Part shown: one piece after another, positions 1-64,000 of the stretch
Position numbering within the stretch: the stretch's first letter is position 1
How the letters are laid out: the number at the start of each line of letters is the position of its first letter
Assembly: GCA_958009085.1 (NCBI GenBank)
Contig: OY253669.1
Location: 1,302,001-1,366,000, forward strand
Origin: Protoeuglena noctilucae
Lineage: Eukaryota
Reading direction: 5' to 3'
DNA length: 64,000 bases
Made by a program: the position numbers and the translations under genes
The notes under the pieces: generated by a model
Told to the model about the DNA's origin: nothing
Databases searched by the model: none
Seen by the model: only the letters and a program-made list of their open reading frames with translations

Positions 1-673
1 CGCTGGGCCCGCGCCTCCTCCTGGAAACGCAGGTCGATGAGTTCTTGTTCCGCAATGCTCAGCGGGCCCTGGTCTCCCCTCTGGCGAAGGTAGGCCTCCA
101 CCGCACCCGCGGGGCTGCGAGGGGGGCGAAGGAGCCAGGGATGTCATCGAATCTGCCATTATCGAGGCTCGACATGCGGAACATGCCTGTTGGAACCGTG
201 AGAGTGGGCTTGGGACAGGGGGGGCGTCGTCCGCGGGCGCGGAGGGGGCAGATAGGGGGCGGCTCAACCTGGAGGAGCCCGCCTCGGATGCACACGTATG
301 GGGCGTTTCGGCAGGACCCAACACAAGAAATGCGCTCGGCTACACCACGCACGAGTCCCGACAGCGGCGCGAACCCCGCGCGGTGAGGATTAGGCTGCAC
401 GATCGCATGCGTCGGGACGGGTGCCAAGAAAGGCGGGCCTGGGCCGTCCCCCGCCGGTCAGGCGATCCAAGCTGACCCGTTACCTACGCCGTAGCAGCTC
501 AGCACCCACCTTGCCACCAGGCACGCGGCGAGCGCGAAGGAAAGGCCCGCGGACACGGCCGCACTGATCCTCTCCGGCGCCTGGACCGCCCGGCACTTGC
601 AGGACCGGTGAGTCGAGCTGGAACTGCCGGCAGTGCCAGCACGCAGCTGAAGCGCGGGGCGGATGGCGGCCAT
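1..673 (-). CDS. Plastid/thylakoid-lumen-targeted protein of unknown function, 5' part only (runs off window start)
   Basis: Exon 673-510 reads MAAIRPALQLRAG...SAGLSFALAACLVA, an S/A/R-rich transit peptide plus a hydrophobic stretch. GT..AG intron 509-115 joins it in frame to SPAGA-VEAYLRQRGDQGPLSIAEQELIDLRFQEEARAQ, giving an A-x-A lumenal peptidase-type site. Confidence 0.55.
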
Positions 674-1526
674 CGCCCCGGGCTGTTGACGTCGCGACGG
701 TCCGCGAGAGGTGGGAAGGGAACGTGGTCCGATGCCGGGCTCCGTGTGCAGGATTTAGCTAACGGGAATCACCGACGCGTTCAGCGAAGCGGGCCGGGAT
801 CCGGTTGCGTCCCGAGCGCGTTTGACAGGTCACAAAGACTGCGACGCCGTGCTGCTTGTCCCGCATTGTTGCGAATAGCGTGCGAAGGTTCGGCGTCTTG
901 CGGAGCGCGCGGGCGCTTCCGGGTTTACCACCCGCCAGAGAGTGCGCCTCGCGCGCGCGCGTCATCCGTCGATAGCCGCGTCGCTGGCCACGCTGCAACG
1001 CTGCTCGATCCAACGCGCCTCTCGCTAACATTTCGCGAGCACCCAGCGCGACTGTCGTCGGCGGAGGCCTCGGTGGACAGGGAGACCGGGGCGCGGTGTC
1101 CGGGGCCTCGCCGCGGGCCTTATGCTCATCATGGACGGGTTTGGGAAAGCAGGAGGCTTCAGTCCGCTGGGTCCGGGGGCCCAGGGAGAGCATGAGGTGC
1201 GTGACGCATCGCGTGCCCCGGCCGAGGGTTGTGCGCGCCGGCCGGGGAGGGATGCGCGCGCGACGCGGAGCTGGTGCGTGGGTCGTCTCATGAAGCGTTG
1301 ACGCGCGTCACTAGGAATCCGCACCGCTCGCGCGGGGCGACGGGATTGGACGAGGGGGGGCCCGTCTGCAGCATGGCCCCGGCGAAGGCTCATGGGCACA
1401 CGCGGTGGTCTGTCGCATGTATCGTTTATCCGAGGACGCTCTTTCGATGCCCTCGACACCGCGAGCGCCGCGCGCTGCGGACGGCCTCCGCCCCATGCTG
1501 GCCTTGTCGGCGCTTGCTCGCAGGGG

Positions 1527-2658
1527 ATGGAAGATCCTTACATACGGCAGCTCCTGTTAGAGTTCGAGAGTGCTCCCAAGGGCACGGCGCCGCCCGGCCC
1601 GACCGGCCATCCCATGGAGGACCTGCCCAAGTGAGGCCGGCGTGGGCGCCTAGGTGGCACGTGGCCCCGACGTGCCGCGCCGGACGTGCGGCCCTCCCAC
1701 CCTGCGCCGCTTGCAGGGACCTCGGAGAGGACGACGGGGACGAGGACCCTGCGCCCAAGCGACGGCGCGGCGCGAGCCCCGATGACGGGGAGTCCGGGGA
1801 CGAGGATGGGGGCCACAAGGGCGGGAAGCGAGGGCGGGAGGCCGCGCAGAAGAAGGCGTCGAGGGAGAAGCTTCGGAGGGAGCGCATCAACGAGCGGTTC
1901 TCCCAGCTGGCAAAGGTGGGGTGCGGCACAGGGCGCTGGCGGTGCGGGGGTTGGCCTGACCTGGTAGCCCCGTCGCAGCGCCCCGACCCTCCCGTCACCC
2001 CGCAGTTGATCGATCCCGGCGAAGTGCCCAAGACGGACAAGCTCTCGATTCTGGGGGACGCCATCAAGCTGATCAACCACATGCGTCAGCAGGTCTACCA
2101 GCTGCGGGAGCTGAACAAGTACCTCCAGGAGCGGGCGACCAAGTCGGAGTCGATGAGCATGTACCAGCGCTACGTCGCTGCGGGGGCGCAGGGCTTGCCG
2201 TTCGGGGTGGCGGGGGGTGGCAGCAACGTGGTGGACGTGGGCGTGGGCATGGCGGGGGCGGGGCCCAGCGGGGACCGGGGGGGCGCAGACCCCAGGCGAG
2301 GCGCCGATGCGATGTGCGTTGCGCCTGGCTCGCTGCTGCAGGGGCGCTCATACCTGACGCTGCTTCCCTCTTTGCAGTGCGAGGGGTTCGATGGTTCAGG
2401 GGGGGCCAGGGGGCCTCCCTCCCCTCCCGGCGCTGCCATTCATGCCCCTGCAGGCGAGTAGTTGTTTGCTGCTTGCAACAGTGCTGGGATTGCCGAGGTG
2501 GGTTGTGAAGTCAGCACGCCTACCCTACGTCGCGACTGCAGATGCCGGGACAGCCCGGTGTCGGGCTGCCGGGGGCGGGGCAGGAGACCAGCAAGCCGCC
2601 CATGCCGTGGATGAGCACCGACGGTTCGGACCCGATGCTGCGACCACCAGCAGCATGA
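1527..2658 (+). CDS. bHLH-ZIP transcription factor, plant subgroup IVc-like (ILR3/bHLH105/bHLH104 type), about 5 exons
   Basis: KKASREKLRRERINERFSQLAK|LIDPGEVPKTDKLSILGDAIKLINHMRQQVYQLRELNKYLQE matches the ILR3-type basic-HLH plus zipper. The spliced C-terminus is MPWMSTDGSDPMLRPPAA*. Two introns (2296-2377, 2454-2541) need GC donors. The start codon is tentative. Confidence 0.85.
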
Positions 2659-2985
2659 GCACTTGCACAGCGTTGGGTCGTTTCTGGCTGCTGTCGCAGG
2701 ACTGGAGAGTGTTTGCAGCGAAAGTCTCGCGCATCGAGTGTAGTTCGCCATGTGAAGCAGCCGAACAGGGTGCGCGTGGGAAGAAAGACTGGTTTGAGCT
2801 CGTTGCAGGGCACCACTGCCAGCGCTCCGCCGATCCCGGACAGAAGGAAGGCTCTGCGCCGTTGGTTTCAAAACACAGCTACTCTAGCTTGCCCCAGAAC
2901 CGCGGAGAGCGGTTTTGGGAGCTCCTAGGCCCTTGCCACGTTGCCACGCATTCGTGGGGACTGGAGAGCGAGTCGGGGGTCCGCA

Positions 2986-5837
2986 ATGAGCGTCGCGACG
3001 AGGCTCTCGAACTCGTGTGGACGCGCGCGGGCGCGGGCCGCGGTCGCTCACGCATCCCGGCCGGGGCCTGTCGGCGCGCGAGCCCCCGCCACGAGCGTTG
3101 AGGTGGGCTTCCTCACCCGGGCAGTCGTCACGGGCTCTGGATCTATGCGCGCCCGGAGCCTTTGCTTCTTCGCCCTTGCATGCACCGGGCCATTCGCGGC
3201 TTGGCTGGGACAGGCAGCCGGGGTCGGGTGTCCAATGACGTTTCTGTTGGGGCCCCCGCAGGCGCTAGTTTCGGCGGTCCTCGACGTCGTCCGCCGTGGC
3301 GACGAGCTCCGTGACATCGGCATCGAAGCGGTGCAGCTCGCGATCGGCACGGGACCGCGACGCGCGGCTCAGAGGGGGGTCACAGCAGCGGTGGCCCTGG
3401 CCAGCACCGCGCAGGCGCTCGTCAACGCGCGGAGGAGCGGGCAGGAGCTGCGGCCAGAGGCAAGCGATGATATGCCTACGTTGCAGCACACCCGCGGGTC
3501 GCCCGCGTTCCTGCAGCGACGCGCTCAGGGCTCTTTGAATGCAGGTCGTCTTGCGCGAGCTTTTTGAGAAGCTCGGGACCACGTACATCAAGCTGGGGCA
3601 GTTCATCGCCTCCTCACCGACGCTTTTCCCCGAGAGCTACGTTCTCGAGTTCCAAAGGTCGGTCAGAAGCCGCCCGCTTGCGGAGACGCTCCCTTGTGTG
3701 ACGCAACGCGCGCCCACCCACCGTGCCTGTGGGCCCCGCCGCAGGTGCCTGGATCGTGCGGAGCCGGTGGACTACGAGACCATTCGCACGATCATCCGCT
3801 CCGAGCTGGGCCGGCCGATCGAGGAGGTGTTTGAGTTCATCGACCCACGGCCTTTGGCCAGCGCCTCCATTGCCCAGGTGCGTGGGGTTCCCGCCGTTTG
3901 CGCTCTTGCCGAGCAGTGCGGGCGACGCGCATGCTTCACTCTGCCGTGGCGAGCTGAGGCATTTCGTCTCTAAGTGGCACTTGGCGATGACCTGTCATCC
4001 GTTCGGGTCTAGCAGGTCCACTCGGCCGTCCTGAAGGGCAGCAAGCAGGACGTTGTGATCAAGGTGCTCAAGCCCGGTGTTGAGGATGTCCTCACGGTCG
4101 ACCTGAACATGGTCTACATCGCCAGCCGCTTGCTAGAGTTCATCAGGCGAGGGGCGGCAGAGATGGGGCGGCACATTTGCGTGATCGTGCTGTGTGATTG
4201 CAGTGTCCGTGGCATCCATAGCCCAGTCCCTGTCTTACCCACGACAGCTGGGCTGTTACCGAGGACGCCCTGGCTCACACCGCTCGCAGCCCCGACCTCA
4301 ACCGCGCCTCGCTGGCCGCCATCGTCGGTGACCTGCGCTCGTCCATGTTTGAGGAGGTCGACTTCACCAAGGAGGCCCGCAACATGAAGGAGTTTGGGAC
4401 GTTCCTCGATCAGACCGGCATGAGGATGGTCGCCACGGTGCCATTCGTCTATGAGCAGGTGCGGATTGTCATGACAGGCATGAGTGCGCAGCGCAGCGCG
4501 TGTAGCCTGCCCTCGACTGGCGTGGCTGACGGAGACTGCACGGGCTGCGTTCGCGAGCCACCCGGCTGCGCTCAGGGGTTGTAACAATGCCAGCGTGCTC
4601 TGGGTGTCCCGCAGTTGTCGACGAAGCGCGTGCTGGTCATGGAGCGCCTCTTCGGCGTGGCGCTGTCGGATTTGGACGGCATCCGGAAGGTCACGCAGCG
4701 AGAGCCGGAGCTCGTCCTCATCGCGGCCCTCAACACCTGGCTCACGTCCCTCGCCTCCTGCCGCACCTTCCACGCCGACCTGCACGCGGGCAACATGCTC
4801 GTGTTACGGTGCGTGGGCGCACAGTCCATCGGCCATGCCGCGTCGCTAACACTGAGCGCAGCAGGCCACCCAGCGTCGCTCGCGTCTAATCCATTTCCTT
4901 TGCTTCTCCCAGGGATGGTCGTGTCGGGTTCATCGACTTTGGCATCGTCGGGCGCCTGTCTCCCGGCACCTGGCAGGCCCTCCAGACGCTGTTAATCGGC
5001 GCAGCGACCAAGGACTACACCTCCGTGGCCAAGGCCCTCGGTGAGCACTCGACTGCGCGGTTGCGTAAGACCCTTCGCAACTGTGCTGGCGCCATCCGCC
5101 AAGCCGGGCAGAGTAGGGCGCATGCAGTGCCCATGGCTGCCCAGCGAGGGCGGTGGATCTACGGTACGGTCAACAAACGTGCCGAATAACCCTGCTCCGG
5201 GTCACTTGATGCGAGTTTCCTTCCAAACGACCTGCAGTGACGATCGGGGCGACGAGCGACGTTGTCGACATTGACGCCTTCTCCCGCGACATCCGCGACC
5301 TCTTCACGGCCATCGACCAGCTGGATGCCCGCCTGGTGGCGACGGGCACCAGGGGCTCCAACGGGGCTGGGTCTCGGAGCTTCGAGGCGTCGGTTGTGGT
5401 CGACGAGGCGCAGGTCAACCGCCTGGTGCTCGACATCGTGCGGTGAGCGCGACGCATCTTGATCTGTTCGAATGCGTGCCACTGTGACGGAGCCTGGGGT
5501 GCCTGGCGCAGGCCGAGGCGGCTTGCGCACGGCGCACAGTGGCGCTTTGCTTTGCTTGGCATGCAAGGCGCCTGGTGCCGCGCCCTCCGCAGGGTTTCGG
5601 AGACGCACGGGCTGCGGTTCCCGCGCGAGTTCGGTCTGCTTCTGAAGCAGCTTCTCTACTTCGACCGGTACATCCAGGTGCGCCAGCGTGGGTGTAACAA
5701 GCGCGGGTCTCTAGCTGGTGTGCCTGACCTCGGCGTCAGTGGCGACGAGAGAGGGAGCTGTGTCCTGTGCCTATCCTCTGCAGATATTGGCCCCAGAGCT
5801 GCAGCTGCTGAGTGACTCGAGGATCCTCTTCCGCTGA
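2986..5837 (+). CDS. ABC1K9: Plastid ABC1/UbiB atypical kinase, ABC1K9-like, multi-exon
   Basis: Exons read LGTTYIKLGQFIASSPTLFP, PLASASIAQVH, VVIKVLKPGVEDVL, MFEEVDFTKEA, FHADLHAGN, GFIDFGIVG and FPREFGLLLKQLLYFDRY, ending ILAPELQLLSDSRILFR*. The N-terminus looks like a transit peptide. Confidence 0.9.
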
Positions 5838-6506
5838 CGCGGGTGCCCCTGGCATGGCCCGTGACCGTGCACTGCCAGACGATGCGATTGCTGCGACACG
5901 GCCCGTCGACGCAAGCGGCGAAGCTGGAGGGCATGGCCGGTCGGCAGTCGCTCGCAAGGTTTGCTTTGATAGGGTCGTCTCTGTCTCTTTACCTTGTCTG
6001 GGCGACCCGTGCTTCGTCTCTCTGCTGGCCTCGCCCAGCCATGCACCGCTTGCCCGCGACCCGTGCATCCAAAGCACCCGGCATTTGCAGCCCCACTGGG
6101 GATCTGAATTGTTTCTTGCCTCCTTTCAAGCAATGGCGCTGCTTACAGGGCGCGGCGTCGAACATGAAAGCAGCCATGCAAAGGCACCCTGCAGCGTGCT
6201 GGCATCACGGATCGCCTCGTCACACCCGGGCCCACAGGCAGACCAAGAGCAGCCCGCCTGCGGCCCTGTTCGTGCACCGACAACCCCACCCCTCCACACC
6301 CCGCCCATGGCTGCCTGTGTCTCCCGCCCTCACCGCCCCGGACCTGAGCGGCTGGAATGCAGAGGAAACTCCAGCAAAGCCACAGGCTGGCCGCCCACCG
6401 CCGCTGCGGGGACCGAGAGTATAGCGCAAGTGTTGCCATGCGACCCGTGCACCGACGCTGCTGCTGGGAGGGTTGGTGTCGCGGTGCAGCGCTCAGCCGA
6501 CGCACC

Positions 6507-8584
6507 TCAGGCGGCGGGCGTGGCCGCGGGCGTGGCAGCGGGCGTGGCGGCAGGAGTGGCCCCGGGCGTGGCAGCGGGCGTGGCCGGGTCGGCGGTGGGC
6601 GTGGGCGTGTGCGTGAAGTGGTCGAGCTTGTTGGTGAGGTTGGCCAGGTCATACACCACAATGTCACCACCCTTGGAGATCGTGGCCGCCGGGCCGAACT
6701 CCTTGGTCTTGCGGCACTCCTTCCCGATGTACGTGAGGGCCGGCTTGAGGGGCTTGACTGCAGGGAGCGGGCGTGGCAAGTGCGCTTCAGTCATCAGCAA
6801 CACACGCTGGCGCGCGCTGCAGACCGCCTCTGCGAGGCCGAGCGCGTGCGCACTGCGTCAAATCTGAGGATTTGTGCAGAGGACGGACTCACCGCAGTAG
6901 GCCGGCGTCTTGGTGAGCACCAGCTGGGCGGGCGTGCAGTCGGCGGACTTGCTGTGCGTGGTGGCGTCGACGTTCACCGTGCACGAGACGGGGTTGAAGG
7001 CCACGGCGAAGCTCGCACCCACGCTGCGGGCGGGCAGGAAACGGGGCGCGTTCGCGGACTGCTTCTACACTGGGCAGCTGGTGCGGCGGCGCTGGGGAGT
7101 TCTTTCGCAAAGCGGCAAGGCAGTCGGCTGCTGGGCGCAGGCGTGGGGGCCGCGGGCAGTCACCAGTAGGGCAGGACGAGGCCCTGGTAGACGTCGGCGA
7201 GGATCTTGGCGCAGTCGGCGTTCTGGACCTGGCTGCACTTGCTGCCCAGCACGTCCTGCAGCGTCACCGTGCGGTCCGGCGCGGGGATCTGGGAGAGGCT
7301 GGTGACCCCGACCAGGTTGCCTGCGAACAGAGTTACGGAGAGGGCTGTCAGGCCACGTGTGGGTATCACCTCAGGTGAAATGAGCGGCACATGCGAATGT
7401 GCACAGCCGGGCGCCAAGCGTGGCTGCGGGCGCAGCTCGCCCGTCCCTGCCAAGCTGCGCTGCTGGTATTCGCAATGAGACAAAATGCTCACCGATGACG
7501 ATGGCCGACGGCTTGCACGAGGCGTTGATGGCCTCCTCCACATAGGTCAGGAAGAGCGCCTGCGGGTCGCTGGAGGCCTGGAGGGCCGCGATCTTGGCCT
7601 CGAGGTCCGCGATCTCAGCCTCCGCGGGGAACGTCACGTCCGCGCTCGAAAGGAGGTCCTGGTAAGCCCCCTGGAAACCCGAAACCCAGTTCTGGTACTT
7701 GGCGAGCACGTCGGCGGGCAGCCTGCGCGGGCGGGGGCGTTCGGACGCGTCGCAGGGCCAGGAACGGAGGTTGTCAGGAGCGAAGGGTGAACGGGTGCGC
7801 AGCGCGCCTGGCGACGGCGGCGCGCGGCCTGCCTCGTGCAGCGCTGCAGCGGGCTGCAGCACCGCAGCTGGGGATCCGAACGCGGCCGGGGTCGCGGCGG
7901 CGCCGCGCGCGGCTGCGTTGCTGCCGGGTGCGTCGAGAGGATAGCCGCGAGGTGCGGATGGCGGCGGGGCTCGGCTCACCAGCTCGTCGGCCCGCCGGAG
8001 GTCGCGCCGGGGGTAGCAGCCGGGGTGGCGGCCGGCGTCGCCTGCTGCAGGCGCCTCGCGGCGGCCGAAGCGGTTGCGGTGGTGTCGGAGGGGATGTTGA
8101 GGATGCCCATCACCTGTGGAGGGCCGGTGTGCCGGGTGTCGGGTCGTATCTCTACCCGGCCGCCGCGCTACCTTGGGGCCTCCCGCCCCGCAGCGGTCGT
8201 CGCTAGCGGCACATTTATGACTAGAAAAAAAGAGCAGCGTGGCGCCGAGGCGGAAACCGGGCGGAGCGCGCCCCCAGGGCAGGCTTTGTCTCGGTCGAGG
8301 CAGCCCCGCCCCGAGACTCAAGAGACGGAAATTCATCCAATGCATCGGCGCGAGGCCTCCAACATCGTCGAAATAAGCGCGGCAGCGGCTCAGCGCACGC
8401 GCTGGGTGCCACTGGGAGGCCCTGCAACCCCTGGCAGCGCCGCACCACGCACCTGATCCATGAACGCCTGGACGCTCGGAATGAGGTTGATCTCTTCCAC
8501 CGCTGCCGGGGCGGGGGTGGCATGCGCGACCCCCGCGACCAGCAGGAGGCCGGCAGCGAGGCCGGACAGGAGCCCGCGAAGCAT
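6507..8584 (-). CDS. Secreted Cys-containing protein with Ala-Thr-Pro-Ala repeats (candidate cell-surface glycoprotein), 6 exons
   Basis: Signal peptide MLRGLLSGLAAGLLLVAGVAHA, then RRLQQ followed by ATPAATPAATPG. Cys-rich core SCKP..KCSQVQNADC..PYC|VGAS..SCTV..DCTPAQLVLTKTPAYC|VKP..GKECRKTKEFG. The C-terminus is a TPAA tandem tail. Exons join in frame at GT-AG sites. Confidence 0.7.
6510..6600 (-). repeat. Coding 12-bp tandem repeat encoding (ATPA/TPAA)n
   Basis: About 6-7 imperfect copies of ggc(g/c/a)gcgggcgt on the + strand. A shorter copy of the same peptide repeat lies near 8000-8045. Confidence 0.85.
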
Positions 8585-8926
8585 GGGGACAGCGCTCCGC
8601 GCTCGGATGAATGACAATTCACGCGTACGACGCCGCACTCTCGCAGACTCCCGCATCTACCCCCTGGCCGGCGTGCTCGGGCGTAAACAGGGGTCGACCT
8701 GCCTGACGAGGTACTGCATCGAGGAGGCTGCACCTGGCCACAGCTGCGGCCTGCACCGTCGATACAAGCGACCAAAAGACGAATCCGACGGAGTGCACAG
8801 CCTGGTGCGGGCCTAAGTCCGCGTGCGCCGCCGGGGCGAATTGGACCAACTCGGGTCCCGCGTCGCTCCCCTCCATTCGCTGCCAATGAAAACGCGTGAC
8901 GAATCGCAACCCCTGCAGGCAAAGAA

Positions 8927-9782
8927 ATGAGCGGCGCATCGCTGGGGAAGGGGGCGTGGGACTGCGACGCCAACGCGCCCATCCCCCCGGAGGTGCGTTC
9001 CTTCGCTACCCTGTCCCCGGGAGCGGACGGCGCAGACCATTGCGCCTCTGAGACGCTTATATGCCGCACTTAGAACAGCGTTGACGCGTCCTCGTTCCGC
9101 ACGTGGCCACGGCGCGCGAGTTGGGCATGCAAGCGCGTCAACTGCCCCGCACGTTCCAACCTGGCCCTCGCTACCCCGCAGAAGGAGGCCGAGGTGTTTG
9201 AGGAGATCGCCACCATGAACTTCCCGTTTGAGGGGATCCCCACGGTCCCGCCCGGCAAGGACACGAAGGTGAGGGATGTGACGAGGGCGCATTGCCTGCC
9301 AGCCAGCAGCGAATGGACCTCTTGCATGATGACGTCTCCTACACGTACCCGCAGAGGATGGCTTTCTACTGCGGCAGGTCCCGGAACATCGTGACGGCCG
9401 CTCCGACGGACTCGGTGGCTCGCGTCAAGCAGGCGCTCGTGGCGGGCGGCATCAGCAACGCGGACCGGCCCGCGCACGTCCGCCACACGCCCGGCATCCG
9501 CACGTGGGAGGACCTGGAGCTCATCTACGCCGGGCAGCTGATGGAGGTGAGCGCGGGCCTGCGAGCGCGGGCCGAGTGCAGGGAGCAGCCAAAGCAAAGG
9601 TTGTTTGTCCATGATATGGACAGGCAAGAGGCAGACACCGCACATATCTCGGCCCCTTGATGCAGAACGACAAGACTCTGGCTGACTACCACGTGCCTCA
9701 GGGGTGCAAGGCCATGATCGCCATCGAGGGGGCCAAGCTGCGCAGTGGCAAGCTCGACCGGGACCACCCTTACTGGAATTGA
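8927..9782 (+). CDS. Small ubiquitin-like-domain protein, 4 exons
   Basis: MSGASLGKGAWDCDANAPIPPE|KEAEVFEEIATMNFPFEGIPTVPPGKDTK|RMAFYCG..TDSVARVKQAL..LELIYAGQLME|NDKTLADYHVPQGCKAMIAIE..HPYWN*. The segment LIYAGQLMENDKTLADY is a ubiquitin-fold signature. There is no terminal GG. Confidence 0.75.
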
Positions 9783-10248
9783 GTTGCTTTGCTAGTCGCG
9801 CACCATCGCCATCATCAATAACGGTAGCTTCCTATCAACCGAGTGCCTCACATCGACCCTGTCCGGCGATATGTTCAATCCGCGGCGACTCCTGGCCGCC
9901 GCGTCCCGGCCATTGGCCCGTGCCCAGTGGTGTGGGCGTGTGAATGTGCCTGGCGACAACTGAAAAGGGCCGCGCCTGCCGAGCGGGTGAGATACTAGGG
10001 CGTGCAGATGCAGGGCGGGCCCCGGCACGCGACTGTTCAGCACGACGCAAAACGAGAGTGAAGCAGAGAAGGATGACAGAGACAAAGGGAGACCGCGGCG
10101 TCGCCGACAAGGCGCGGCGCAGCACGGCGATCTCCGCGCGAGGTCCGGCGGGGCCCCTCCACAGGTGACCCACCCGACCACCACACCCCAACCCGACCCC
10201 CCATATGTATGGTACAAGCCCCGGGTGCTCGGCCAGCCGCCCGCCTGC

Positions 10249-13200
10249 TCATTCGTCTCGCGAGTCGAGCTCGTCCAGCACCTCGTAAGGGTTGAGGATG
10301 CCGGCGATCCTCGCGGCCTGCTCCCGCTCGACCTGTTTCTGGCGCTCGACCTCGTCCTCGTACAGAGCCCGGTTGTCCGCGTCCGCAAACTGCTTGGCCT
10401 GGACGAGGAAGTCCCGGAGGTGGTTCTTGAACGTCGCGACGTCCCGGAAAGCCAGCATGCCCTCCACCGACGCCCGGATCTGCCCCTCGGTGAGGTTCGG
10501 GAAGGACGTCTTGAGGAGGTCCGTCGTGTACTGGGCGACGAAGGTGCGGTTGTCCGGGAAGCTGCGGGGCGGAGGGGTAAGGGAGGGCTAAGAAGGGGAG
10601 GGAAGGGGGGCGCTGGGTGACGCTGGCAGGCGAGGCACGGGGCTGGGGCGACGGTGCAGCAGAGTGCAGGTGCGAGAGAGGGGTTGCGGACGGCGTGGCT
10701 GGAAAGGGGAGCGTGCGAGAGTGAGGCGCGGCGTGGCATGGCCGTGTCGATGTGCATGCAACGTGCATGCGATGCGTGCAGCATGCGACACAAGCAGCAC
10801 TGTGCGCGTGCGTGTGTTGCCCCGTCCCGTCTCGCCTGGCGGTGCTGGCGTCCCAGAGGGGTCCCTTGAGGGTGCCGTCCTGGCAGATGTTGAAGAGGTG
10901 GTGCATGATGCGGACGTGCATCTTGAAACCAGGCTTGTGGAAGGTGTCGGTCATGACTGCGATGACCTCGCGCAGCAGCATCGTGAAGTACTGCTGGTGG
11001 AAGGGGGTGGCGAAGTCCTGGAGCGACTGGAAGCTCCCGAGCATCTCCGCGAGGAGGTTGAGCCCCGTCTCGGCGACGTTGCGCTCCGTGTGCCGGATAG
11101 CCCACACGATCGAGTCCATGACCAGCTTCATCTGCTCGGAAGACATGGTGAAGAACACACGGAAGCAGCGGCTGTTGATGGCGCGGAGGAGGCTGAAGAA
11201 GCGCAGGCGGATTTCGGGGTACTGCGGGAAGCGAAGTGGGGCAAGGGGGCTTGGGGTGTGGTAGGGGGGTTGGGTGAGGGGCGGAGGAATGAGGGCAGCA
11301 GCAACGAGCAGGCGTGGTGAAGAAAACGCGACGAGTTTTCCAAAATAACAAGGCTGGGCAACGTGACACCACGTCGCGGCCGGCACAGCCCACGACTCGT
11401 CACCGGGCCATGTCTTCACCTCTCACTTCACCTCTTGTTAACCCCATTCGCCCGCTCTCGCCGGCCCTCACCTGCGACATGTCCTGCGTGATCATGCCCA
11501 GGGTGGTGTCGAAGACGTACTGGAGGATCTTGGGCACAAACGCCTCGGCCCTCGACCCCAGCTTGTCGACGAGGGTAGCGTACAGGAACAGGACCTCAGC
11601 GTCCCTGGCGTCGGGCGCGGACGAGGCGAAGTCCCCCAAAATGGGGTCCTCCATGGCGGGCATGAACTGGTCGGCGACGGCGGCCATGGGGGAGAAGGAG
11701 GACAGGGCGGCGGGCGACTGCGGGGGGTGGGCGGGGTGGGGAGGCGTGGGGCGGGTGGTGGCGTGACGGGCGGGCGAAGGATGGCCAATGAGGCAACGGT
11801 GGCGCCAGGGAGCGAGTGAGGCGCAGAGCCGGCGTGGCTCGCAGCAGTGCTCTCTCCGACAAGGCTGGAGGGGCGCGAGGGGGCGTAAGAGCGGGTGTGC
11901 GAGGGGGCGTGCCAGGTCAAGTGTGTGGAAGCGTGAGAGCGGGCACAGAAGGGGCCATTGTACCATCTCTCACCCCGAAGAGCATCCCCTCGTCGCAGGT
12001 GGACACGAACATCTCGAGGAGCCGCAGGACGGCCTTCTTGACCGTGCGCATGGCCTTGACGGCCGCGGTTCGCGAGGCCGCAGGGTCCTGGGCCACGGCC
12101 GCGCTCACGAGGCGCGAGTAGTGCTGGTAGACCTGGAGCATGCCGACGAAGATGCGCTGGAGTTGCGGGAAGAAGTTGGGCCCCAGGGAGTGGCACACGG
12201 CCGCGTTGGTCTGCAGCACGCTTGCCAGGTCGCGCGCCAGGGACGCGTCCCGGAGGACGTCCGGGTTCTGCGCCGCCTGGGCCAGGATGCCCTCCCACAG
12301 CATGTTGGGCCGCGCCATGAGGCCGCTGCGGGTGGGGCAGGGGCAAGGGCGGGGCGGATCAACCAGTGCCATCAACAGCCACCATGCAAGCAACCCATCC
12401 ACGCCACCCCAGCCCCAGCCGCATCACCCCAGCCCATGCTCACGTGAGGTACTCCTCGACTTCCTTGACCTGCGTGGCACTACCGACCATGAGCCCGACC
12501 GCCTCGTAGAAGAGGTGCACCTGGCGGGGCTCCAGGTCGCTGATGGGCGACTGGGACCCGCCCTCGTAGAGGGCCTGCAGGAGGGTCTGCGCGGGGGAAG
12601 AGCGGGGGCACAGGCGCTCAGCAAAGGCCCGGTGGTCACTCCCGTGGGTTGTCACCCCCCTCCCCGACCACTTGCACTGGAGCCCCTCGCAGCGACAACA
12701 CCCCCGCGTCCGGGATGCTCAGAAAACCATTCGTAGCAGAGCCACGCATCTCACCGCGAGGAAGGGCGGCTCCCCCGGGGGCGGCTGCACGAACTTGCGT
12801 TTGCACTTGGAGCAGATCTTGAGGAAGGTCTCGCAGGCCATGTCCTGTACGCCCGGATGCTTCTCGTGCATGAACTCGAAGAGCTTGTTGACCACCGTCC
12901 GCAGGAACTTCCAGTGCTGCCGCAGGAAGCGCGGGTACTGCCCCACCACGTACATGATGTTGCTGGCGATGGCCGCCTTGTTGTCCTTCCCGGACACCTT
13001 CTCGCACAAATCGAGCAGGTCCTTGATGACCATCACCAGGAAGCGGCTCTCGTCGTCCGGGTCCATCGTGCCAGAAACGCTTCCGATCGCCCAGCAGAGG
13101 CGGTTCAGAGCGCCCCATGACTGCGGGGGCGGGGAGGGAACGGATCCAGTCGCGCCAGAGTCGCCCGGCTTCTCCCTTTTCAACCAGCCAGTGGACGCCA

Positions 13201-16200
13201 CACTGTCAGTCTGTGCGCCCCCTTGGCCCTGCCGCTGCCGACGTCGCACTGCTACCCTCACCGCCGCTCGCCCCTCCCAGCCCTCTCCCGCAGCTGTGGC
13301 TGTCCCTCGCCCCCATCGTGCCCTCACCTCGGACCGCGGCTCGCCCCTCCTGGCCCTCTCCTGCGCCTCCTTGCGCTCCGCGTGCAACGTCTTGAGGTGC
13401 CCCAGCATCTTGTCCCGTGTGTCGTCCATGTTGAGGTGCGTCAGGTACACCAGCGCCTCCCGCATCACCTTGTACAGCGCCACCACGTCCGCGTCCTTCA
13501 TCTCCTCACTGCGGCGAACACGAGGCGCAGCGCAGGTGAGCGCCGCCACCATTCCAGCCGACTTCCCAGGTACTGCGCGGAGGTGGCCACTCCACGCGCC
13601 CCGCGCCCCTCACCGGACCACGTTGCCGTTCTCGTCCTCGACAAGCAGCACCTCCTCGGGCTTGGCCATCTTGTCCATCATCAGCACGCGCAGGTGGCTG
13701 AGGATCTCGGCGTAGAGCTGCTTGCGGGGAGACGCGCCCGCGCCGCCGGGCGCGCCAAAGGGCGACGTCTCCGGCAGCGCCTGCAGCGGGTGGGTGTTTT
13801 CCTGGGAGAAGAGGTCGATGACCAGGTGGTGCCAGTAGTCCATGCACCCCTTGAACACCTCCGGGTCGTCCACGTACGAAATCTGAGGTCAAGAAGGGCA
13901 CCGGGAGACGTCACAGTCCTGCCGTCGCCGCTTGCGGGCGAGGTCGACAACCGCCGGGTGGCGACGCTCATGGATATCCTCTTAGAGACGCAAGTGATGC
14001 GCGTGCTCGCTCACAGGCGCGCTGGCTCGCTCTGCTGGCGCGTGCTTGCGTACTGACTCAAGTGCATGAGCCCACTCGCCTGCAGCAGGTACGCCAGCCC
14101 CTCCAGGAGGGTGTGGTGGGCGTCCGAGTTGGCCTCGAGTGCCCCGAGGTGCGCGCGGAAGAAGGTCTGGAGGAAAAGGGCGAGGTCCTGCACGAACTGC
14201 GCCTCAGAGTCCCCCAGGGTCGGGTATCGCTCCGCGAGGGACACGGTGCGGGGGATGATGGAGGCCACGACCTGCATGACGGCGATGTACATCTGCGGGA
14301 GGCGAGAGGCGGGCCGAGCGGGGTCTCGCGTCGCAGGGGGCACGGTCAGTCAGGATGCGGTGGTCGCTGTCGGGCCGTGGCGACGGCGCAGGGGCATCCA
14401 ACCAGCATGCAGCAGGCAGGCGAGGGCTTCGGCGAGCTATCAGAGTCGCCGGCCCTGTGCGTGCCACGGCATGCGCCCGCCATCGCGCACCTGCACGAAG
14501 TACGCGTCGTGCTCCTGGGGAACTTGGAGCGACCCGACCTCGGTGAGGCACTTGAGGACGAGGTTGCGGTACGCCTCGACGGGGAAGAGTCGCAGGAGGG
14601 TCTGCGCGAGGCTCGTCTCGAAGATGTACCCCAGCGGGACCCAGGACAAAAAGGCGTGCATGGTGCCCAGGGCGGCGCGCATCAGCGAGGTGCCGACGTT
14701 GTCCGCGGTGAGGACGAACATGCAGAGCTCGTAGATCTGCTTGAACTCGTTGTTGAGCTCGGCCTTGAGCTCCTTGGTCTTGGCCGCCGTGATTTCGCCC
14801 TTGCTGAAGTCGAACACCTCCTCGCTCAGCAGCTTGAGGATGACCAGGCTGTTCTCGCACAGCGACTCGGACACCTGAGGCGGGGGTGGGAGGGCGCGGG
14901 CGGGGTCAAGGAGCCCGCGAGGCGGCACATGGCGGCATGACAAGCGAGCGCCTGGGGCAGCGTCGAGCAAGCACCCAGGACAGCGTTAATGTGTGACCGG
15001 CCAAGGTGGCAAGGTAGCACCTTGGACGCCGCGACGAGGTCCGGGATGAAGGAGCGCCAGCGGCCGGGCCAGTCGTGCTTGAGGATCTGGACGAGGATGA
15101 TGTTGACCTTGTTCAGGAAGAGGTGCTGGGCGCGGAAGGCCCCGGGGTCCTTGCAGATGTTGATGATCACGTTCGACACGTAGCTCTTGATGCCCTCACG
15201 CTGCTCCATCGGCAAGAGACCCCTGCGCGCGATCGCCGGGCGGGGGCGATTGCTCTCGGATCCCCGGAGGGGCCGGACACTCGGGCAAAGCACTTGGGCA
15301 GGGCAGCCGCCCCGACCACTAGGCGGGCTGCCCGCTGGCACACGCGCTCACCACTTGTACTTGACCGTCTGCTCCAGTATTTGCAAGCCAAAGAACTTGG
15401 TGTTCTGCGCGGGGAACGTCGAATTGGTCACAACACGAGTTGCACAGCGCGTGCTGGACCCGTACCCGCCCGCCCGCCGCAGCTCGCCTGGTCCTGGCTC
15501 TTTTCCAAGATCAAGTCCACCCTGGTCCACGCATCGGGATGCTCGCTGAACGTCCGCATGACCTCGTCCGCCGCCTTCCTCTGCAAAGGGAAAGCAAACG
15601 CAGCGTGCCCCGTCCGTTCCGCGCCTCAGCTGAGCTGGTCGCGAATTGCCAGGCACCCAGAGCAGCAAGACAATGGATAGGTCGAGACAGGCTGCCGCTG
15701 GAGGCAAGCGGACCAGCGGCGCGGCGACGACGCCTCCCTGACAACGCGTGCGCTGAGGGCCGGGGCGGTCGGGGGGGCCAGAGCGCGTGCGGAGGCTCGC
15801 GACGTGAGGTATGCAAAAATATAATGGCGCGCGAGTCAGGGGTGGCGGAGCGGGAAGCCCCAGCACGGCGTGGGACGCAAAGACAGCTCGGTGCTCTGCC
15901 GTGCTCAGGTCGAGCCAGGCAGCCCGGCGCCATCGGTCGCGCCCCCCCGCGCCCGCTCCTCGAACAAAAACGGCAAGACAGATTCATATCGCACTCCCAC
16001 CGGGCCGTCTAGCCCGCCGCGCGTGCGGGATGCGGGCCTCTGGATGCGTCTGCTTTGGCCCGCCTCCCGCGCGCCTTCGAGCCCGAGTCGAGATCTCGCG
16101 CTGTGCTGCCGGCGGTTCGGAAGAGCAGCGAATGCCTCACCATCTGCGGATCCGCGGCGGCGTAGAAGGTCTGGATGATGGAGTCGAGCATGCCCACGTC

Positions 16201-16254
16201 CAGAGGCGTGCTGAAATCCAGCACCCGCTGGGACGCCGCCATGAGATCCGCCAT
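10249..16254 (-). CDS. XPO1: Exportin-1 (CRM1), about 15 exons
   Basis: [153 protein letters not shown]. Confidence 0.97.
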
Positions 16255-16454
16255 TCCCCCAGCCACTCCCTCTCCCTATCGATCCGCAGCGGCCCGGGTC
16301 AGCGCAGGGGGCCAGCCGAGCTGGATCGCCGAGACCCTTCGACAAGCAGGTCAGAGCCACTTCTCTACCACACGAGCCTATCGAGATTCAAAAGTGCGCG
16401 GTGCAGGACGATGCGCGGGGATGGAGAAGGGGGCCTCGTAGAATGTGCTGCACG

Positions 16455-17231
16455 CTATGCCAGCGACCTAGTCACCCCCACGACGGTCGAGACGAAGACG
16501 GACAGCAGCAGCACGAGCATGACGGCCCCGAGGACGAAGGGGCCCACCATGTCGTCAAAGGGGCCGTCCTCCTGCAAGGGAGGCGACGGTGCACCTCCGA
16601 CTCGCTGCTGTGTCCCTGCGGTGTCCCTGCCAGCGCTGGCCAACCTTGCCACGCCTGGCACCACGCCCGCCGCTCACCTTGCGCACAATCTTCCGATCCC
16701 TGCGCGTGAACATGCGCGCCGAGTAGACGACCATCCATATGGAGACCACGAGGACTGCCAGTGACACGCCCTTGGTCCACAGCGCCACTAACCGATACTG
16801 CGGGTGGCGAGGTGGGCACGGGAGTGCCGAGAGAGCGGGAGGCGGGCTACACGCTCGTTGCGCCCCGGCACGCCCGGACACAGTGGTCCCAGCGTCTCTC
16901 CCACGAGCTGGATGCGGTCAAGCGGCCCACCTGGGGATCCCAATGCTTTTGCGCATGTTGTGATACGCCCAGCAGCCCCGAGGCCGCGGAGCCCAGGTAG
17001 ATGGAGTGCGTCAGCCAGTGGAGGAAGGTACGCTCGTTGGCTGCGCCACGGAGAGGACGGTTGCCCGTGAGACGCGTCCCGCGCAACGTTCACGCGGTGC
17101 TCAAGCTGTGCAGCCCCGGGAGGGCCCGAGAGGACGTGCGGAACGCGCCCCCGCAACACATGCCTCCCGCCGCGCTCACCGAAGTACACCTTGGGCTCCC
17201 CCTTGGAGACGCCCGTGAACGGCTGCTCCAT
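16455..17231 (-). CDS. VTC1: Vacuolar transporter chaperone subunit 1 (DUF202, 3 TM helices), 4 exons, about 130 aa
   Basis: Spliced product MEQPFTGVSKGEPKVYF|ANERTFLHWL..HWDPQ|YRLVALWTKGVSLAVLVVSIWMVVYSARMFTRR..|EDGPFDDMVGPFVLGAVMLVLL..*. EPKxxFANERTFLxW and GPFDDxxGP are VTC1 hallmarks. Confidence 0.9.
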
Positions 17232-18096
17232 CGCTGCCTCTCCCTCGGCCCACCGACACCCGCGCCCGCCGAGTTCTCCCCGCGAAGCCGCGAAAGATTC
17301 CCTAGCTTGCGACGAGAGAAGTGGGAACGACAGTCCGCAAGACCTACGGCGGGCCAGTGTCGTCAAGGATGCGTTCGCGAGTGAGCGAGGGGGGGAGAAC
17401 GAGTAGCTGAAAGGTGTCCGACTTGTGTCAGAGACCTCGGTGTTTCGAGGGACGCGTGCCGAAATCCCGGCCTCCCCCGCGTCTGCTGCTCATTCATCGC
17501 ATCCTGTTCCCTTCCGTCTACTGCTCAGCTAGAGGCAATCCTCCCATCGACCAGGATCGTTCCTGTCCGGCAAGGGCGCCCGGTAAGTCGCGATAGGCGC
17601 AGTTAGGAGCGACGCGGCTGGCTCAGATGCGTTGATATTTATTCGTCAACCTCGACTGCGCAATCTCTGGGCCGCTGGGCGCGCCGCTCGCCGTTCCCGC
17701 GGCTACCGGACTGACCAGGAACAGCGGGCCCGCTCGCGCGATTGCGTGGTCGCCGGGCCCATATTCCGGCGGCATCCTGCCTTGACCGCACGTCGTGCCC
17801 CCCCGGCTGTCAATGCGTGGCGCGCGGTGCTCGAAAGCTGGCTCTTGCCCCCGTCGCAACCTTTGCGCACACACCCCGCTGGATACGGCGTCCGCGCGCC
17901 GCTGGGGCTTAGGTAGATGGGCGACTGCAGACCATGTGTTCTCATGCGCACGGACGCGTCGCATTCTCGCGGTCGGGGGCGCGAGCGTGCACTCCCGCCG
18001 CGGGCAAGCAGAGATGGGAGCCCTCTCCGCTGGTTTCGGCGCGCAGGGGCCAGGGGATTCTGCGGGGAAACCTCCGAGGAGCACACCTCGGGGGAT
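17232..18096. promoter_or_regulatory. Putative bidirectional promoter/5'-UTR region between VTC1 and VTC4
   Basis: 865-bp interval between divergent start codons, with no convincing coding exon and locally AT-richer patches (e.g. 17631-17645). Inferred from gene geometry only. Confidence 0.55.
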
Positions 18097-21000
18097 ATGA
18101 AGTTCGGCAAGTACCTCGGGGAGCAGAAGCGCCCCGAGTGGAGGCACTACTACCTCGACTACTCGACCCTCAAGGTGGGCGCGCTGGAATTTCAGAGCGT
18201 TGGATGAGACTCTTGGGCGCACGCTCGCACCGCGCTGCGGCGCGTGGTTGCGGCGGGGCGCCCGGGCATGCGTGCGAGCGGGCAAGGTGCGCAGCATCTT
18301 CCTCCTTGCCGCCCCGCCACGCTCCGATCGCGGGCCATGATTGTGTCGCTTTCGAACCGGGGATTTTGGGGCCCCGCGCGGGCGCAGGTGCCCGGGGCCG
18401 GGCGTGGCAGATGCGCGGGATGGCGGCGGGTAGGTCGCCTGGCCGCGCCGCGCATGGTGACAACGGCGAGCTTCCTGTCGCGCCGCAGGACTTGATAAAG
18501 GACTGCGTGGCTTCCGCGAAGGACTCGGGGTACACGCCACGCGTGACGTCGCTTTCCGTCCAGCGGCCAGGTGCGGCAACCACCACGCCAGGGCCCCGCG
18601 CGGGTCCCTGGGGGGACCGGCGCCGCGATGCGTCGCGCCTCTCGACGCTTCCGCATGTAATGTGTAGCCAGCGACGCGCGAACGCTTCGTTTCTCGCCGC
18701 CGCGCGACGCAGACTCCCAGGGCGGCACCGCCGAGGAGCGCTTCTACAAGAAGCTCGATGACGAGCTCGAGAAGATCGGTTCCTTCACGGTCACGCAGAT
18801 GACCACGCTCCGCAACAGGTATGCGACCTCGTGGGGGACAGCGAGGGGGGCGGTGCGCCGCGTGGAGGGCTGCCTGTCACGCAGCGCGTCCGCGTCGCTC
18901 TCGCAGGCTGACCAGGCTGGCGGACAAGGCGGAGGTCTTCATCGACAAATCCGCGGGGTCGATCGACAAGGACTCGGACGAGTACAACAACCTGGTCAGC
19001 GAGGCCAAGAGCATCGGGTCCGACTACCTGGCCATGGAGAAGTTCGTCAACCTCAACTACATGGGTGAGCGGCAAGTGGATGACGTCGGCGAGATGACGT
19101 CAGGCCGGGCAGCTCCCGCCTTTCGACCTTTGTACGCGTAGCACCGTCGTCGCGCTGTGTGTTGGCGTTGGCCGCTCGAGTGCATCGCGTGAGGGGTGCT
19201 GGCCCGGCAAACGCGCCGACGCTTCCCCCGCAGGGTTCCACAAGATCCTGAAGAAGCATGACAAGAACGTGCCGCAGGCGCCCATCCGCCAGTTCTACAT
19301 CTCGCGGGTGCACCAGCAGCCGTGGGTGCAGGGCAACTACTCGGACATCCTGGTGCAGCTGTCGAACATCCACTCGCTCCTCCGCCAGGACAAGACCGGG
19401 CAGAAGAACGAGGACGCGGCGCAGGGGTTCGTACGGTCCACGACCAAGGTGGGGCGCCCGCCTTACTTTCACTGCCGCGCTCCCACCCCGGCGCACGCGC
19501 TCTTTTGTGCACGTGCAGTGCTTCCTGAACCCCCGCGGGCGCCCTGACCGCCTGCAACACCCACCACCCCCGCGTCGCAGTACTGGGTGCGCACGTCGGA
19601 CGTGTCGGTGGTCAAGCACTTCGTGCTGCAGCACTTGCCCGTCTTCCAGTTCGACAAGAGCCAGTTCGCCGGCGACGCCCAGCTCATCAACTCCGTGTAC
19701 ATGGACAACTCCAACTGCGAGCTCTACCACGGCCGCCTCGACAAGCGGCCCGGCGCCATCGCCCTTCGCATGCGGTGGTACGGGAACGGCTACCCCCGCA
19801 CCGTCTTCATGGAGCGCAAGACGCACAAGGAGGTGAGCGCGCGGCCGGGAGCGTGGCCGTCGCGGCATCGCTCGCCGGCAGTGCCGCCCGCTGACGGTCC
19901 TCGCCCACTCCGCGCAGTCATGGAAGGGCGAGACGAGCGTGAAGGAGCGGTTTGTGCTCCCGGAGGAGAAGGTGTTGCCTTTCCTGACGGGCAAGTACAC
20001 GCTGGAGGAGGCCGTGCAGGCTCTGCGGGACAAGGGCAAGACCGAGGACGAGATCGCCAAGTTCAGCGAGCTGTTCGAGGAGGTGCAGCAGGTCGTGGAC
20101 AGCAAGCAGCTCCAGCCCATGGTCCGCACGCAGTACATGCGCACGGCGTTCCAGGCGAGCAGAGACGGGGGCGTCAGATGCGCCCGTGATGGCGAGGGCG
20201 GGCAGCGTGCATGACGTAGAGTAGCAGTAGCGTGAGACGGCGAGCCTTGTTCCGTTGTTCCGCGCAGGTGCCCTTCGACGCCACCGTGCGCATCTCGCTC
20301 GACACCAACCTCTGCATGATCAAGGAGAATCCGGAGGACGGGCCCTCGTGCTACGAGGCGGGGCGGTGGTTCCGTGACCCCGAGGTGCGTCCCTCGGCGT
20401 GGGTGGGCGTTCGCAGAGGTGCTGGCGGGGTCTGAGTCAGTGCAGGCCGACTCAGCAAGGAGTTCGACGTCACGTGCGCGCAGGACACGCCTGGGCGCAC
20501 GGAGATCACGCGCTTCCCGCACGCCATCCTGGAGATCAAGCTGTCGCTGAACGAGGGAGAGGAGCCGCCGACGTGGGTGCAGGAGCTGCTGTCGTCCGGT
20601 GAGCATGAACACCAGATTGCACTGATTGACTCGGCCAGCGTGCGCCCGCAGCGGCGCCGCTCCTGGCTCCGCCCCGTCCGGCGCAGACCAGGGTAAACGT
20701 TCTCCTCGCTCGCAGGCCTGGTGACGGAGGTGCACAAGTTCTCCAAATTCATCCACGGCATCGCGACGCTGCTCCCCGAACAGGTGCAGGCGGTGCCCTA
20801 TTGGATCGACGATGAGTCCATCCGTGCGTCGATGCTCGCGTCCGCGCAGCTGCCGGCCTCGACGCCGCGCGTGGGCCCCACGGGCGCCTCCCCGCGTGGC
20901 AACGGGGCGGGGCCGTCCATGGCCATCAGGGCAGACACGTCGGACGCCCTGCGCAGCAAGCCCCGCACGGACATGGACGACCTCCGCCACCCGTTGCTGG

Positions 21001-21604
21001 GCGCGGCGCCGCAGCTGCAACTTATCGGGCAGGAGCGGAGAGAGCGGGCCGCCCATGCGGGGGCCGTCTGGGTGCCGCGGTGGCTGCGCCGGGTCCTGGG
21101 CATGCAGGAGCCGCAGTCGGGGTTCAAGCCGCGCAAGATGCCGATGAGGTGAGACGGGGGAAGGGCGCCGGGGCCCGTGGGGCGCTTGCGGCAGTGCTCG
21201 GCACGCGCGAGCGTCGCTGCACCCACGGTCATGCCCCGCTCCGTGACCCCAGGATCGAGCCCAAGACGTACTTCGCCAACGAGCGCACGTTCTTGAACTG
21301 GATGCACATGGCGATCGTGACGGGGACCATCGCCTCGGCGCTCCTGGGGCTGTCGGGGGCGGGGGACGGGGCGGGGCCGGCATGGACCACGTCGGTCATC
21401 TCGCTCGTCATGCTCCCGGTCTCCATCATGATTGCCGTGTACGCGCTCTACACCTTCTACTGGCGCCTGACGATGATCCGGAGGCGCGAGGTGTCCTTTT
21501 TCGACGACAAGCACGGGCCCCTGGTGCTCGCCGGCGTCATCGTGTTTGCGCTCGCCATCATCTTCATCGTATCCCTGCTCGATTTCGTCCAGACGTTTGC
21601 GTAG
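18097..21604 (+). CDS. VTC4: Polyphosphate polymerase VTC4 (SPX + VTC catalytic tunnel + DUF202 TM domain), about 11 exons
   Basis: SPX: MKFGKYL..YLDYSTLK|DLIK and LNYMG|FHKILKKHDK. VTC domain: FVRSTTK|YWV, INSVYMDN, ALRMRWYG, FMERKTH, VKERF, RTAFQ|VPFDATVRISLDTNL, FPHAILEIKL, HKFSKFIHG. TM domain: IEPKTYFANERTFLNW..FDDKHGP. Confidence 0.96.
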
Positions 21605-21814
21605 GAACCGCGCCCGTGCGCCTTTGAAGGCTTTACTTGGCCACTGGCATCGAAGCGACTGGCTGGCGAGTGCCGTTAGACCATAACAGATCACCAGATC
21701 AGCACCAGGTCATCTCTCCGGTCTCCTCCCGACTTGCCGAGGGTCTTGAGGGCGCACTGCTCGCTCAGCGTTGTGAATTCCTTAGCGGGAACAGGGTGTG
21801 CAGCGCGGCCCAAC

Positions 21815-22466
21815 ATGGTGCCCGTGCCCCTGCCCTTCAGCAATTTCTACAGCAGCAAGCTGTTCGAGAGCTTATGCAAACGCGCTTTCGAGGTACCATG
21901 GGCTGATGCCACGACCAGGGGATGTGACCGCTGCACCCGCTGCACCCCAGCTCTTAATTAGAGCTGCGCAGCTCGCAGATGTGCGATGTGGATTCCTCCG
22001 GGCAGCTGGACGTCAAGGAGCTTCACATCGGCGTCCTCCTGGCGTACCACCAGATCAACTCGCGCCTCCCCATCCGCCTCAACCCCCCGTCGCACGCGGA
22101 GGTCCGCGACATCTTCTCGCGCCACGACAGCCGGGGGAACGACGACGGCAAGCTCAGCTTCGACGAGTTCCGTGAGGTCATGAAAGAGTCCATCGGTTCC
22201 GAGAAGGATTTTACCAAGAGCATTCCGTTCAAAATTCTCCAGCAGCTCGCCCTGAATCTGGGCATCATGCCCCTGCTGACGATCGGCATGCAGGCGCTGG
22301 GGGACAAGGCTGGCATCGACGCAATCAAGGTGAGGCCGGCATTCCTGACGCTGGCTGCTTATCATTATCGGATGCTGACCTGCAGCCAGCGCACTCCTCC
22401 CAGTCCATCCCCGCCCCCTTCCTGTACGGCATCATCTCCACGCTGAAGAGCTACATCGTCCCGTGA
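21815..22466 (+). CDS. EF-hand calcium-binding protein with hydrophobic C-terminal segment, 3 exons
   Basis: LCKRAFE|MCDVDSSGQLDVKELHIGVLL is EF loop 1 and HDSRGNDDGKLSFDEFREVM is EF loop 2. The tail reads LALNLGIMPLLTIGM..|SIPAPFLYGIISTLKSYIVP*. Confidence 0.8.
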
Positions 22467-22839
22467 GACGCGCCCATCCTCAGGACTGCGGCCTGCAGTC
22501 CCCGCCCTTCGTCACATGTTCTGACATTTTCGGGACCGCCGCGACGAGCCGGGAGCCCGGGGGCCTTAACTCTTCCTCGCTGCACTTCGCACACGTCTGT
22601 TTCGTTCCGCCGACTCGCTCCGCACGGGCCCGCGAGAGCGGTCCACCGCCGCGCTCTCTCCACGGTCCTCCAGTTGAAGCGAGAGGTGCAAGGGGCTTTT
22701 CTTCGTGAAGTTAGATCATCCGACTAGCGCGCGGGCGTCGTGGGGCATCGCCGGGTCTCGTTCACTCGACGTTGTTGAGGGGGGCTTGGGGGACTTGGCC
22801 GGCGAGCGAGAGGGACCCGGCCTCCCGGGTGCCCTGGAG

Positions 22840-24873
22840 ATGTTTGGCCAGGATGCCTTGAGGACCGTCCTCCACCCCCGTCCCACGGGGGAAGAGCCTT
22901 CGACGAGCGGGGGCTACAGACCGCCCCCGCTCCCACGCCCCCCTGCCCGGGAGATGAGGCGAGTGGGGCGGATACGCGCATTGTCTGCCGAGTAGTCTCA
23001 GCATCTGTCTGCCGAATAGTCTCGGCATCGCGGCCTGCGCGGGCGTCGCGGCCTCAGCGCGTCGGGGGAGGGTGTCGAATGGTTTCGCACCAAGTCCCCC
23101 GAGCGGCGGCACACGGGCCCGCGACCGCGCGATAGTCCCATGTATCGCGCGCGATACGTACCTGAACACCTTGGCATGGGCCTTCGGGTCCCGACGAGCC
23201 CGCCCGGACCCTCGGCACGCGCGCAGAGGTCCGACTCCCTGGTGCAACTGGGCCATCAAAGGGCAGGTCCTGGCGGGGGCCTTTCCCGCGAGCATCGACG
23301 ATCAGGAGACGAACGAGATCCTGAGGACGCTCCTTGAACTCGGTGAGGCGGCATGGGCCCCGGATGAGCCCCACGGCGCCCGCCATGCGTGGCGCCCGGG
23401 GGCCCCCTCCGTGGCGAATGTTTCAAAAGTTGTCAAGGACGCCGCATATCTTTCAAATTTGACGCGCAATGGCGGTATCCTCGCGTGCCTGGCGCGCGCG
23501 GCTGTGCGGCTCGCGGGCACGTCTCGCACTCACAACATGGAGGGCGGCCGCGCGCGCCCACGCCCTGTCGCGGCTCGGGATCACTGTTGGCAGATCGCAA
23601 CACATATGATTGGTCGTATGCAGCCTCATGGCGGCGCCTTCCACGCGCTCGCCGTGGTTTGGGGGCCCACATGCCCCAGCATTGCACGTCCCCCGCTGCT
23701 TCCCTGCCGCAGGCGTGACGACCTTCGTGTGCCTCCAGTCCGAGTTCAGCATAGATGTGCCCGAGCGCGAGTGGCGGACCGGCCGCGCCCTGCGCCCCTA
23801 CATCCACGACGCGCAGAGAATACTGCGGATGGCACACGAGAACGGGCGAGTGGATTGGTCTGCATGGTATGGGGTGCTCCGATGGCGGCGCGGAGAGGGA
23901 GCAAGAGTGGGCTGGGCAGGTGCCTGTGCGAGGCGAGCAACGAGCCCGGTTGCGGTCCTCTGCAGGTATGGGCCCATCAAGCAGCGCAAGATCGATTTCC
24001 TGCACTTGCCCATCGACGACGGCGGCGTCACCTCGGACACGGCCATGGACAAGCTGGCCGAGGACTGCATCGAGCGCGTCAAGCGAGGAGAGAAGCTCTA
24101 CATCCACTGCTGGGGCGGCCACGGGAGGTGACAGGGCGTTGCGCGATGCTTCACAAGCTTCCTGCCTTGGCCGGCTGCCGGAACCGCTCACGAGAGCACG
24201 CATGCACCGCAGGACCGGGACGCTGGTGGCCGTCATGCTGGGCCGCATCTACGGCATCTCGTATGCGGCCGCACTGCACTGCACTCAGACCTTCCACGAC
24301 GCCCGTCGCTTCCCGCAAGGGGTTCGCTCCCCCTCCACGGCGGTGCAGGTGCGTGGGCTGAGCAGTGGGCTCATGAGCAAGCGTCGGAGCGCTTCTTGCC
24401 AACCATGCCGGCATCCCTGCCTGCAATCCGCAGAGGGCCCAGGTCCGCCGTCTCCTAGGGACCTCCACGCAGCCGCTGCTGCAGCGGACGTCGTCTGCGG
24501 GGCCGCTGGGCAGTGTCCCTCCGCGCACGGGCACCGCGCCCTCCGTGCGCGCCTCCAGCCCCGCCACGCCGCGCGGGGGCATCACGCCGCGGGGATTCAC
24601 TCCCGCCATCAGCTCTCCAGGTGCGCAAGCTTTCTCCCAAGAGCTCAATGCTCTTCCCAAGCGTGCATGGGGGAACGTGCCACGTGTCCTCACAAACACT
24701 CGCCGGCCCCTTCGGTGCCTGCAGTGAGCCCACGGCAGACTGCGACGGCCCCGGGGCGCGCGGGCCTGGCTTCCGCCGCGACGCGGCAGTCGCTGACGGC
24801 CCGCAGCAGCATCACGCTCACTTCCAGGGACCGCATGGACCAACTCAGCCGGAGCATTGAGTCGCTCAAGTGA
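22840..24873 (+). CDS. Cysteine-based (CX5R) protein-tyrosine/dual-specificity-type phosphatase with S/T/R/P-rich tail
   Basis: GPTPWCNWAIKGQVLAGAFP; GVTTFVCLQSE; FLHLPIDDGGV (general-acid loop); LYIHCWGGHGR|TGT (P-loop). It ends LSRSIESLK*. Two introns need GC donors (22959, 23846). Confidence 0.85.
22982..23029. repeat. Intronic 24-bp tandem duplication with internal inverted repeat
   Basis: tgtctgccgagtagtctcagcatc followed by tgtctgccgaatagtctcggcatc (22/24 identical). The consensus tgccgag-tagt-ctcggca is a hairpin. Confidence 0.85.
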
Positions 24874-25398
24874 GTTACGCTGGAAGGCGAATTTGAAAGC
24901 GTGGTTCTCACGCATGTCGCCCGCACGTGCCATCGCCGCACGTGCCATCGCCCTGAGCCCCTTGTCCCGAGCGCAGGAACCTGTCGCTCTCGGCCGGGAA
25001 GGCGACGGCGGCGACCGCCAAGAGCGTGTCGTACAAGCCCGGGTCGGGGCGGCCAGCGGGTCGCAAGCTTTGATCAGCATGCGGGTCTCGACCCGGTCTC
25101 GACATGACTAGGACTGTTACGTGACGTGCTAGGGCATTGTTAGGCGCTAGAGAGTCAGATACCTCGCCATAATGCGCGGCAGGGCCGGCCACCCGCAGCT
25201 TTGTAGACGTGTCACAGTTTAACAGGGCACTCCCCCCACGCACTGTCCGGCAACTGGTTCAGACACGGCTCGCTTGGTGACGAAGACATTGCTGCACGTC
25301 TGCACGGCGCGGTTATAAAATCCGAGGCTGTCTTGTGGCTCGGGACCGAACGAGCAGCTGCAGTACGCGGCTGGAGGCTACAAGCGTCCCCCGCAGCC

Positions 25399-28300
25399 AT
25401 GCGGGGCCCGCTGCCCCGGTCCCCACAAGAGCCTGCCGCGTGTAGGGCCCGTTTCTCCTCGCGCTGTGCGAGTCCTGTGACATGGACATCTTCTCCAGGC
25501 CATAAGCGGCGCGCGGGCTGCAGAGCGGCCCTGTCGAGCGCGCGGGTGAGCTTGAGGTTGGGACTCGCCGAGCGACATCTGCCGTGCCGCCTTCCCCGCT
25601 TTCATCCTCCAGTGGCTCTGTCTAGGAGGGCATGAAATGCTTGGCATAACGAACTGTTCCCGGGAGGGCGGCGCATGCGCTCGCCGTCGGCCTGACTGCG
25701 CCTGCGACCGCTCCTGCGCTGTGCAGGCCGATGGAAGCGATCTGCCCCCCTTGGACAGCCCGGTGTACGACAAGGATGCGAATTCCGCGTACTGGTCCTG
25801 GCGACCGTGGGCAGTCGTGGCGCGGGGCGCGCAAATCGCGTTGTGAGTGTGCTGGACCTTGGGCTGCACCTCCCGAGCCCCGCCTTGGGCCGCAATGACG
25901 CTCCCCGCGTCCCTTTCCGTCACCTCGCAGAATCCTGGGGTACTGGTTCGCCAGCGCCCAGGCCGCGCGGGCCCGCGGGGGCGGGAAAGGCGACACGGCC
26001 CCCGGGGGCCTCGCGCTGCGAGCTGCCCTCACAGACCTGGGCCCTGCCTTCGTCAAGATCGGCCAGGCTCTGGCGACGCGGTCGGACATCGTGCCGGCGG
26101 CTTACATCAAGGAGCTGGAGCGCTTGCAGGACCGCATCCCGCCCTTTGCCACCGCGTCTGCTATGGTGAGCTGCCTGGGGGTGTGTGGCAGATCTGGGAC
26201 TTGCTGGGTAAGGCCTGGTGGCGCGGTTGCGGGAGGTGGCCTCCCTGCCAGAACCCCAAGCGCATCCTGCCCTAGCACTGCCACCCGCGGGACCTCCCTG
26301 GTTGCTTCACTGCCACCCGTCACCCCTTAGGCTCCCCCTGTGTGCACAGGAGGTAGTCACTCAGGAACTGGGAGTCCCGCCAAGCGAAATCTTCTCGGAG
26401 ATTTCCGCTGAGCCCGTCGCAGCGGCCTCGCTGGGCCAGGTGTACCGTGCACGCCTGCGGGGCTCGGGCGACGCGGTCGCCGTCAAAGTGCAGCGTCCCG
26501 GTGTGCTGGACCAGATTCTTCTAGACATTTACATCTTGAGGATCGCTGCCGGGATCATCCGGGTGAGCCATAGCTCTAGCGGCGCTGGCGTGGGCGCGGG
26601 GTGCGGCCGTGGGGCAAACGGCTTGCGACGCGCAACCCGGCTCTCGTTCGGGCCGCGTTTGCACCTCTCGTCTGTCACATCACTTACATTATTAGCTCAT
26701 TATCATTAATATCAACCTGTGTTTGCAGAAGCAGAGGAGCCTCAACACGGACCTCCCGGCCGTGCTGGACGAGTGGGCGGGGAGCCTCATTCGGGAGCTC
26801 GACTACCGGCAGGAGGCGAGGAACGGGGCGCGATTCCGTGACCTGTTCGGGCACTTTCCCGACCTGTACGTCCCGCACATGTACGGCGGGCTCACGACCC
26901 GGCGCGGTGAGCGGCGCAGCGGTGGGGGCGGCAGAGCTGGGGTCAGTTGCGATCGTGAGCGCGGCAGCGTGTTACGGGCAGTGATGTGGGGTGCCGGGAC
27001 TCGCTTTTGAGTCGTGGCGGTCTGCGCTGCAGTGCTGGTGATGGAGTGGATCGACGGCAAGCGGCTTCGGTCCGTCAACGGCAACGGGGAGGGGGCTGGG
27101 CCTGGGTCCGGGTCCGCGGACGACCTGCGGCTGGTGGAGGTGGGCGTGCGGTGTTCGCTGGAGCAGGTGAGAGCGCTTACGGTTGTATGCGAGTTGGGGC
27201 GCACGGTTGTCTTGGCACATGTCCTGTCGGCCCTTCGGTTAAATCATGTGGATGCTTGATAACTGGTGGTTGAGAACTGCGACTGTCGTGTCCCAGTGCT
27301 GCTGCGCACCCCACCCGTCACCGTGACCTGTCATGGACTCGCAGGTCATCAACCAGGGCTACTACCACGCGGACCCGCACCCGGGCAACCTGATGCGCCA
27401 GGACTCGGACGGGAGCCTCGTGTACCTCGACTTTGGAATGATGGGCACCATTGAGCGCCCCCTGCGAACGGGGCTCATCAAGGCGTGCATTCACCTCGTC
27501 AATCGGGAGTTTGACCTCCTGGCCCGCGACTTCGTCACCCTGGGGCTGCTGCCGCCTGGGTCCAACCGGGAAAAGGTCGTCCCCGCCCTCACCAAGGTGA
27601 GCACCAAGTCGCGCGGTGCTAACGCGCGCATGCCGCTCAACGCTCCCGCCTGGAGAGGAGGTGACCCATCCGGTCATCTGCTAGATCCCAGGTGTTCCTG
27701 GAGGCCGTCGGTGCGTCCCCGGACACCCCAGACGAGGGCGACATCACTCGCTTAAGCTTCACGGACCTCACCATCCGCCTCGGCCAGACCATGTACGAGT
27801 TCCAGGTGCGTCCGCGTTGCGCAGGCGTCGCAACTCGAGCCTATCTGGCCATGCAGTACTGGGGAAGGTCACCATGGTCGAGACCAGGGGAACGCCACAG
27901 GCAAAGGCGCCCGTGAGGGACGCTCGTGGCCCCAATCCTCTCTCCCGTCCCACCGCAGTTCCGCATCCCGCCTTACTACACGCTCCTCATCCGCTCCCTG
28001 GCCGTCCTCGAGGGCATCGCAATTGCCTCAGACCCCAACTACAAGGCAAGGGCGGTACTGTGATTGTTGTGCTGCTGGCTAGCGGTGGTGTGGGTCAGTG
28101 CACAGGGCAAGGCGAATGGGGTGCGGTTGTCATCGTCTGTCATGCCGTGCGATTCGATTATTTCATCTGTCGTGCTGCGCATCGCAGGTGGTAGCGGCGG
28201 CGTACCCCTGGATCGCCAAGCGCCTTCTGACGGACAGCCAGGAGGACATGCGGCAGCTGCTGCGGTCGCTGCTCTACGACCGGGACCAGGGCTTCAACTT

Positions 28301-30189
28301 CAAGCGCCTCCAGAGCCTGCTCGTCAACGCCGGTTAGTCATGGGCACATGAGAGAAACACGCTGTGGATCCAAGCGTAGAACCATGTTATATAGAGCTAG
28401 GCAGACACCCAACATCGCCCCGGTCGCTGCAGTGAGCGTCCCGGGCGACGGCTGGAGCGCGGAGGGCTTCAGCGGGGCTCGCCGCCCCGACAACCCACTC
28501 GTGCTGCTGCTCACGCCCGAGGCTTCCTACGTGCGCAACATCCTGCTGGACGAGCTGGTGAGGCCTGGGGGTGCGGCGGCAGCGAGGGTGGCACACTTCC
28601 TCTCACGCAGCGCGGCAGGGTGATGGTCCCGTGTCGTCGGTCCTCGCACCAACTCTGCGTCTCAGTTGCTTGATATGACGGCCCTTGCTGTCTCTCCCTG
28701 CCGCGCGACCACCCAATGCCGTCCCGCCCGCGCCCTCCCACTGCAGGCCAAGGGCATCGACGCTGCGTGGCGCATGGCCCTGGACGGCGCCGTGGATGCC
28801 GCCAGGGACCCCGTCCTGTCCGCTTTGGAGATCGTGGTGGGCGCAGACCCGGGGGGGTCGCCTCCCAGGGGCAACCCACTCTCGCCCGTGCTGCGAGCCG
28901 TCCAGGCGAGTGCGAGTGCTGCGGGCGCACCCGGGGCGGCGCCAGGAAGATGTGGCAGTAATCAAGAGCCCGCAAGGGTTTGCATGGACATGGATAGAGT
29001 TGCGTTGATTTGTAGTTGCTTGCCTTATGGTCATAGCCCGCGACATGCATGGGGTTGCTCGTCTTGTTGCTTGTCAGACAGTCCCGTCACCCACCGCACC
29101 GCCCGCGGCCGTCGCAGTCGATCCCAAGGCTGGCCGAGGAGGAGGACCTGGCGCAGATCGAGGGCCTGCAGTCCCTGGCCGCCGCGTTGGAGGTCATGGC
29201 GGCCCGGAGCGTGGCGACCGGGGCCACGCGAAGGCCCAGGGTCGCCGGGGATGGCGCGAACGGGGCCGTCTGGGGCGACGAGGCGGGGAGCGGCAGGGCG
29301 GCGGGCTCGCTGGGCCCCGCGGGGACGTCCGCGGGCAGCGGGGCGGGTGCCGCTGCGCGTGGGAACGGGAATGGCAACGGGCGGCGTGGGCGGTCGGATG
29401 TCGGGTACCCGCTCCCCAGGACCGTGCCGCCCAGGTCATCGCGCGCCCCGTCGATGGTCGACGCCCGCCGCGTGCAGCAGGCGTCCCTCGTGCTGTCGTG
29501 GGTTCTGCAGGAGGCAGAGAGGCTGCCGCCCGCCGCCAGGTGAGGGCGGCGACGCGAGCAATTCTGCGTCCGCCGCTTCGATGTTACGTTCCATTTTGCA
29601 CCCTACCATGTTGCCTTGACCACTGCATGGGTGCTCTGCGCGTGCATGAGAGACCGTGCGCTCCCCAGTGTGGGTCTTGTTGCACATGCACACACTGGGA
29701 TGTCCCCACGCGTGTCGCAGGCAGGAGGTCCTTCGCATCCCGCTGCAGCTCGTGCAGATGGTGGCGTCCCGCGTGACCGCGAGGCTCATCCGCTCGACGC
29801 TGCTGCCAGCCGAGGGTCCGGGGCGGGAAGCGAGGCCCGACATGGACGACCTGCCCACCTCCTCTTATGACGACAACCGGTGCGTTGAGATCAATGGTGG
29901 GGTTAACGTTGGGGTGTTCTGTGACAACAACCGTTGCGTCGGGAAAGGCTAGGCTACGACAGAGCGCTCTTGTGCCCCGGCCCCAGCCGGTTGCGTACGC
30001 TTCCCCATTGCATGGCATGTCCTGTTGACAACGCCCCGCCCCGTTTCTGTCTTGTGCTGCAGAACACGCGCGTCGCTCCTGGCGAGCATCGAGGACGAGG
30101 GGGTGTCAGAGGACATGGCCATTATGGAGGCAGACGCGGCGGTGGCGGTGCGATCACGGGCGGGGTCCATCCCCATGCGTAGGCTGTGA
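25399..30189 (+). CDS. Plastid ABC1/UbiB atypical kinase, most like ABC1K5, multi-exon
   Basis: [126 protein letters not shown]. The terminal exons are less certain. Confidence 0.88.
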
Positions 30190-30612
30190 CGACAGCTGCT
30201 GTGACGGTGGCCGTGACGGTGGCTGTGATGCCACTGTGGCGACAGCGGCTGTGATGCTGCGTGTATCGGCACGGCGGCGGCACCCTCGCAGCCGACGCCA
30301 CGCCCGCCCCCACGCGACCTACCTCTGCTTGTCAGTAGTTTCTGCCACTGACCCTCTCCCGTCCCTGGTACCCGGTACTACCCTCTGCCCCGAACCTCTC
30401 GGCACTCGCACCCTTGCTTGCCACCATCTATGATGTGACTTTACTGGACCACTGGCGGGCGCATCCATGCGCACTCGCCCCCTCCACGCGCCGCTGCTGT
30501 TTGAATGCAGCAAGTGACAACAGCTTTCAACGCTCAGCAAACGAGCGAGGCCGCTCCAGGCACGCTGGGTGTTTGCCTCGAGACACCCCACCCCACCCAG
30601 TCGCTCCGAGCG

Positions 30613-33898
<3,286 letters not shown>

Positions 33899-34297
33899 CG
33901 CGCGCCCCTACGCCGAAGACGGGCCGGGTGGGCCAGAGAGGGGCGGCCACGCCGCAGAAGAGTCGAACCCCGGGACTGGATGGGGAAAGAGGGGGCTTTA
34001 CAGGGGAAAGAAAAGCAAGCAAGCGAGAACGACCAGCTGCACGCTGTCTCTGTGTTGTCTTTGTGCGTAAGTAAGGCATGCAGGGCTGAAGCGTGAGCGA
34101 TGCAGATGCGCCAGAACCCTCCTGACCCAGCCTCGCCGGGCCAGGAACCAGGTTCAGAAGCGAGAAGCAGGTGAGATTGCCGCACTGGAAGCGCAGGCGG
34201 ATGATGCCGCACATAGGCTGGGATTTGGACCGCCCTGTTGTCTATCCGGGTTGGCATTTGCTCGCGTTGGGGTCTTCGGGGTAGGTCACGCTCTGGG

Positions 34298-37200
34298 ATG
34301 GCGCACGTGGCCCACTGCCTCCTCGCGAATGTGCGCAGTCACGCGCAGGATGCGGCCGTAATCCTTCCCGATGGCGGGTCAATCACAGGTGCGCGCTTGC
34401 GAGGGCCAACTTACCAAAGGTTCACCTAGGTGCACCGGACAAATCGCCGCTTGATTTCCGGCAAAGATCCGTGTCGTGGCATACTTATTCGGTACACGTG
34501 AAGGCTATCGCGGCGCATCGTTGCTAGCGACCTGCAGTGCGTCCCGGGACGACGTTTTGTTCGCCTTGCCCTTCCACGCAGGAACGGAGCTCTTCTGCAG
34601 GGTCTGCGCCCTCGCGGACGCACTGCAGCAGGAATGGGGTGTTGGATATGGCCAGCGAGTCTCGTGCCTGGCCCTCAACAGCCACCGGGTCCTGGAGCTG
34701 TGGCTGGCGACGGCCATGATCGGGTGCGGGAGGCGTCGCGAGCTCATCAAACGCTGTTTTCTATGGTCACGCGCTTCTTGTTAGCGATATGCACGCTTAC
34801 ATATGGTTTTCGAACCCGAGAGCGCCTCCTGTGCGACTCCCTGCCGTGCCCCATCGCCCCCAGTGCGGTCTTTGCGCCGCTCAACTACCGCTGGTCGACG
34901 GCCGAGGTCGCCGCGGCCCTCGCGGATGTCCGGAGCGCTGCGCTGTTCGTCGACGAGGCCAATGCGGGCGAGGGCAGCGGCCGTCATGGACCCACAGCAC
35001 GGCTCTTTTGTGTGGCATGGGAGCTGTCTGAAACGAAGCAGCGTTCCTTTCCTTCTCCCAGGAGTCCTTGATTCGGCAGACGTGTCGCGCGCCCTCGCGG
35101 AAGACCGCGCCAGGGTGGGCTTTTTGGGACCGCCCCTGGAGGGCCGCAGCACGTTGCCGTCCACCGAGCGTGCCATCGCTCCCCAGGTGGCGAGCACCAT
35201 GGCGGCGTGTTCCAAGCTCCTCGGCCCCTCCTCGTCACGATCCCAGGGTTCCGACCAAGTGAGCTGGGCCCGGACTGCGGCACGTGGTGCGCGCATGCAG
35301 AGACGCCTATTGCTACTACGCAAGCGTCAATGTGACGGACCTCTGTCCGTGCCCCGCACCTGCAGGCCTCGGGTTGGGACTTCCTCCCCTCGTCCATCCT
35401 AGGCGTGCCCTCCCAGGAGGTCGTGAAGCACGTTCCGCCAGAATCCGTCGGGACCATGCAGTCTGATCGCAACCTGCCCCTCGTCGACCTGCTCAACGCC
35501 CGGGCCAGTTTCCGGCACGCGCCCGCCGACGTGGCGCTCCTCGTCTTCACCAGCGGGTGAGCGAAGTATGGCGAAGTATGGTGGGGACACTGTCGGGTCA
35601 GGGCATCGGTGCTTGTGCTGCGAATGGGTGCGGGGGAGGAGAGAACTAGTACTGAGTGGTGCTCTCTTCAAGAGGCCAACCGAACGTCGGTGCATCGCCG
35701 TTCGCGTCCGCAGCACGACGGGCCGCAGCAAGGCAGCGGCGCTGACGCACGCAGCGGTGGTGTTCCAGTCCGCGTGCAAGATCGCGCACATGCGCCTGAC
35801 CTCGGCGGACGTGTACATGCACGCCCCGCCGCTCTTCCACGTCGGCGGCCTCTCAAGCGCCCACGCCGCCCTCCAGTGCGCGGCGCGGCACGTGTTCCCT
35901 CCCAAGTTTGCTGCCGCGGACTTTCTGGCGCAGCTCCGGCAGTGGGGCGTGTCCTCCATCGGTGAGGAGAGGACGCGACGGTGATGTCTTTGACAGGACC
36001 ATGTGCTGCTGGCTTCCCTTGTCATGTCCTTGTACGGCGATAGAGCCATTGGCCGAGACACGTGCTGCTGGCTTCCTCTGACATGTCATTTGCTCACCAG
36101 CGCCGAACCGGCCTTGGTGTTATCCTGACCCTGTGCCTTGGCTGCCCGCTCCATGCAGCGGTGGTGCCGACGATGCTCGGGGACATGGTCAAGGCGGCGA
36201 GGCTGGACAGGAATGGGCAAGAAGCGAGCGCGGGCTCTGGGAGTGCGGCACCTTGGCATGATGCATCCCCGTTACCGTCTATTCCATCGGTGCGCCACGT
36301 CTTGGTGGGGGCCGGCAAGCTCCCCGCGTCCCTAGTGCGCTCCGCGAGCTCCCTCTTCCCCCGCGCGACCTTCCACACGGCGTACGGCATGACGGAGGCG
36401 TGCAGCTCCATCACCTTCGGCCTCGCGGGTGGCGCGGTGCCCGCCGAGAGCCTGGCACTGGCGTGGGACCACCAGCGACAGCTGCTGGAGGGGCTCACCG
36501 CCGGTGAGTGTTGTGAAGAGCGTCGCTGCAATGCAAAGAGAGTCGCTGCGAGTGCTGCTGCAATGCCTGTCGTTTTGGGCATGTGGGAGGGAGCGGCCGT
36601 GGCTGTGTGTGCAGGGGGTGCGGGAGGCGACGGTGGAAGGGGCGAGACCCCATCCGGTATGCCGTCGCACGTCGTGAATGTGGGGTTCCCGCCCGCCGGG
36701 ATCGAAGTGCGGGTGGTGGCGAGCGACGGGGCGAGCGGGGCGGGGGTGGAGGGGGAGGTGCAAGTGCGCGGCCCGAACGTGACCCTGGGGTACGCGCGAG
36801 CATCGAGCGCGGACGGCACAGGTGAGAGGCAGCGCGAGACGCGGAGGGTGCCAGGGTCCCTCGCTTTGGTCATGGCTGCAGCCTTGTGTGTGTGCTTGCA
36901 TCCAACGACTGCTCTGCTTCGCGTGCCTGCTCCCCGGAGCCTTGTATCTAACGACCGCATCTACATAATCGATTGCTTGCCTGCTCCCGCAGCCTTGTCT
37001 GTGTCCAGGACGCCCCTCACGCCCGAGGGGTGGCTGCAGACCGGGGACGCTGGGGTGATGAGCCCCTCGGGGCGCCTGTGGCTGGTGGGGAGGCTGAAGG
37101 ACGTGGTGCGGTCGGGGGGGGAGAACGTGCACGCGGGGGAGGTGGAGGAGGTGCTGCAGCGGATGAGGTGACAGGGGACGGGAGGGGAATGCGGATATGC

Positions 37201-37802
37201 GCATGTGGGGCTGGGGAGGTGCTGCAGTGGGTGATGTGTGGCGCAGAATGCTGGTGCTTTGCTCCGCACCGACTCTGCGACTCTGCGAGGACACTGCAGC
37301 TTGCAATTTGGCATGCGTGAGTGGGCGTCTCATGCGTGCTGGTGCTTGCGCTCGTGCAGGGGAGTGGAGGAGGCTGCGGTGTTCGGCGTGCCGGATGAGC
37401 GGCTGGGCGAGACGGTGGCTGCGGTGCTGGTGGTGCAGAGGGCGGGGGGAGACGGGGTGCCTGGTGCGCCTCTGCAGTCAATGGTCGGTACTTTGAACGG
37501 CGCCGCCCGGGAGGTGAGGTGGAGCACGACAGCATCCATGTGCTGCGTTCATCTACCTGTGCGAGGCTGCGGACGTAACGCCTGTGCCGCGTGTTACATG
37601 GTTGCAGGTAGTGACGGAGCACTGCCGGCGTGAGGGGCTGAGTGGCTTCAAGTGCCCCCGGGTGGTCATGGTGACTGACCGACCGCTGCCGAGGAACAGC
37701 ATGGGGAAGGTCGACAAGGGCGTCCTGCGGGAGGCCTACCGGGTGGGCGTCGCACAGTCGCCGGGGGCTGGCAGGGCTGGCATGCCGACCGCCGAGCAGT
37801 AG
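34298..37802 (+). CDS. AAE14: o-succinylbenzoate-CoA ligase (MenE/AAE14-like, phylloquinone pathway), AMP-binding family
   Basis: N-terminus MAHVAHCL; APLNYRWS; LLVFTSG|TTGRSK (A3 motif); APPLFHVGGLSS; TAYGMTEACSSITF; VRGPNV; GWLQTGDAG; GRLKDVVRSGGENV; VFGVPDERLGE; LPRNSMGKVDK. The last exon is uncertain. Confidence 0.8.
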
Positions 37803-37998
37803 GCGTATGTGCCGCAGCACTGACACGTGCAATCGAACAGTTATCCCTTCGATGACTTCTTGGACCAGGCTTCGCACTTGAATTCTTCCCGCTTGGAAAA
37901 GCCTCACAAGGAAATGGAAGAAAGGAGAGAGCGCCCGGACCATTTTTGACCAATTCCACCTGCTCTTCCATCGGTTCTCACGTCTGTTGCTTTGTCCG

Positions 37999-39287
37999 AT
38001 GGATGATTTGCTTGAAGAGGTCCTAGGAGAGGCACCGCGCCGGCCCGGCAACCGGGACGCGGCAGCCGAGACGAGGGACGCGCTGCAAGCAGCATGTAGC
38101 GATGCCGAGTTCCTCAACCATGCTGTCAGCGACATCATCGCTGCCATCAAAGTGTTGCTTGGCGAGATTCCAGAGGTGAGGTGGCCGCCGATGCACCGCC
38201 GAGCCGCCTTCTCGCCACGTTAGGGCAGGACGCGTGGAGGCGTAACCAGCCACCCTTTCCATCCATCGGCGCTGCCAACCACGACTACAGTAGTCATACT
38301 TGTCCTGGGCCTTCGCACGTGGCCAGCAGGTCCTCCGGAAGCCTGGAATTCCCCGGCTGGTCAGTGCGAACCAGATCTGGTCGATTGTGTCGCGGTCGAC
38401 GGCGATGACGCGGGAGTTCGACTCGCTGAAAAGGAGCGGCGACATATTGACGTTCGACATGCCGTCGGGGAGGGGGGACCAGGCCGTGTTGACTCGGGAC
38501 GAGTACGTCGCGGCTGTGCAGTCAACCAAACAGGTGCCTGCGGGACGCTGGAGCCGCGAGCAGAGCGCAGATAGGGAGACGAACGCACAGTGCAGCTTCT
38601 CATCCCCGCGCCGTCTCGCAGCGCATATCCAGCGAGGTGCCCGAGGCGGAGCGTGCGACGGTGCTGCGGACGTTGGCTGCGTTCCGCGAGGAGGTCCTCG
38701 CGTCCGGCGGCGCCGCGGTATCTACGGAGGCGCTGAGCCGCGCGTTGCGGGAGGAGGAGGGTGCAGGGGAGGAGCGGCCCGCCAAGCGGCCGAAGCCGGG
38801 GGGCGAGGGCCGGGCGCTGGAGCGTGCGGTGTCTGTGCTCACTTCTGGCGGTTTGGCCATCAGCACAGGGGGCATCCTTCCCCAGGCGCTCATACCCACG
38901 GTGCCCGGGATGGGCGCCTTCGCCGACGCTCTCCGCGAGGGGCGGCGGGCCCTGGAGTCTCTGCTGAGGCGGAGACCACACCCGGAGGTCGCCGAGGTGA
39001 GCTACGAGCGCGGGAGACGCGCGTTTGACTAGCAGTCAAGCGGTGGAGACCCCCAGGGCGCCACCGGCTCCGCTGCATGGCTGATGTATCATTGACTGCG
39101 TTGCCAGTTGAGTGTGCATGCTAGTTGCTGGTCGCAGGCGGAGTTGATGCGGAAGAAGCCACCGTCCAAGTGCAAGGCCGGATGGCGCTTTGCGTTGCGG
39201 GACATGGAGGGGTCCGGCAGGGTCCAGCGCCTGCACACTCCCGGGGCGGAGGTGCTGCGATTGGCAAACGACGACAAGCGCCCATGA
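37999..39287 (+). CDS. STK19: STK19-family (tandem winged-helix) protein, 4 exons
   Basis: PRLVSANQIWSIV..TREFDSLKRSGDI..DQAVL..Y; VPGMGAFADALREGRRALESLLRRR; GWRFALRDMEGSGRVQRLHTPGAEVLRL. These follow the STK19 pattern. An NLS-like PAKRPK is present. Confidence 0.7.
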
Positions 39288-39500
39288 CCACGCATGGCGC
39301 ACAGGAGGGTCGGACGCAGCTGGGTCGCGCTCCGTCGTCAGCGGCAAGCGACACGTGGGTGAGGGTACGAGTGAGTGTCTTGACCAATTGCGTGGATTCA
39401 ATGCGCAAGCCCCGGCACCTTAGGGTCCGCTCCTGCGCAAGATATAACGTCACAAGCCACATGCATCGGAGTCTCCCATCACGCACACATGCATGTCATG

Positions 39501-42500
39501 TCACCGCGGCACGCCCTGCTGCATGATGGTGAAGAGGGACTGGAAATTGTCCTGGCGGATGGCGTTGCGGCAGTGGGCCACAACGTCCGTCCCCGCCTGC
39601 CCCACCCGCAGCCGGGACGCGGCCTGGATGGACTGGTTGATCTTGCGCAAGCCCTCGAGGAGATTCTGCGCGGCAGATGGAGCGGTGCGTTGCTGTCCGT
39701 GCGTCGCGGCTACCCTCGCCAGCGCAGTCTCTAGGCCTTGCACGAGCCTCGTCTTGTGGCCGTGTCAGCCTTGGCCTTGCGCGCGCCGCCTCCGCGCTCA
39801 CCTTGTGGTTCGTGGCGCGCTTCTCGTGCTCCATCAGCAGGTCCCGGTTCAGGTCTTGCAACCGCGCGTACGACTCGAGCATGCCGTCCATGTCCTGCAG
39901 GATGCGCGCGTCTTCCGCACGCACCACCAGGGCCTTCACCGCGTTGCTCGCGTCCGCGGCTTCCGCTTGGAATTTGATCCGATTGGCGTTGTACTGCGCA
40001 GAGGGCGGGACTCGATGGCATTCATAGCCGGCCGCATTTAGGGGGTGCTTCACCGCGTGGTCTGTGATGACCGAGCTGCGGATCGCACGCGGCCCGTTTC
40101 GATCCGCGTCCGCTGCGTTTCGCGCCTCGCCTCGGATACGTCGTCGAGGACCTTCCCCAGTGCCTCCATTTCCAGCGGGAAGTAGGCCTCCGACTGTAGC
40201 TCATTGATTTGAAGGAACTTGCAGAGGTCCTGGACCATGTCCCCAGCCAAGGTCATGTTGTCCGTCACGATGGTCACCACGTTGCTGCGGGGGCGGCGAC
40301 GGAGCCCGTGATGCAGCTGCAGTGGGAGGCGTGGCCGTCGCAACTGATGCCAGCTCATGCCCGGCGGTCTCACCCTCCCTCCGTCTGGTGTGGCTTGGTC
40401 CGCACGAGGCTGTGGCTCCTGTCGCGGAGGCTCACGAACGCGGCCTCGATCTTCTGGGTGTTCTGGAGGCTGGGGAGCTTGGCGTTGAATGCGCTCTCGA
40501 TCCACAACGCGATGCGCTGCACGCGCTCCTGCACGACGAACGTCACTTGCCTGCGGGAACGAGACGACGTCACTGCAGTGTGCGCGCTCGATGCCAGAGC
40601 CGGCTGGAACACGCCGACAGCACATGGCACATGACCCGAGCGCCGCGTGCGACCGGCACAAGTCACGCACGCTCACCCTGACGGCTCCTGCTGCACTTGG
40701 TCGCGCCCGATCACCGAGTACATGGCGAACTTGGGCAAGTCGAGGTCCGTCTCATAGATGTGGGTGACGTTGGCCGTGGGCGTGGACGATAAGAAGACCT
40801 TGATGTGGACGATGGCAGCGATGTCCTTGGTCGTCCGCATCGGCACCGACACGGTCTTCTTGGGCTCGGGGCAGTACACCATGCTGCAGCGACGGACGCG
40901 TGCATCGTGTCAGTGCTCGGGGTCGTGGTCAGTCCGAAGGGCGCAGTGCCGGCACGTCCCATTCCAAACTCACCTCTCTCGGTCGTCAAAGACCCCCTCC
41001 GCCATCAGCACAATGCACCGGATCAGGCAGTCGGTGGACGCCTCCACGAACAGCTCGAGGGCGTCGACGGTCTTGGCCGTCTGCCACTCCACCAGGACCT
41101 TGGTCCCGGCCGGCAGCGCGTGGTTCGCCTGGCCCTGCGCCTGCCGCTGCAGGTCCCGGTCCCGCATCTTCTTACCCGCCATCTCGACCTGCTCCAGCTG
41201 CGCCATCAGCTTCTGCTTCTGCTGAGTCAGGGCCGACAGCTTCCGGGCGTTGGTCACCATCGCCGCCCGCTGCTCGTCCACGGCGCCCTCGTAGCCCCTG
41301 TGTGCGCGCGGGATCAGCCGCTGTCCGCATCACGCCTGCGCCCCATCGCTGCTGTCACTGCGACGCTTTTTGGGCCACTCACCGCACTTCCCCATCCACC
41401 CCGCAGATGACCAGCTCGTCCCTGCCCTTCCTCCGCAGGTCGCCCACCAGCACGGAGGCCACGCCCTGCCCAATTGAGTCCTTAAACACCATCTGCCCGT
41501 TCTGCTCCCCTCGGACCTCGATCTTCCCATTGCTCCAACCGCTCACCAACTCTGCCACCCCGTCCCCATCCAAGTCGAACCCCTTGATGCAAATAGGCAC
41601 GTGCCGGCTCTGCGCGCCATAGACGCAGCCGTCTGTTCAACGGCGGGCCATGTACACGCATGCACATCCCAAGCTCACACCCGCAGCTTTGCCCAGGCAG
41701 CGGCAGCGCCCACCTTGACTCGCCAGGCGCGCCGCTCCCGGCTGTAGATGCCAGTGGTGCCATTGGACAGGGCGTAGGCGAACCGCGGGCCCTCGATGGT
41801 GCAAAGCGACGTGACGGCATCCATCTCCGGCATGGTCGCTGCAGCCGGGGAGGTCGCGAAGATCTGTCTCGCAGTTCCGAGCGAGACAGAAGACAGCCGC
41901 AAGCACAGGAGAGCCAAGGAAATCTGCCCAGTAAGGCAAAGGGTCTTGACTTTAAGTTCACCCCTGGTGCATTGCTCGCCATGCCATCTGCAGAAACGAG
42001 CAAAGCTACTTTTTCTTCTGGCTTCTCACCGACGCACTCCTCGTTATCGAATATCTTGACCTCCGCGTCCTCCGTGCCCACCAGGATCTCCTTGGCTCCG
42101 TCGTTGTTGACATCGGCCGCGGCCAGCGCCGACACTGCGGGCGCAGGCGGCGGCGTGGGACATCCTGCGCCGCCACTCGCTACGCAAAGAGAGCAGCCGA
42201 GCACAGCGCTGCTGGCCTCAGGGAGTGGCACTCCCTTTGACCACGTGCGAATGGGCCACTGCCCTACCAACATGCAGCATCGGGGCACGCCACAGCCCCA
42301 TTGCAATCTTCACCCGTGTCGCTCGTGACCGTCCACAGTCGCTCCGTGCCCGTGCGGTCGAACGCAACGAGGGTGCCGTGCCCGCCCACGAGCGCCACTT
42401 GCTCGTCCACGTTCCCGACCTTGTCCACCAAAATCTCTGCGGGCCCAAGCCACAATCAAGCTCGGGAACGCCGCCGCCGCAGTACCCGCATCGCCGCGCG

Positions 42501-43019
42501 TCGCCGCCTCGCGCCCGCACCGGTGGCCCCGTCCGCGACGTCCGCGTAGAAGAGGTCGCGGTTCTGCTCGCAGTCAAAGGCCTGGACGGAGCTGGACGTG
42601 CCGATGAACAGGTGCTCCTTCTTCGACCCGTCCGTAAGCATGCGCCCCGAGGCCAACGCCGTGATGTCGCGGTTCACCCGGATGTACTGAGACCGGTTCA
42701 TCTCCGCCCCGGGGGTCTCGTTGGGATTGTACACCAGGATCTGCGGGCGCCGCGCGAGAGAAGGCTTCCAGCGACAGGTCGAAACAGAGACGTGCCTGTC
42801 CTGCCCAGGCGACGAGGCACGCGCCTCGCGGCGTCGCGAGATGCGCGGGAGGGCCGGGCATGCGGCGCAACGGGCGCGCTGGGGCCGGCATGAGCCACTC
42901 GCCTGGCCCCCGGTGGTGGCGCACGCAAAGCACGCATGGCCCTCATAGAGCTGCCCCACCGCCGCGCGCTTCTCCCGGATGGGGTCGGTGAGCGTGAGCT
43001 GGAAGGACGGGACCAGCAT
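39501..43019 (-). CDS. BBS2: Bardet-Biedl syndrome 2 protein (BBSome subunit)
   Basis: MLVPSFQLTL..FACATTGGQ|ILVYNP; AFDCEQNRDLFY; DVNNDGAKEILVGTED; FAYALSNGTTGIY; FDLDGDGVAELVSGWSNGK; LPKFAMY; LAGDMVQDL; LVVRAEDARIL; RATNHK|NLLEGLRKINQSIQAASRLRVG..CRNAIR. Confidence 0.95.
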
Positions 43020-43393
43020 TGCGCCACCTGCGCGCCCGGCGGGCGGGCCTCACGGGTCCCCGCCAGGCAGTACTGTTTTCACTCCCACGCCCCTACCGAT
43101 GAACACCGAGCCAGCTGCAGATGCGGCCCGGTGAGCTTCCCCGCTAGGTCTCTTTTCCGCCACCCTGCGGACGTCTCGCACGAGCTGGTCGCGGCCCCGC
43201 GGCTTCGCTTTTTCGCACGGGCGGCACGGAATCCTTCCAGCATTGCGTATCGGACGTGTCTCGCGGCGAATCGAGGGGACGGGCCAAGTCCGCGTCCCTG
43301 GCACCGAGTTCCGGCGCAGCACCCGCCGGGGTCCGCAATAGCCGGCCCCGCGATGCCTCCCCGGCCCTTTTCGTGGCCCCCGCGACGTTGGAA

Positions 43394-44652
43394 ATGGCCC
43401 CTAAGAAGGTGGCAAAGAACCCTATGGCCAAGGCCAAGGCGGCCGAAGCCAAGGTGCGTCCCCCGGGCTCCGGAGACCGCGCTCACGGGCTCCAGGATCC
43501 CTTTCCGCCCCACGGTTCCGGCGCGCCTTTCACAGCCGGCCTCTGGGCGCGGGGCTCCTCGCGGGAGTCCGGCGGGGCCGAGCTGGGCGTCCGGGACGCA
43601 TGGAGCCGGTCCCCTTTCCGCGCCCGTGCTCGCTGGGGAATAATTGCTTTTGAACGCGCCCCCCTCCCCGTCCCGCAGTCCGACCCCCTGTACGAGAGGA
43701 GGCCCAAGACCTTTGGGATCGGCCAGGCGCTGCCTCCCAAGCGCGATGTGCGCCGGTTCGTCAAGTGGCCGCGCTACGTGCGCATCCAGCGCCAGAAGCG
43801 GGTCCTGCTGCAGCGGCTGAAGGTCAGGGCCCGGCGCCAATGTGCCTGTACGCGCCGGGGCCTGTCGGAGCGCTGGCGAGCTCGCCGCGCCTGTCGAGTG
43901 CGGTTGGTTGCCCTGACTGAGCGCTCTGGACGCCCGCAGGTGCCCCCGGCGCTCTTCCAGTTCACCAGGACGCTGGACAAGAACGCGGCGCAGACGCTCT
44001 TCGGGCTGCTGACGAAGTACCGGCCGGAGGACAAGGCGACCAAGAAGGCCCGCCTGCAGAAGGAGGCCGAGGCGAAGGCGAGTGGCGCCCGGGCGATCGC
44101 GGCCGGCCTTGGCTTGCGCGGAGGCCGCCGCCGTCCCCCTCCGCCCTGGGCCGCCGCGCGCCGCCCGCGGCCGCGCTCCTGCCCTCCTGGAGTCGCCCAA
44201 TATCTGTTTCTCCATCGCCGCAGGCCGCCGGGAAGACCCCCGAGAAGTCCAAGCCCGTGGAGGTCAAGTTCGGGATCCACCACGTGACGCAGCTGGTCGA
44301 GGCCAAGAAGGCGCAGCTGGTGGTGATTGCGCACGACGTGGACCCCGTGGAGCTGGTGGTGTGGCTGCCCGCGCTGTGCAAGAAGATGGGCGTGCCGTAC
44401 TGCATCGTCAAGGGCAAGGCGCGGCTGGGGACCGTAGTGCACCAGAAGCACGCCGCGGCCCTGTGCCTGACGTCCGTGCGGAACGAGGACCAGCGCGAGT
44501 TCGCCAAGATCGCCGAGACGTGCAGCGACATGTTCAACAAGGGGTCCAAGATCGGGTGGGGCGGCGGCGTCCTGGGCTACAAGGCGTCCAAGAAGCTCGC
44601 GGCGCGGGAGAAGCTCATCGCTAAGGAGCTGGCGCAGCGCGCCGCCGTCTGA
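43394..44652 (+). CDS. RPL7A: 60S ribosomal protein L7a (eL8), 4 exons
   Basis: [101 protein letters not shown]. Confidence 0.98.
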
Positions 44653-44958
44653 GTCGGCCAGGCGGCCCTGCCCTGCGCTACGCCAGCGCAGGGTTGGGTT
44701 TTGGGGTGTTGCTGGCGTGCGCCGCGTGCCTGGGGCCCGCGTTGCGCTCTCCCGCCCGTATGGTCGCTGTGGGCAAGGCGCGCGGGGCCTCATGGGGGCC
44801 ACGATCTGTTGAAACGGGGTTCAAGGGCACTGCTAGCAACGGTGCTGAGGCACGGTGCTACCGTGCGTCAGCCTGGGTGGGAAGGGATGGGAGCTGCTAC
44901 CGACGACCTAGCAGTCCGCGGCTGTCGAGCGCGGCTATTGGTGGAGGGCTGGCCCCCT

Positions 44959-45392
44959 TCACATGACCGAGCAGCACTTGGGCTTGTTGCGCTCCTCCTT
45001 CTCGCCCTCCATCAGGTACCACGCGCGGATCACCGACATGAACTCCTGCCGGTTGACCGTCCCGTCCGAATTCCGGTCCGCGTGCTCCACCATCTCCTCG
45101 ACCTCCTCGTCCGTCGGCGCTGCGGCACGGGGGCGGGCACGGGTGTTGGCCTGGCGACGAGATCCCCGCCCCGCCGAGCGACAAGGCGCCCCGATGCAAG
45201 ACGGTCACCGTGCCCGTCGTTGAGATCGGTGAGGAGCTTCTTCAGCTCGCTGGTGGCGAGCTCGCCGTCCTTGTTGATATCGTACTTGTTGTACACTGCA
45301 TCGATGAACTCCATGTCCTCCTTCGTCAGCGCCTTGTTCTTCGCTGCCTCCTGCCTCCGCTTGCTAGCGGGGACGCGGGAGCCCACAAGCAT
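44959..45392 (-). CDS. Small two-EF-hand calmodulin-like protein with C-terminal CaaX box, 2 coding exons
   Basis: EF loops DINKDGELATSE and DRNSDGTVNRQE; it ends KEERNKPKCCSVM*. A splice acceptor just upstream of the ATG suggests a 5'-UTR intron or an extra upstream exon. Confidence 0.8.
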
Positions 45393-46038
45393 TTTGTCCT
45401 GCGAACGGGAGCAAGGCAACGGCGGGCTTGTCAACCGCCAGTGCGGGAACAGCTGGCGAGGCCACCCGGGCTTGCAGCCTCATGCCACAGCGTTCTCATC
45501 GTGCTCGCACAAGACGTGGGGCGCGCCTGCCGCGCGGGAGGGAGCTGCAGGAACGTGCGACATGCACAGGCCTGTCTGGAAAGCTTCCCGCGCTTACTCG
45601 GAGCCTAACTACCCGCCTCCGCTTCCTCGTCTAATTTCCATCCGCAGGGGCGTTTCAGGACGGCACCAAACGCGCGGGAATCGCGCGGTCGTCTCCCCCC
45701 ATGCTGGCAGCTTTTGCCGAGCGGCGATGCCGGTTACAGGCCCTTACCCCAGATGCAGGACGCGCACAGACATAAGAATCGAACAAATTTGACAGTCTCA
45801 CCTCCTTACGTCCTAATCGGCCTCGGCGACGAGCGTGGCAATGGCCTACGAGACGGAAGAAGGTGCGGCAAGGCGAATGGGGCAGCGCGATGGCAGCCTT
45901 GATGGTCAGAAACAGTGCAGCGCCGCAGCATGGCGGAGGGGGCCAATGGATAGGGGCTGAAACTGGCAAGGAGTGCACCTTGCCAGTCATTGCGCCGTTT
46001 CCTGCGATCGGATCGCTCGACGGGCCCTGGATCAGGAT

Positions 46039-48733
46039 TTAAACCACGGTAGGGAGCCAGAGCTCCACTACGTTGACGCCTTCCAGCTCCGCGTTCGCCA
46101 GGAAACGGGGCGCGACGCGCACCACACCGCCGGCGTCACGCAGCAAAGCCCGGGCCATCAGAAGCGCCGCAGCTCCTGAGCCAGCGACCGTCCCGTCCTC
46201 ATCTGCCTCGTCACGAGCAGCCGCGAAGGAAGCGTCTACATCAGACACCCGGCCGTCGTCTTTCCACCCCGTCACGGGCGTGCCCTGGTCCACGCAGGCG
46301 ACACGGACCCACCCCTCCGACCCATGCCCGCACGTCAGGACGACCGTGCCCCCCGGGGCCGACCTCTGCAGCGCGCTGTCCAGCACCTGCCCCACGGCCC
46401 GGCGCAAGACATCGCGGGGCACCGCCACCACCGCGTCTGACCCGGCCTCCAGCTCCCCGAGGGACGCAGTCGCCTCAACGTCCGGCACGGACAGGTCAGC
46501 CCCCATGTGTAGCTCCACGCCAACGCCCATGGCGCGCCCCATGCGTGCCGCTGTGGCCACCACCGCCTCCAGCTCCTCGCCCACGGCGCACCACCCGTCA
46601 GGCCCACGCTCTCGGCGCGGGGGCCCCGAATACACCGCCCCACCTCGGCCCTCCACCTCGCCGACTTGGACTGATCCCACCTCTGGCAGCGATGCCCCGC
46701 CGGCGCTCACGGCGCTACTTGCCGCATCAGAAAGAGCCGTGGATATGCGCCCCCCCCGCGCATCCACGGAGGCAGCCAGGACAGCAGCGGCCGGGACGGC
46801 AGTCTCGGCCGTCACATCGATCGTGCGGCCGCCTTCCTGCGACGCCCACCTCAGAGATCCCCCCTGGCTGTCCTGCACCCCGGTCCCAGCCCGCGGCTGG
46901 CGGCTTCCGCCAGCGGTAGAGCCTGCCAACAGGGCTGGCGGCACCGTGGTTGGACCCCCAGCTCCTGGAGTAGGAGGAGGCGCCTCGCTTGGACTCGGCG
47001 TCGGCGGCGGTGTCGTCCTCGCCAACAACAGCGCCGTCCTGGGGGGACGCGTCGCCCTGCGAGACAAGCGAGACGCACGTGACTGGACGATGGCCTTTAG
47101 TTGAGAGGACTCTGCACAGCCAGCACCGCGTCCGCCGCGGCCGCCTCACCCGCTGGGGCCCGACGTGGACTCTGGCAACTGCCGCCAGCGCGCTTCCCGC
47201 GACAGCTCTCCGATGCTCTGGCCGAGCTGCCTCGGCGCCGGCAGGCTGACCAAGGGCGCCGACCCTGGCGCGAACTGGGGCATGGCCGGCGCGCCGTACA
47301 GCGCCGACTGCAGCTGCGAGACGAGCCCTGCCAGCCGCTCCGACTGACTCAGGATCCCCCGGGCCATGTCTCGCTCGGACGCGCTCTCGAGGCCCGACAG
47401 GCGTGGCAGGAGCATGCTCCCCAACGTGCGCAGGACGGCCTGCATGTCAGCAGGGGACGTGGGCAGCGCTGGCGACAAGCGGGCCGCCGCTATCCCCAGT
47501 GCCACGGCCCAAGCCTGCGCAAAGCACGCATCTGGGCTCACTCACCAGCGGACCCCTGGTCTGCTCCACCAGGCCTCGGACCCACTGCCGCCTCGCAGCG
47601 CGCTCGACGCGCATGAGGGCCGACCGCTGCTCCATCGCGCACGCGAGCGCCACGGAACGCACGATGGGCCGGGCAGACGCCTCCTCCTCCGCTGTATAGG
47701 CGGTGCCGAGACCCTCCCCGGCTTGCGGGGCACCCGCTGCTCCCGTCTGCTGCCCCCGCCTGGACTTGGGACCGCCCCTGCGGCCCGGCGCGTCCCGCTC
47801 GACGACCAGCAGGCCCAGCACGTAATCCCCCTGGCAGAGCGGGAACACCAGGGTCCCTGACTCCGGCAGCACCACCACCTCCTGTTCCGCCAGCTCCTTC
47901 TGCAGCACGAGAACACAGCGTACCCAGTCCATTGGTCAGGTAGTCCCCATTAGTCAGCTGGTCGCTGACTGACATTGCTGTGTCACTGCGCCGTCGCACC
48001 TCAGTGAGCCCCCCCGTATCATCCCCAAGCACGAGGAGCTCGTTGGACGCCTGGAAGCTCGAGGCGGTCGACGGCTTGGGCGACGTGTCAGAGTCCTCGG
48101 CAGAGTCCGGCTTTCGCTCTGCGTCCGCACTACCGTTCGAGCTTCCACCGCCCGGCTGGGACGACCACACGTGCACACGGCGCAGCACAAGCCGGCCCGA
48201 CAGGAGCGAGTGGGACGTCCTCGCAAAAACCGTCGCGGTCACAGGACGCAAGGTGCCACGGCCTTTTCCTGGCTTCTGCGGCGGCCGACCACCGAGGGGA
48301 GTCGCCTGTGGGGCTCTGGGTGCCATCACCCGTCGTGGGATTGCAAATATCACGTACCTGTGCGAGTAAGGAGCCCAGGATACCGAGCTGAAGCGCGCAT
48401 ATTTCCGAAAACTCCTCCGTGAAGCCTCCCGAGTCCTCTGGATCGTCCAGCGGGTCCCCTTCCAGGCTATCTATCACGCGGTCGTCGAACGAGAGGCCCC
48501 GGGAAGGATGCCCGCGTCGCCTCACGGGCGGAGGAGCTTGAACGTGTCTGTGGGTGGGGGAACTCCTGTCAGATGTGAGTGAGGGGACAGCGGGCTGTCG
48601 CTGCGCGTCGAGCACGCCCCTCCGACTCTCACAAGCGCGCCCGATGCCACAGCGGTCGGACATGGCGGCGAGCATAATACGAGGTCGAACACGCGCTCGC
48701 TGAACAAGCCGCTGCGTGGCCCGTCCTGCTCAT
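46039..48733 (-). CDS. CSK: Chloroplast sensor kinase (Hik2-derived modified histidine kinase; GAF + DHp + HATPase-like)
   Basis: Transit-peptide exon MSRTGHAAAC..; EEFSEICALQL; VFART..GRLVLRRV; TLVFPL..VLGLLVVE; SVALACAMEQRS; LVEQTRGPL|AVLRTLGSML; LRRAVGQVLDSALQR..GGTV; VACVDQG; GGVVRV..VELWLP. Confidence 0.82.
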
Positions 48734-49197
48734 GGCGGGCCCTGCAGCACGCGCTCCTTTGCAGGGCCCGGCAGGCTGCGTCGCAGGCGCGACGGGCGCT
48801 TCAACTGCCTGGGTTGATACGGTATCTCACGATCTGATCGAAAGGAATGCTGTTAGGCAAGAGGGCCTGCCAGGAGCCGCGGAAGAACGTGGGCGCGGTG
48901 GCGGCTAATGAGGAGCCCGCGGCCGGCACTGGCGGTGTTTGGAAGATAAGCCGTGGATCATATCACAAGCCAGAGGCAAATTGCCAGCAGGGGAGCGCAG
49001 AAAGTCTGACTTCTTCCTGCTGTGTCACCTTCAGAGCTCCCCCTGCCTCAGGATGAAACGCTTCATGGCCCGTGCGTGGCCAAGCAAATACGTAGCACGG
49101 CAGCTGTGCATGTTCATGCACATCGTGAACGCCTCTGCCAGGCCCTGGGCTCGTTTCGGCTGCCCCCTATTGGGAAAGCAAAGTAGGCACGGCGCCG

Positions 49198-50505
49198 ATG
49201 GTGGATGACGATGGGCCTTCGACCTCTCGGCCCAGTGGTCGGCAGAACAATCAGCTGCGGCGCATCCGCTGCGAACGGGGGCTCCTTCACCGCGCCGACG
49301 GATCTGCACGATGGTCCCAGGTGCCCGACGAGTCTGTCCACCGAATGTTCTCGCAAGTGGGAGACGTTTTGAGCAGCAAGGTCTGCGTGGGCGGCGCTGT
49401 GACGGACTCCCGGCTCGACCCTGGCTCACGGCCGGCCTGGGTCGCCCGCAGGGGGCCACGGAGGTCACTGCCGCCGTGTATGGGCCTTCCATTGGCGGGA
49501 AGCAGGAGGATGCCGAGAAGGCCGTCGTCGAAGTCGTGTTCCGGCCACGCGCTGGCCTCCCGGGACCCATCGAACGGACTTACGAGGCGACCATCCGAGG
49601 GCTCGTCGAGGGCGCTTGCCTGCTGTCCCTACATCCGCGCTGTTGCATCTCCGGTGCGCTGCTGGTGGCTCTGGAGACCGTCACCCGCGGCATTGGCACT
49701 GTGCGCGTTCCGTAGCAGCCGAACCTGCGCAGGATGCTGCTTGCTCAGAGCCGGCTCCGCCTTCTTATGTGCTTTCAGTGGCGGTGCAGGTGCAGCAAGA
49801 CTGCGGGTCCGTCCTCGCGTGCGCACTGGTGACGATCCGGATGGGACGCAGCGCCTGCTAGCCCGGCACTCGGCACCTTCGCCCTTTTCAGATGGCCAAT
49901 GGTCCCGCCGTGCCGCAGAACGCCGTGTCAGTGGCTCTTCTGGACGCCGGGGTGCCGCTCAAGAGGATGTTTGCGGCCGTGACCGTTGCCATCCCATCAT
50001 CGGGGCGCTACGCTCTCGACCCGGACAAGGCAGAGGAGGAGATGGAGGCAGCCACGCTGGTGACTGCAGAGGCGGGCCGCTTGCGCTTGCTTACTACGAC
50101 GGCTTTTTGCTGCTGCTCGGATGTCGCGCTCCCATGAAGGAGACGGAGGGTCACGTGCCCGTGCTCCCGGCCTGACCTGCAGACTGCCGCATTCGCCATC
50201 GGTTCCTTCGGCCCGGACGGCGCACCGATGGAGGCCAGTGCGGAGGATAAGGCGCGTGGCAAGGGCGTTCTCGCTGGGCTGGGCACCGGGGTGGTGAGCC
50301 AACAGGGTGAGGCTCGCCGCGAGAATGCGTCGAGAATTCTCTTCTGTCCTTTCTCCTCCCCATAGCGGGGGTGCTCATGCCACAGCGTGCACGCGTGCCT
50401 GCAGACATGGTCGCGGGGCTGGACGCGGCGTTGAGAGCAAGCAAGCAAGTGGGCGCCATCATCAGGGACGCCATGGTTGCAGGGCTCCAAGCAGAGGACG
50501 CCTAG
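49198..50505 (+). CDS. RRP46: Exosome core subunit RRP46 (EXOSC5), RNase PH fold
   Basis: QLRRIRCERGLLHRADGSARWSQ|GATEVTAAVYGP; EKAVVEVVFRP; LHPRCCI; DCGSVLACAL|NAVSVALLDAGVPL; LDPDKAEE. Confidence 0.9.
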
Positions 50506-50744
50506 TGGCTGGCGGGGCCAGATGTCAGTGCAGGCGCCGACACACGACCAGGGCACGAGAACCCTACCGTCAGCCCTGGTGCCATTTATACGAATCCTTG
50601 AAGGGAGGGCGACAAGAACATGAGACATTGATCGCGACTTGAGGCGAATAAGGCATCTATGCAACTCCCCAAGCGGGGAGTGAAAACAGTTAGGGCGGCT
50701 GTTATCGCAATGGCGCCCCGTCGCGCTGGCTCACATGACTGCTT

Positions 50745-53392
50745 ATGCTGAGGCTGTTCTCGGGGTCTCGGGGGCCACTGGCGGATGACTCCCCAGACCC
50801 GGGGGAGGTCATCCACGTCGTGTCGGCGAGGCTGCAGGCCGTGTCGCTGGCCCGTGACCCGCTCCAGGTACGTGCGCACTATCTTTGTCTTGCAGTTGTG
50901 CTGCATGACTCCTGCACGGCCTCGGAAGGATCGCGCAGGGCCTCACGACAGCTGGCACTGCGCATTCGAGTGGCGCCCCGTTCATCCGCCCCAGGGGCGC
51001 GTCCGCCCGTCCACTTAGGACCGATGCCTGAAACTTGAGGGGTACCCGCTCTTCCTCGACGCTTTGGGTTGAGATATCCATGCATCGTTCTTCTCTCGCC
51101 CGTCCAGGTTGCGACCCTCTCCGGCCGGGGCCTGCAGCAGCGGCACGAGGCCAAGCTCCTGTCCGCCGACAGAGGCAGCCGAACCCAGACGCAGGGGGGG
51201 TCGCATCGAGAGGGCGTGACGGAGGTGGTGCCCGAGGCGCTCTTTGCAAGTGCGCCGCCCGGTTCACTCTCCCAGGACCCAGGGCGTGCCCTGCGTGCGG
51301 TCGCCACAGAGCGGGGCGCGAGGGCCCTTTTCGGCGGGAGCGTCGCCAGTCGCAACTCGTCTCAAGCAGGTGTGCGGATGTACCAGCCGGTGGAGCCCAG
51401 CAGCTTGGGTATTGGCCTGTGCAGTCAAGTCGACCTTGGTGCCTCACTGTCTTGCAGAGCGTGGCGTGCGTGGGGACGGCGCTTCCGATGACGCTCGCCC
51501 TCCGCTGGGCCCGAACGGGCTGCCTCCGACACGCCTGCGTGCCCCGACCGATGCGAGGGCCGATGCTCTGGCCAGCGTGGACGGCAGCATACTCAGCGAG
51601 GTCTCGTCCCTCGGTGCCAGCATGTTCAGAAGCAGCGCCTGCTGCTCAGGTGAGCGCGGGCGCACTGCGAGCTGCCCTGGGGTGTGTGTCCCTCACCCGC
51701 CATTTGGTGCCGCTACGTGTGTTAGTTGACCTGGAGGGAAGCCCTTAAGCCCCCCTTATGTGGTGTTCTCGAGCCGTCGCTTGTCGGCCTGCCCGCAGAC
51801 CACTCGCATTCCCAATCAGCGGCAGCGGAGGCCGGCCCGGCAGCAGTGGCCGCGTCTGTTCCGCCCTCGCCAGTGCGCGGGCAGGGCGATGCGGGGATCG
51901 TCCGACACAAGACTTTCCATTCCGGAGAGATAGCCATGCCGTGCAGCCACGAGGCCAGCCCCGTCGCTGAGGCAGCGAGCTTGGCCGGGCACGCGCGCTC
52001 GTCAGCACTGCCGGGAGACGAGGACATGGCTGCCGCGAGCTCACCCACGTACCAGTCCCCGCCGCGGCAGGCGGACGGCTCAGAGAGCGTGACGCAGCGC
52101 ACCGTGTGGCGATCCGCGCACAGCACGATGGGGCGCACGGAGGTGCTGGACAGGGCGGCTGCCTCTCCGCTCAGCCCTGAGCCAGCCGACTTTGGCCCGC
52201 CGCGATGGAGACGGTCGGTCCGGAGGTCTCTCGTCCCCGACTTTGACGCGTCGCAGCCGCTGGCGGCGGACGCGGCTTCCGGTCAGCGGAGCACACCCAA
52301 CCGCGGGGACGAGGCGCCCCATGCGGTTGCCGGGGATGCCGCACCAGCGGCAGCGGCAAAAGGGTCCGGGATTCGAGGAGGTGCGAAAACTGCGGGTGCG
52401 GCGCGGGATGGGCTACAGGGGGAGTCGCGTGGCGCACCTGGGCATGGGCACGGGGGCCAGCAGGCGGTCAGTCTGCGCGTGGGGGTGGCCCAGGGGCCAA
52501 GGGCAGGCTCGGACCCGGTCCTGTTGCCACCGACGGCTGCGGCGACTGCAGCGGTCGCCGGGCTGGGCGCCTCGGCCGGGGTGCTACCCCCCGTGGGGGC
52601 GGGTGTGCCGAGGCAGGAGGGAGTCTCACTGAGCGCCAGTGAGGCACGTGCTGAGCTCATGGTGAGGGGGCGAGCGAGGCAGCAACGGCGAGGCCGCGTG
52701 TTTCAGTCAGGACTGATTCATTGGCGACCGCGCTGCCGCAGTCGAAGAGTCGCATGGGGCCCGCCAGCAACCACGCTCGGCCCGCACCCCGGTCCCTGCG
52801 GTCGGGGCTCGTGGACGCGTCTCAGCCGAGGACGGGAGGCCTGCATGCGCGGTCGGACCGAAGGTCTGCCGTCAAAGGTGCGTCCTGATATGTCAGCCGT
52901 GTTCTGCCTCTGGCGTGGTAATGGCCTGACGATGTCACCCAGGCCAGACCCCAGACCCCTTACCGCAGGGAAAGCCAATTCCTCGGGGTCGCCAAAGCTG
53001 GAAAAAGCCGTCCGTACAAGCGCAGCGGATGCCAGGGTCGTGCTGGCTTCTGGCGAGAGTGCGGCTCTGTCCGAGCTGCGGCGTCGCTTGGCAGCGGTCG
53101 CCGAGGACAGGGGCCAGGCGTTTGGTCTCGCGAAGGAGGCGTTCGAGGCGGCCGGGAAGGCCGCGGAGGCTGGCCGATGGCCGTTCAGCAAAGCACTGCT
53201 GCAGCTGGCGCTGCAAGGGTGCCCGCCCTCAGGTGCGAACGTCGTGTCGTGCGGGAACCAGACAGGGTTGCCCTGGGAGCTTTCGAAAGCGACCAGAGAG
53301 AGACTCGGGGTTCGTGTCCCGCAGAGACCGCGGCGTTGGAGAAGATCAAGGGCAAGCTGTTGCTGGCAGAACGTGAGCTAGCTGGCGGCTGA
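50745..53392 (+). CDS. Hypothetical protein, largely low-complexity, with a C-terminal TPR-like helical hairpin
   Basis: A chain of in-frame GT-AG exons runs from MLRLFSGSRGPLADD to AKEAFEAAGKAAEAGRWPFSKALLQLALQGCPPS|ETAALEKIKGKLLLAERELAGG*. No family was recognised. Confidence 0.5.
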
Positions 53393-53562
53393 CCTACGGT
53401 TGGTGCAACCGCCGTTTCGCGGGCTTGATGGGACCGTGCTGCGCATAAGTGGGTTCCTACGTTCTATTGGGTCACTTTTCACATTGATAGCTGTGCAAGC
53501 GACCACCTGCGCCCTCGCAAAGTTGTTCGCGCACTCTCTCCCTGCGGTCGTTGACAAACAGC

Positions 53563-55551
53563 ATGTCCACTTGCCTGCGGGCAGATATCGTGTTGACGGC
53601 TCCGCGCGCACCTTTCGCGGCTCGTCCGTTCCGCGTGCGCCCTTTCCTGGCCGGGCCCTACGCCCGGCCCTATGTTGCACCGCGCGCCACGCCCCGGGGG
53701 GACGTCCCCGACCCTGCCTCATTAAGCCGTAACAAGTATGGCGAGAAGCGCCGTTTGACACAGCCAGAGCGCGTGAAGCTGCTCCGAGAGTTGCTGCGCT
53801 CGGGATCGATCCTCGCTGGCCCCTGCTGCCACGATGCCATCTCCGCTCGGCTCATCGAGCGCGCGGGCTTCGACTTCGCGTTCATGTCGGGCTTTTGCAC
53901 CGCCGGGGCCAAGCTAGGAGCGCCAGACACGGGCCTGATTTCGTGAGGGCCTCGCGCTGCCTCTTGCGTGCTGCCTTTCGCGCTGCTCCGGGTCTGATCG
54001 TGCTCCTCTCCACGTGGCCTTGCTCAGGTATGGGGAGATGGTTGACACGGGTCGATACATCCACGAGGCGACGGCCTGGCTCCCCGTGATTGGGGACGGG
54101 GACACGGGCTACGGCAACGCGATGAACGTGAAGCGGACGGTCCGGGGCTACGCACAGGCGGGCTTCGCGGGCGTGCTTATCGAGGACCAGGTGGCGCCCA
54201 AGTCTTGCGGGCACGTGCGGGGCAAGCGCGTGTGCAGCCGCGAGGAGGCCGTCTCTCGGGTGAGCGAAGGGCCCTGGTCCAGGCATGGGGGGGAGCTGGG
54301 GCGTGGCATCTCTCTGCGACCGGGCGACTTTACTGGTTTGCCCGAAGGTCCGCGCCGCGTGCGACGCGAGGGATGAGGGCGCCAACATTGTCGTGGTGGC
54401 CCGGTCAGACGCCCGGCAGGCGGTCTCGTTGGACGAGGCGCTGTGGCGTGCACAGGCCTTCGCGGAGGCTGGCGCAGACGTCCTCTTCATCGATGCGCTC
54501 GAGTCAGGCAAGGACGTGCTCTCGCACGTTTACAGGGGGGATCGACCTTGTCGGATGACCATGTTCAACCTGGAGCCCCTCGCTGGCTGTGGTGCAGACG
54601 AGGAGATGCGGGCGCTGTGCGCGCTCGGGGGCAGCGCGGCAGGGGTGCCCAAGATGGCCAACATGCTGGAGGGCGGCGGCAAGACGCCTCTTCGGTCCCG
54701 TGAGGCTCTCCAGGAGATGGGCTTCTCCCTCGTCGCCTACCCTCTCTCCGTCTTCGGCAGCGCCGTCGCCGCCATGGAGCGGGCCCTGGCTTCCCTCAAG
54801 TGCGCTGGCAGCCCACGCTCGCGGGCGCGGCCACCGGTACACGTGCGCCACGTGTTGCCACGTGACGCGCCCGTTTGCCCTTTCGTCGCAGGGAAGGCGT
54901 GGTCCCCGGGGAAGAGCAGATTCCCAGCTTCGCCGACCTCCAGAGCACCGTGGGCTTCCCAGAGTACTTCACGGAGAGCGACCACTACAGCGTGCCCGCT
55001 CCCGAGGCCGTCGCGGGGGCAGCCACGGCAGCAGCGACTGCGACAGCCGCAGCGACGGCGGCGGCCTCTGAGAGTATGGGAAGCGCTGCGAACGGCGACC
55101 CCTTCTCGAGTTCGGAGATGGAGGTGTGGGAGACGGAGGAGCGGACGTATGTGGAGGCAGACGAGGTGCTGGTGGAGGAGGAGGAAGCGGGCAGGTCACG
55201 CAAGGGTGCGAGCGAGGAGCTGGCGAGGTTGCGTGCGGAGAAGGCCCGCTCCACCCTGCGCGTCAGCCTGGTCGACAAGGACGGGGCGGAGAAGCTCGCG
55301 ACCAGGATCCCCGCCACCTTCCTCGACGGGATTTCCGGTGAGGGCGATGGCGTGCGGGAGCTTGCTCTGGGGCATGCCGGCCGGTCGGCGAGTGTGCCAA
55401 CACTCCGCTGCCTGCAGCGCTCGTCCCCGTGTCGGGCAACGAGCTCGAGCAGCTGCTGGACGAGGCGCTGGGGAAGAAGAACCGCGTCAAAGGAGAGCCG
55501 TTGATAGTTATACCCCTCAACGGCGATCGCCTGCGCATCTGGCTCGAATGA
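53563..55551 (+). CDS. Isocitrate lyase/PEP-mutase superfamily enzyme (plant carboxyvinyl-carboxyphosphonate phosphorylmutase-like), organelle-targeted
   Basis: GPCCHDAISARLIERAGF; FMSGF; PDTGLIS|YGEM; PVIGDGDTGYGNAMNV; IEDQVAPKSCGH; ARSDAR; GADVLFID; ANMLEGGGKTP. An acidic linker leads to a C-terminal domain ending DRLRIWLE*. Confidence 0.9.
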
Positions 55552-55763
55552 GGAAAGCACGAAGCTGGCATCAGAATGCGTCAGAATGCCGCGACTCTGC
55601 TATCCGTGACGCGATCCGCCACCGCGCTATGATTCACGCGGTGCGGTGCGCGGTTGGATCGCAACGCGCGCCGTGTGTGGCAGCCACACAGGCGGGGAGC
55701 ACAGCGCCGCGTGGCAGGCCGTAGAGACGCATCTGCCGGTGGCCGTCGATTCGCGGGGTGATC

Positions 55764-57989
55764 ATGTTCGATGTGAACTTGAGTCCCGAGACGATTGGGC
55801 CCGAAGTTTCGGGATCCACGATGGACGGGCTCCAGGTGCGTGCCCACCAACGCCGCTTGCCCTCTCGGGTGTGGCCGACGCGTTCCAGCAGGAAGCAACC
55901 TTTGCTACATCTCGCTGGCGATCCGAGCGACGCCTGCTCACGGCCCGCTCTGCGCCGTCCAGACCTCAGCATGCCATGCGTTGCGGGGGCGATGGCCGCG
56001 CGGCGCTCTCGGACGTTCCCTCGGCGCGTTCTCCGTCCCCGCTTATGTAGACTTCAAACACGTTCTCCGTGAAGACCCCGTCCGCGCCGGGAGCGGGGCT
56101 ATAGTCGCGCGCGCGGCGGCTGGCCCACCAATGCAGCGTTCCCGGCGTTCCGCGCGCAGTCCTTCGCGCGGGCGGCCATATCCGAGTGCCGCGACAACTT
56201 CGACGCCAGCATAGCCGAGTTCGCGTCCGCGTCGAGCGCCGGGGAGCAGGTCCAGGCCGAGCTTGCCGCCCTGGAGGAGAGCATGAGGTGACTTGGGCCA
56301 CCAACGTCCCCGCGGAGCTCGGCCGGCCGCTGGGGCGCGACTGATTTATCGGGAGATACTGCTTCTTGCTTTCGGAAGGGTCCCGCGTCCCGAGCGGGCC
56401 CGGGCCGCGCCGTGCTTCTCTTGTAATTGTGCTTCACGACCAGCGAGCCGCTGCGCCTCAGCGCCCGCGCCGGCCGGGTCGCCGCAGGGCCGAGACGCTC
56501 GGGGGCCTGGGATTATTGTATTATGCGGAGAAGGACAGTTCATCGCGGCTCTTCGACATCGTGCGGTGCAAGGCGTGTGACCTCACCATGCACAGTTGGC
56601 GCTTCATGGAGCATCTCGGGGATTGTAGCGGCGCTGCAAAGGCGAGGGCCGCTCGTGCGCGCAATTGCAAGAAGAATGTTCCATGCCGCGCGCGCCGATG
56701 CCGTGCAGCCGCGCGGCGGGCCACGGCTGGGTGTGGATGGCCGTTGGGCGCCGTGCGCAGCTGCCGGAGATCCCCGATACGCATCGTCTCGAGGCCGTCA
56801 AACACCGCGCGTGTTTCATCGTGTCGTTTCCGCTGTCTCGCGCGTCCGTCCGCGCCCCCTCGGCGCGGAGCTTGCCCACGCACCTGCCCTCGCAGGTTTC
56901 CCCTCCCCTCCGCGCCAGGACAGCGTCCGCGAGGGCCGCCAGCGCCGGGGATGTCGAGGTCTTCTCGCCTGCTGAGCCGCGCGAGGCCAAACCGGCGGCC
57001 GGCCGGGGCTCCGCGGGGGTGGCCAAGCCCGCGAGGGGGAAGGGCCGGCTGGCAGCTCCGGCCCGCGCGCGACTGGGCGTCGTCCCGGCCGCCGCGGCGC
57101 AGCCCAAGCCCGACCGTTCGCCGCGCGCACCTCCGGTCTGGACCGTGCCAGTCCCGCGCCGGCCGCGCTCGCGCCTCCTGCGCGTGCCCCGCACGTCCGC
57201 CCCGCGCTTCCTCGCCGACCTGGAGGGCCGTGCGGACCCCGCGCCGGCGGACTACGCGCCGCCCGCACCCGCAGCGCGCTCCCGCGCCCAGGCGGGCCCG
57301 CCCTCCGCGCAGGCGCGCCCCGTCGCCTCCAAGGGCAAGCGCGGGCGGCTCCCGGGTCAGCGCCAGGCGACCTCCCCCGCTGCGCCGCCCGCCTCGCGCC
57401 CCCGAGGCCCCGCGCCGCTCCCGGCGGGCCCCGTCGCCTCCCTCCCCGACGTGGCGTCCCTTCCCGGCACCCTCTCGGTTCCCGCGGCGCACGCCCCGCG
57501 CCCAACGGCCTTCCCCGCCGTAGACCTCCCCGCCCCCGGCCCCTCAGACCCCGCCGCCTGGGCGCCCTTCGCGCCGTTCCCCCAGGGGGCCTTCCCCGCC
57601 CCCGGCGCGCACCCCATGTTTGGGGACGTGGGCGACCACCTCGAAACGGACTCTGGCGCGCTTCTGGCGGCGCCCGTGGACGTCATGGACGACTTAGGTG
57701 AGGGATTTTGCGGGTCGGAGGCCGCGCCATTGCGGGTTGGTTGAGGATGGCGACTTGGGTGGTTGGAGGGCCGGGTGACGGCCAGCGTCGCCGTGCCATG
57801 CTTGAGGGACCTGATATGAAATGATGTCGATCTCGCGTACACCTTCGGCGAATGCCTGCAGGCCCGCCTCCGCTGGGCAACATGGGTCGTGACGATGACA
57901 CGCTCCTGCCCATGTGGGAGCCGCTGGGGGCGCCGGGCACGCTGGATGAGTTCATGCCCCGGACGGAGCTCAAGGGTTGGGTCCACTGA
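55764..57989 (+). CDS. Sgf11/ATXN7L3-type C2HC zinc-finger protein (possible SAGA deubiquitination module subunit) with Pro/Ala-rich tail
   Basis: Exon about 56487-56641 encodes VRCKACDLTMHSWRFMEHLGDC (C-x2-C-x11-H-x3-C with RFxxHL, as in Sgf11). Flanking exons (..MDGLQ|SFARAAISEC..; VSPPLRART..; ..ELKGWVH*) splice in frame. The start is uncertain (55764 or 55821). Confidence 0.55.
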
Positions 57990-58402
57990 TGCACTTGCCG
58001 GGGATGTATGTGGGGGGTTGGGGAGGGTCTGGGGTGCCTGGCTGGCTGGGGCGACGGGAGTCGATGAGAGGGGCTCGGGCATGAGCCGATGCGATGCCGT
58101 TCGAGTTATTGTGGGGATTTGAGGGGTGTGGAGGACCTGGTGCATAACAGTCGGGGAATGCACGTGGCTCTGTGAGCTGCTGCTGCATTTGCGGCTCTGC
58201 GAGATGTCTACGGGCCGGGAAGATGCCGCTCTGCTCATTGCTGGGCGAGGGAATCTCCCAATCATGTCATTATGCCTGCCATCGAAGCACGCTTGCAACA
58301 GCTCCCCTAGTGTCCTTCAGCAACCATCAGGACTGGCGCTCTGTGCCGCAGCAGATGGCAAAGCAACTCCTCACTGAGCAACGATTCGTCTGCTGTCCGC
58401 CC

Positions 58403-60647
58403 CTAGCTTGCCCCGCCTTCCTCCCCGCCCTCCTCTGCCCGCCGCTTCCGGCCTCTCGCCCCCACGCCCGCCCCCACCTCGGCCCCCGCATTGCCGCCAA
58501 ATGCCGCCCTGGCCGGCAGACGGAAGCTGACACACAGCATCAGCTTGTTGGGAGCCACGTCCCTGACCACGTGCACCTCGTACTCGGACTCTCGGCCTTC
58601 GTCCAGCGCACACCCCAAATGCTGCTCCAGCACCGCCCGCACCCCCGCCACCGCCTCCGCCTCTGCCCCACGCATGAACGTGTAGCAGTGCACCATGGGC
58701 AGGGGCCTGCCCTCCCACGCCGCCCGGTCGAACGTGCCGTGGAACGCGTCCAGGAACTCCACCGCGCTCGCCGGGAGGTTCATGGTTAGGTGGTCGTAAC
58801 GCACACCACCCGGGGGCACGTCACCCGGCCCACACAGGCGCGGGATCTTAGATCCGCCCTCCGCCCAATTGGGCCCGAGCTTCTGGCTTCCCAATGCAGT
58901 GCCCGGAGCGGTGGTCTCCGCTGCAGCCCCTGCGCCCTCGGTGCCACCGTCAGCCTCGGGGCCTGCATCGCCACCGCTCTGCGGCTCCCCAGCCGCACCG
59001 TTCAAGAGCTTGACGAACTCCCGTCCGCACATGTTGAAAGCCCGGATGCTGTCCGACGTCTTGTTCTGCGGGCGTGGGTGGGCGATGGGGCATGTGCGAC
59101 GGTGCAGAGGGGCCAAAGCGCCACAGCGGGACGCGGCTGTGCCCTTCGCCGGCGCACCTTGACGGCATTCACGCGCAGCCAGTAGACGCTGTGAGGGTTG
59201 AGGTCGTTGGCCCACACCGTGAGACCCCGCCGTGCCGCACGCACGGCGAAGGGGCCCACGCCACACATCATGTCGCACAGGACCTGGCCGGGCTGCACAG
59301 GCGCAGGAACGGGATGCCGTCAGCGCTGCTCAGCGCTGCTATGGGTTAAAGGAGGCCCCGGGGTGCCCCTTCGCAACAAGCGAGGGCAACGTGGTGGGCA
59401 TCGCGGGTCTCACCTTGAACCACCGCTCGACGAGCCGGGAGTGCTCGGCCTCCAGCCTCGAGTTCCAATACACTTGCGCAAAGTTCAAGTGAAACCGGCA
59501 CCCCTGCTGCACCACCACTGCCTCAAAGTCCTCGTCGCCGGCGATGACCTCCATCGGGAAGGTGCGGAACTGCGAACACAAGATGCATGGCTCGACTGGC
59601 CGGGGCCAGGGCGCCGCCAATCCGGCGAGCACGGCGCGCGCGCGCCCGGACCTCCGTCTCGATCGTGCCCATCTTGGTCACCACCGTCCGAATGCCGGCG
59701 TTCTTGTCCAGGATGACCTGGCCAATGAGCCGGCGCCAGGGGAGCAGGTCGTCGCGGATGTTCAGGTGCGCGATATGGCCGACCGTCTCAAACGAACCAG
59801 GCACCTCCACTCCATGCGGCAGGAGCTGCGCGGTAGAGACGCGGTGTGCAGCGGTGAGCTCTGCCATCGCATGGCAGGGACAATCGCAGGAGCTCGACGT
59901 GGCGAACCTCGCGTCGTCACCTTGCGGAGCACCTGGTCCGCAGAGAGGGACTCGTACCCGATTTGAACCTCGACCTGCACCGGAGACATGGGGTGGGTCA
60001 TCCATCGCGCCCGTCGCACCCCATGTGCGCGTCGCCTGCCAACGACAGCGCGTCTCACGTCGGGAATCACTTTGAAATCCCCTATACTCGCGAGGGACTC
60101 GCGAACTGGGGCGGGGAGGTTGCTGAGGTCGCTGCTCTGGACGCCCTCCGCCAGGCACACGAGTCGATGGTCCGGGTCGTCCGCCGGGAGCACGTTCCTG
60201 GAACGCAGGCACAGCGCAGGCATGTATAGCTGCCGCTGAGAGCAGCGAACGCGAGGCAAGGCCCGCAGGGCTGCGAGCAGAGCAGGCTCACCTGGTGCGT
60301 GGCCGGTTCAGGGTGTGGCCTCTGAGGATCGCCATGACCCGGTTGCATATCTGCTTGGGGACCTGAAGCGCTCTGAGAACCAGGACCTCGCGAAAGTCCT
60401 CGTGGCGCAGCACGTAAGTCTGCGGGTCCACGCCCGCGGCCGCCCCGATGCCGTGCGCCGGCGCGCCCATGGCGCCCGCAGGACGCGAGAGCGATGAGAT
60501 GCTTCGCAGGAACGAGTCCGTTTGAACGCGCCAGGGAGGCGTCACGCGCGCGCTCGAGGTCGCTGCGGGGGGCTGGCACGCAAAGACGCGGGCCCTGGCC
60601 AGCGGACGAAAGCACAGCGCTCGTGGAGCGGCACACTTCAGTGCCAT
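58403..60647 (-). CDS. TRM5: tRNA (guanine37-N1) methyltransferase
   Basis: [124 protein letters not shown]. Confidence 0.95.
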
Positions 60648-61035
60648 GCCGGGAGGCACCTCAGGCCGCTAGCATCGCGACGAAACAACTGCCCTCTAGA
60701 GATCAATGAGAGTCCGCCGCCGCCACGCAGTCCAAGGGCAAGACAATGGCTGCCAGGCCATGTTCACCGCCAGCGCTTTCACGAATGAGTCAAACAGAGG
60801 CAGCCCAGGGGCGCGTTCTTGCCATCTTCGGCCGCCGGCCAGGGCATGCCCCGGGTCAGATGTCTGACATGCGGGCCAGGACACAGGCCGAGCAACAGCC
60901 CCTGCGGAGGCAGAGAGTGTGACGACGCAACGTTCAGGCCAAACCGTTTTCTCTGGAGGCGAACGCTTTCGAGTGGTGCTGTTAAGGTTCGCGCAGTGAC
61001 AGCTGGCCACAGGGCCCAACGAAAAGCAGCACAAG

Positions 61036-63791
61036 ATGGCCAGTCTACCGCGCAGCTCGCGCTTGTGCGAGGTAAGCGTCTTGCTGCACGGAGGCCCCTA
61101 CGGTGTTCTTGTCCCAGCTCCGAGGCCGCGGGATCTGACGTGGCAAGTCAGACACTTCGGGCTTTCGACATCACATACGGAACTTTCGATAACGTGTTTG
61201 CTAGGAAACCAGTTGGCGGTGGCCGATTTCGAGGCCCCGCGAGGGGCAGACGGACCGCCACTTTCCCTCACTTTCGCCACGCGGGGGACGTTGTGCGCCC
61301 GGCAACATGAGCAAGCGACGAGTGCTTTTTGACGCTGTGTTGCAGGGGAGAGTACGGCGATGGTGGGTGGACGGCAGGCCAGCGGCCTCTTTCCCCGCCC
61401 CAGGCCGATGGACCACCCACGCAACACCGGCGCGTTCCGAGGGAACGGTGACTCTCTAGCAGCTCCTGGTGTCAGCTGCGTCGCCCGCGCTGTGTCGACT
61501 GTGAACAGGGCTTCCCACGCCCACGCAGCCTGCTTCGCTCGATAAGGATGCAACTGCGGTGCTGTCCCGCCGGCTCACCATGTCCGCCATGGCGTCAACC
61601 TCGTCTGCTGTCGCCGCGGCTCGAGAGCCCCCAAGGTGAGCGGGCATCTCTGCCGACTCACCCTCCGTGCATCCCCCTCACCCCGCACCCTCGGTGCATC
61701 CCCCTTACCCCGCACCCTCTGCCCCACCCTCAGCTCGGCGGAACCCACGCATGCCCCGGTCTCGACGGGCCTGGCGGCGCTGCGCCAGCCCGAGAGCAAT
61801 CGAGGGCTGGCCACGGACGTGCCGACGCGGCGGCGTCGCCGGCTGGAAGGCCTCCTGCCCGCGGCGGTCACCACGCCTGCGGTTGAGGTGCGCCGGGCCC
61901 TGGAATCCGTCCGCCGTGCTTTGGGGCCCCTCGACAAGTACAGGGCGGCCATGGCAATCTACTCCGCCGACCAAGATGCCTTCGTGTCGCTGCTGCAAAA
62001 CCACGCCACCGAGATCCTTCCATACGTCTACACTCCCACGGTGGGCGACGCTTGCCTCAACTGGGGCGCCCTCGTCCCCACGCCCCCCGGGCTGTATCTG
62101 GCGCCTCCCGCGCGGTGCCGTGACTTGGTGGCCAACTGGCCCCACGAGGACATCCGCGTGGCCGTCGTGACCAACGGCGAGCGTGTGTTGGGTCTGGGGG
62201 ACCTGGGGGCGCACGGCATGCCCATCTCCATCGGCAAAGGTCTCCTCTACACTGCTTGCGGGATCCACCCATCGCACATCCTGCCCGTCGTCGTGGACGT
62301 GGGGACGGACAACGAGGCACTGATGCGAGACCCGCTGTACATCGGCCTGCGCCAGCCGCGCCTGCGAGGGGCGCCCTTCACGGCCTTCATGGACGAGGTC
62401 GTCGATGCCCTGAGGGAGCGCTACGGCGCCTCTCTGATTGTGCACTTCGAGGACTTTGGGGCCTCCACCGCTTGGGTGACGGCCGACACGCGTAGCTTGC
62501 GCCAGAGCCGCGCAGCTGTGCCATGCAATGCAACGTGCTGCGACGTGATCCGTGATGTGCTCTGACGTGCCAGCTGCGCCCGCTCCGTCTCCCGCAGGAC
62601 GTCTTGCATCGCTACCGCCAGCGCGACGTGTGCGTCTTCAACGACGACATTGAGGGCACGGCGGCGGCCGTGGTTGCCGCCGTGCTGGGCAGCCTGCGCG
62701 TGGACGGCGTCGCGCCGCTCCATCGTACGCGGCTCCTGTTCTACGGGGCCGGGCAGGCCAACCTGGGCGCCGCACGGCTCGTGGTGAAGGCCATGACGGA
62801 GGCGGGGATGGATCGCGATGAGGCGGCCAGCCGCGTCTGGCTCATGGACTCCCGGGGGCTCATCTACAAGGGCCGTGGCCACCTCAGCGATCAGAAGGTC
62901 GAGTTTGCGCATCCGCTGTCGAGCCTCGGCTCGCGAGCCAACGGGCTGGACACGCAGGTGACAGCGAATGCCAGTGTGTCTGGCAGCCCGTTCGTGCTCC
63001 CACCACGCACCCTGCGTCCGGAGAGCCGCCCGCTGCCTGGGCTGAGACCTGGCCTCGTCCGCCTCGCAGGACCTGGTGGCCTGCATCCGGGCCACCACCC
63101 CGTCCGTACTGCTGGGCGCCGCGGCGCAGAGGGGCGCCTTCACGAGGGAGGTGGTGGAGGCCCACACCGCGGGCGTGGCCGAGGTGTACGGCCCCGGCGC
63201 CAGGCCCGTCATCCTCGCGCTGTCGAACCCCACCAGCAAGGCCGAGTGCACGGCCGAGGAGGCGCTGACGTGGTCCGGCGGCCACGCCGTCTTCGCGTCA
63301 GGCACGGCGTTCCCGCCCGTGGCGCTCCCCGGCGGCTGCACGTACGTGCCCGCGCAGAGCAACAATGCCCTGGTCTTCCCGGGGGTCGTGCTCGGGGCCT
63401 TCGCGTGCGGCGCGTCCCAAATCACCGAGTCGATGTTTCTGGCCGCGGCGAGGACCCTGGCGCAGCAGCTGACGCCCGAGGAGCTCGAGCGCGGCATGAT
63501 ACTGCCGTCCATTCAACGGCTCATGGGTGAGGGGCTGGCCTCTGCAGCCGAGCCGAGCGCTGAGGGAGCAGCCGGGGACCGGCGCGCTGCGTGGCGCACG
63601 CAGGGCTGGCGCAGCACGTCGCGGCCTCCGTGGCGCTGACGGGGCGGATGGAGATGGTCGCCTCCAACCGGCAACATCGTGGGAGCGCGCTAGAGTGCTT
63701 AGAAAAGAGCGGCGGCGGTGAGCTGGCGCAAGCGTGCATCGCGCCCCTCATCTACACGCCCTACGCGATGGCGCGCGGCATCCCTGAGTGA
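61036..63791 (+). CDS. Malic enzyme (probably NADP-dependent), organelle-targeted
   Basis: LEGLLP; ILPYVYTPTVGDAC; VVTNGERVLGLGDLG; VDVGTDN; DPLYIGLRQPR; VHFEDF; FNDDIEGTA; GAGQA; DSRGLI; LSNPTSKAECTAEEA; NNALVFPG. The start is uncertain (61036 via two small exons, or 61580). Confidence 0.92.
61660..61719. repeat. Intronic 27-bp tandem repeat (about 2.2 copies)
   Basis: accctccgtgcatccccctcaccccgc, accctcggtgcatcccccttaccccgc, accctc, in a malic enzyme intron. Confidence 0.85.
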
Positions 63792-63795
63792 CAGG

Positions 63796-64000
63796 TCAGG
63801 GAGGGCCATAGTCCCTGGCCGCCCGTTGGGCCATCGAGTCCTGCAGGCACGGGCAGGCCAGGTGTGGGTAGGAGCGGACCATCTGTGAAAGACTACCTCG
63901 CTGCGGTCGCGTCGCCATTACCTGCTCCCGCTGTCGCTTCGCCTCCTCCAACAGCTGCTGCTGCTGCTCCCTCATCTCGCGCTGCATGGGACGGCCACGT
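63796..64000 (-). CDS. 3' end of an unidentified gene entering from beyond the window
   Basis: Coiled-coil-like MQREMREQQQQLLEEAKRQREQ, then an 81-nt AG|GTAATG..CTGCAG intron (63921-63841), then DSMAQRAARDYGPP*. Confidence 0.5.
   Translation of the reverse strand, partial: RGRPMQREMREQQQQLLEEAKRQREQVMATRPQRGSLSQMVRSYPHLACPCLQDSMAQRAARDYGPP

Follow-up and report, generated by a model that had tools for sequence, protein, structure and literature searches.

The 64-kb window, by which we mean the whole stretch of DNA analysed, carries about 23 genes of an intron-rich green alga, including those for a bHLH protein, two ABC1-type kinases, XPO1, a phosphatase, SRP54, BBS2 and a ribosomal protein, with about eight introns per gene in our gene model. 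The best protein matches, at about 65%, come from other green algae and from land plants; named records yielded nothing near-identical. A first-pass annotation had labelled one gene VTC4; Pfam supports this in the sense of a Vtc4-type SPX-VTC-DUF202 polyphosphate polymerase, and the gene is not the plant phosphatase. The label "Sgf11-like" for the gene at 56642 found no Pfam match.

GC-AG introns in the window

The first pass had listed 17 firm GC donors and one possible further case (34968). Direct reading of the sequence places G at −1 followed by GC(A/G)AG at 18 of 18 listed positions, with A (16) or G (2) at −2 and G (15) or A (3) at +3. The introns start with GC at these 18 sites and end in AG, as U2-type GC-AG introns do; the AG acceptors of the gene finder are built in by construction, and the RNA-supported intron 20155..20267 ends in CAG. 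The U12-type donor box is RTATCCTT, and because the donors all read GC(A/G)AG, U12-type is not their class.

Evidence independent of the motif, from RNA contigs or gap-free homologues, confirms 12 of the 17 firm donors, and two more (42902 and 54508) are probable (Table 1). For the remaining three (2296, 2454 and 56642), as for 34968, the basis is the consensus together with our own gene model. A 13th confirmed GC-AG intron, at 40130 in BBS2 on the minus strand, was absent from the earlier list, as was a candidate at 47022, also on the minus strand.

The gene finder predicts 156 coding introns, about 10–12 of which are artefacts (gene merges and micro-exons), so that the earlier hand count of 120–130 was somewhat low. 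Against some 145–155 coding introns in the window, the 13 confirmed GC-AG introns make up about 9%, rising to about 13% should all the consensus cases prove genuine; the proposed share above 10% is thus reached when consensus-only cases are counted and falls just short on confirmed cases. At least 8 of the approximately 23 genes contain a confirmed GC-AG intron. All counts come from this one 64-kb window, where the excess is real; at a rate of 2%, 13 or more such introns among 150 would arise with a probability of 1e-5.

Table 1. GC-AG introns of the window; a slash marks the exon-intron boundary in the donor column and the junction between flanking residues in the evidence column
Feature	Positions	Strand	Donor	Status	Evidence
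bHLH gene tail intron	2296..2377	+	cag/GCGAGG	candidate	consensus and gene finder only
bHLH gene GC donor	2454..2459	+	cag/GCGAGT	candidate	acceptor not assigned
ABC1K9-like kinase intron	3460..3544	+	gag/GCAAGC	confirmed	relative's protein P0224 gap-free across junction; predicted by gene finder
ABC1K9-like kinase intron	4147..4289	+	cag/GCGAGG	confirmed	P0224 reads LEF(L/I)-S-PDL across, gap-free
XPO1 intron	10562..10835	-	cag/GCGAGA	confirmed	RNA exon piece; gap-free XPO1 alignment
XPO1 intron	13883..14079	-	cag/GCGAGT	confirmed	gap-free against 7 homologues at residues 353/354
XPO1 intron	15405..15487	-	cag/GCGAGC	confirmed	SQDQ/NTKFF gap-free against 7 homologues
SPX-VTC-DUF202 (Vtc4-type) intron	20155..20267	+	cag/GCGAGC	confirmed	RNA joint; Pfam VTC 154/158
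DSP/PTP-type phosphatase intron after exon 1	22959..23226	+	gag/GCGAGT	confirmed	homologues and relative
Phosphatase intron	23846..23965	+	cgg/GCGAGT	confirmed	exactly 40 codons (120 nt) missing in 6/6 spanning homologues
ABC1K5-like kinase intron	28046..28187	+	aag/GCAAGG	confirmed	13-residue stretch gap-free against 6 covering orthologues
ABC1K5-like kinase intron	28906..29117	+	cag/GCGAGT	confirmed	gap-free against orthologues; moderately conserved region
SRP54 M domain intron	31475..31635	-	aag/GCGAGG	confirmed	flanking exons map on either side of 395/396 of chain 2j37_W
Acyl-CoA-synthetase-like gene intron	34968..35061	+	cgg/GCGAGG	candidate	gene finder
BBS2 intron	39994..40130	-	gag/GCGAGG	confirmed	flanking exons map on either side of 602/603 of chain 6vbu_2; predicted by gene finder
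BBS2 intron after exon 1	42741..42902	-	cag/GCGAGT	probable	
Ribosomal protein eL8 (L7a) intron	44078..44223	+	aag/GCGAGT	confirmed	flanking exons map on either side of 114/115 of chain 8ip8_AA
Intron of a poorly modelled gene	46837..47022	-	ttg/GCGAGG	candidate	gene finder only; flanked by micro-exons
PEP-mutase/isocitrate-lyase-family gene intron	54508..54597	+	cag/GCAAGG	probable	
Unnamed gene intron	56642..56760	+	aag/GCGAGG	candidate	score gain only 1.8

Removal of the GC-AG introns from RNA

RNA was tested over positions 10501–30500, a stretch that includes eight of the GC sites and where 15 of 49 joints were examined, one of them GC-AG. That joint, 20151 to 20265, seen in RNA runs X1 and X3, skips 113 nt, slides by 4 and is compatible with removal of 20155..20267; it is not present in the DNA run X10. 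Removal from mature RNA is therefore observed directly for the 20155 intron, whereas for the three XPO1 introns it follows from an exon piece or from the length of a contig: an RNA exon piece (10836–11221, in X1 and X3) adjoins donor 10835; the 1770 nt between two anchored exons of an RNA contig equal the sum of seven predicted XPO1 exons, across the 14079 intron; and RNA pieces stop at 15488, 26 letters from 15513, adjoining donor 15487. Run X4 contains unspliced contigs (13779–14087, 19808–20168) and was not counted against splicing. Three loose-end strings from RNA contigs are absent from the window; they originate elsewhere and are uninformative.

At the nine other confirmed sites, continuity with homologues implies that the introns are likewise removed. 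The 4147 intron falls between Pfam ABC1 positions 85 and 91, and the CRM1_C profile similarly continues from 259 to 265 across the 10835 intron. At 22959, which our gene finder missed, the alignment with homologues P0258 and P0263 runs through PPLPR.PA.EM and a single residue into GPT.W, and in the relative L001 the exon ends identically and is followed by an intron at that position.

It could be argued that restoring frames by eye produced the GC donors as artefacts, and that real transcripts use nearby GT sites or retain the sequence. The motif RGGCRAG is common, with 89 copies on both strands of the window, 32 of them on the sense strand of genes and not predicted as donors, so the motif alone is no proof of a donor. 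Three introns (23846, 42902 and 54508) are stop-free multiples of three and could be read through, and read-through ORFs from unspliced DNA of this organism are found in public protein collections (P0001, P0222 and P0253): P0253 reads through the 23846 intron, and an XPO1 exon search returned, at 100%, the unspliced read-through P0001 and did not return the organism's own spliced protein. Against this reading stand the RNA joint and the RNA exon boundaries, the exact fit of homologues at 11 further junctions, and the poor quality of the GT alternatives, which alter conserved residues. Artefact is refuted for the 13 confirmed sites, and as a general account we regard it as extremely improbable.

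The gene finder was robust to how GC donors were scored. Seventeen were kept when the prior was 1% and scoring used the GT matrix, and 14 under a 0.1% prior, and nine control dinucleotides put in place of GC gave 2–10 picks lacking a common consensus, versus 17–19 for GC. Forbidding GC lowered the score from 3064 to 2891 and substituted poor GT sites, such as GGC/GTCAGA at the RNA-proven 20155 intron, which bears out the earlier expectation that GT-only gene finders misdraw these genes. Such finders would misdraw a large share of the genes of this organism. The GC matrix of our finder was trained on its own picks, and five candidates depend on the consensus plus that finder. Four of its GC picks lacking the consensus (37780, 46079, 48273 and 53913) are treated as artefacts, the first lying beyond the point where the acyl-CoA synthetase ends. 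It also merged neighbouring genes (2454–3261, 22463–23226 and 37780–38017) and placed micro-exons in the genes at 44959–48675 and 49345–50505.

Of the two probable introns, that at 42902 follows a BBS2 exon 1 whose residues 1–38 align to bovine BBS2 1–38, but with E = 1; the alignment of exon 2 begins at residue 68 of BBS2, leaving the protein ten residues short, and the GT alternative would remove 19 aligned residues. At 54508 the upstream exon aligns through its last residue, and the spliced protein is 3–4 residues longer than its PDB relatives, to which a retained intron would add 30 more; the gene-finder score gain is small (2.3). Donors 2296 and 2454 had been thought necessary for the bHLH frame, which is not so, as the frame can also stay open without splicing up to a stop near 2463. 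The joining of 2454 to 3261 by the gene finder is probably false, merging the bHLH and ABC1K9 genes. Exons downstream of 34968 match no profile, and for none of 34968, 56642, 2296, 2454 and BBS2 exon 1 did searches of Pfam (E <= 10) or NCBIfam provide usable continuity.

Donor consensus and the probable cause of the excess

As the first pass had proposed, the GC donors are tighter than the GT donors: RG/GYRAG is present in 13 of 13 confirmed GC donors but in 5 of the 14 GT donors confirmed by RNA (Fisher p = 0.0006). In the whole gene model, A occupies +4 in 85/133 GT versus 21/23 GC donors and −2 in 76/133 versus 19/23. GC accounts for 18 of 54 donors with strong flanks and for 5 of 102 of the rest in the gene model, four of these five being judged artefacts. 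The remaining donor positions thus carry a strong U1-pairing consensus. This pairing argument assumes the U1 5′ end that is general among eukaryotes; an Rfam search of the window gave no match. Thanaraj and Clark reportedly described, in 2001, compensation by a strong consensus in GC-AG introns. Compared with GT introns, the GC-AG introns have no stronger acceptors and do not differ in length, so that no 3′-end compensation is visible.

We consider it probable that these are ordinary U2-type GC-AG introns, made frequent because GC pressure acts on +2, and tolerated only at donors whose U1 pairing is strong in other respects. In a genome of 66% G+C, mutation or biased gene conversion would steadily drive T at +2 to C. 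The C would persist only where A at −2, G at −1, G or A at +3, A at +4 and G at +5 already ensure good pairing with U1, and subsequently with U6, a single C-A mismatch being tolerable in such well-paired donors; about one in ten coding introns would then be GC-AG and spliced out like their GT neighbours. We infer both the pressure and the compensation from composition and consensus. GC pressure, also suggested in the first pass, is plausible in that GC and GT dinucleotides occur 2432 and 1070 times, respectively, in intron interiors; intron G+C is 0.665. One orthologous intron, that at 22959, starts with GT in the relative L001 and with GC here. The relative's loci (L001/L002) have a G+C content of 0.71–0.74, yet both readable introns start with GT (n = 2), indicating that G+C content alone does not dictate the donor. 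An untrained finder run on GC-rich metagenome loci (L052–L056) returned about 30% GC donors with a CAG/GCGCG pattern; this result was set aside because of poor model fit (low coding yield) and differing intron positions, and is not relied on.

An altered spliceosome of the lineage (U1 5′ end, U1-C, Prp8 or U6), accepting C at +2 and making GC a second regular donor class, would accord with a share of about 9–13%, ten times the usual, and with the lack of stronger acceptors or different length in the GC-AG introns. However, each of the 13 confirmed GC donors has near-perfect flanks, in contrast to the degenerate GT donors, and indifference at +2 predicts C at a frequency close to the neutral 70%, not 12%. 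The first pass had offered a spliceosome relaxed at +2, from which weak-flank GC donors are expected; none occurs among the 13 confirmed, and the four weak-flank picks look like artefacts. We therefore think such an alteration unlikely.

The GC donors might instead have been brought by a mobile family of introner elements with a GC 5′ end, such as D-IE1 of Micromonas pusilla, in which 79% of the GC donors of that alga are reported to lie (PMC4815162). The ABC1K9 orthologue of a relative has none of the introns seen here, and many of them may be gains. Yet an all-versus-all blastn of the 156 predicted introns gave three rows at E <= 1e-3, comprising two distinct matches of 19–20 nt; there are no intron families sharing sequence within the window, and GC and GT introns are alike in length. 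These observations make an introner origin very unlikely. A large wave of intron gain in this alga, with GC donors as a lasting mark of intron origin or drift, is likewise doubtful. In its favour, a relative, at 77–81% protein identity, has an intronless ABC1K9 gene and only two of the phosphatase introns. If the intron-gain reading were true, this intron-rich green alga would use GC-AG as a second regular donor class, and its U1 or U6 might be adapted.

Comparison with known systems

Frequent GC donors have already been described in other GC-rich marine algae, and the trait is not new in kind. Plant and animal U2-type GC-AG introns amount to about 1%, with figures of 1.2–1.5% quoted (PMC4815162); those described here share their dinucleotides, AG acceptor and strong match at the other donor positions, but are about ten times commoner. 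Van Baren et al. (2016, PMC4815162) put GC donors at 25.6% of all donors in M. pusilla CCMP1545 and at 9.7% of those in regular spliceosomal introns. According to that account M. pusilla, which is marine, belongs to the green lineage and has about 65% G+C, resembles the present case in having GC donors far above 1.5%, which were missed by its original GT-only gene models, and its 9.7% is close to the 9–13% found here. It differs in that most of its GC donors lie in repeated introner elements and it has about one intron per gene, in contrast to the unique introns, about eight per gene, of this window.

In Emiliania huxleyi GC donors are the majority, about 56–60%, for which the authors blame a G+C content of 65% (Feldmesser et al., 2014, PMC4028052). 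As reported there, it too is a GC-rich marine alga that keeps the AG acceptor and misleads gene predictors, the verification by RT-PCR being that of E. huxleyi. Unlike this haptophyte, which also uses GA donors, the alga studied here has GC as a minority of about 10%, on strong-consensus donors only. In pelagophytes, predicted GC-AG introns are put at 14–17% in GC-rich species versus 0.32% in a low-GC one (bioRxiv 10.1101/2024.10.30.620910); in the available description of Aureococcus and Pelagomonas the effect is of the same size as here and the cause proposed is the same. By contrast, pelagophytes are stramenopiles, part of their GC donors are on introner elements, and they are intron-poor, with reported values of 0.14–0.92 introns per gene (10.1101/2024.10.30.620910) and 1.45 in Pelagomonas (10.1101/2021.10.25.465678). 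The present alga thus adds one more independent case tying high G+C to frequent GC donors, in an intron-dense setting free of introner repeats that separates GC pressure with compensation from the introner-borne explanation confounding the M. pusilla and pelagophyte data.

GC-AG introns in the window and the gene model

Thirteen GC-AG introns are confirmed by RNA contigs or by homologues crossing the junction, comprising 12 of the 17 sites firmly proposed in the first-pass annotation and one new site (40130); two further introns are probable, and five donors are candidates (see the table). GC-AG introns account for ~9% (confirmed) and up to ~13% of the coding introns. Were the true rate 2%, at least 13 such introns among 150 would be expected with a probability of 1e-5, which bears out the earlier claim that they are frequent here.

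This nuclear DNA (64 kb, G+C 64–70%) holds ~23 intron-dense genes in our own gene model, with introns mostly of 75–300 nt. The closest protein matches are from green algae and land plants (~65% identity), an Rfam search of the 64-kb window identified no RNA genes, and marine metatranscriptomes contain RNA with ~40% of the sampled words from one 10-kb stretch; we interpret the source as a marine green-lineage alga. Public protein collections include read-through ORFs that cross from exon into intron, derived from the unspliced DNA of this organism.

Coordinates of selected genes, read-through ORFs and candidate donors
Feature	Position	Strand	Remarks
Vtc4-type gene	18097–21604	+	SPX, VTC and DUF202 domains; polyphosphate-polymerase type
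Small separate DUF202 gene near the Vtc4-type gene	16455–17231	−	Opposite strand
Read-through ORF region	14829–15209		Database entry P0001
Read-through ORF region	4640–4990		Database entry P0222
Read-through ORF region	23628–24128		Database entry P0253
Candidate GC donor	2296		Consensus only
Candidate GC donor	2454		Consensus only
Candidate GC donor	34968		Consensus only
Candidate GC donor	56642		Consensus only
Candidate GC donor	47022		Consensus only

Inspection of the sequence found G/GC(A/G)AG (splice site after the first G) at all 18 proposed donors, including one originally given as possible, with A at −2 in 16/18 and G at +3 in 15/18. The motif RGGCRAG alone is weak evidence, because there are 89 copies on the two strands: 18 at predicted donors, 32 elsewhere on the sense strand, 29 antisense and 10 intergenic.

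An independent gene finder (two-strand dynamic programming with codon log-odds, donor/acceptor matrices and intron lengths, self-trained on the window) settled on 156 coding introns (133 with GT donors, 23 with GC) and retrieved 17 of the 18 proposed sites, missing 22959. When GC donors were scored with the GT matrix, 17 were kept among 154 introns at a GC prior of 1%, and 14 at 0.1%. Forbidding GC donors lowered the score from 3064.5 to 2891.3, with poor GT sites substituted, e.g. GGC/GTCAGA at the RNA-proven 20155 intron. As a null control, nine other dinucleotides replacing GC yielded 2–10 donors with no common consensus, compared with 17–19 for GC. The finder merged adjacent genes at 2454–3261, 22463–23226 and 37780–38017 and produced micro-exons in two genes, and its GC picks at 37780, 46079, 48273 and 53913, where the consensus is absent, were judged to be artefacts. 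Allowing for these faults, ~145–155 introns serve as the denominator.

RNA and homologue evidence at the junctions

RNA evidence for 10501–30500 comes from three metatranscriptome runs, with one DNA run mapped alongside. Among the 15 joints listed (of 49 in all), 14 read GT..AG or the complement of this, and one, 20151 to 20265, which skips 113 nt with a possible slide of 4, fits GC..AG at 20155..20267. It was seen in two RNA runs and is missing from the DNA run. Acceptors are highly uniform, with GCAG ending 13 of these 15 RNA-confirmed introns and CCAG the other two. RNA contigs contain an exon piece 10836–11221, so that a minus-strand intron begins at 10835, and one contig has exactly 1770 nt from this exon to exon 14491–14871, the total of the seven predicted exons between them, including those bordering GC intron 14079. 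RNA pieces in runs X1 and X3 stop 26 letters from 15513, i.e. at 15488; the third run, X4, contains unspliced contigs and was therefore counted neither for nor against splicing. At 15513–15514 all three RNA runs have T and G versus A and A in the window and the DNA run, probably a natural-population variant rather than editing. Several RNA contigs from all three runs continue into sequence outside the window, with loose ends at 11683, 12338, 23261, 28203 and 29092; three of the loose-end strings do not occur in the window, and the ends may reflect chimeric assemblies or repeats.

Seven homologues align with the predicted XPO1 protein over its full length, ungapped at the junctions 15487 (residues 69/70), 14079 (353/354) and 10835 (codon 1001), and CRM1_C profile positions run on unbroken across the last. 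The exons around 31635 (SRP54) match chain 2j37_W up to residue 395 and then from 396, those around 44078 (eL8) meet at residues 114/115 of chain 8ip8_AA, and the additional BBS2 donor at 40130 (gag/GCGAGG) maps to residues 602/603 of chain 6vbu_2. The BBS2 intron at 42902 is probable; the fit is only approximate, with exon 1 matching at E = 1 and ten residues missing. The ABC1K5-like junctions 28046 and 28906 are ungapped against orthologues, and a relative's protein (P0224) spans the ABC1K9-like 3460 and 4147 at equal length. In the phosphatase, the 40 codons of 23846–23965 are exactly missing from six of six spanning homologues, and P0253, a database entry of 100% identity, represents unspliced read-through. 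At 22959, homologues align with the end of exon 1, then a single split codon, then the following exon; the exon end and intron position recur in a genomic contig of a relative. The PEP-mutase-like 54508 is probably a GC-AG intron, judging from alignment: the upstream exon is aligned through its last residue, and the spliced product is 3–4 residues longer than PDB relatives, to which intron retention would add another 30.

Donor consensus and GC pressure as the probable cause

All 13 confirmed GC donors match RG/GCRAG, whereas only 5 of 14 RNA-confirmed GT donors match RG/GTRAG (Fisher p = 0.0006), in agreement with the proposal of a tight GC consensus beside degenerate GT donors. Of the 133 GT donors in the full model, 85 carry A at +4 and 76 at −2. 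GC occurs in 18/54 strong-flank donors and 5/102 of the remainder, four of those five being artefact picks. Acceptor score and length do not differ between GC and GT introns, the GC-AG acceptors being no stronger.

Intron G+C is 0.665, and intron interiors contain 2432 GC versus 1070 GT dinucleotides; an unconstrained +2 would therefore be C in ~70% of cases. The actual figures, 12% for all donors and 33% for those with strong flanks, fit selection for T that is weaker at sites whose other positions pair well. Such compensation is the classical picture for GC-AG introns. GC pressure would turn +2 to C where an otherwise well-paired donor tolerates the change, and this mechanism, the first of two suggested in the first-pass annotation, is the best supported. 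The second, a spliceosome relaxed and indifferent at +2, predicts weak-flank GC donors too; none is confirmed in the window, and it is not supported. Introner elements were also considered as the source of the GC donors and rejected: the window's 156 predicted introns lack common sequence families.

Relatives and other GC-rich algae

Genomic contigs of a relative (L001/L002; G+C 71–74%, 77–81% protein identity) carry an intronless ABC1K9 orthologue with an uninterrupted frame, compared with at least 9 introns in the window gene (3262–5837), and a phosphatase orthologue with just two introns, both at window positions (22800–25100). The shared first phosphatase intron has a GT donor (AG/GTATGA) in L001 (minus strand, near 3060) versus GC (AG/GCGAGT) at window 22959. 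The intron-density gap between fairly close relatives points to massive gain in the window's organism or loss in the relative, and may be the more interesting lead. Gene order differs in these contigs: the Vtc4 end is followed by ABC1K9, then by the phosphatase on the other strand. Other metagenome loci (L052–L058, G+C 0.66–0.67) carry an ABC1K9-like gene with introns at other positions; the finder, without training on these loci, predicts ~30% GC donors with a CAG/GCGCG pattern, and they may represent another GC-rich alga with many predicted GC donors.

The frequent GC donors are a new example of an already described phenomenon, useful mainly as an annotation warning and as a cleaner test case for GC pressure. 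A limited literature search found no report of an intron-dense green alga without introners but with many GC donors. Published accounts give GC donors of ~56% in Emiliania huxleyi (PMC4028052) and 14–17% in Aureococcus and Pelagomonas, where a pelagophyte of low G+C has 0.32% (bioRxiv 10.1101/2024.10.30.620910); both GT and GC are found on the introners of Pelagomonas (bioRxiv 10.1101/2021.10.25.465678). For Micromonas pusilla CCMP1545 they give 25.6% (9.7% in regular introns), versus 1.5% in M. commoda, and state that these donors were overlooked by the first gene models (PMC4815162). Most M. pusilla GC donors sit in introner elements (PMC4815162), unlike those of the window, where the introns form no sequence families.
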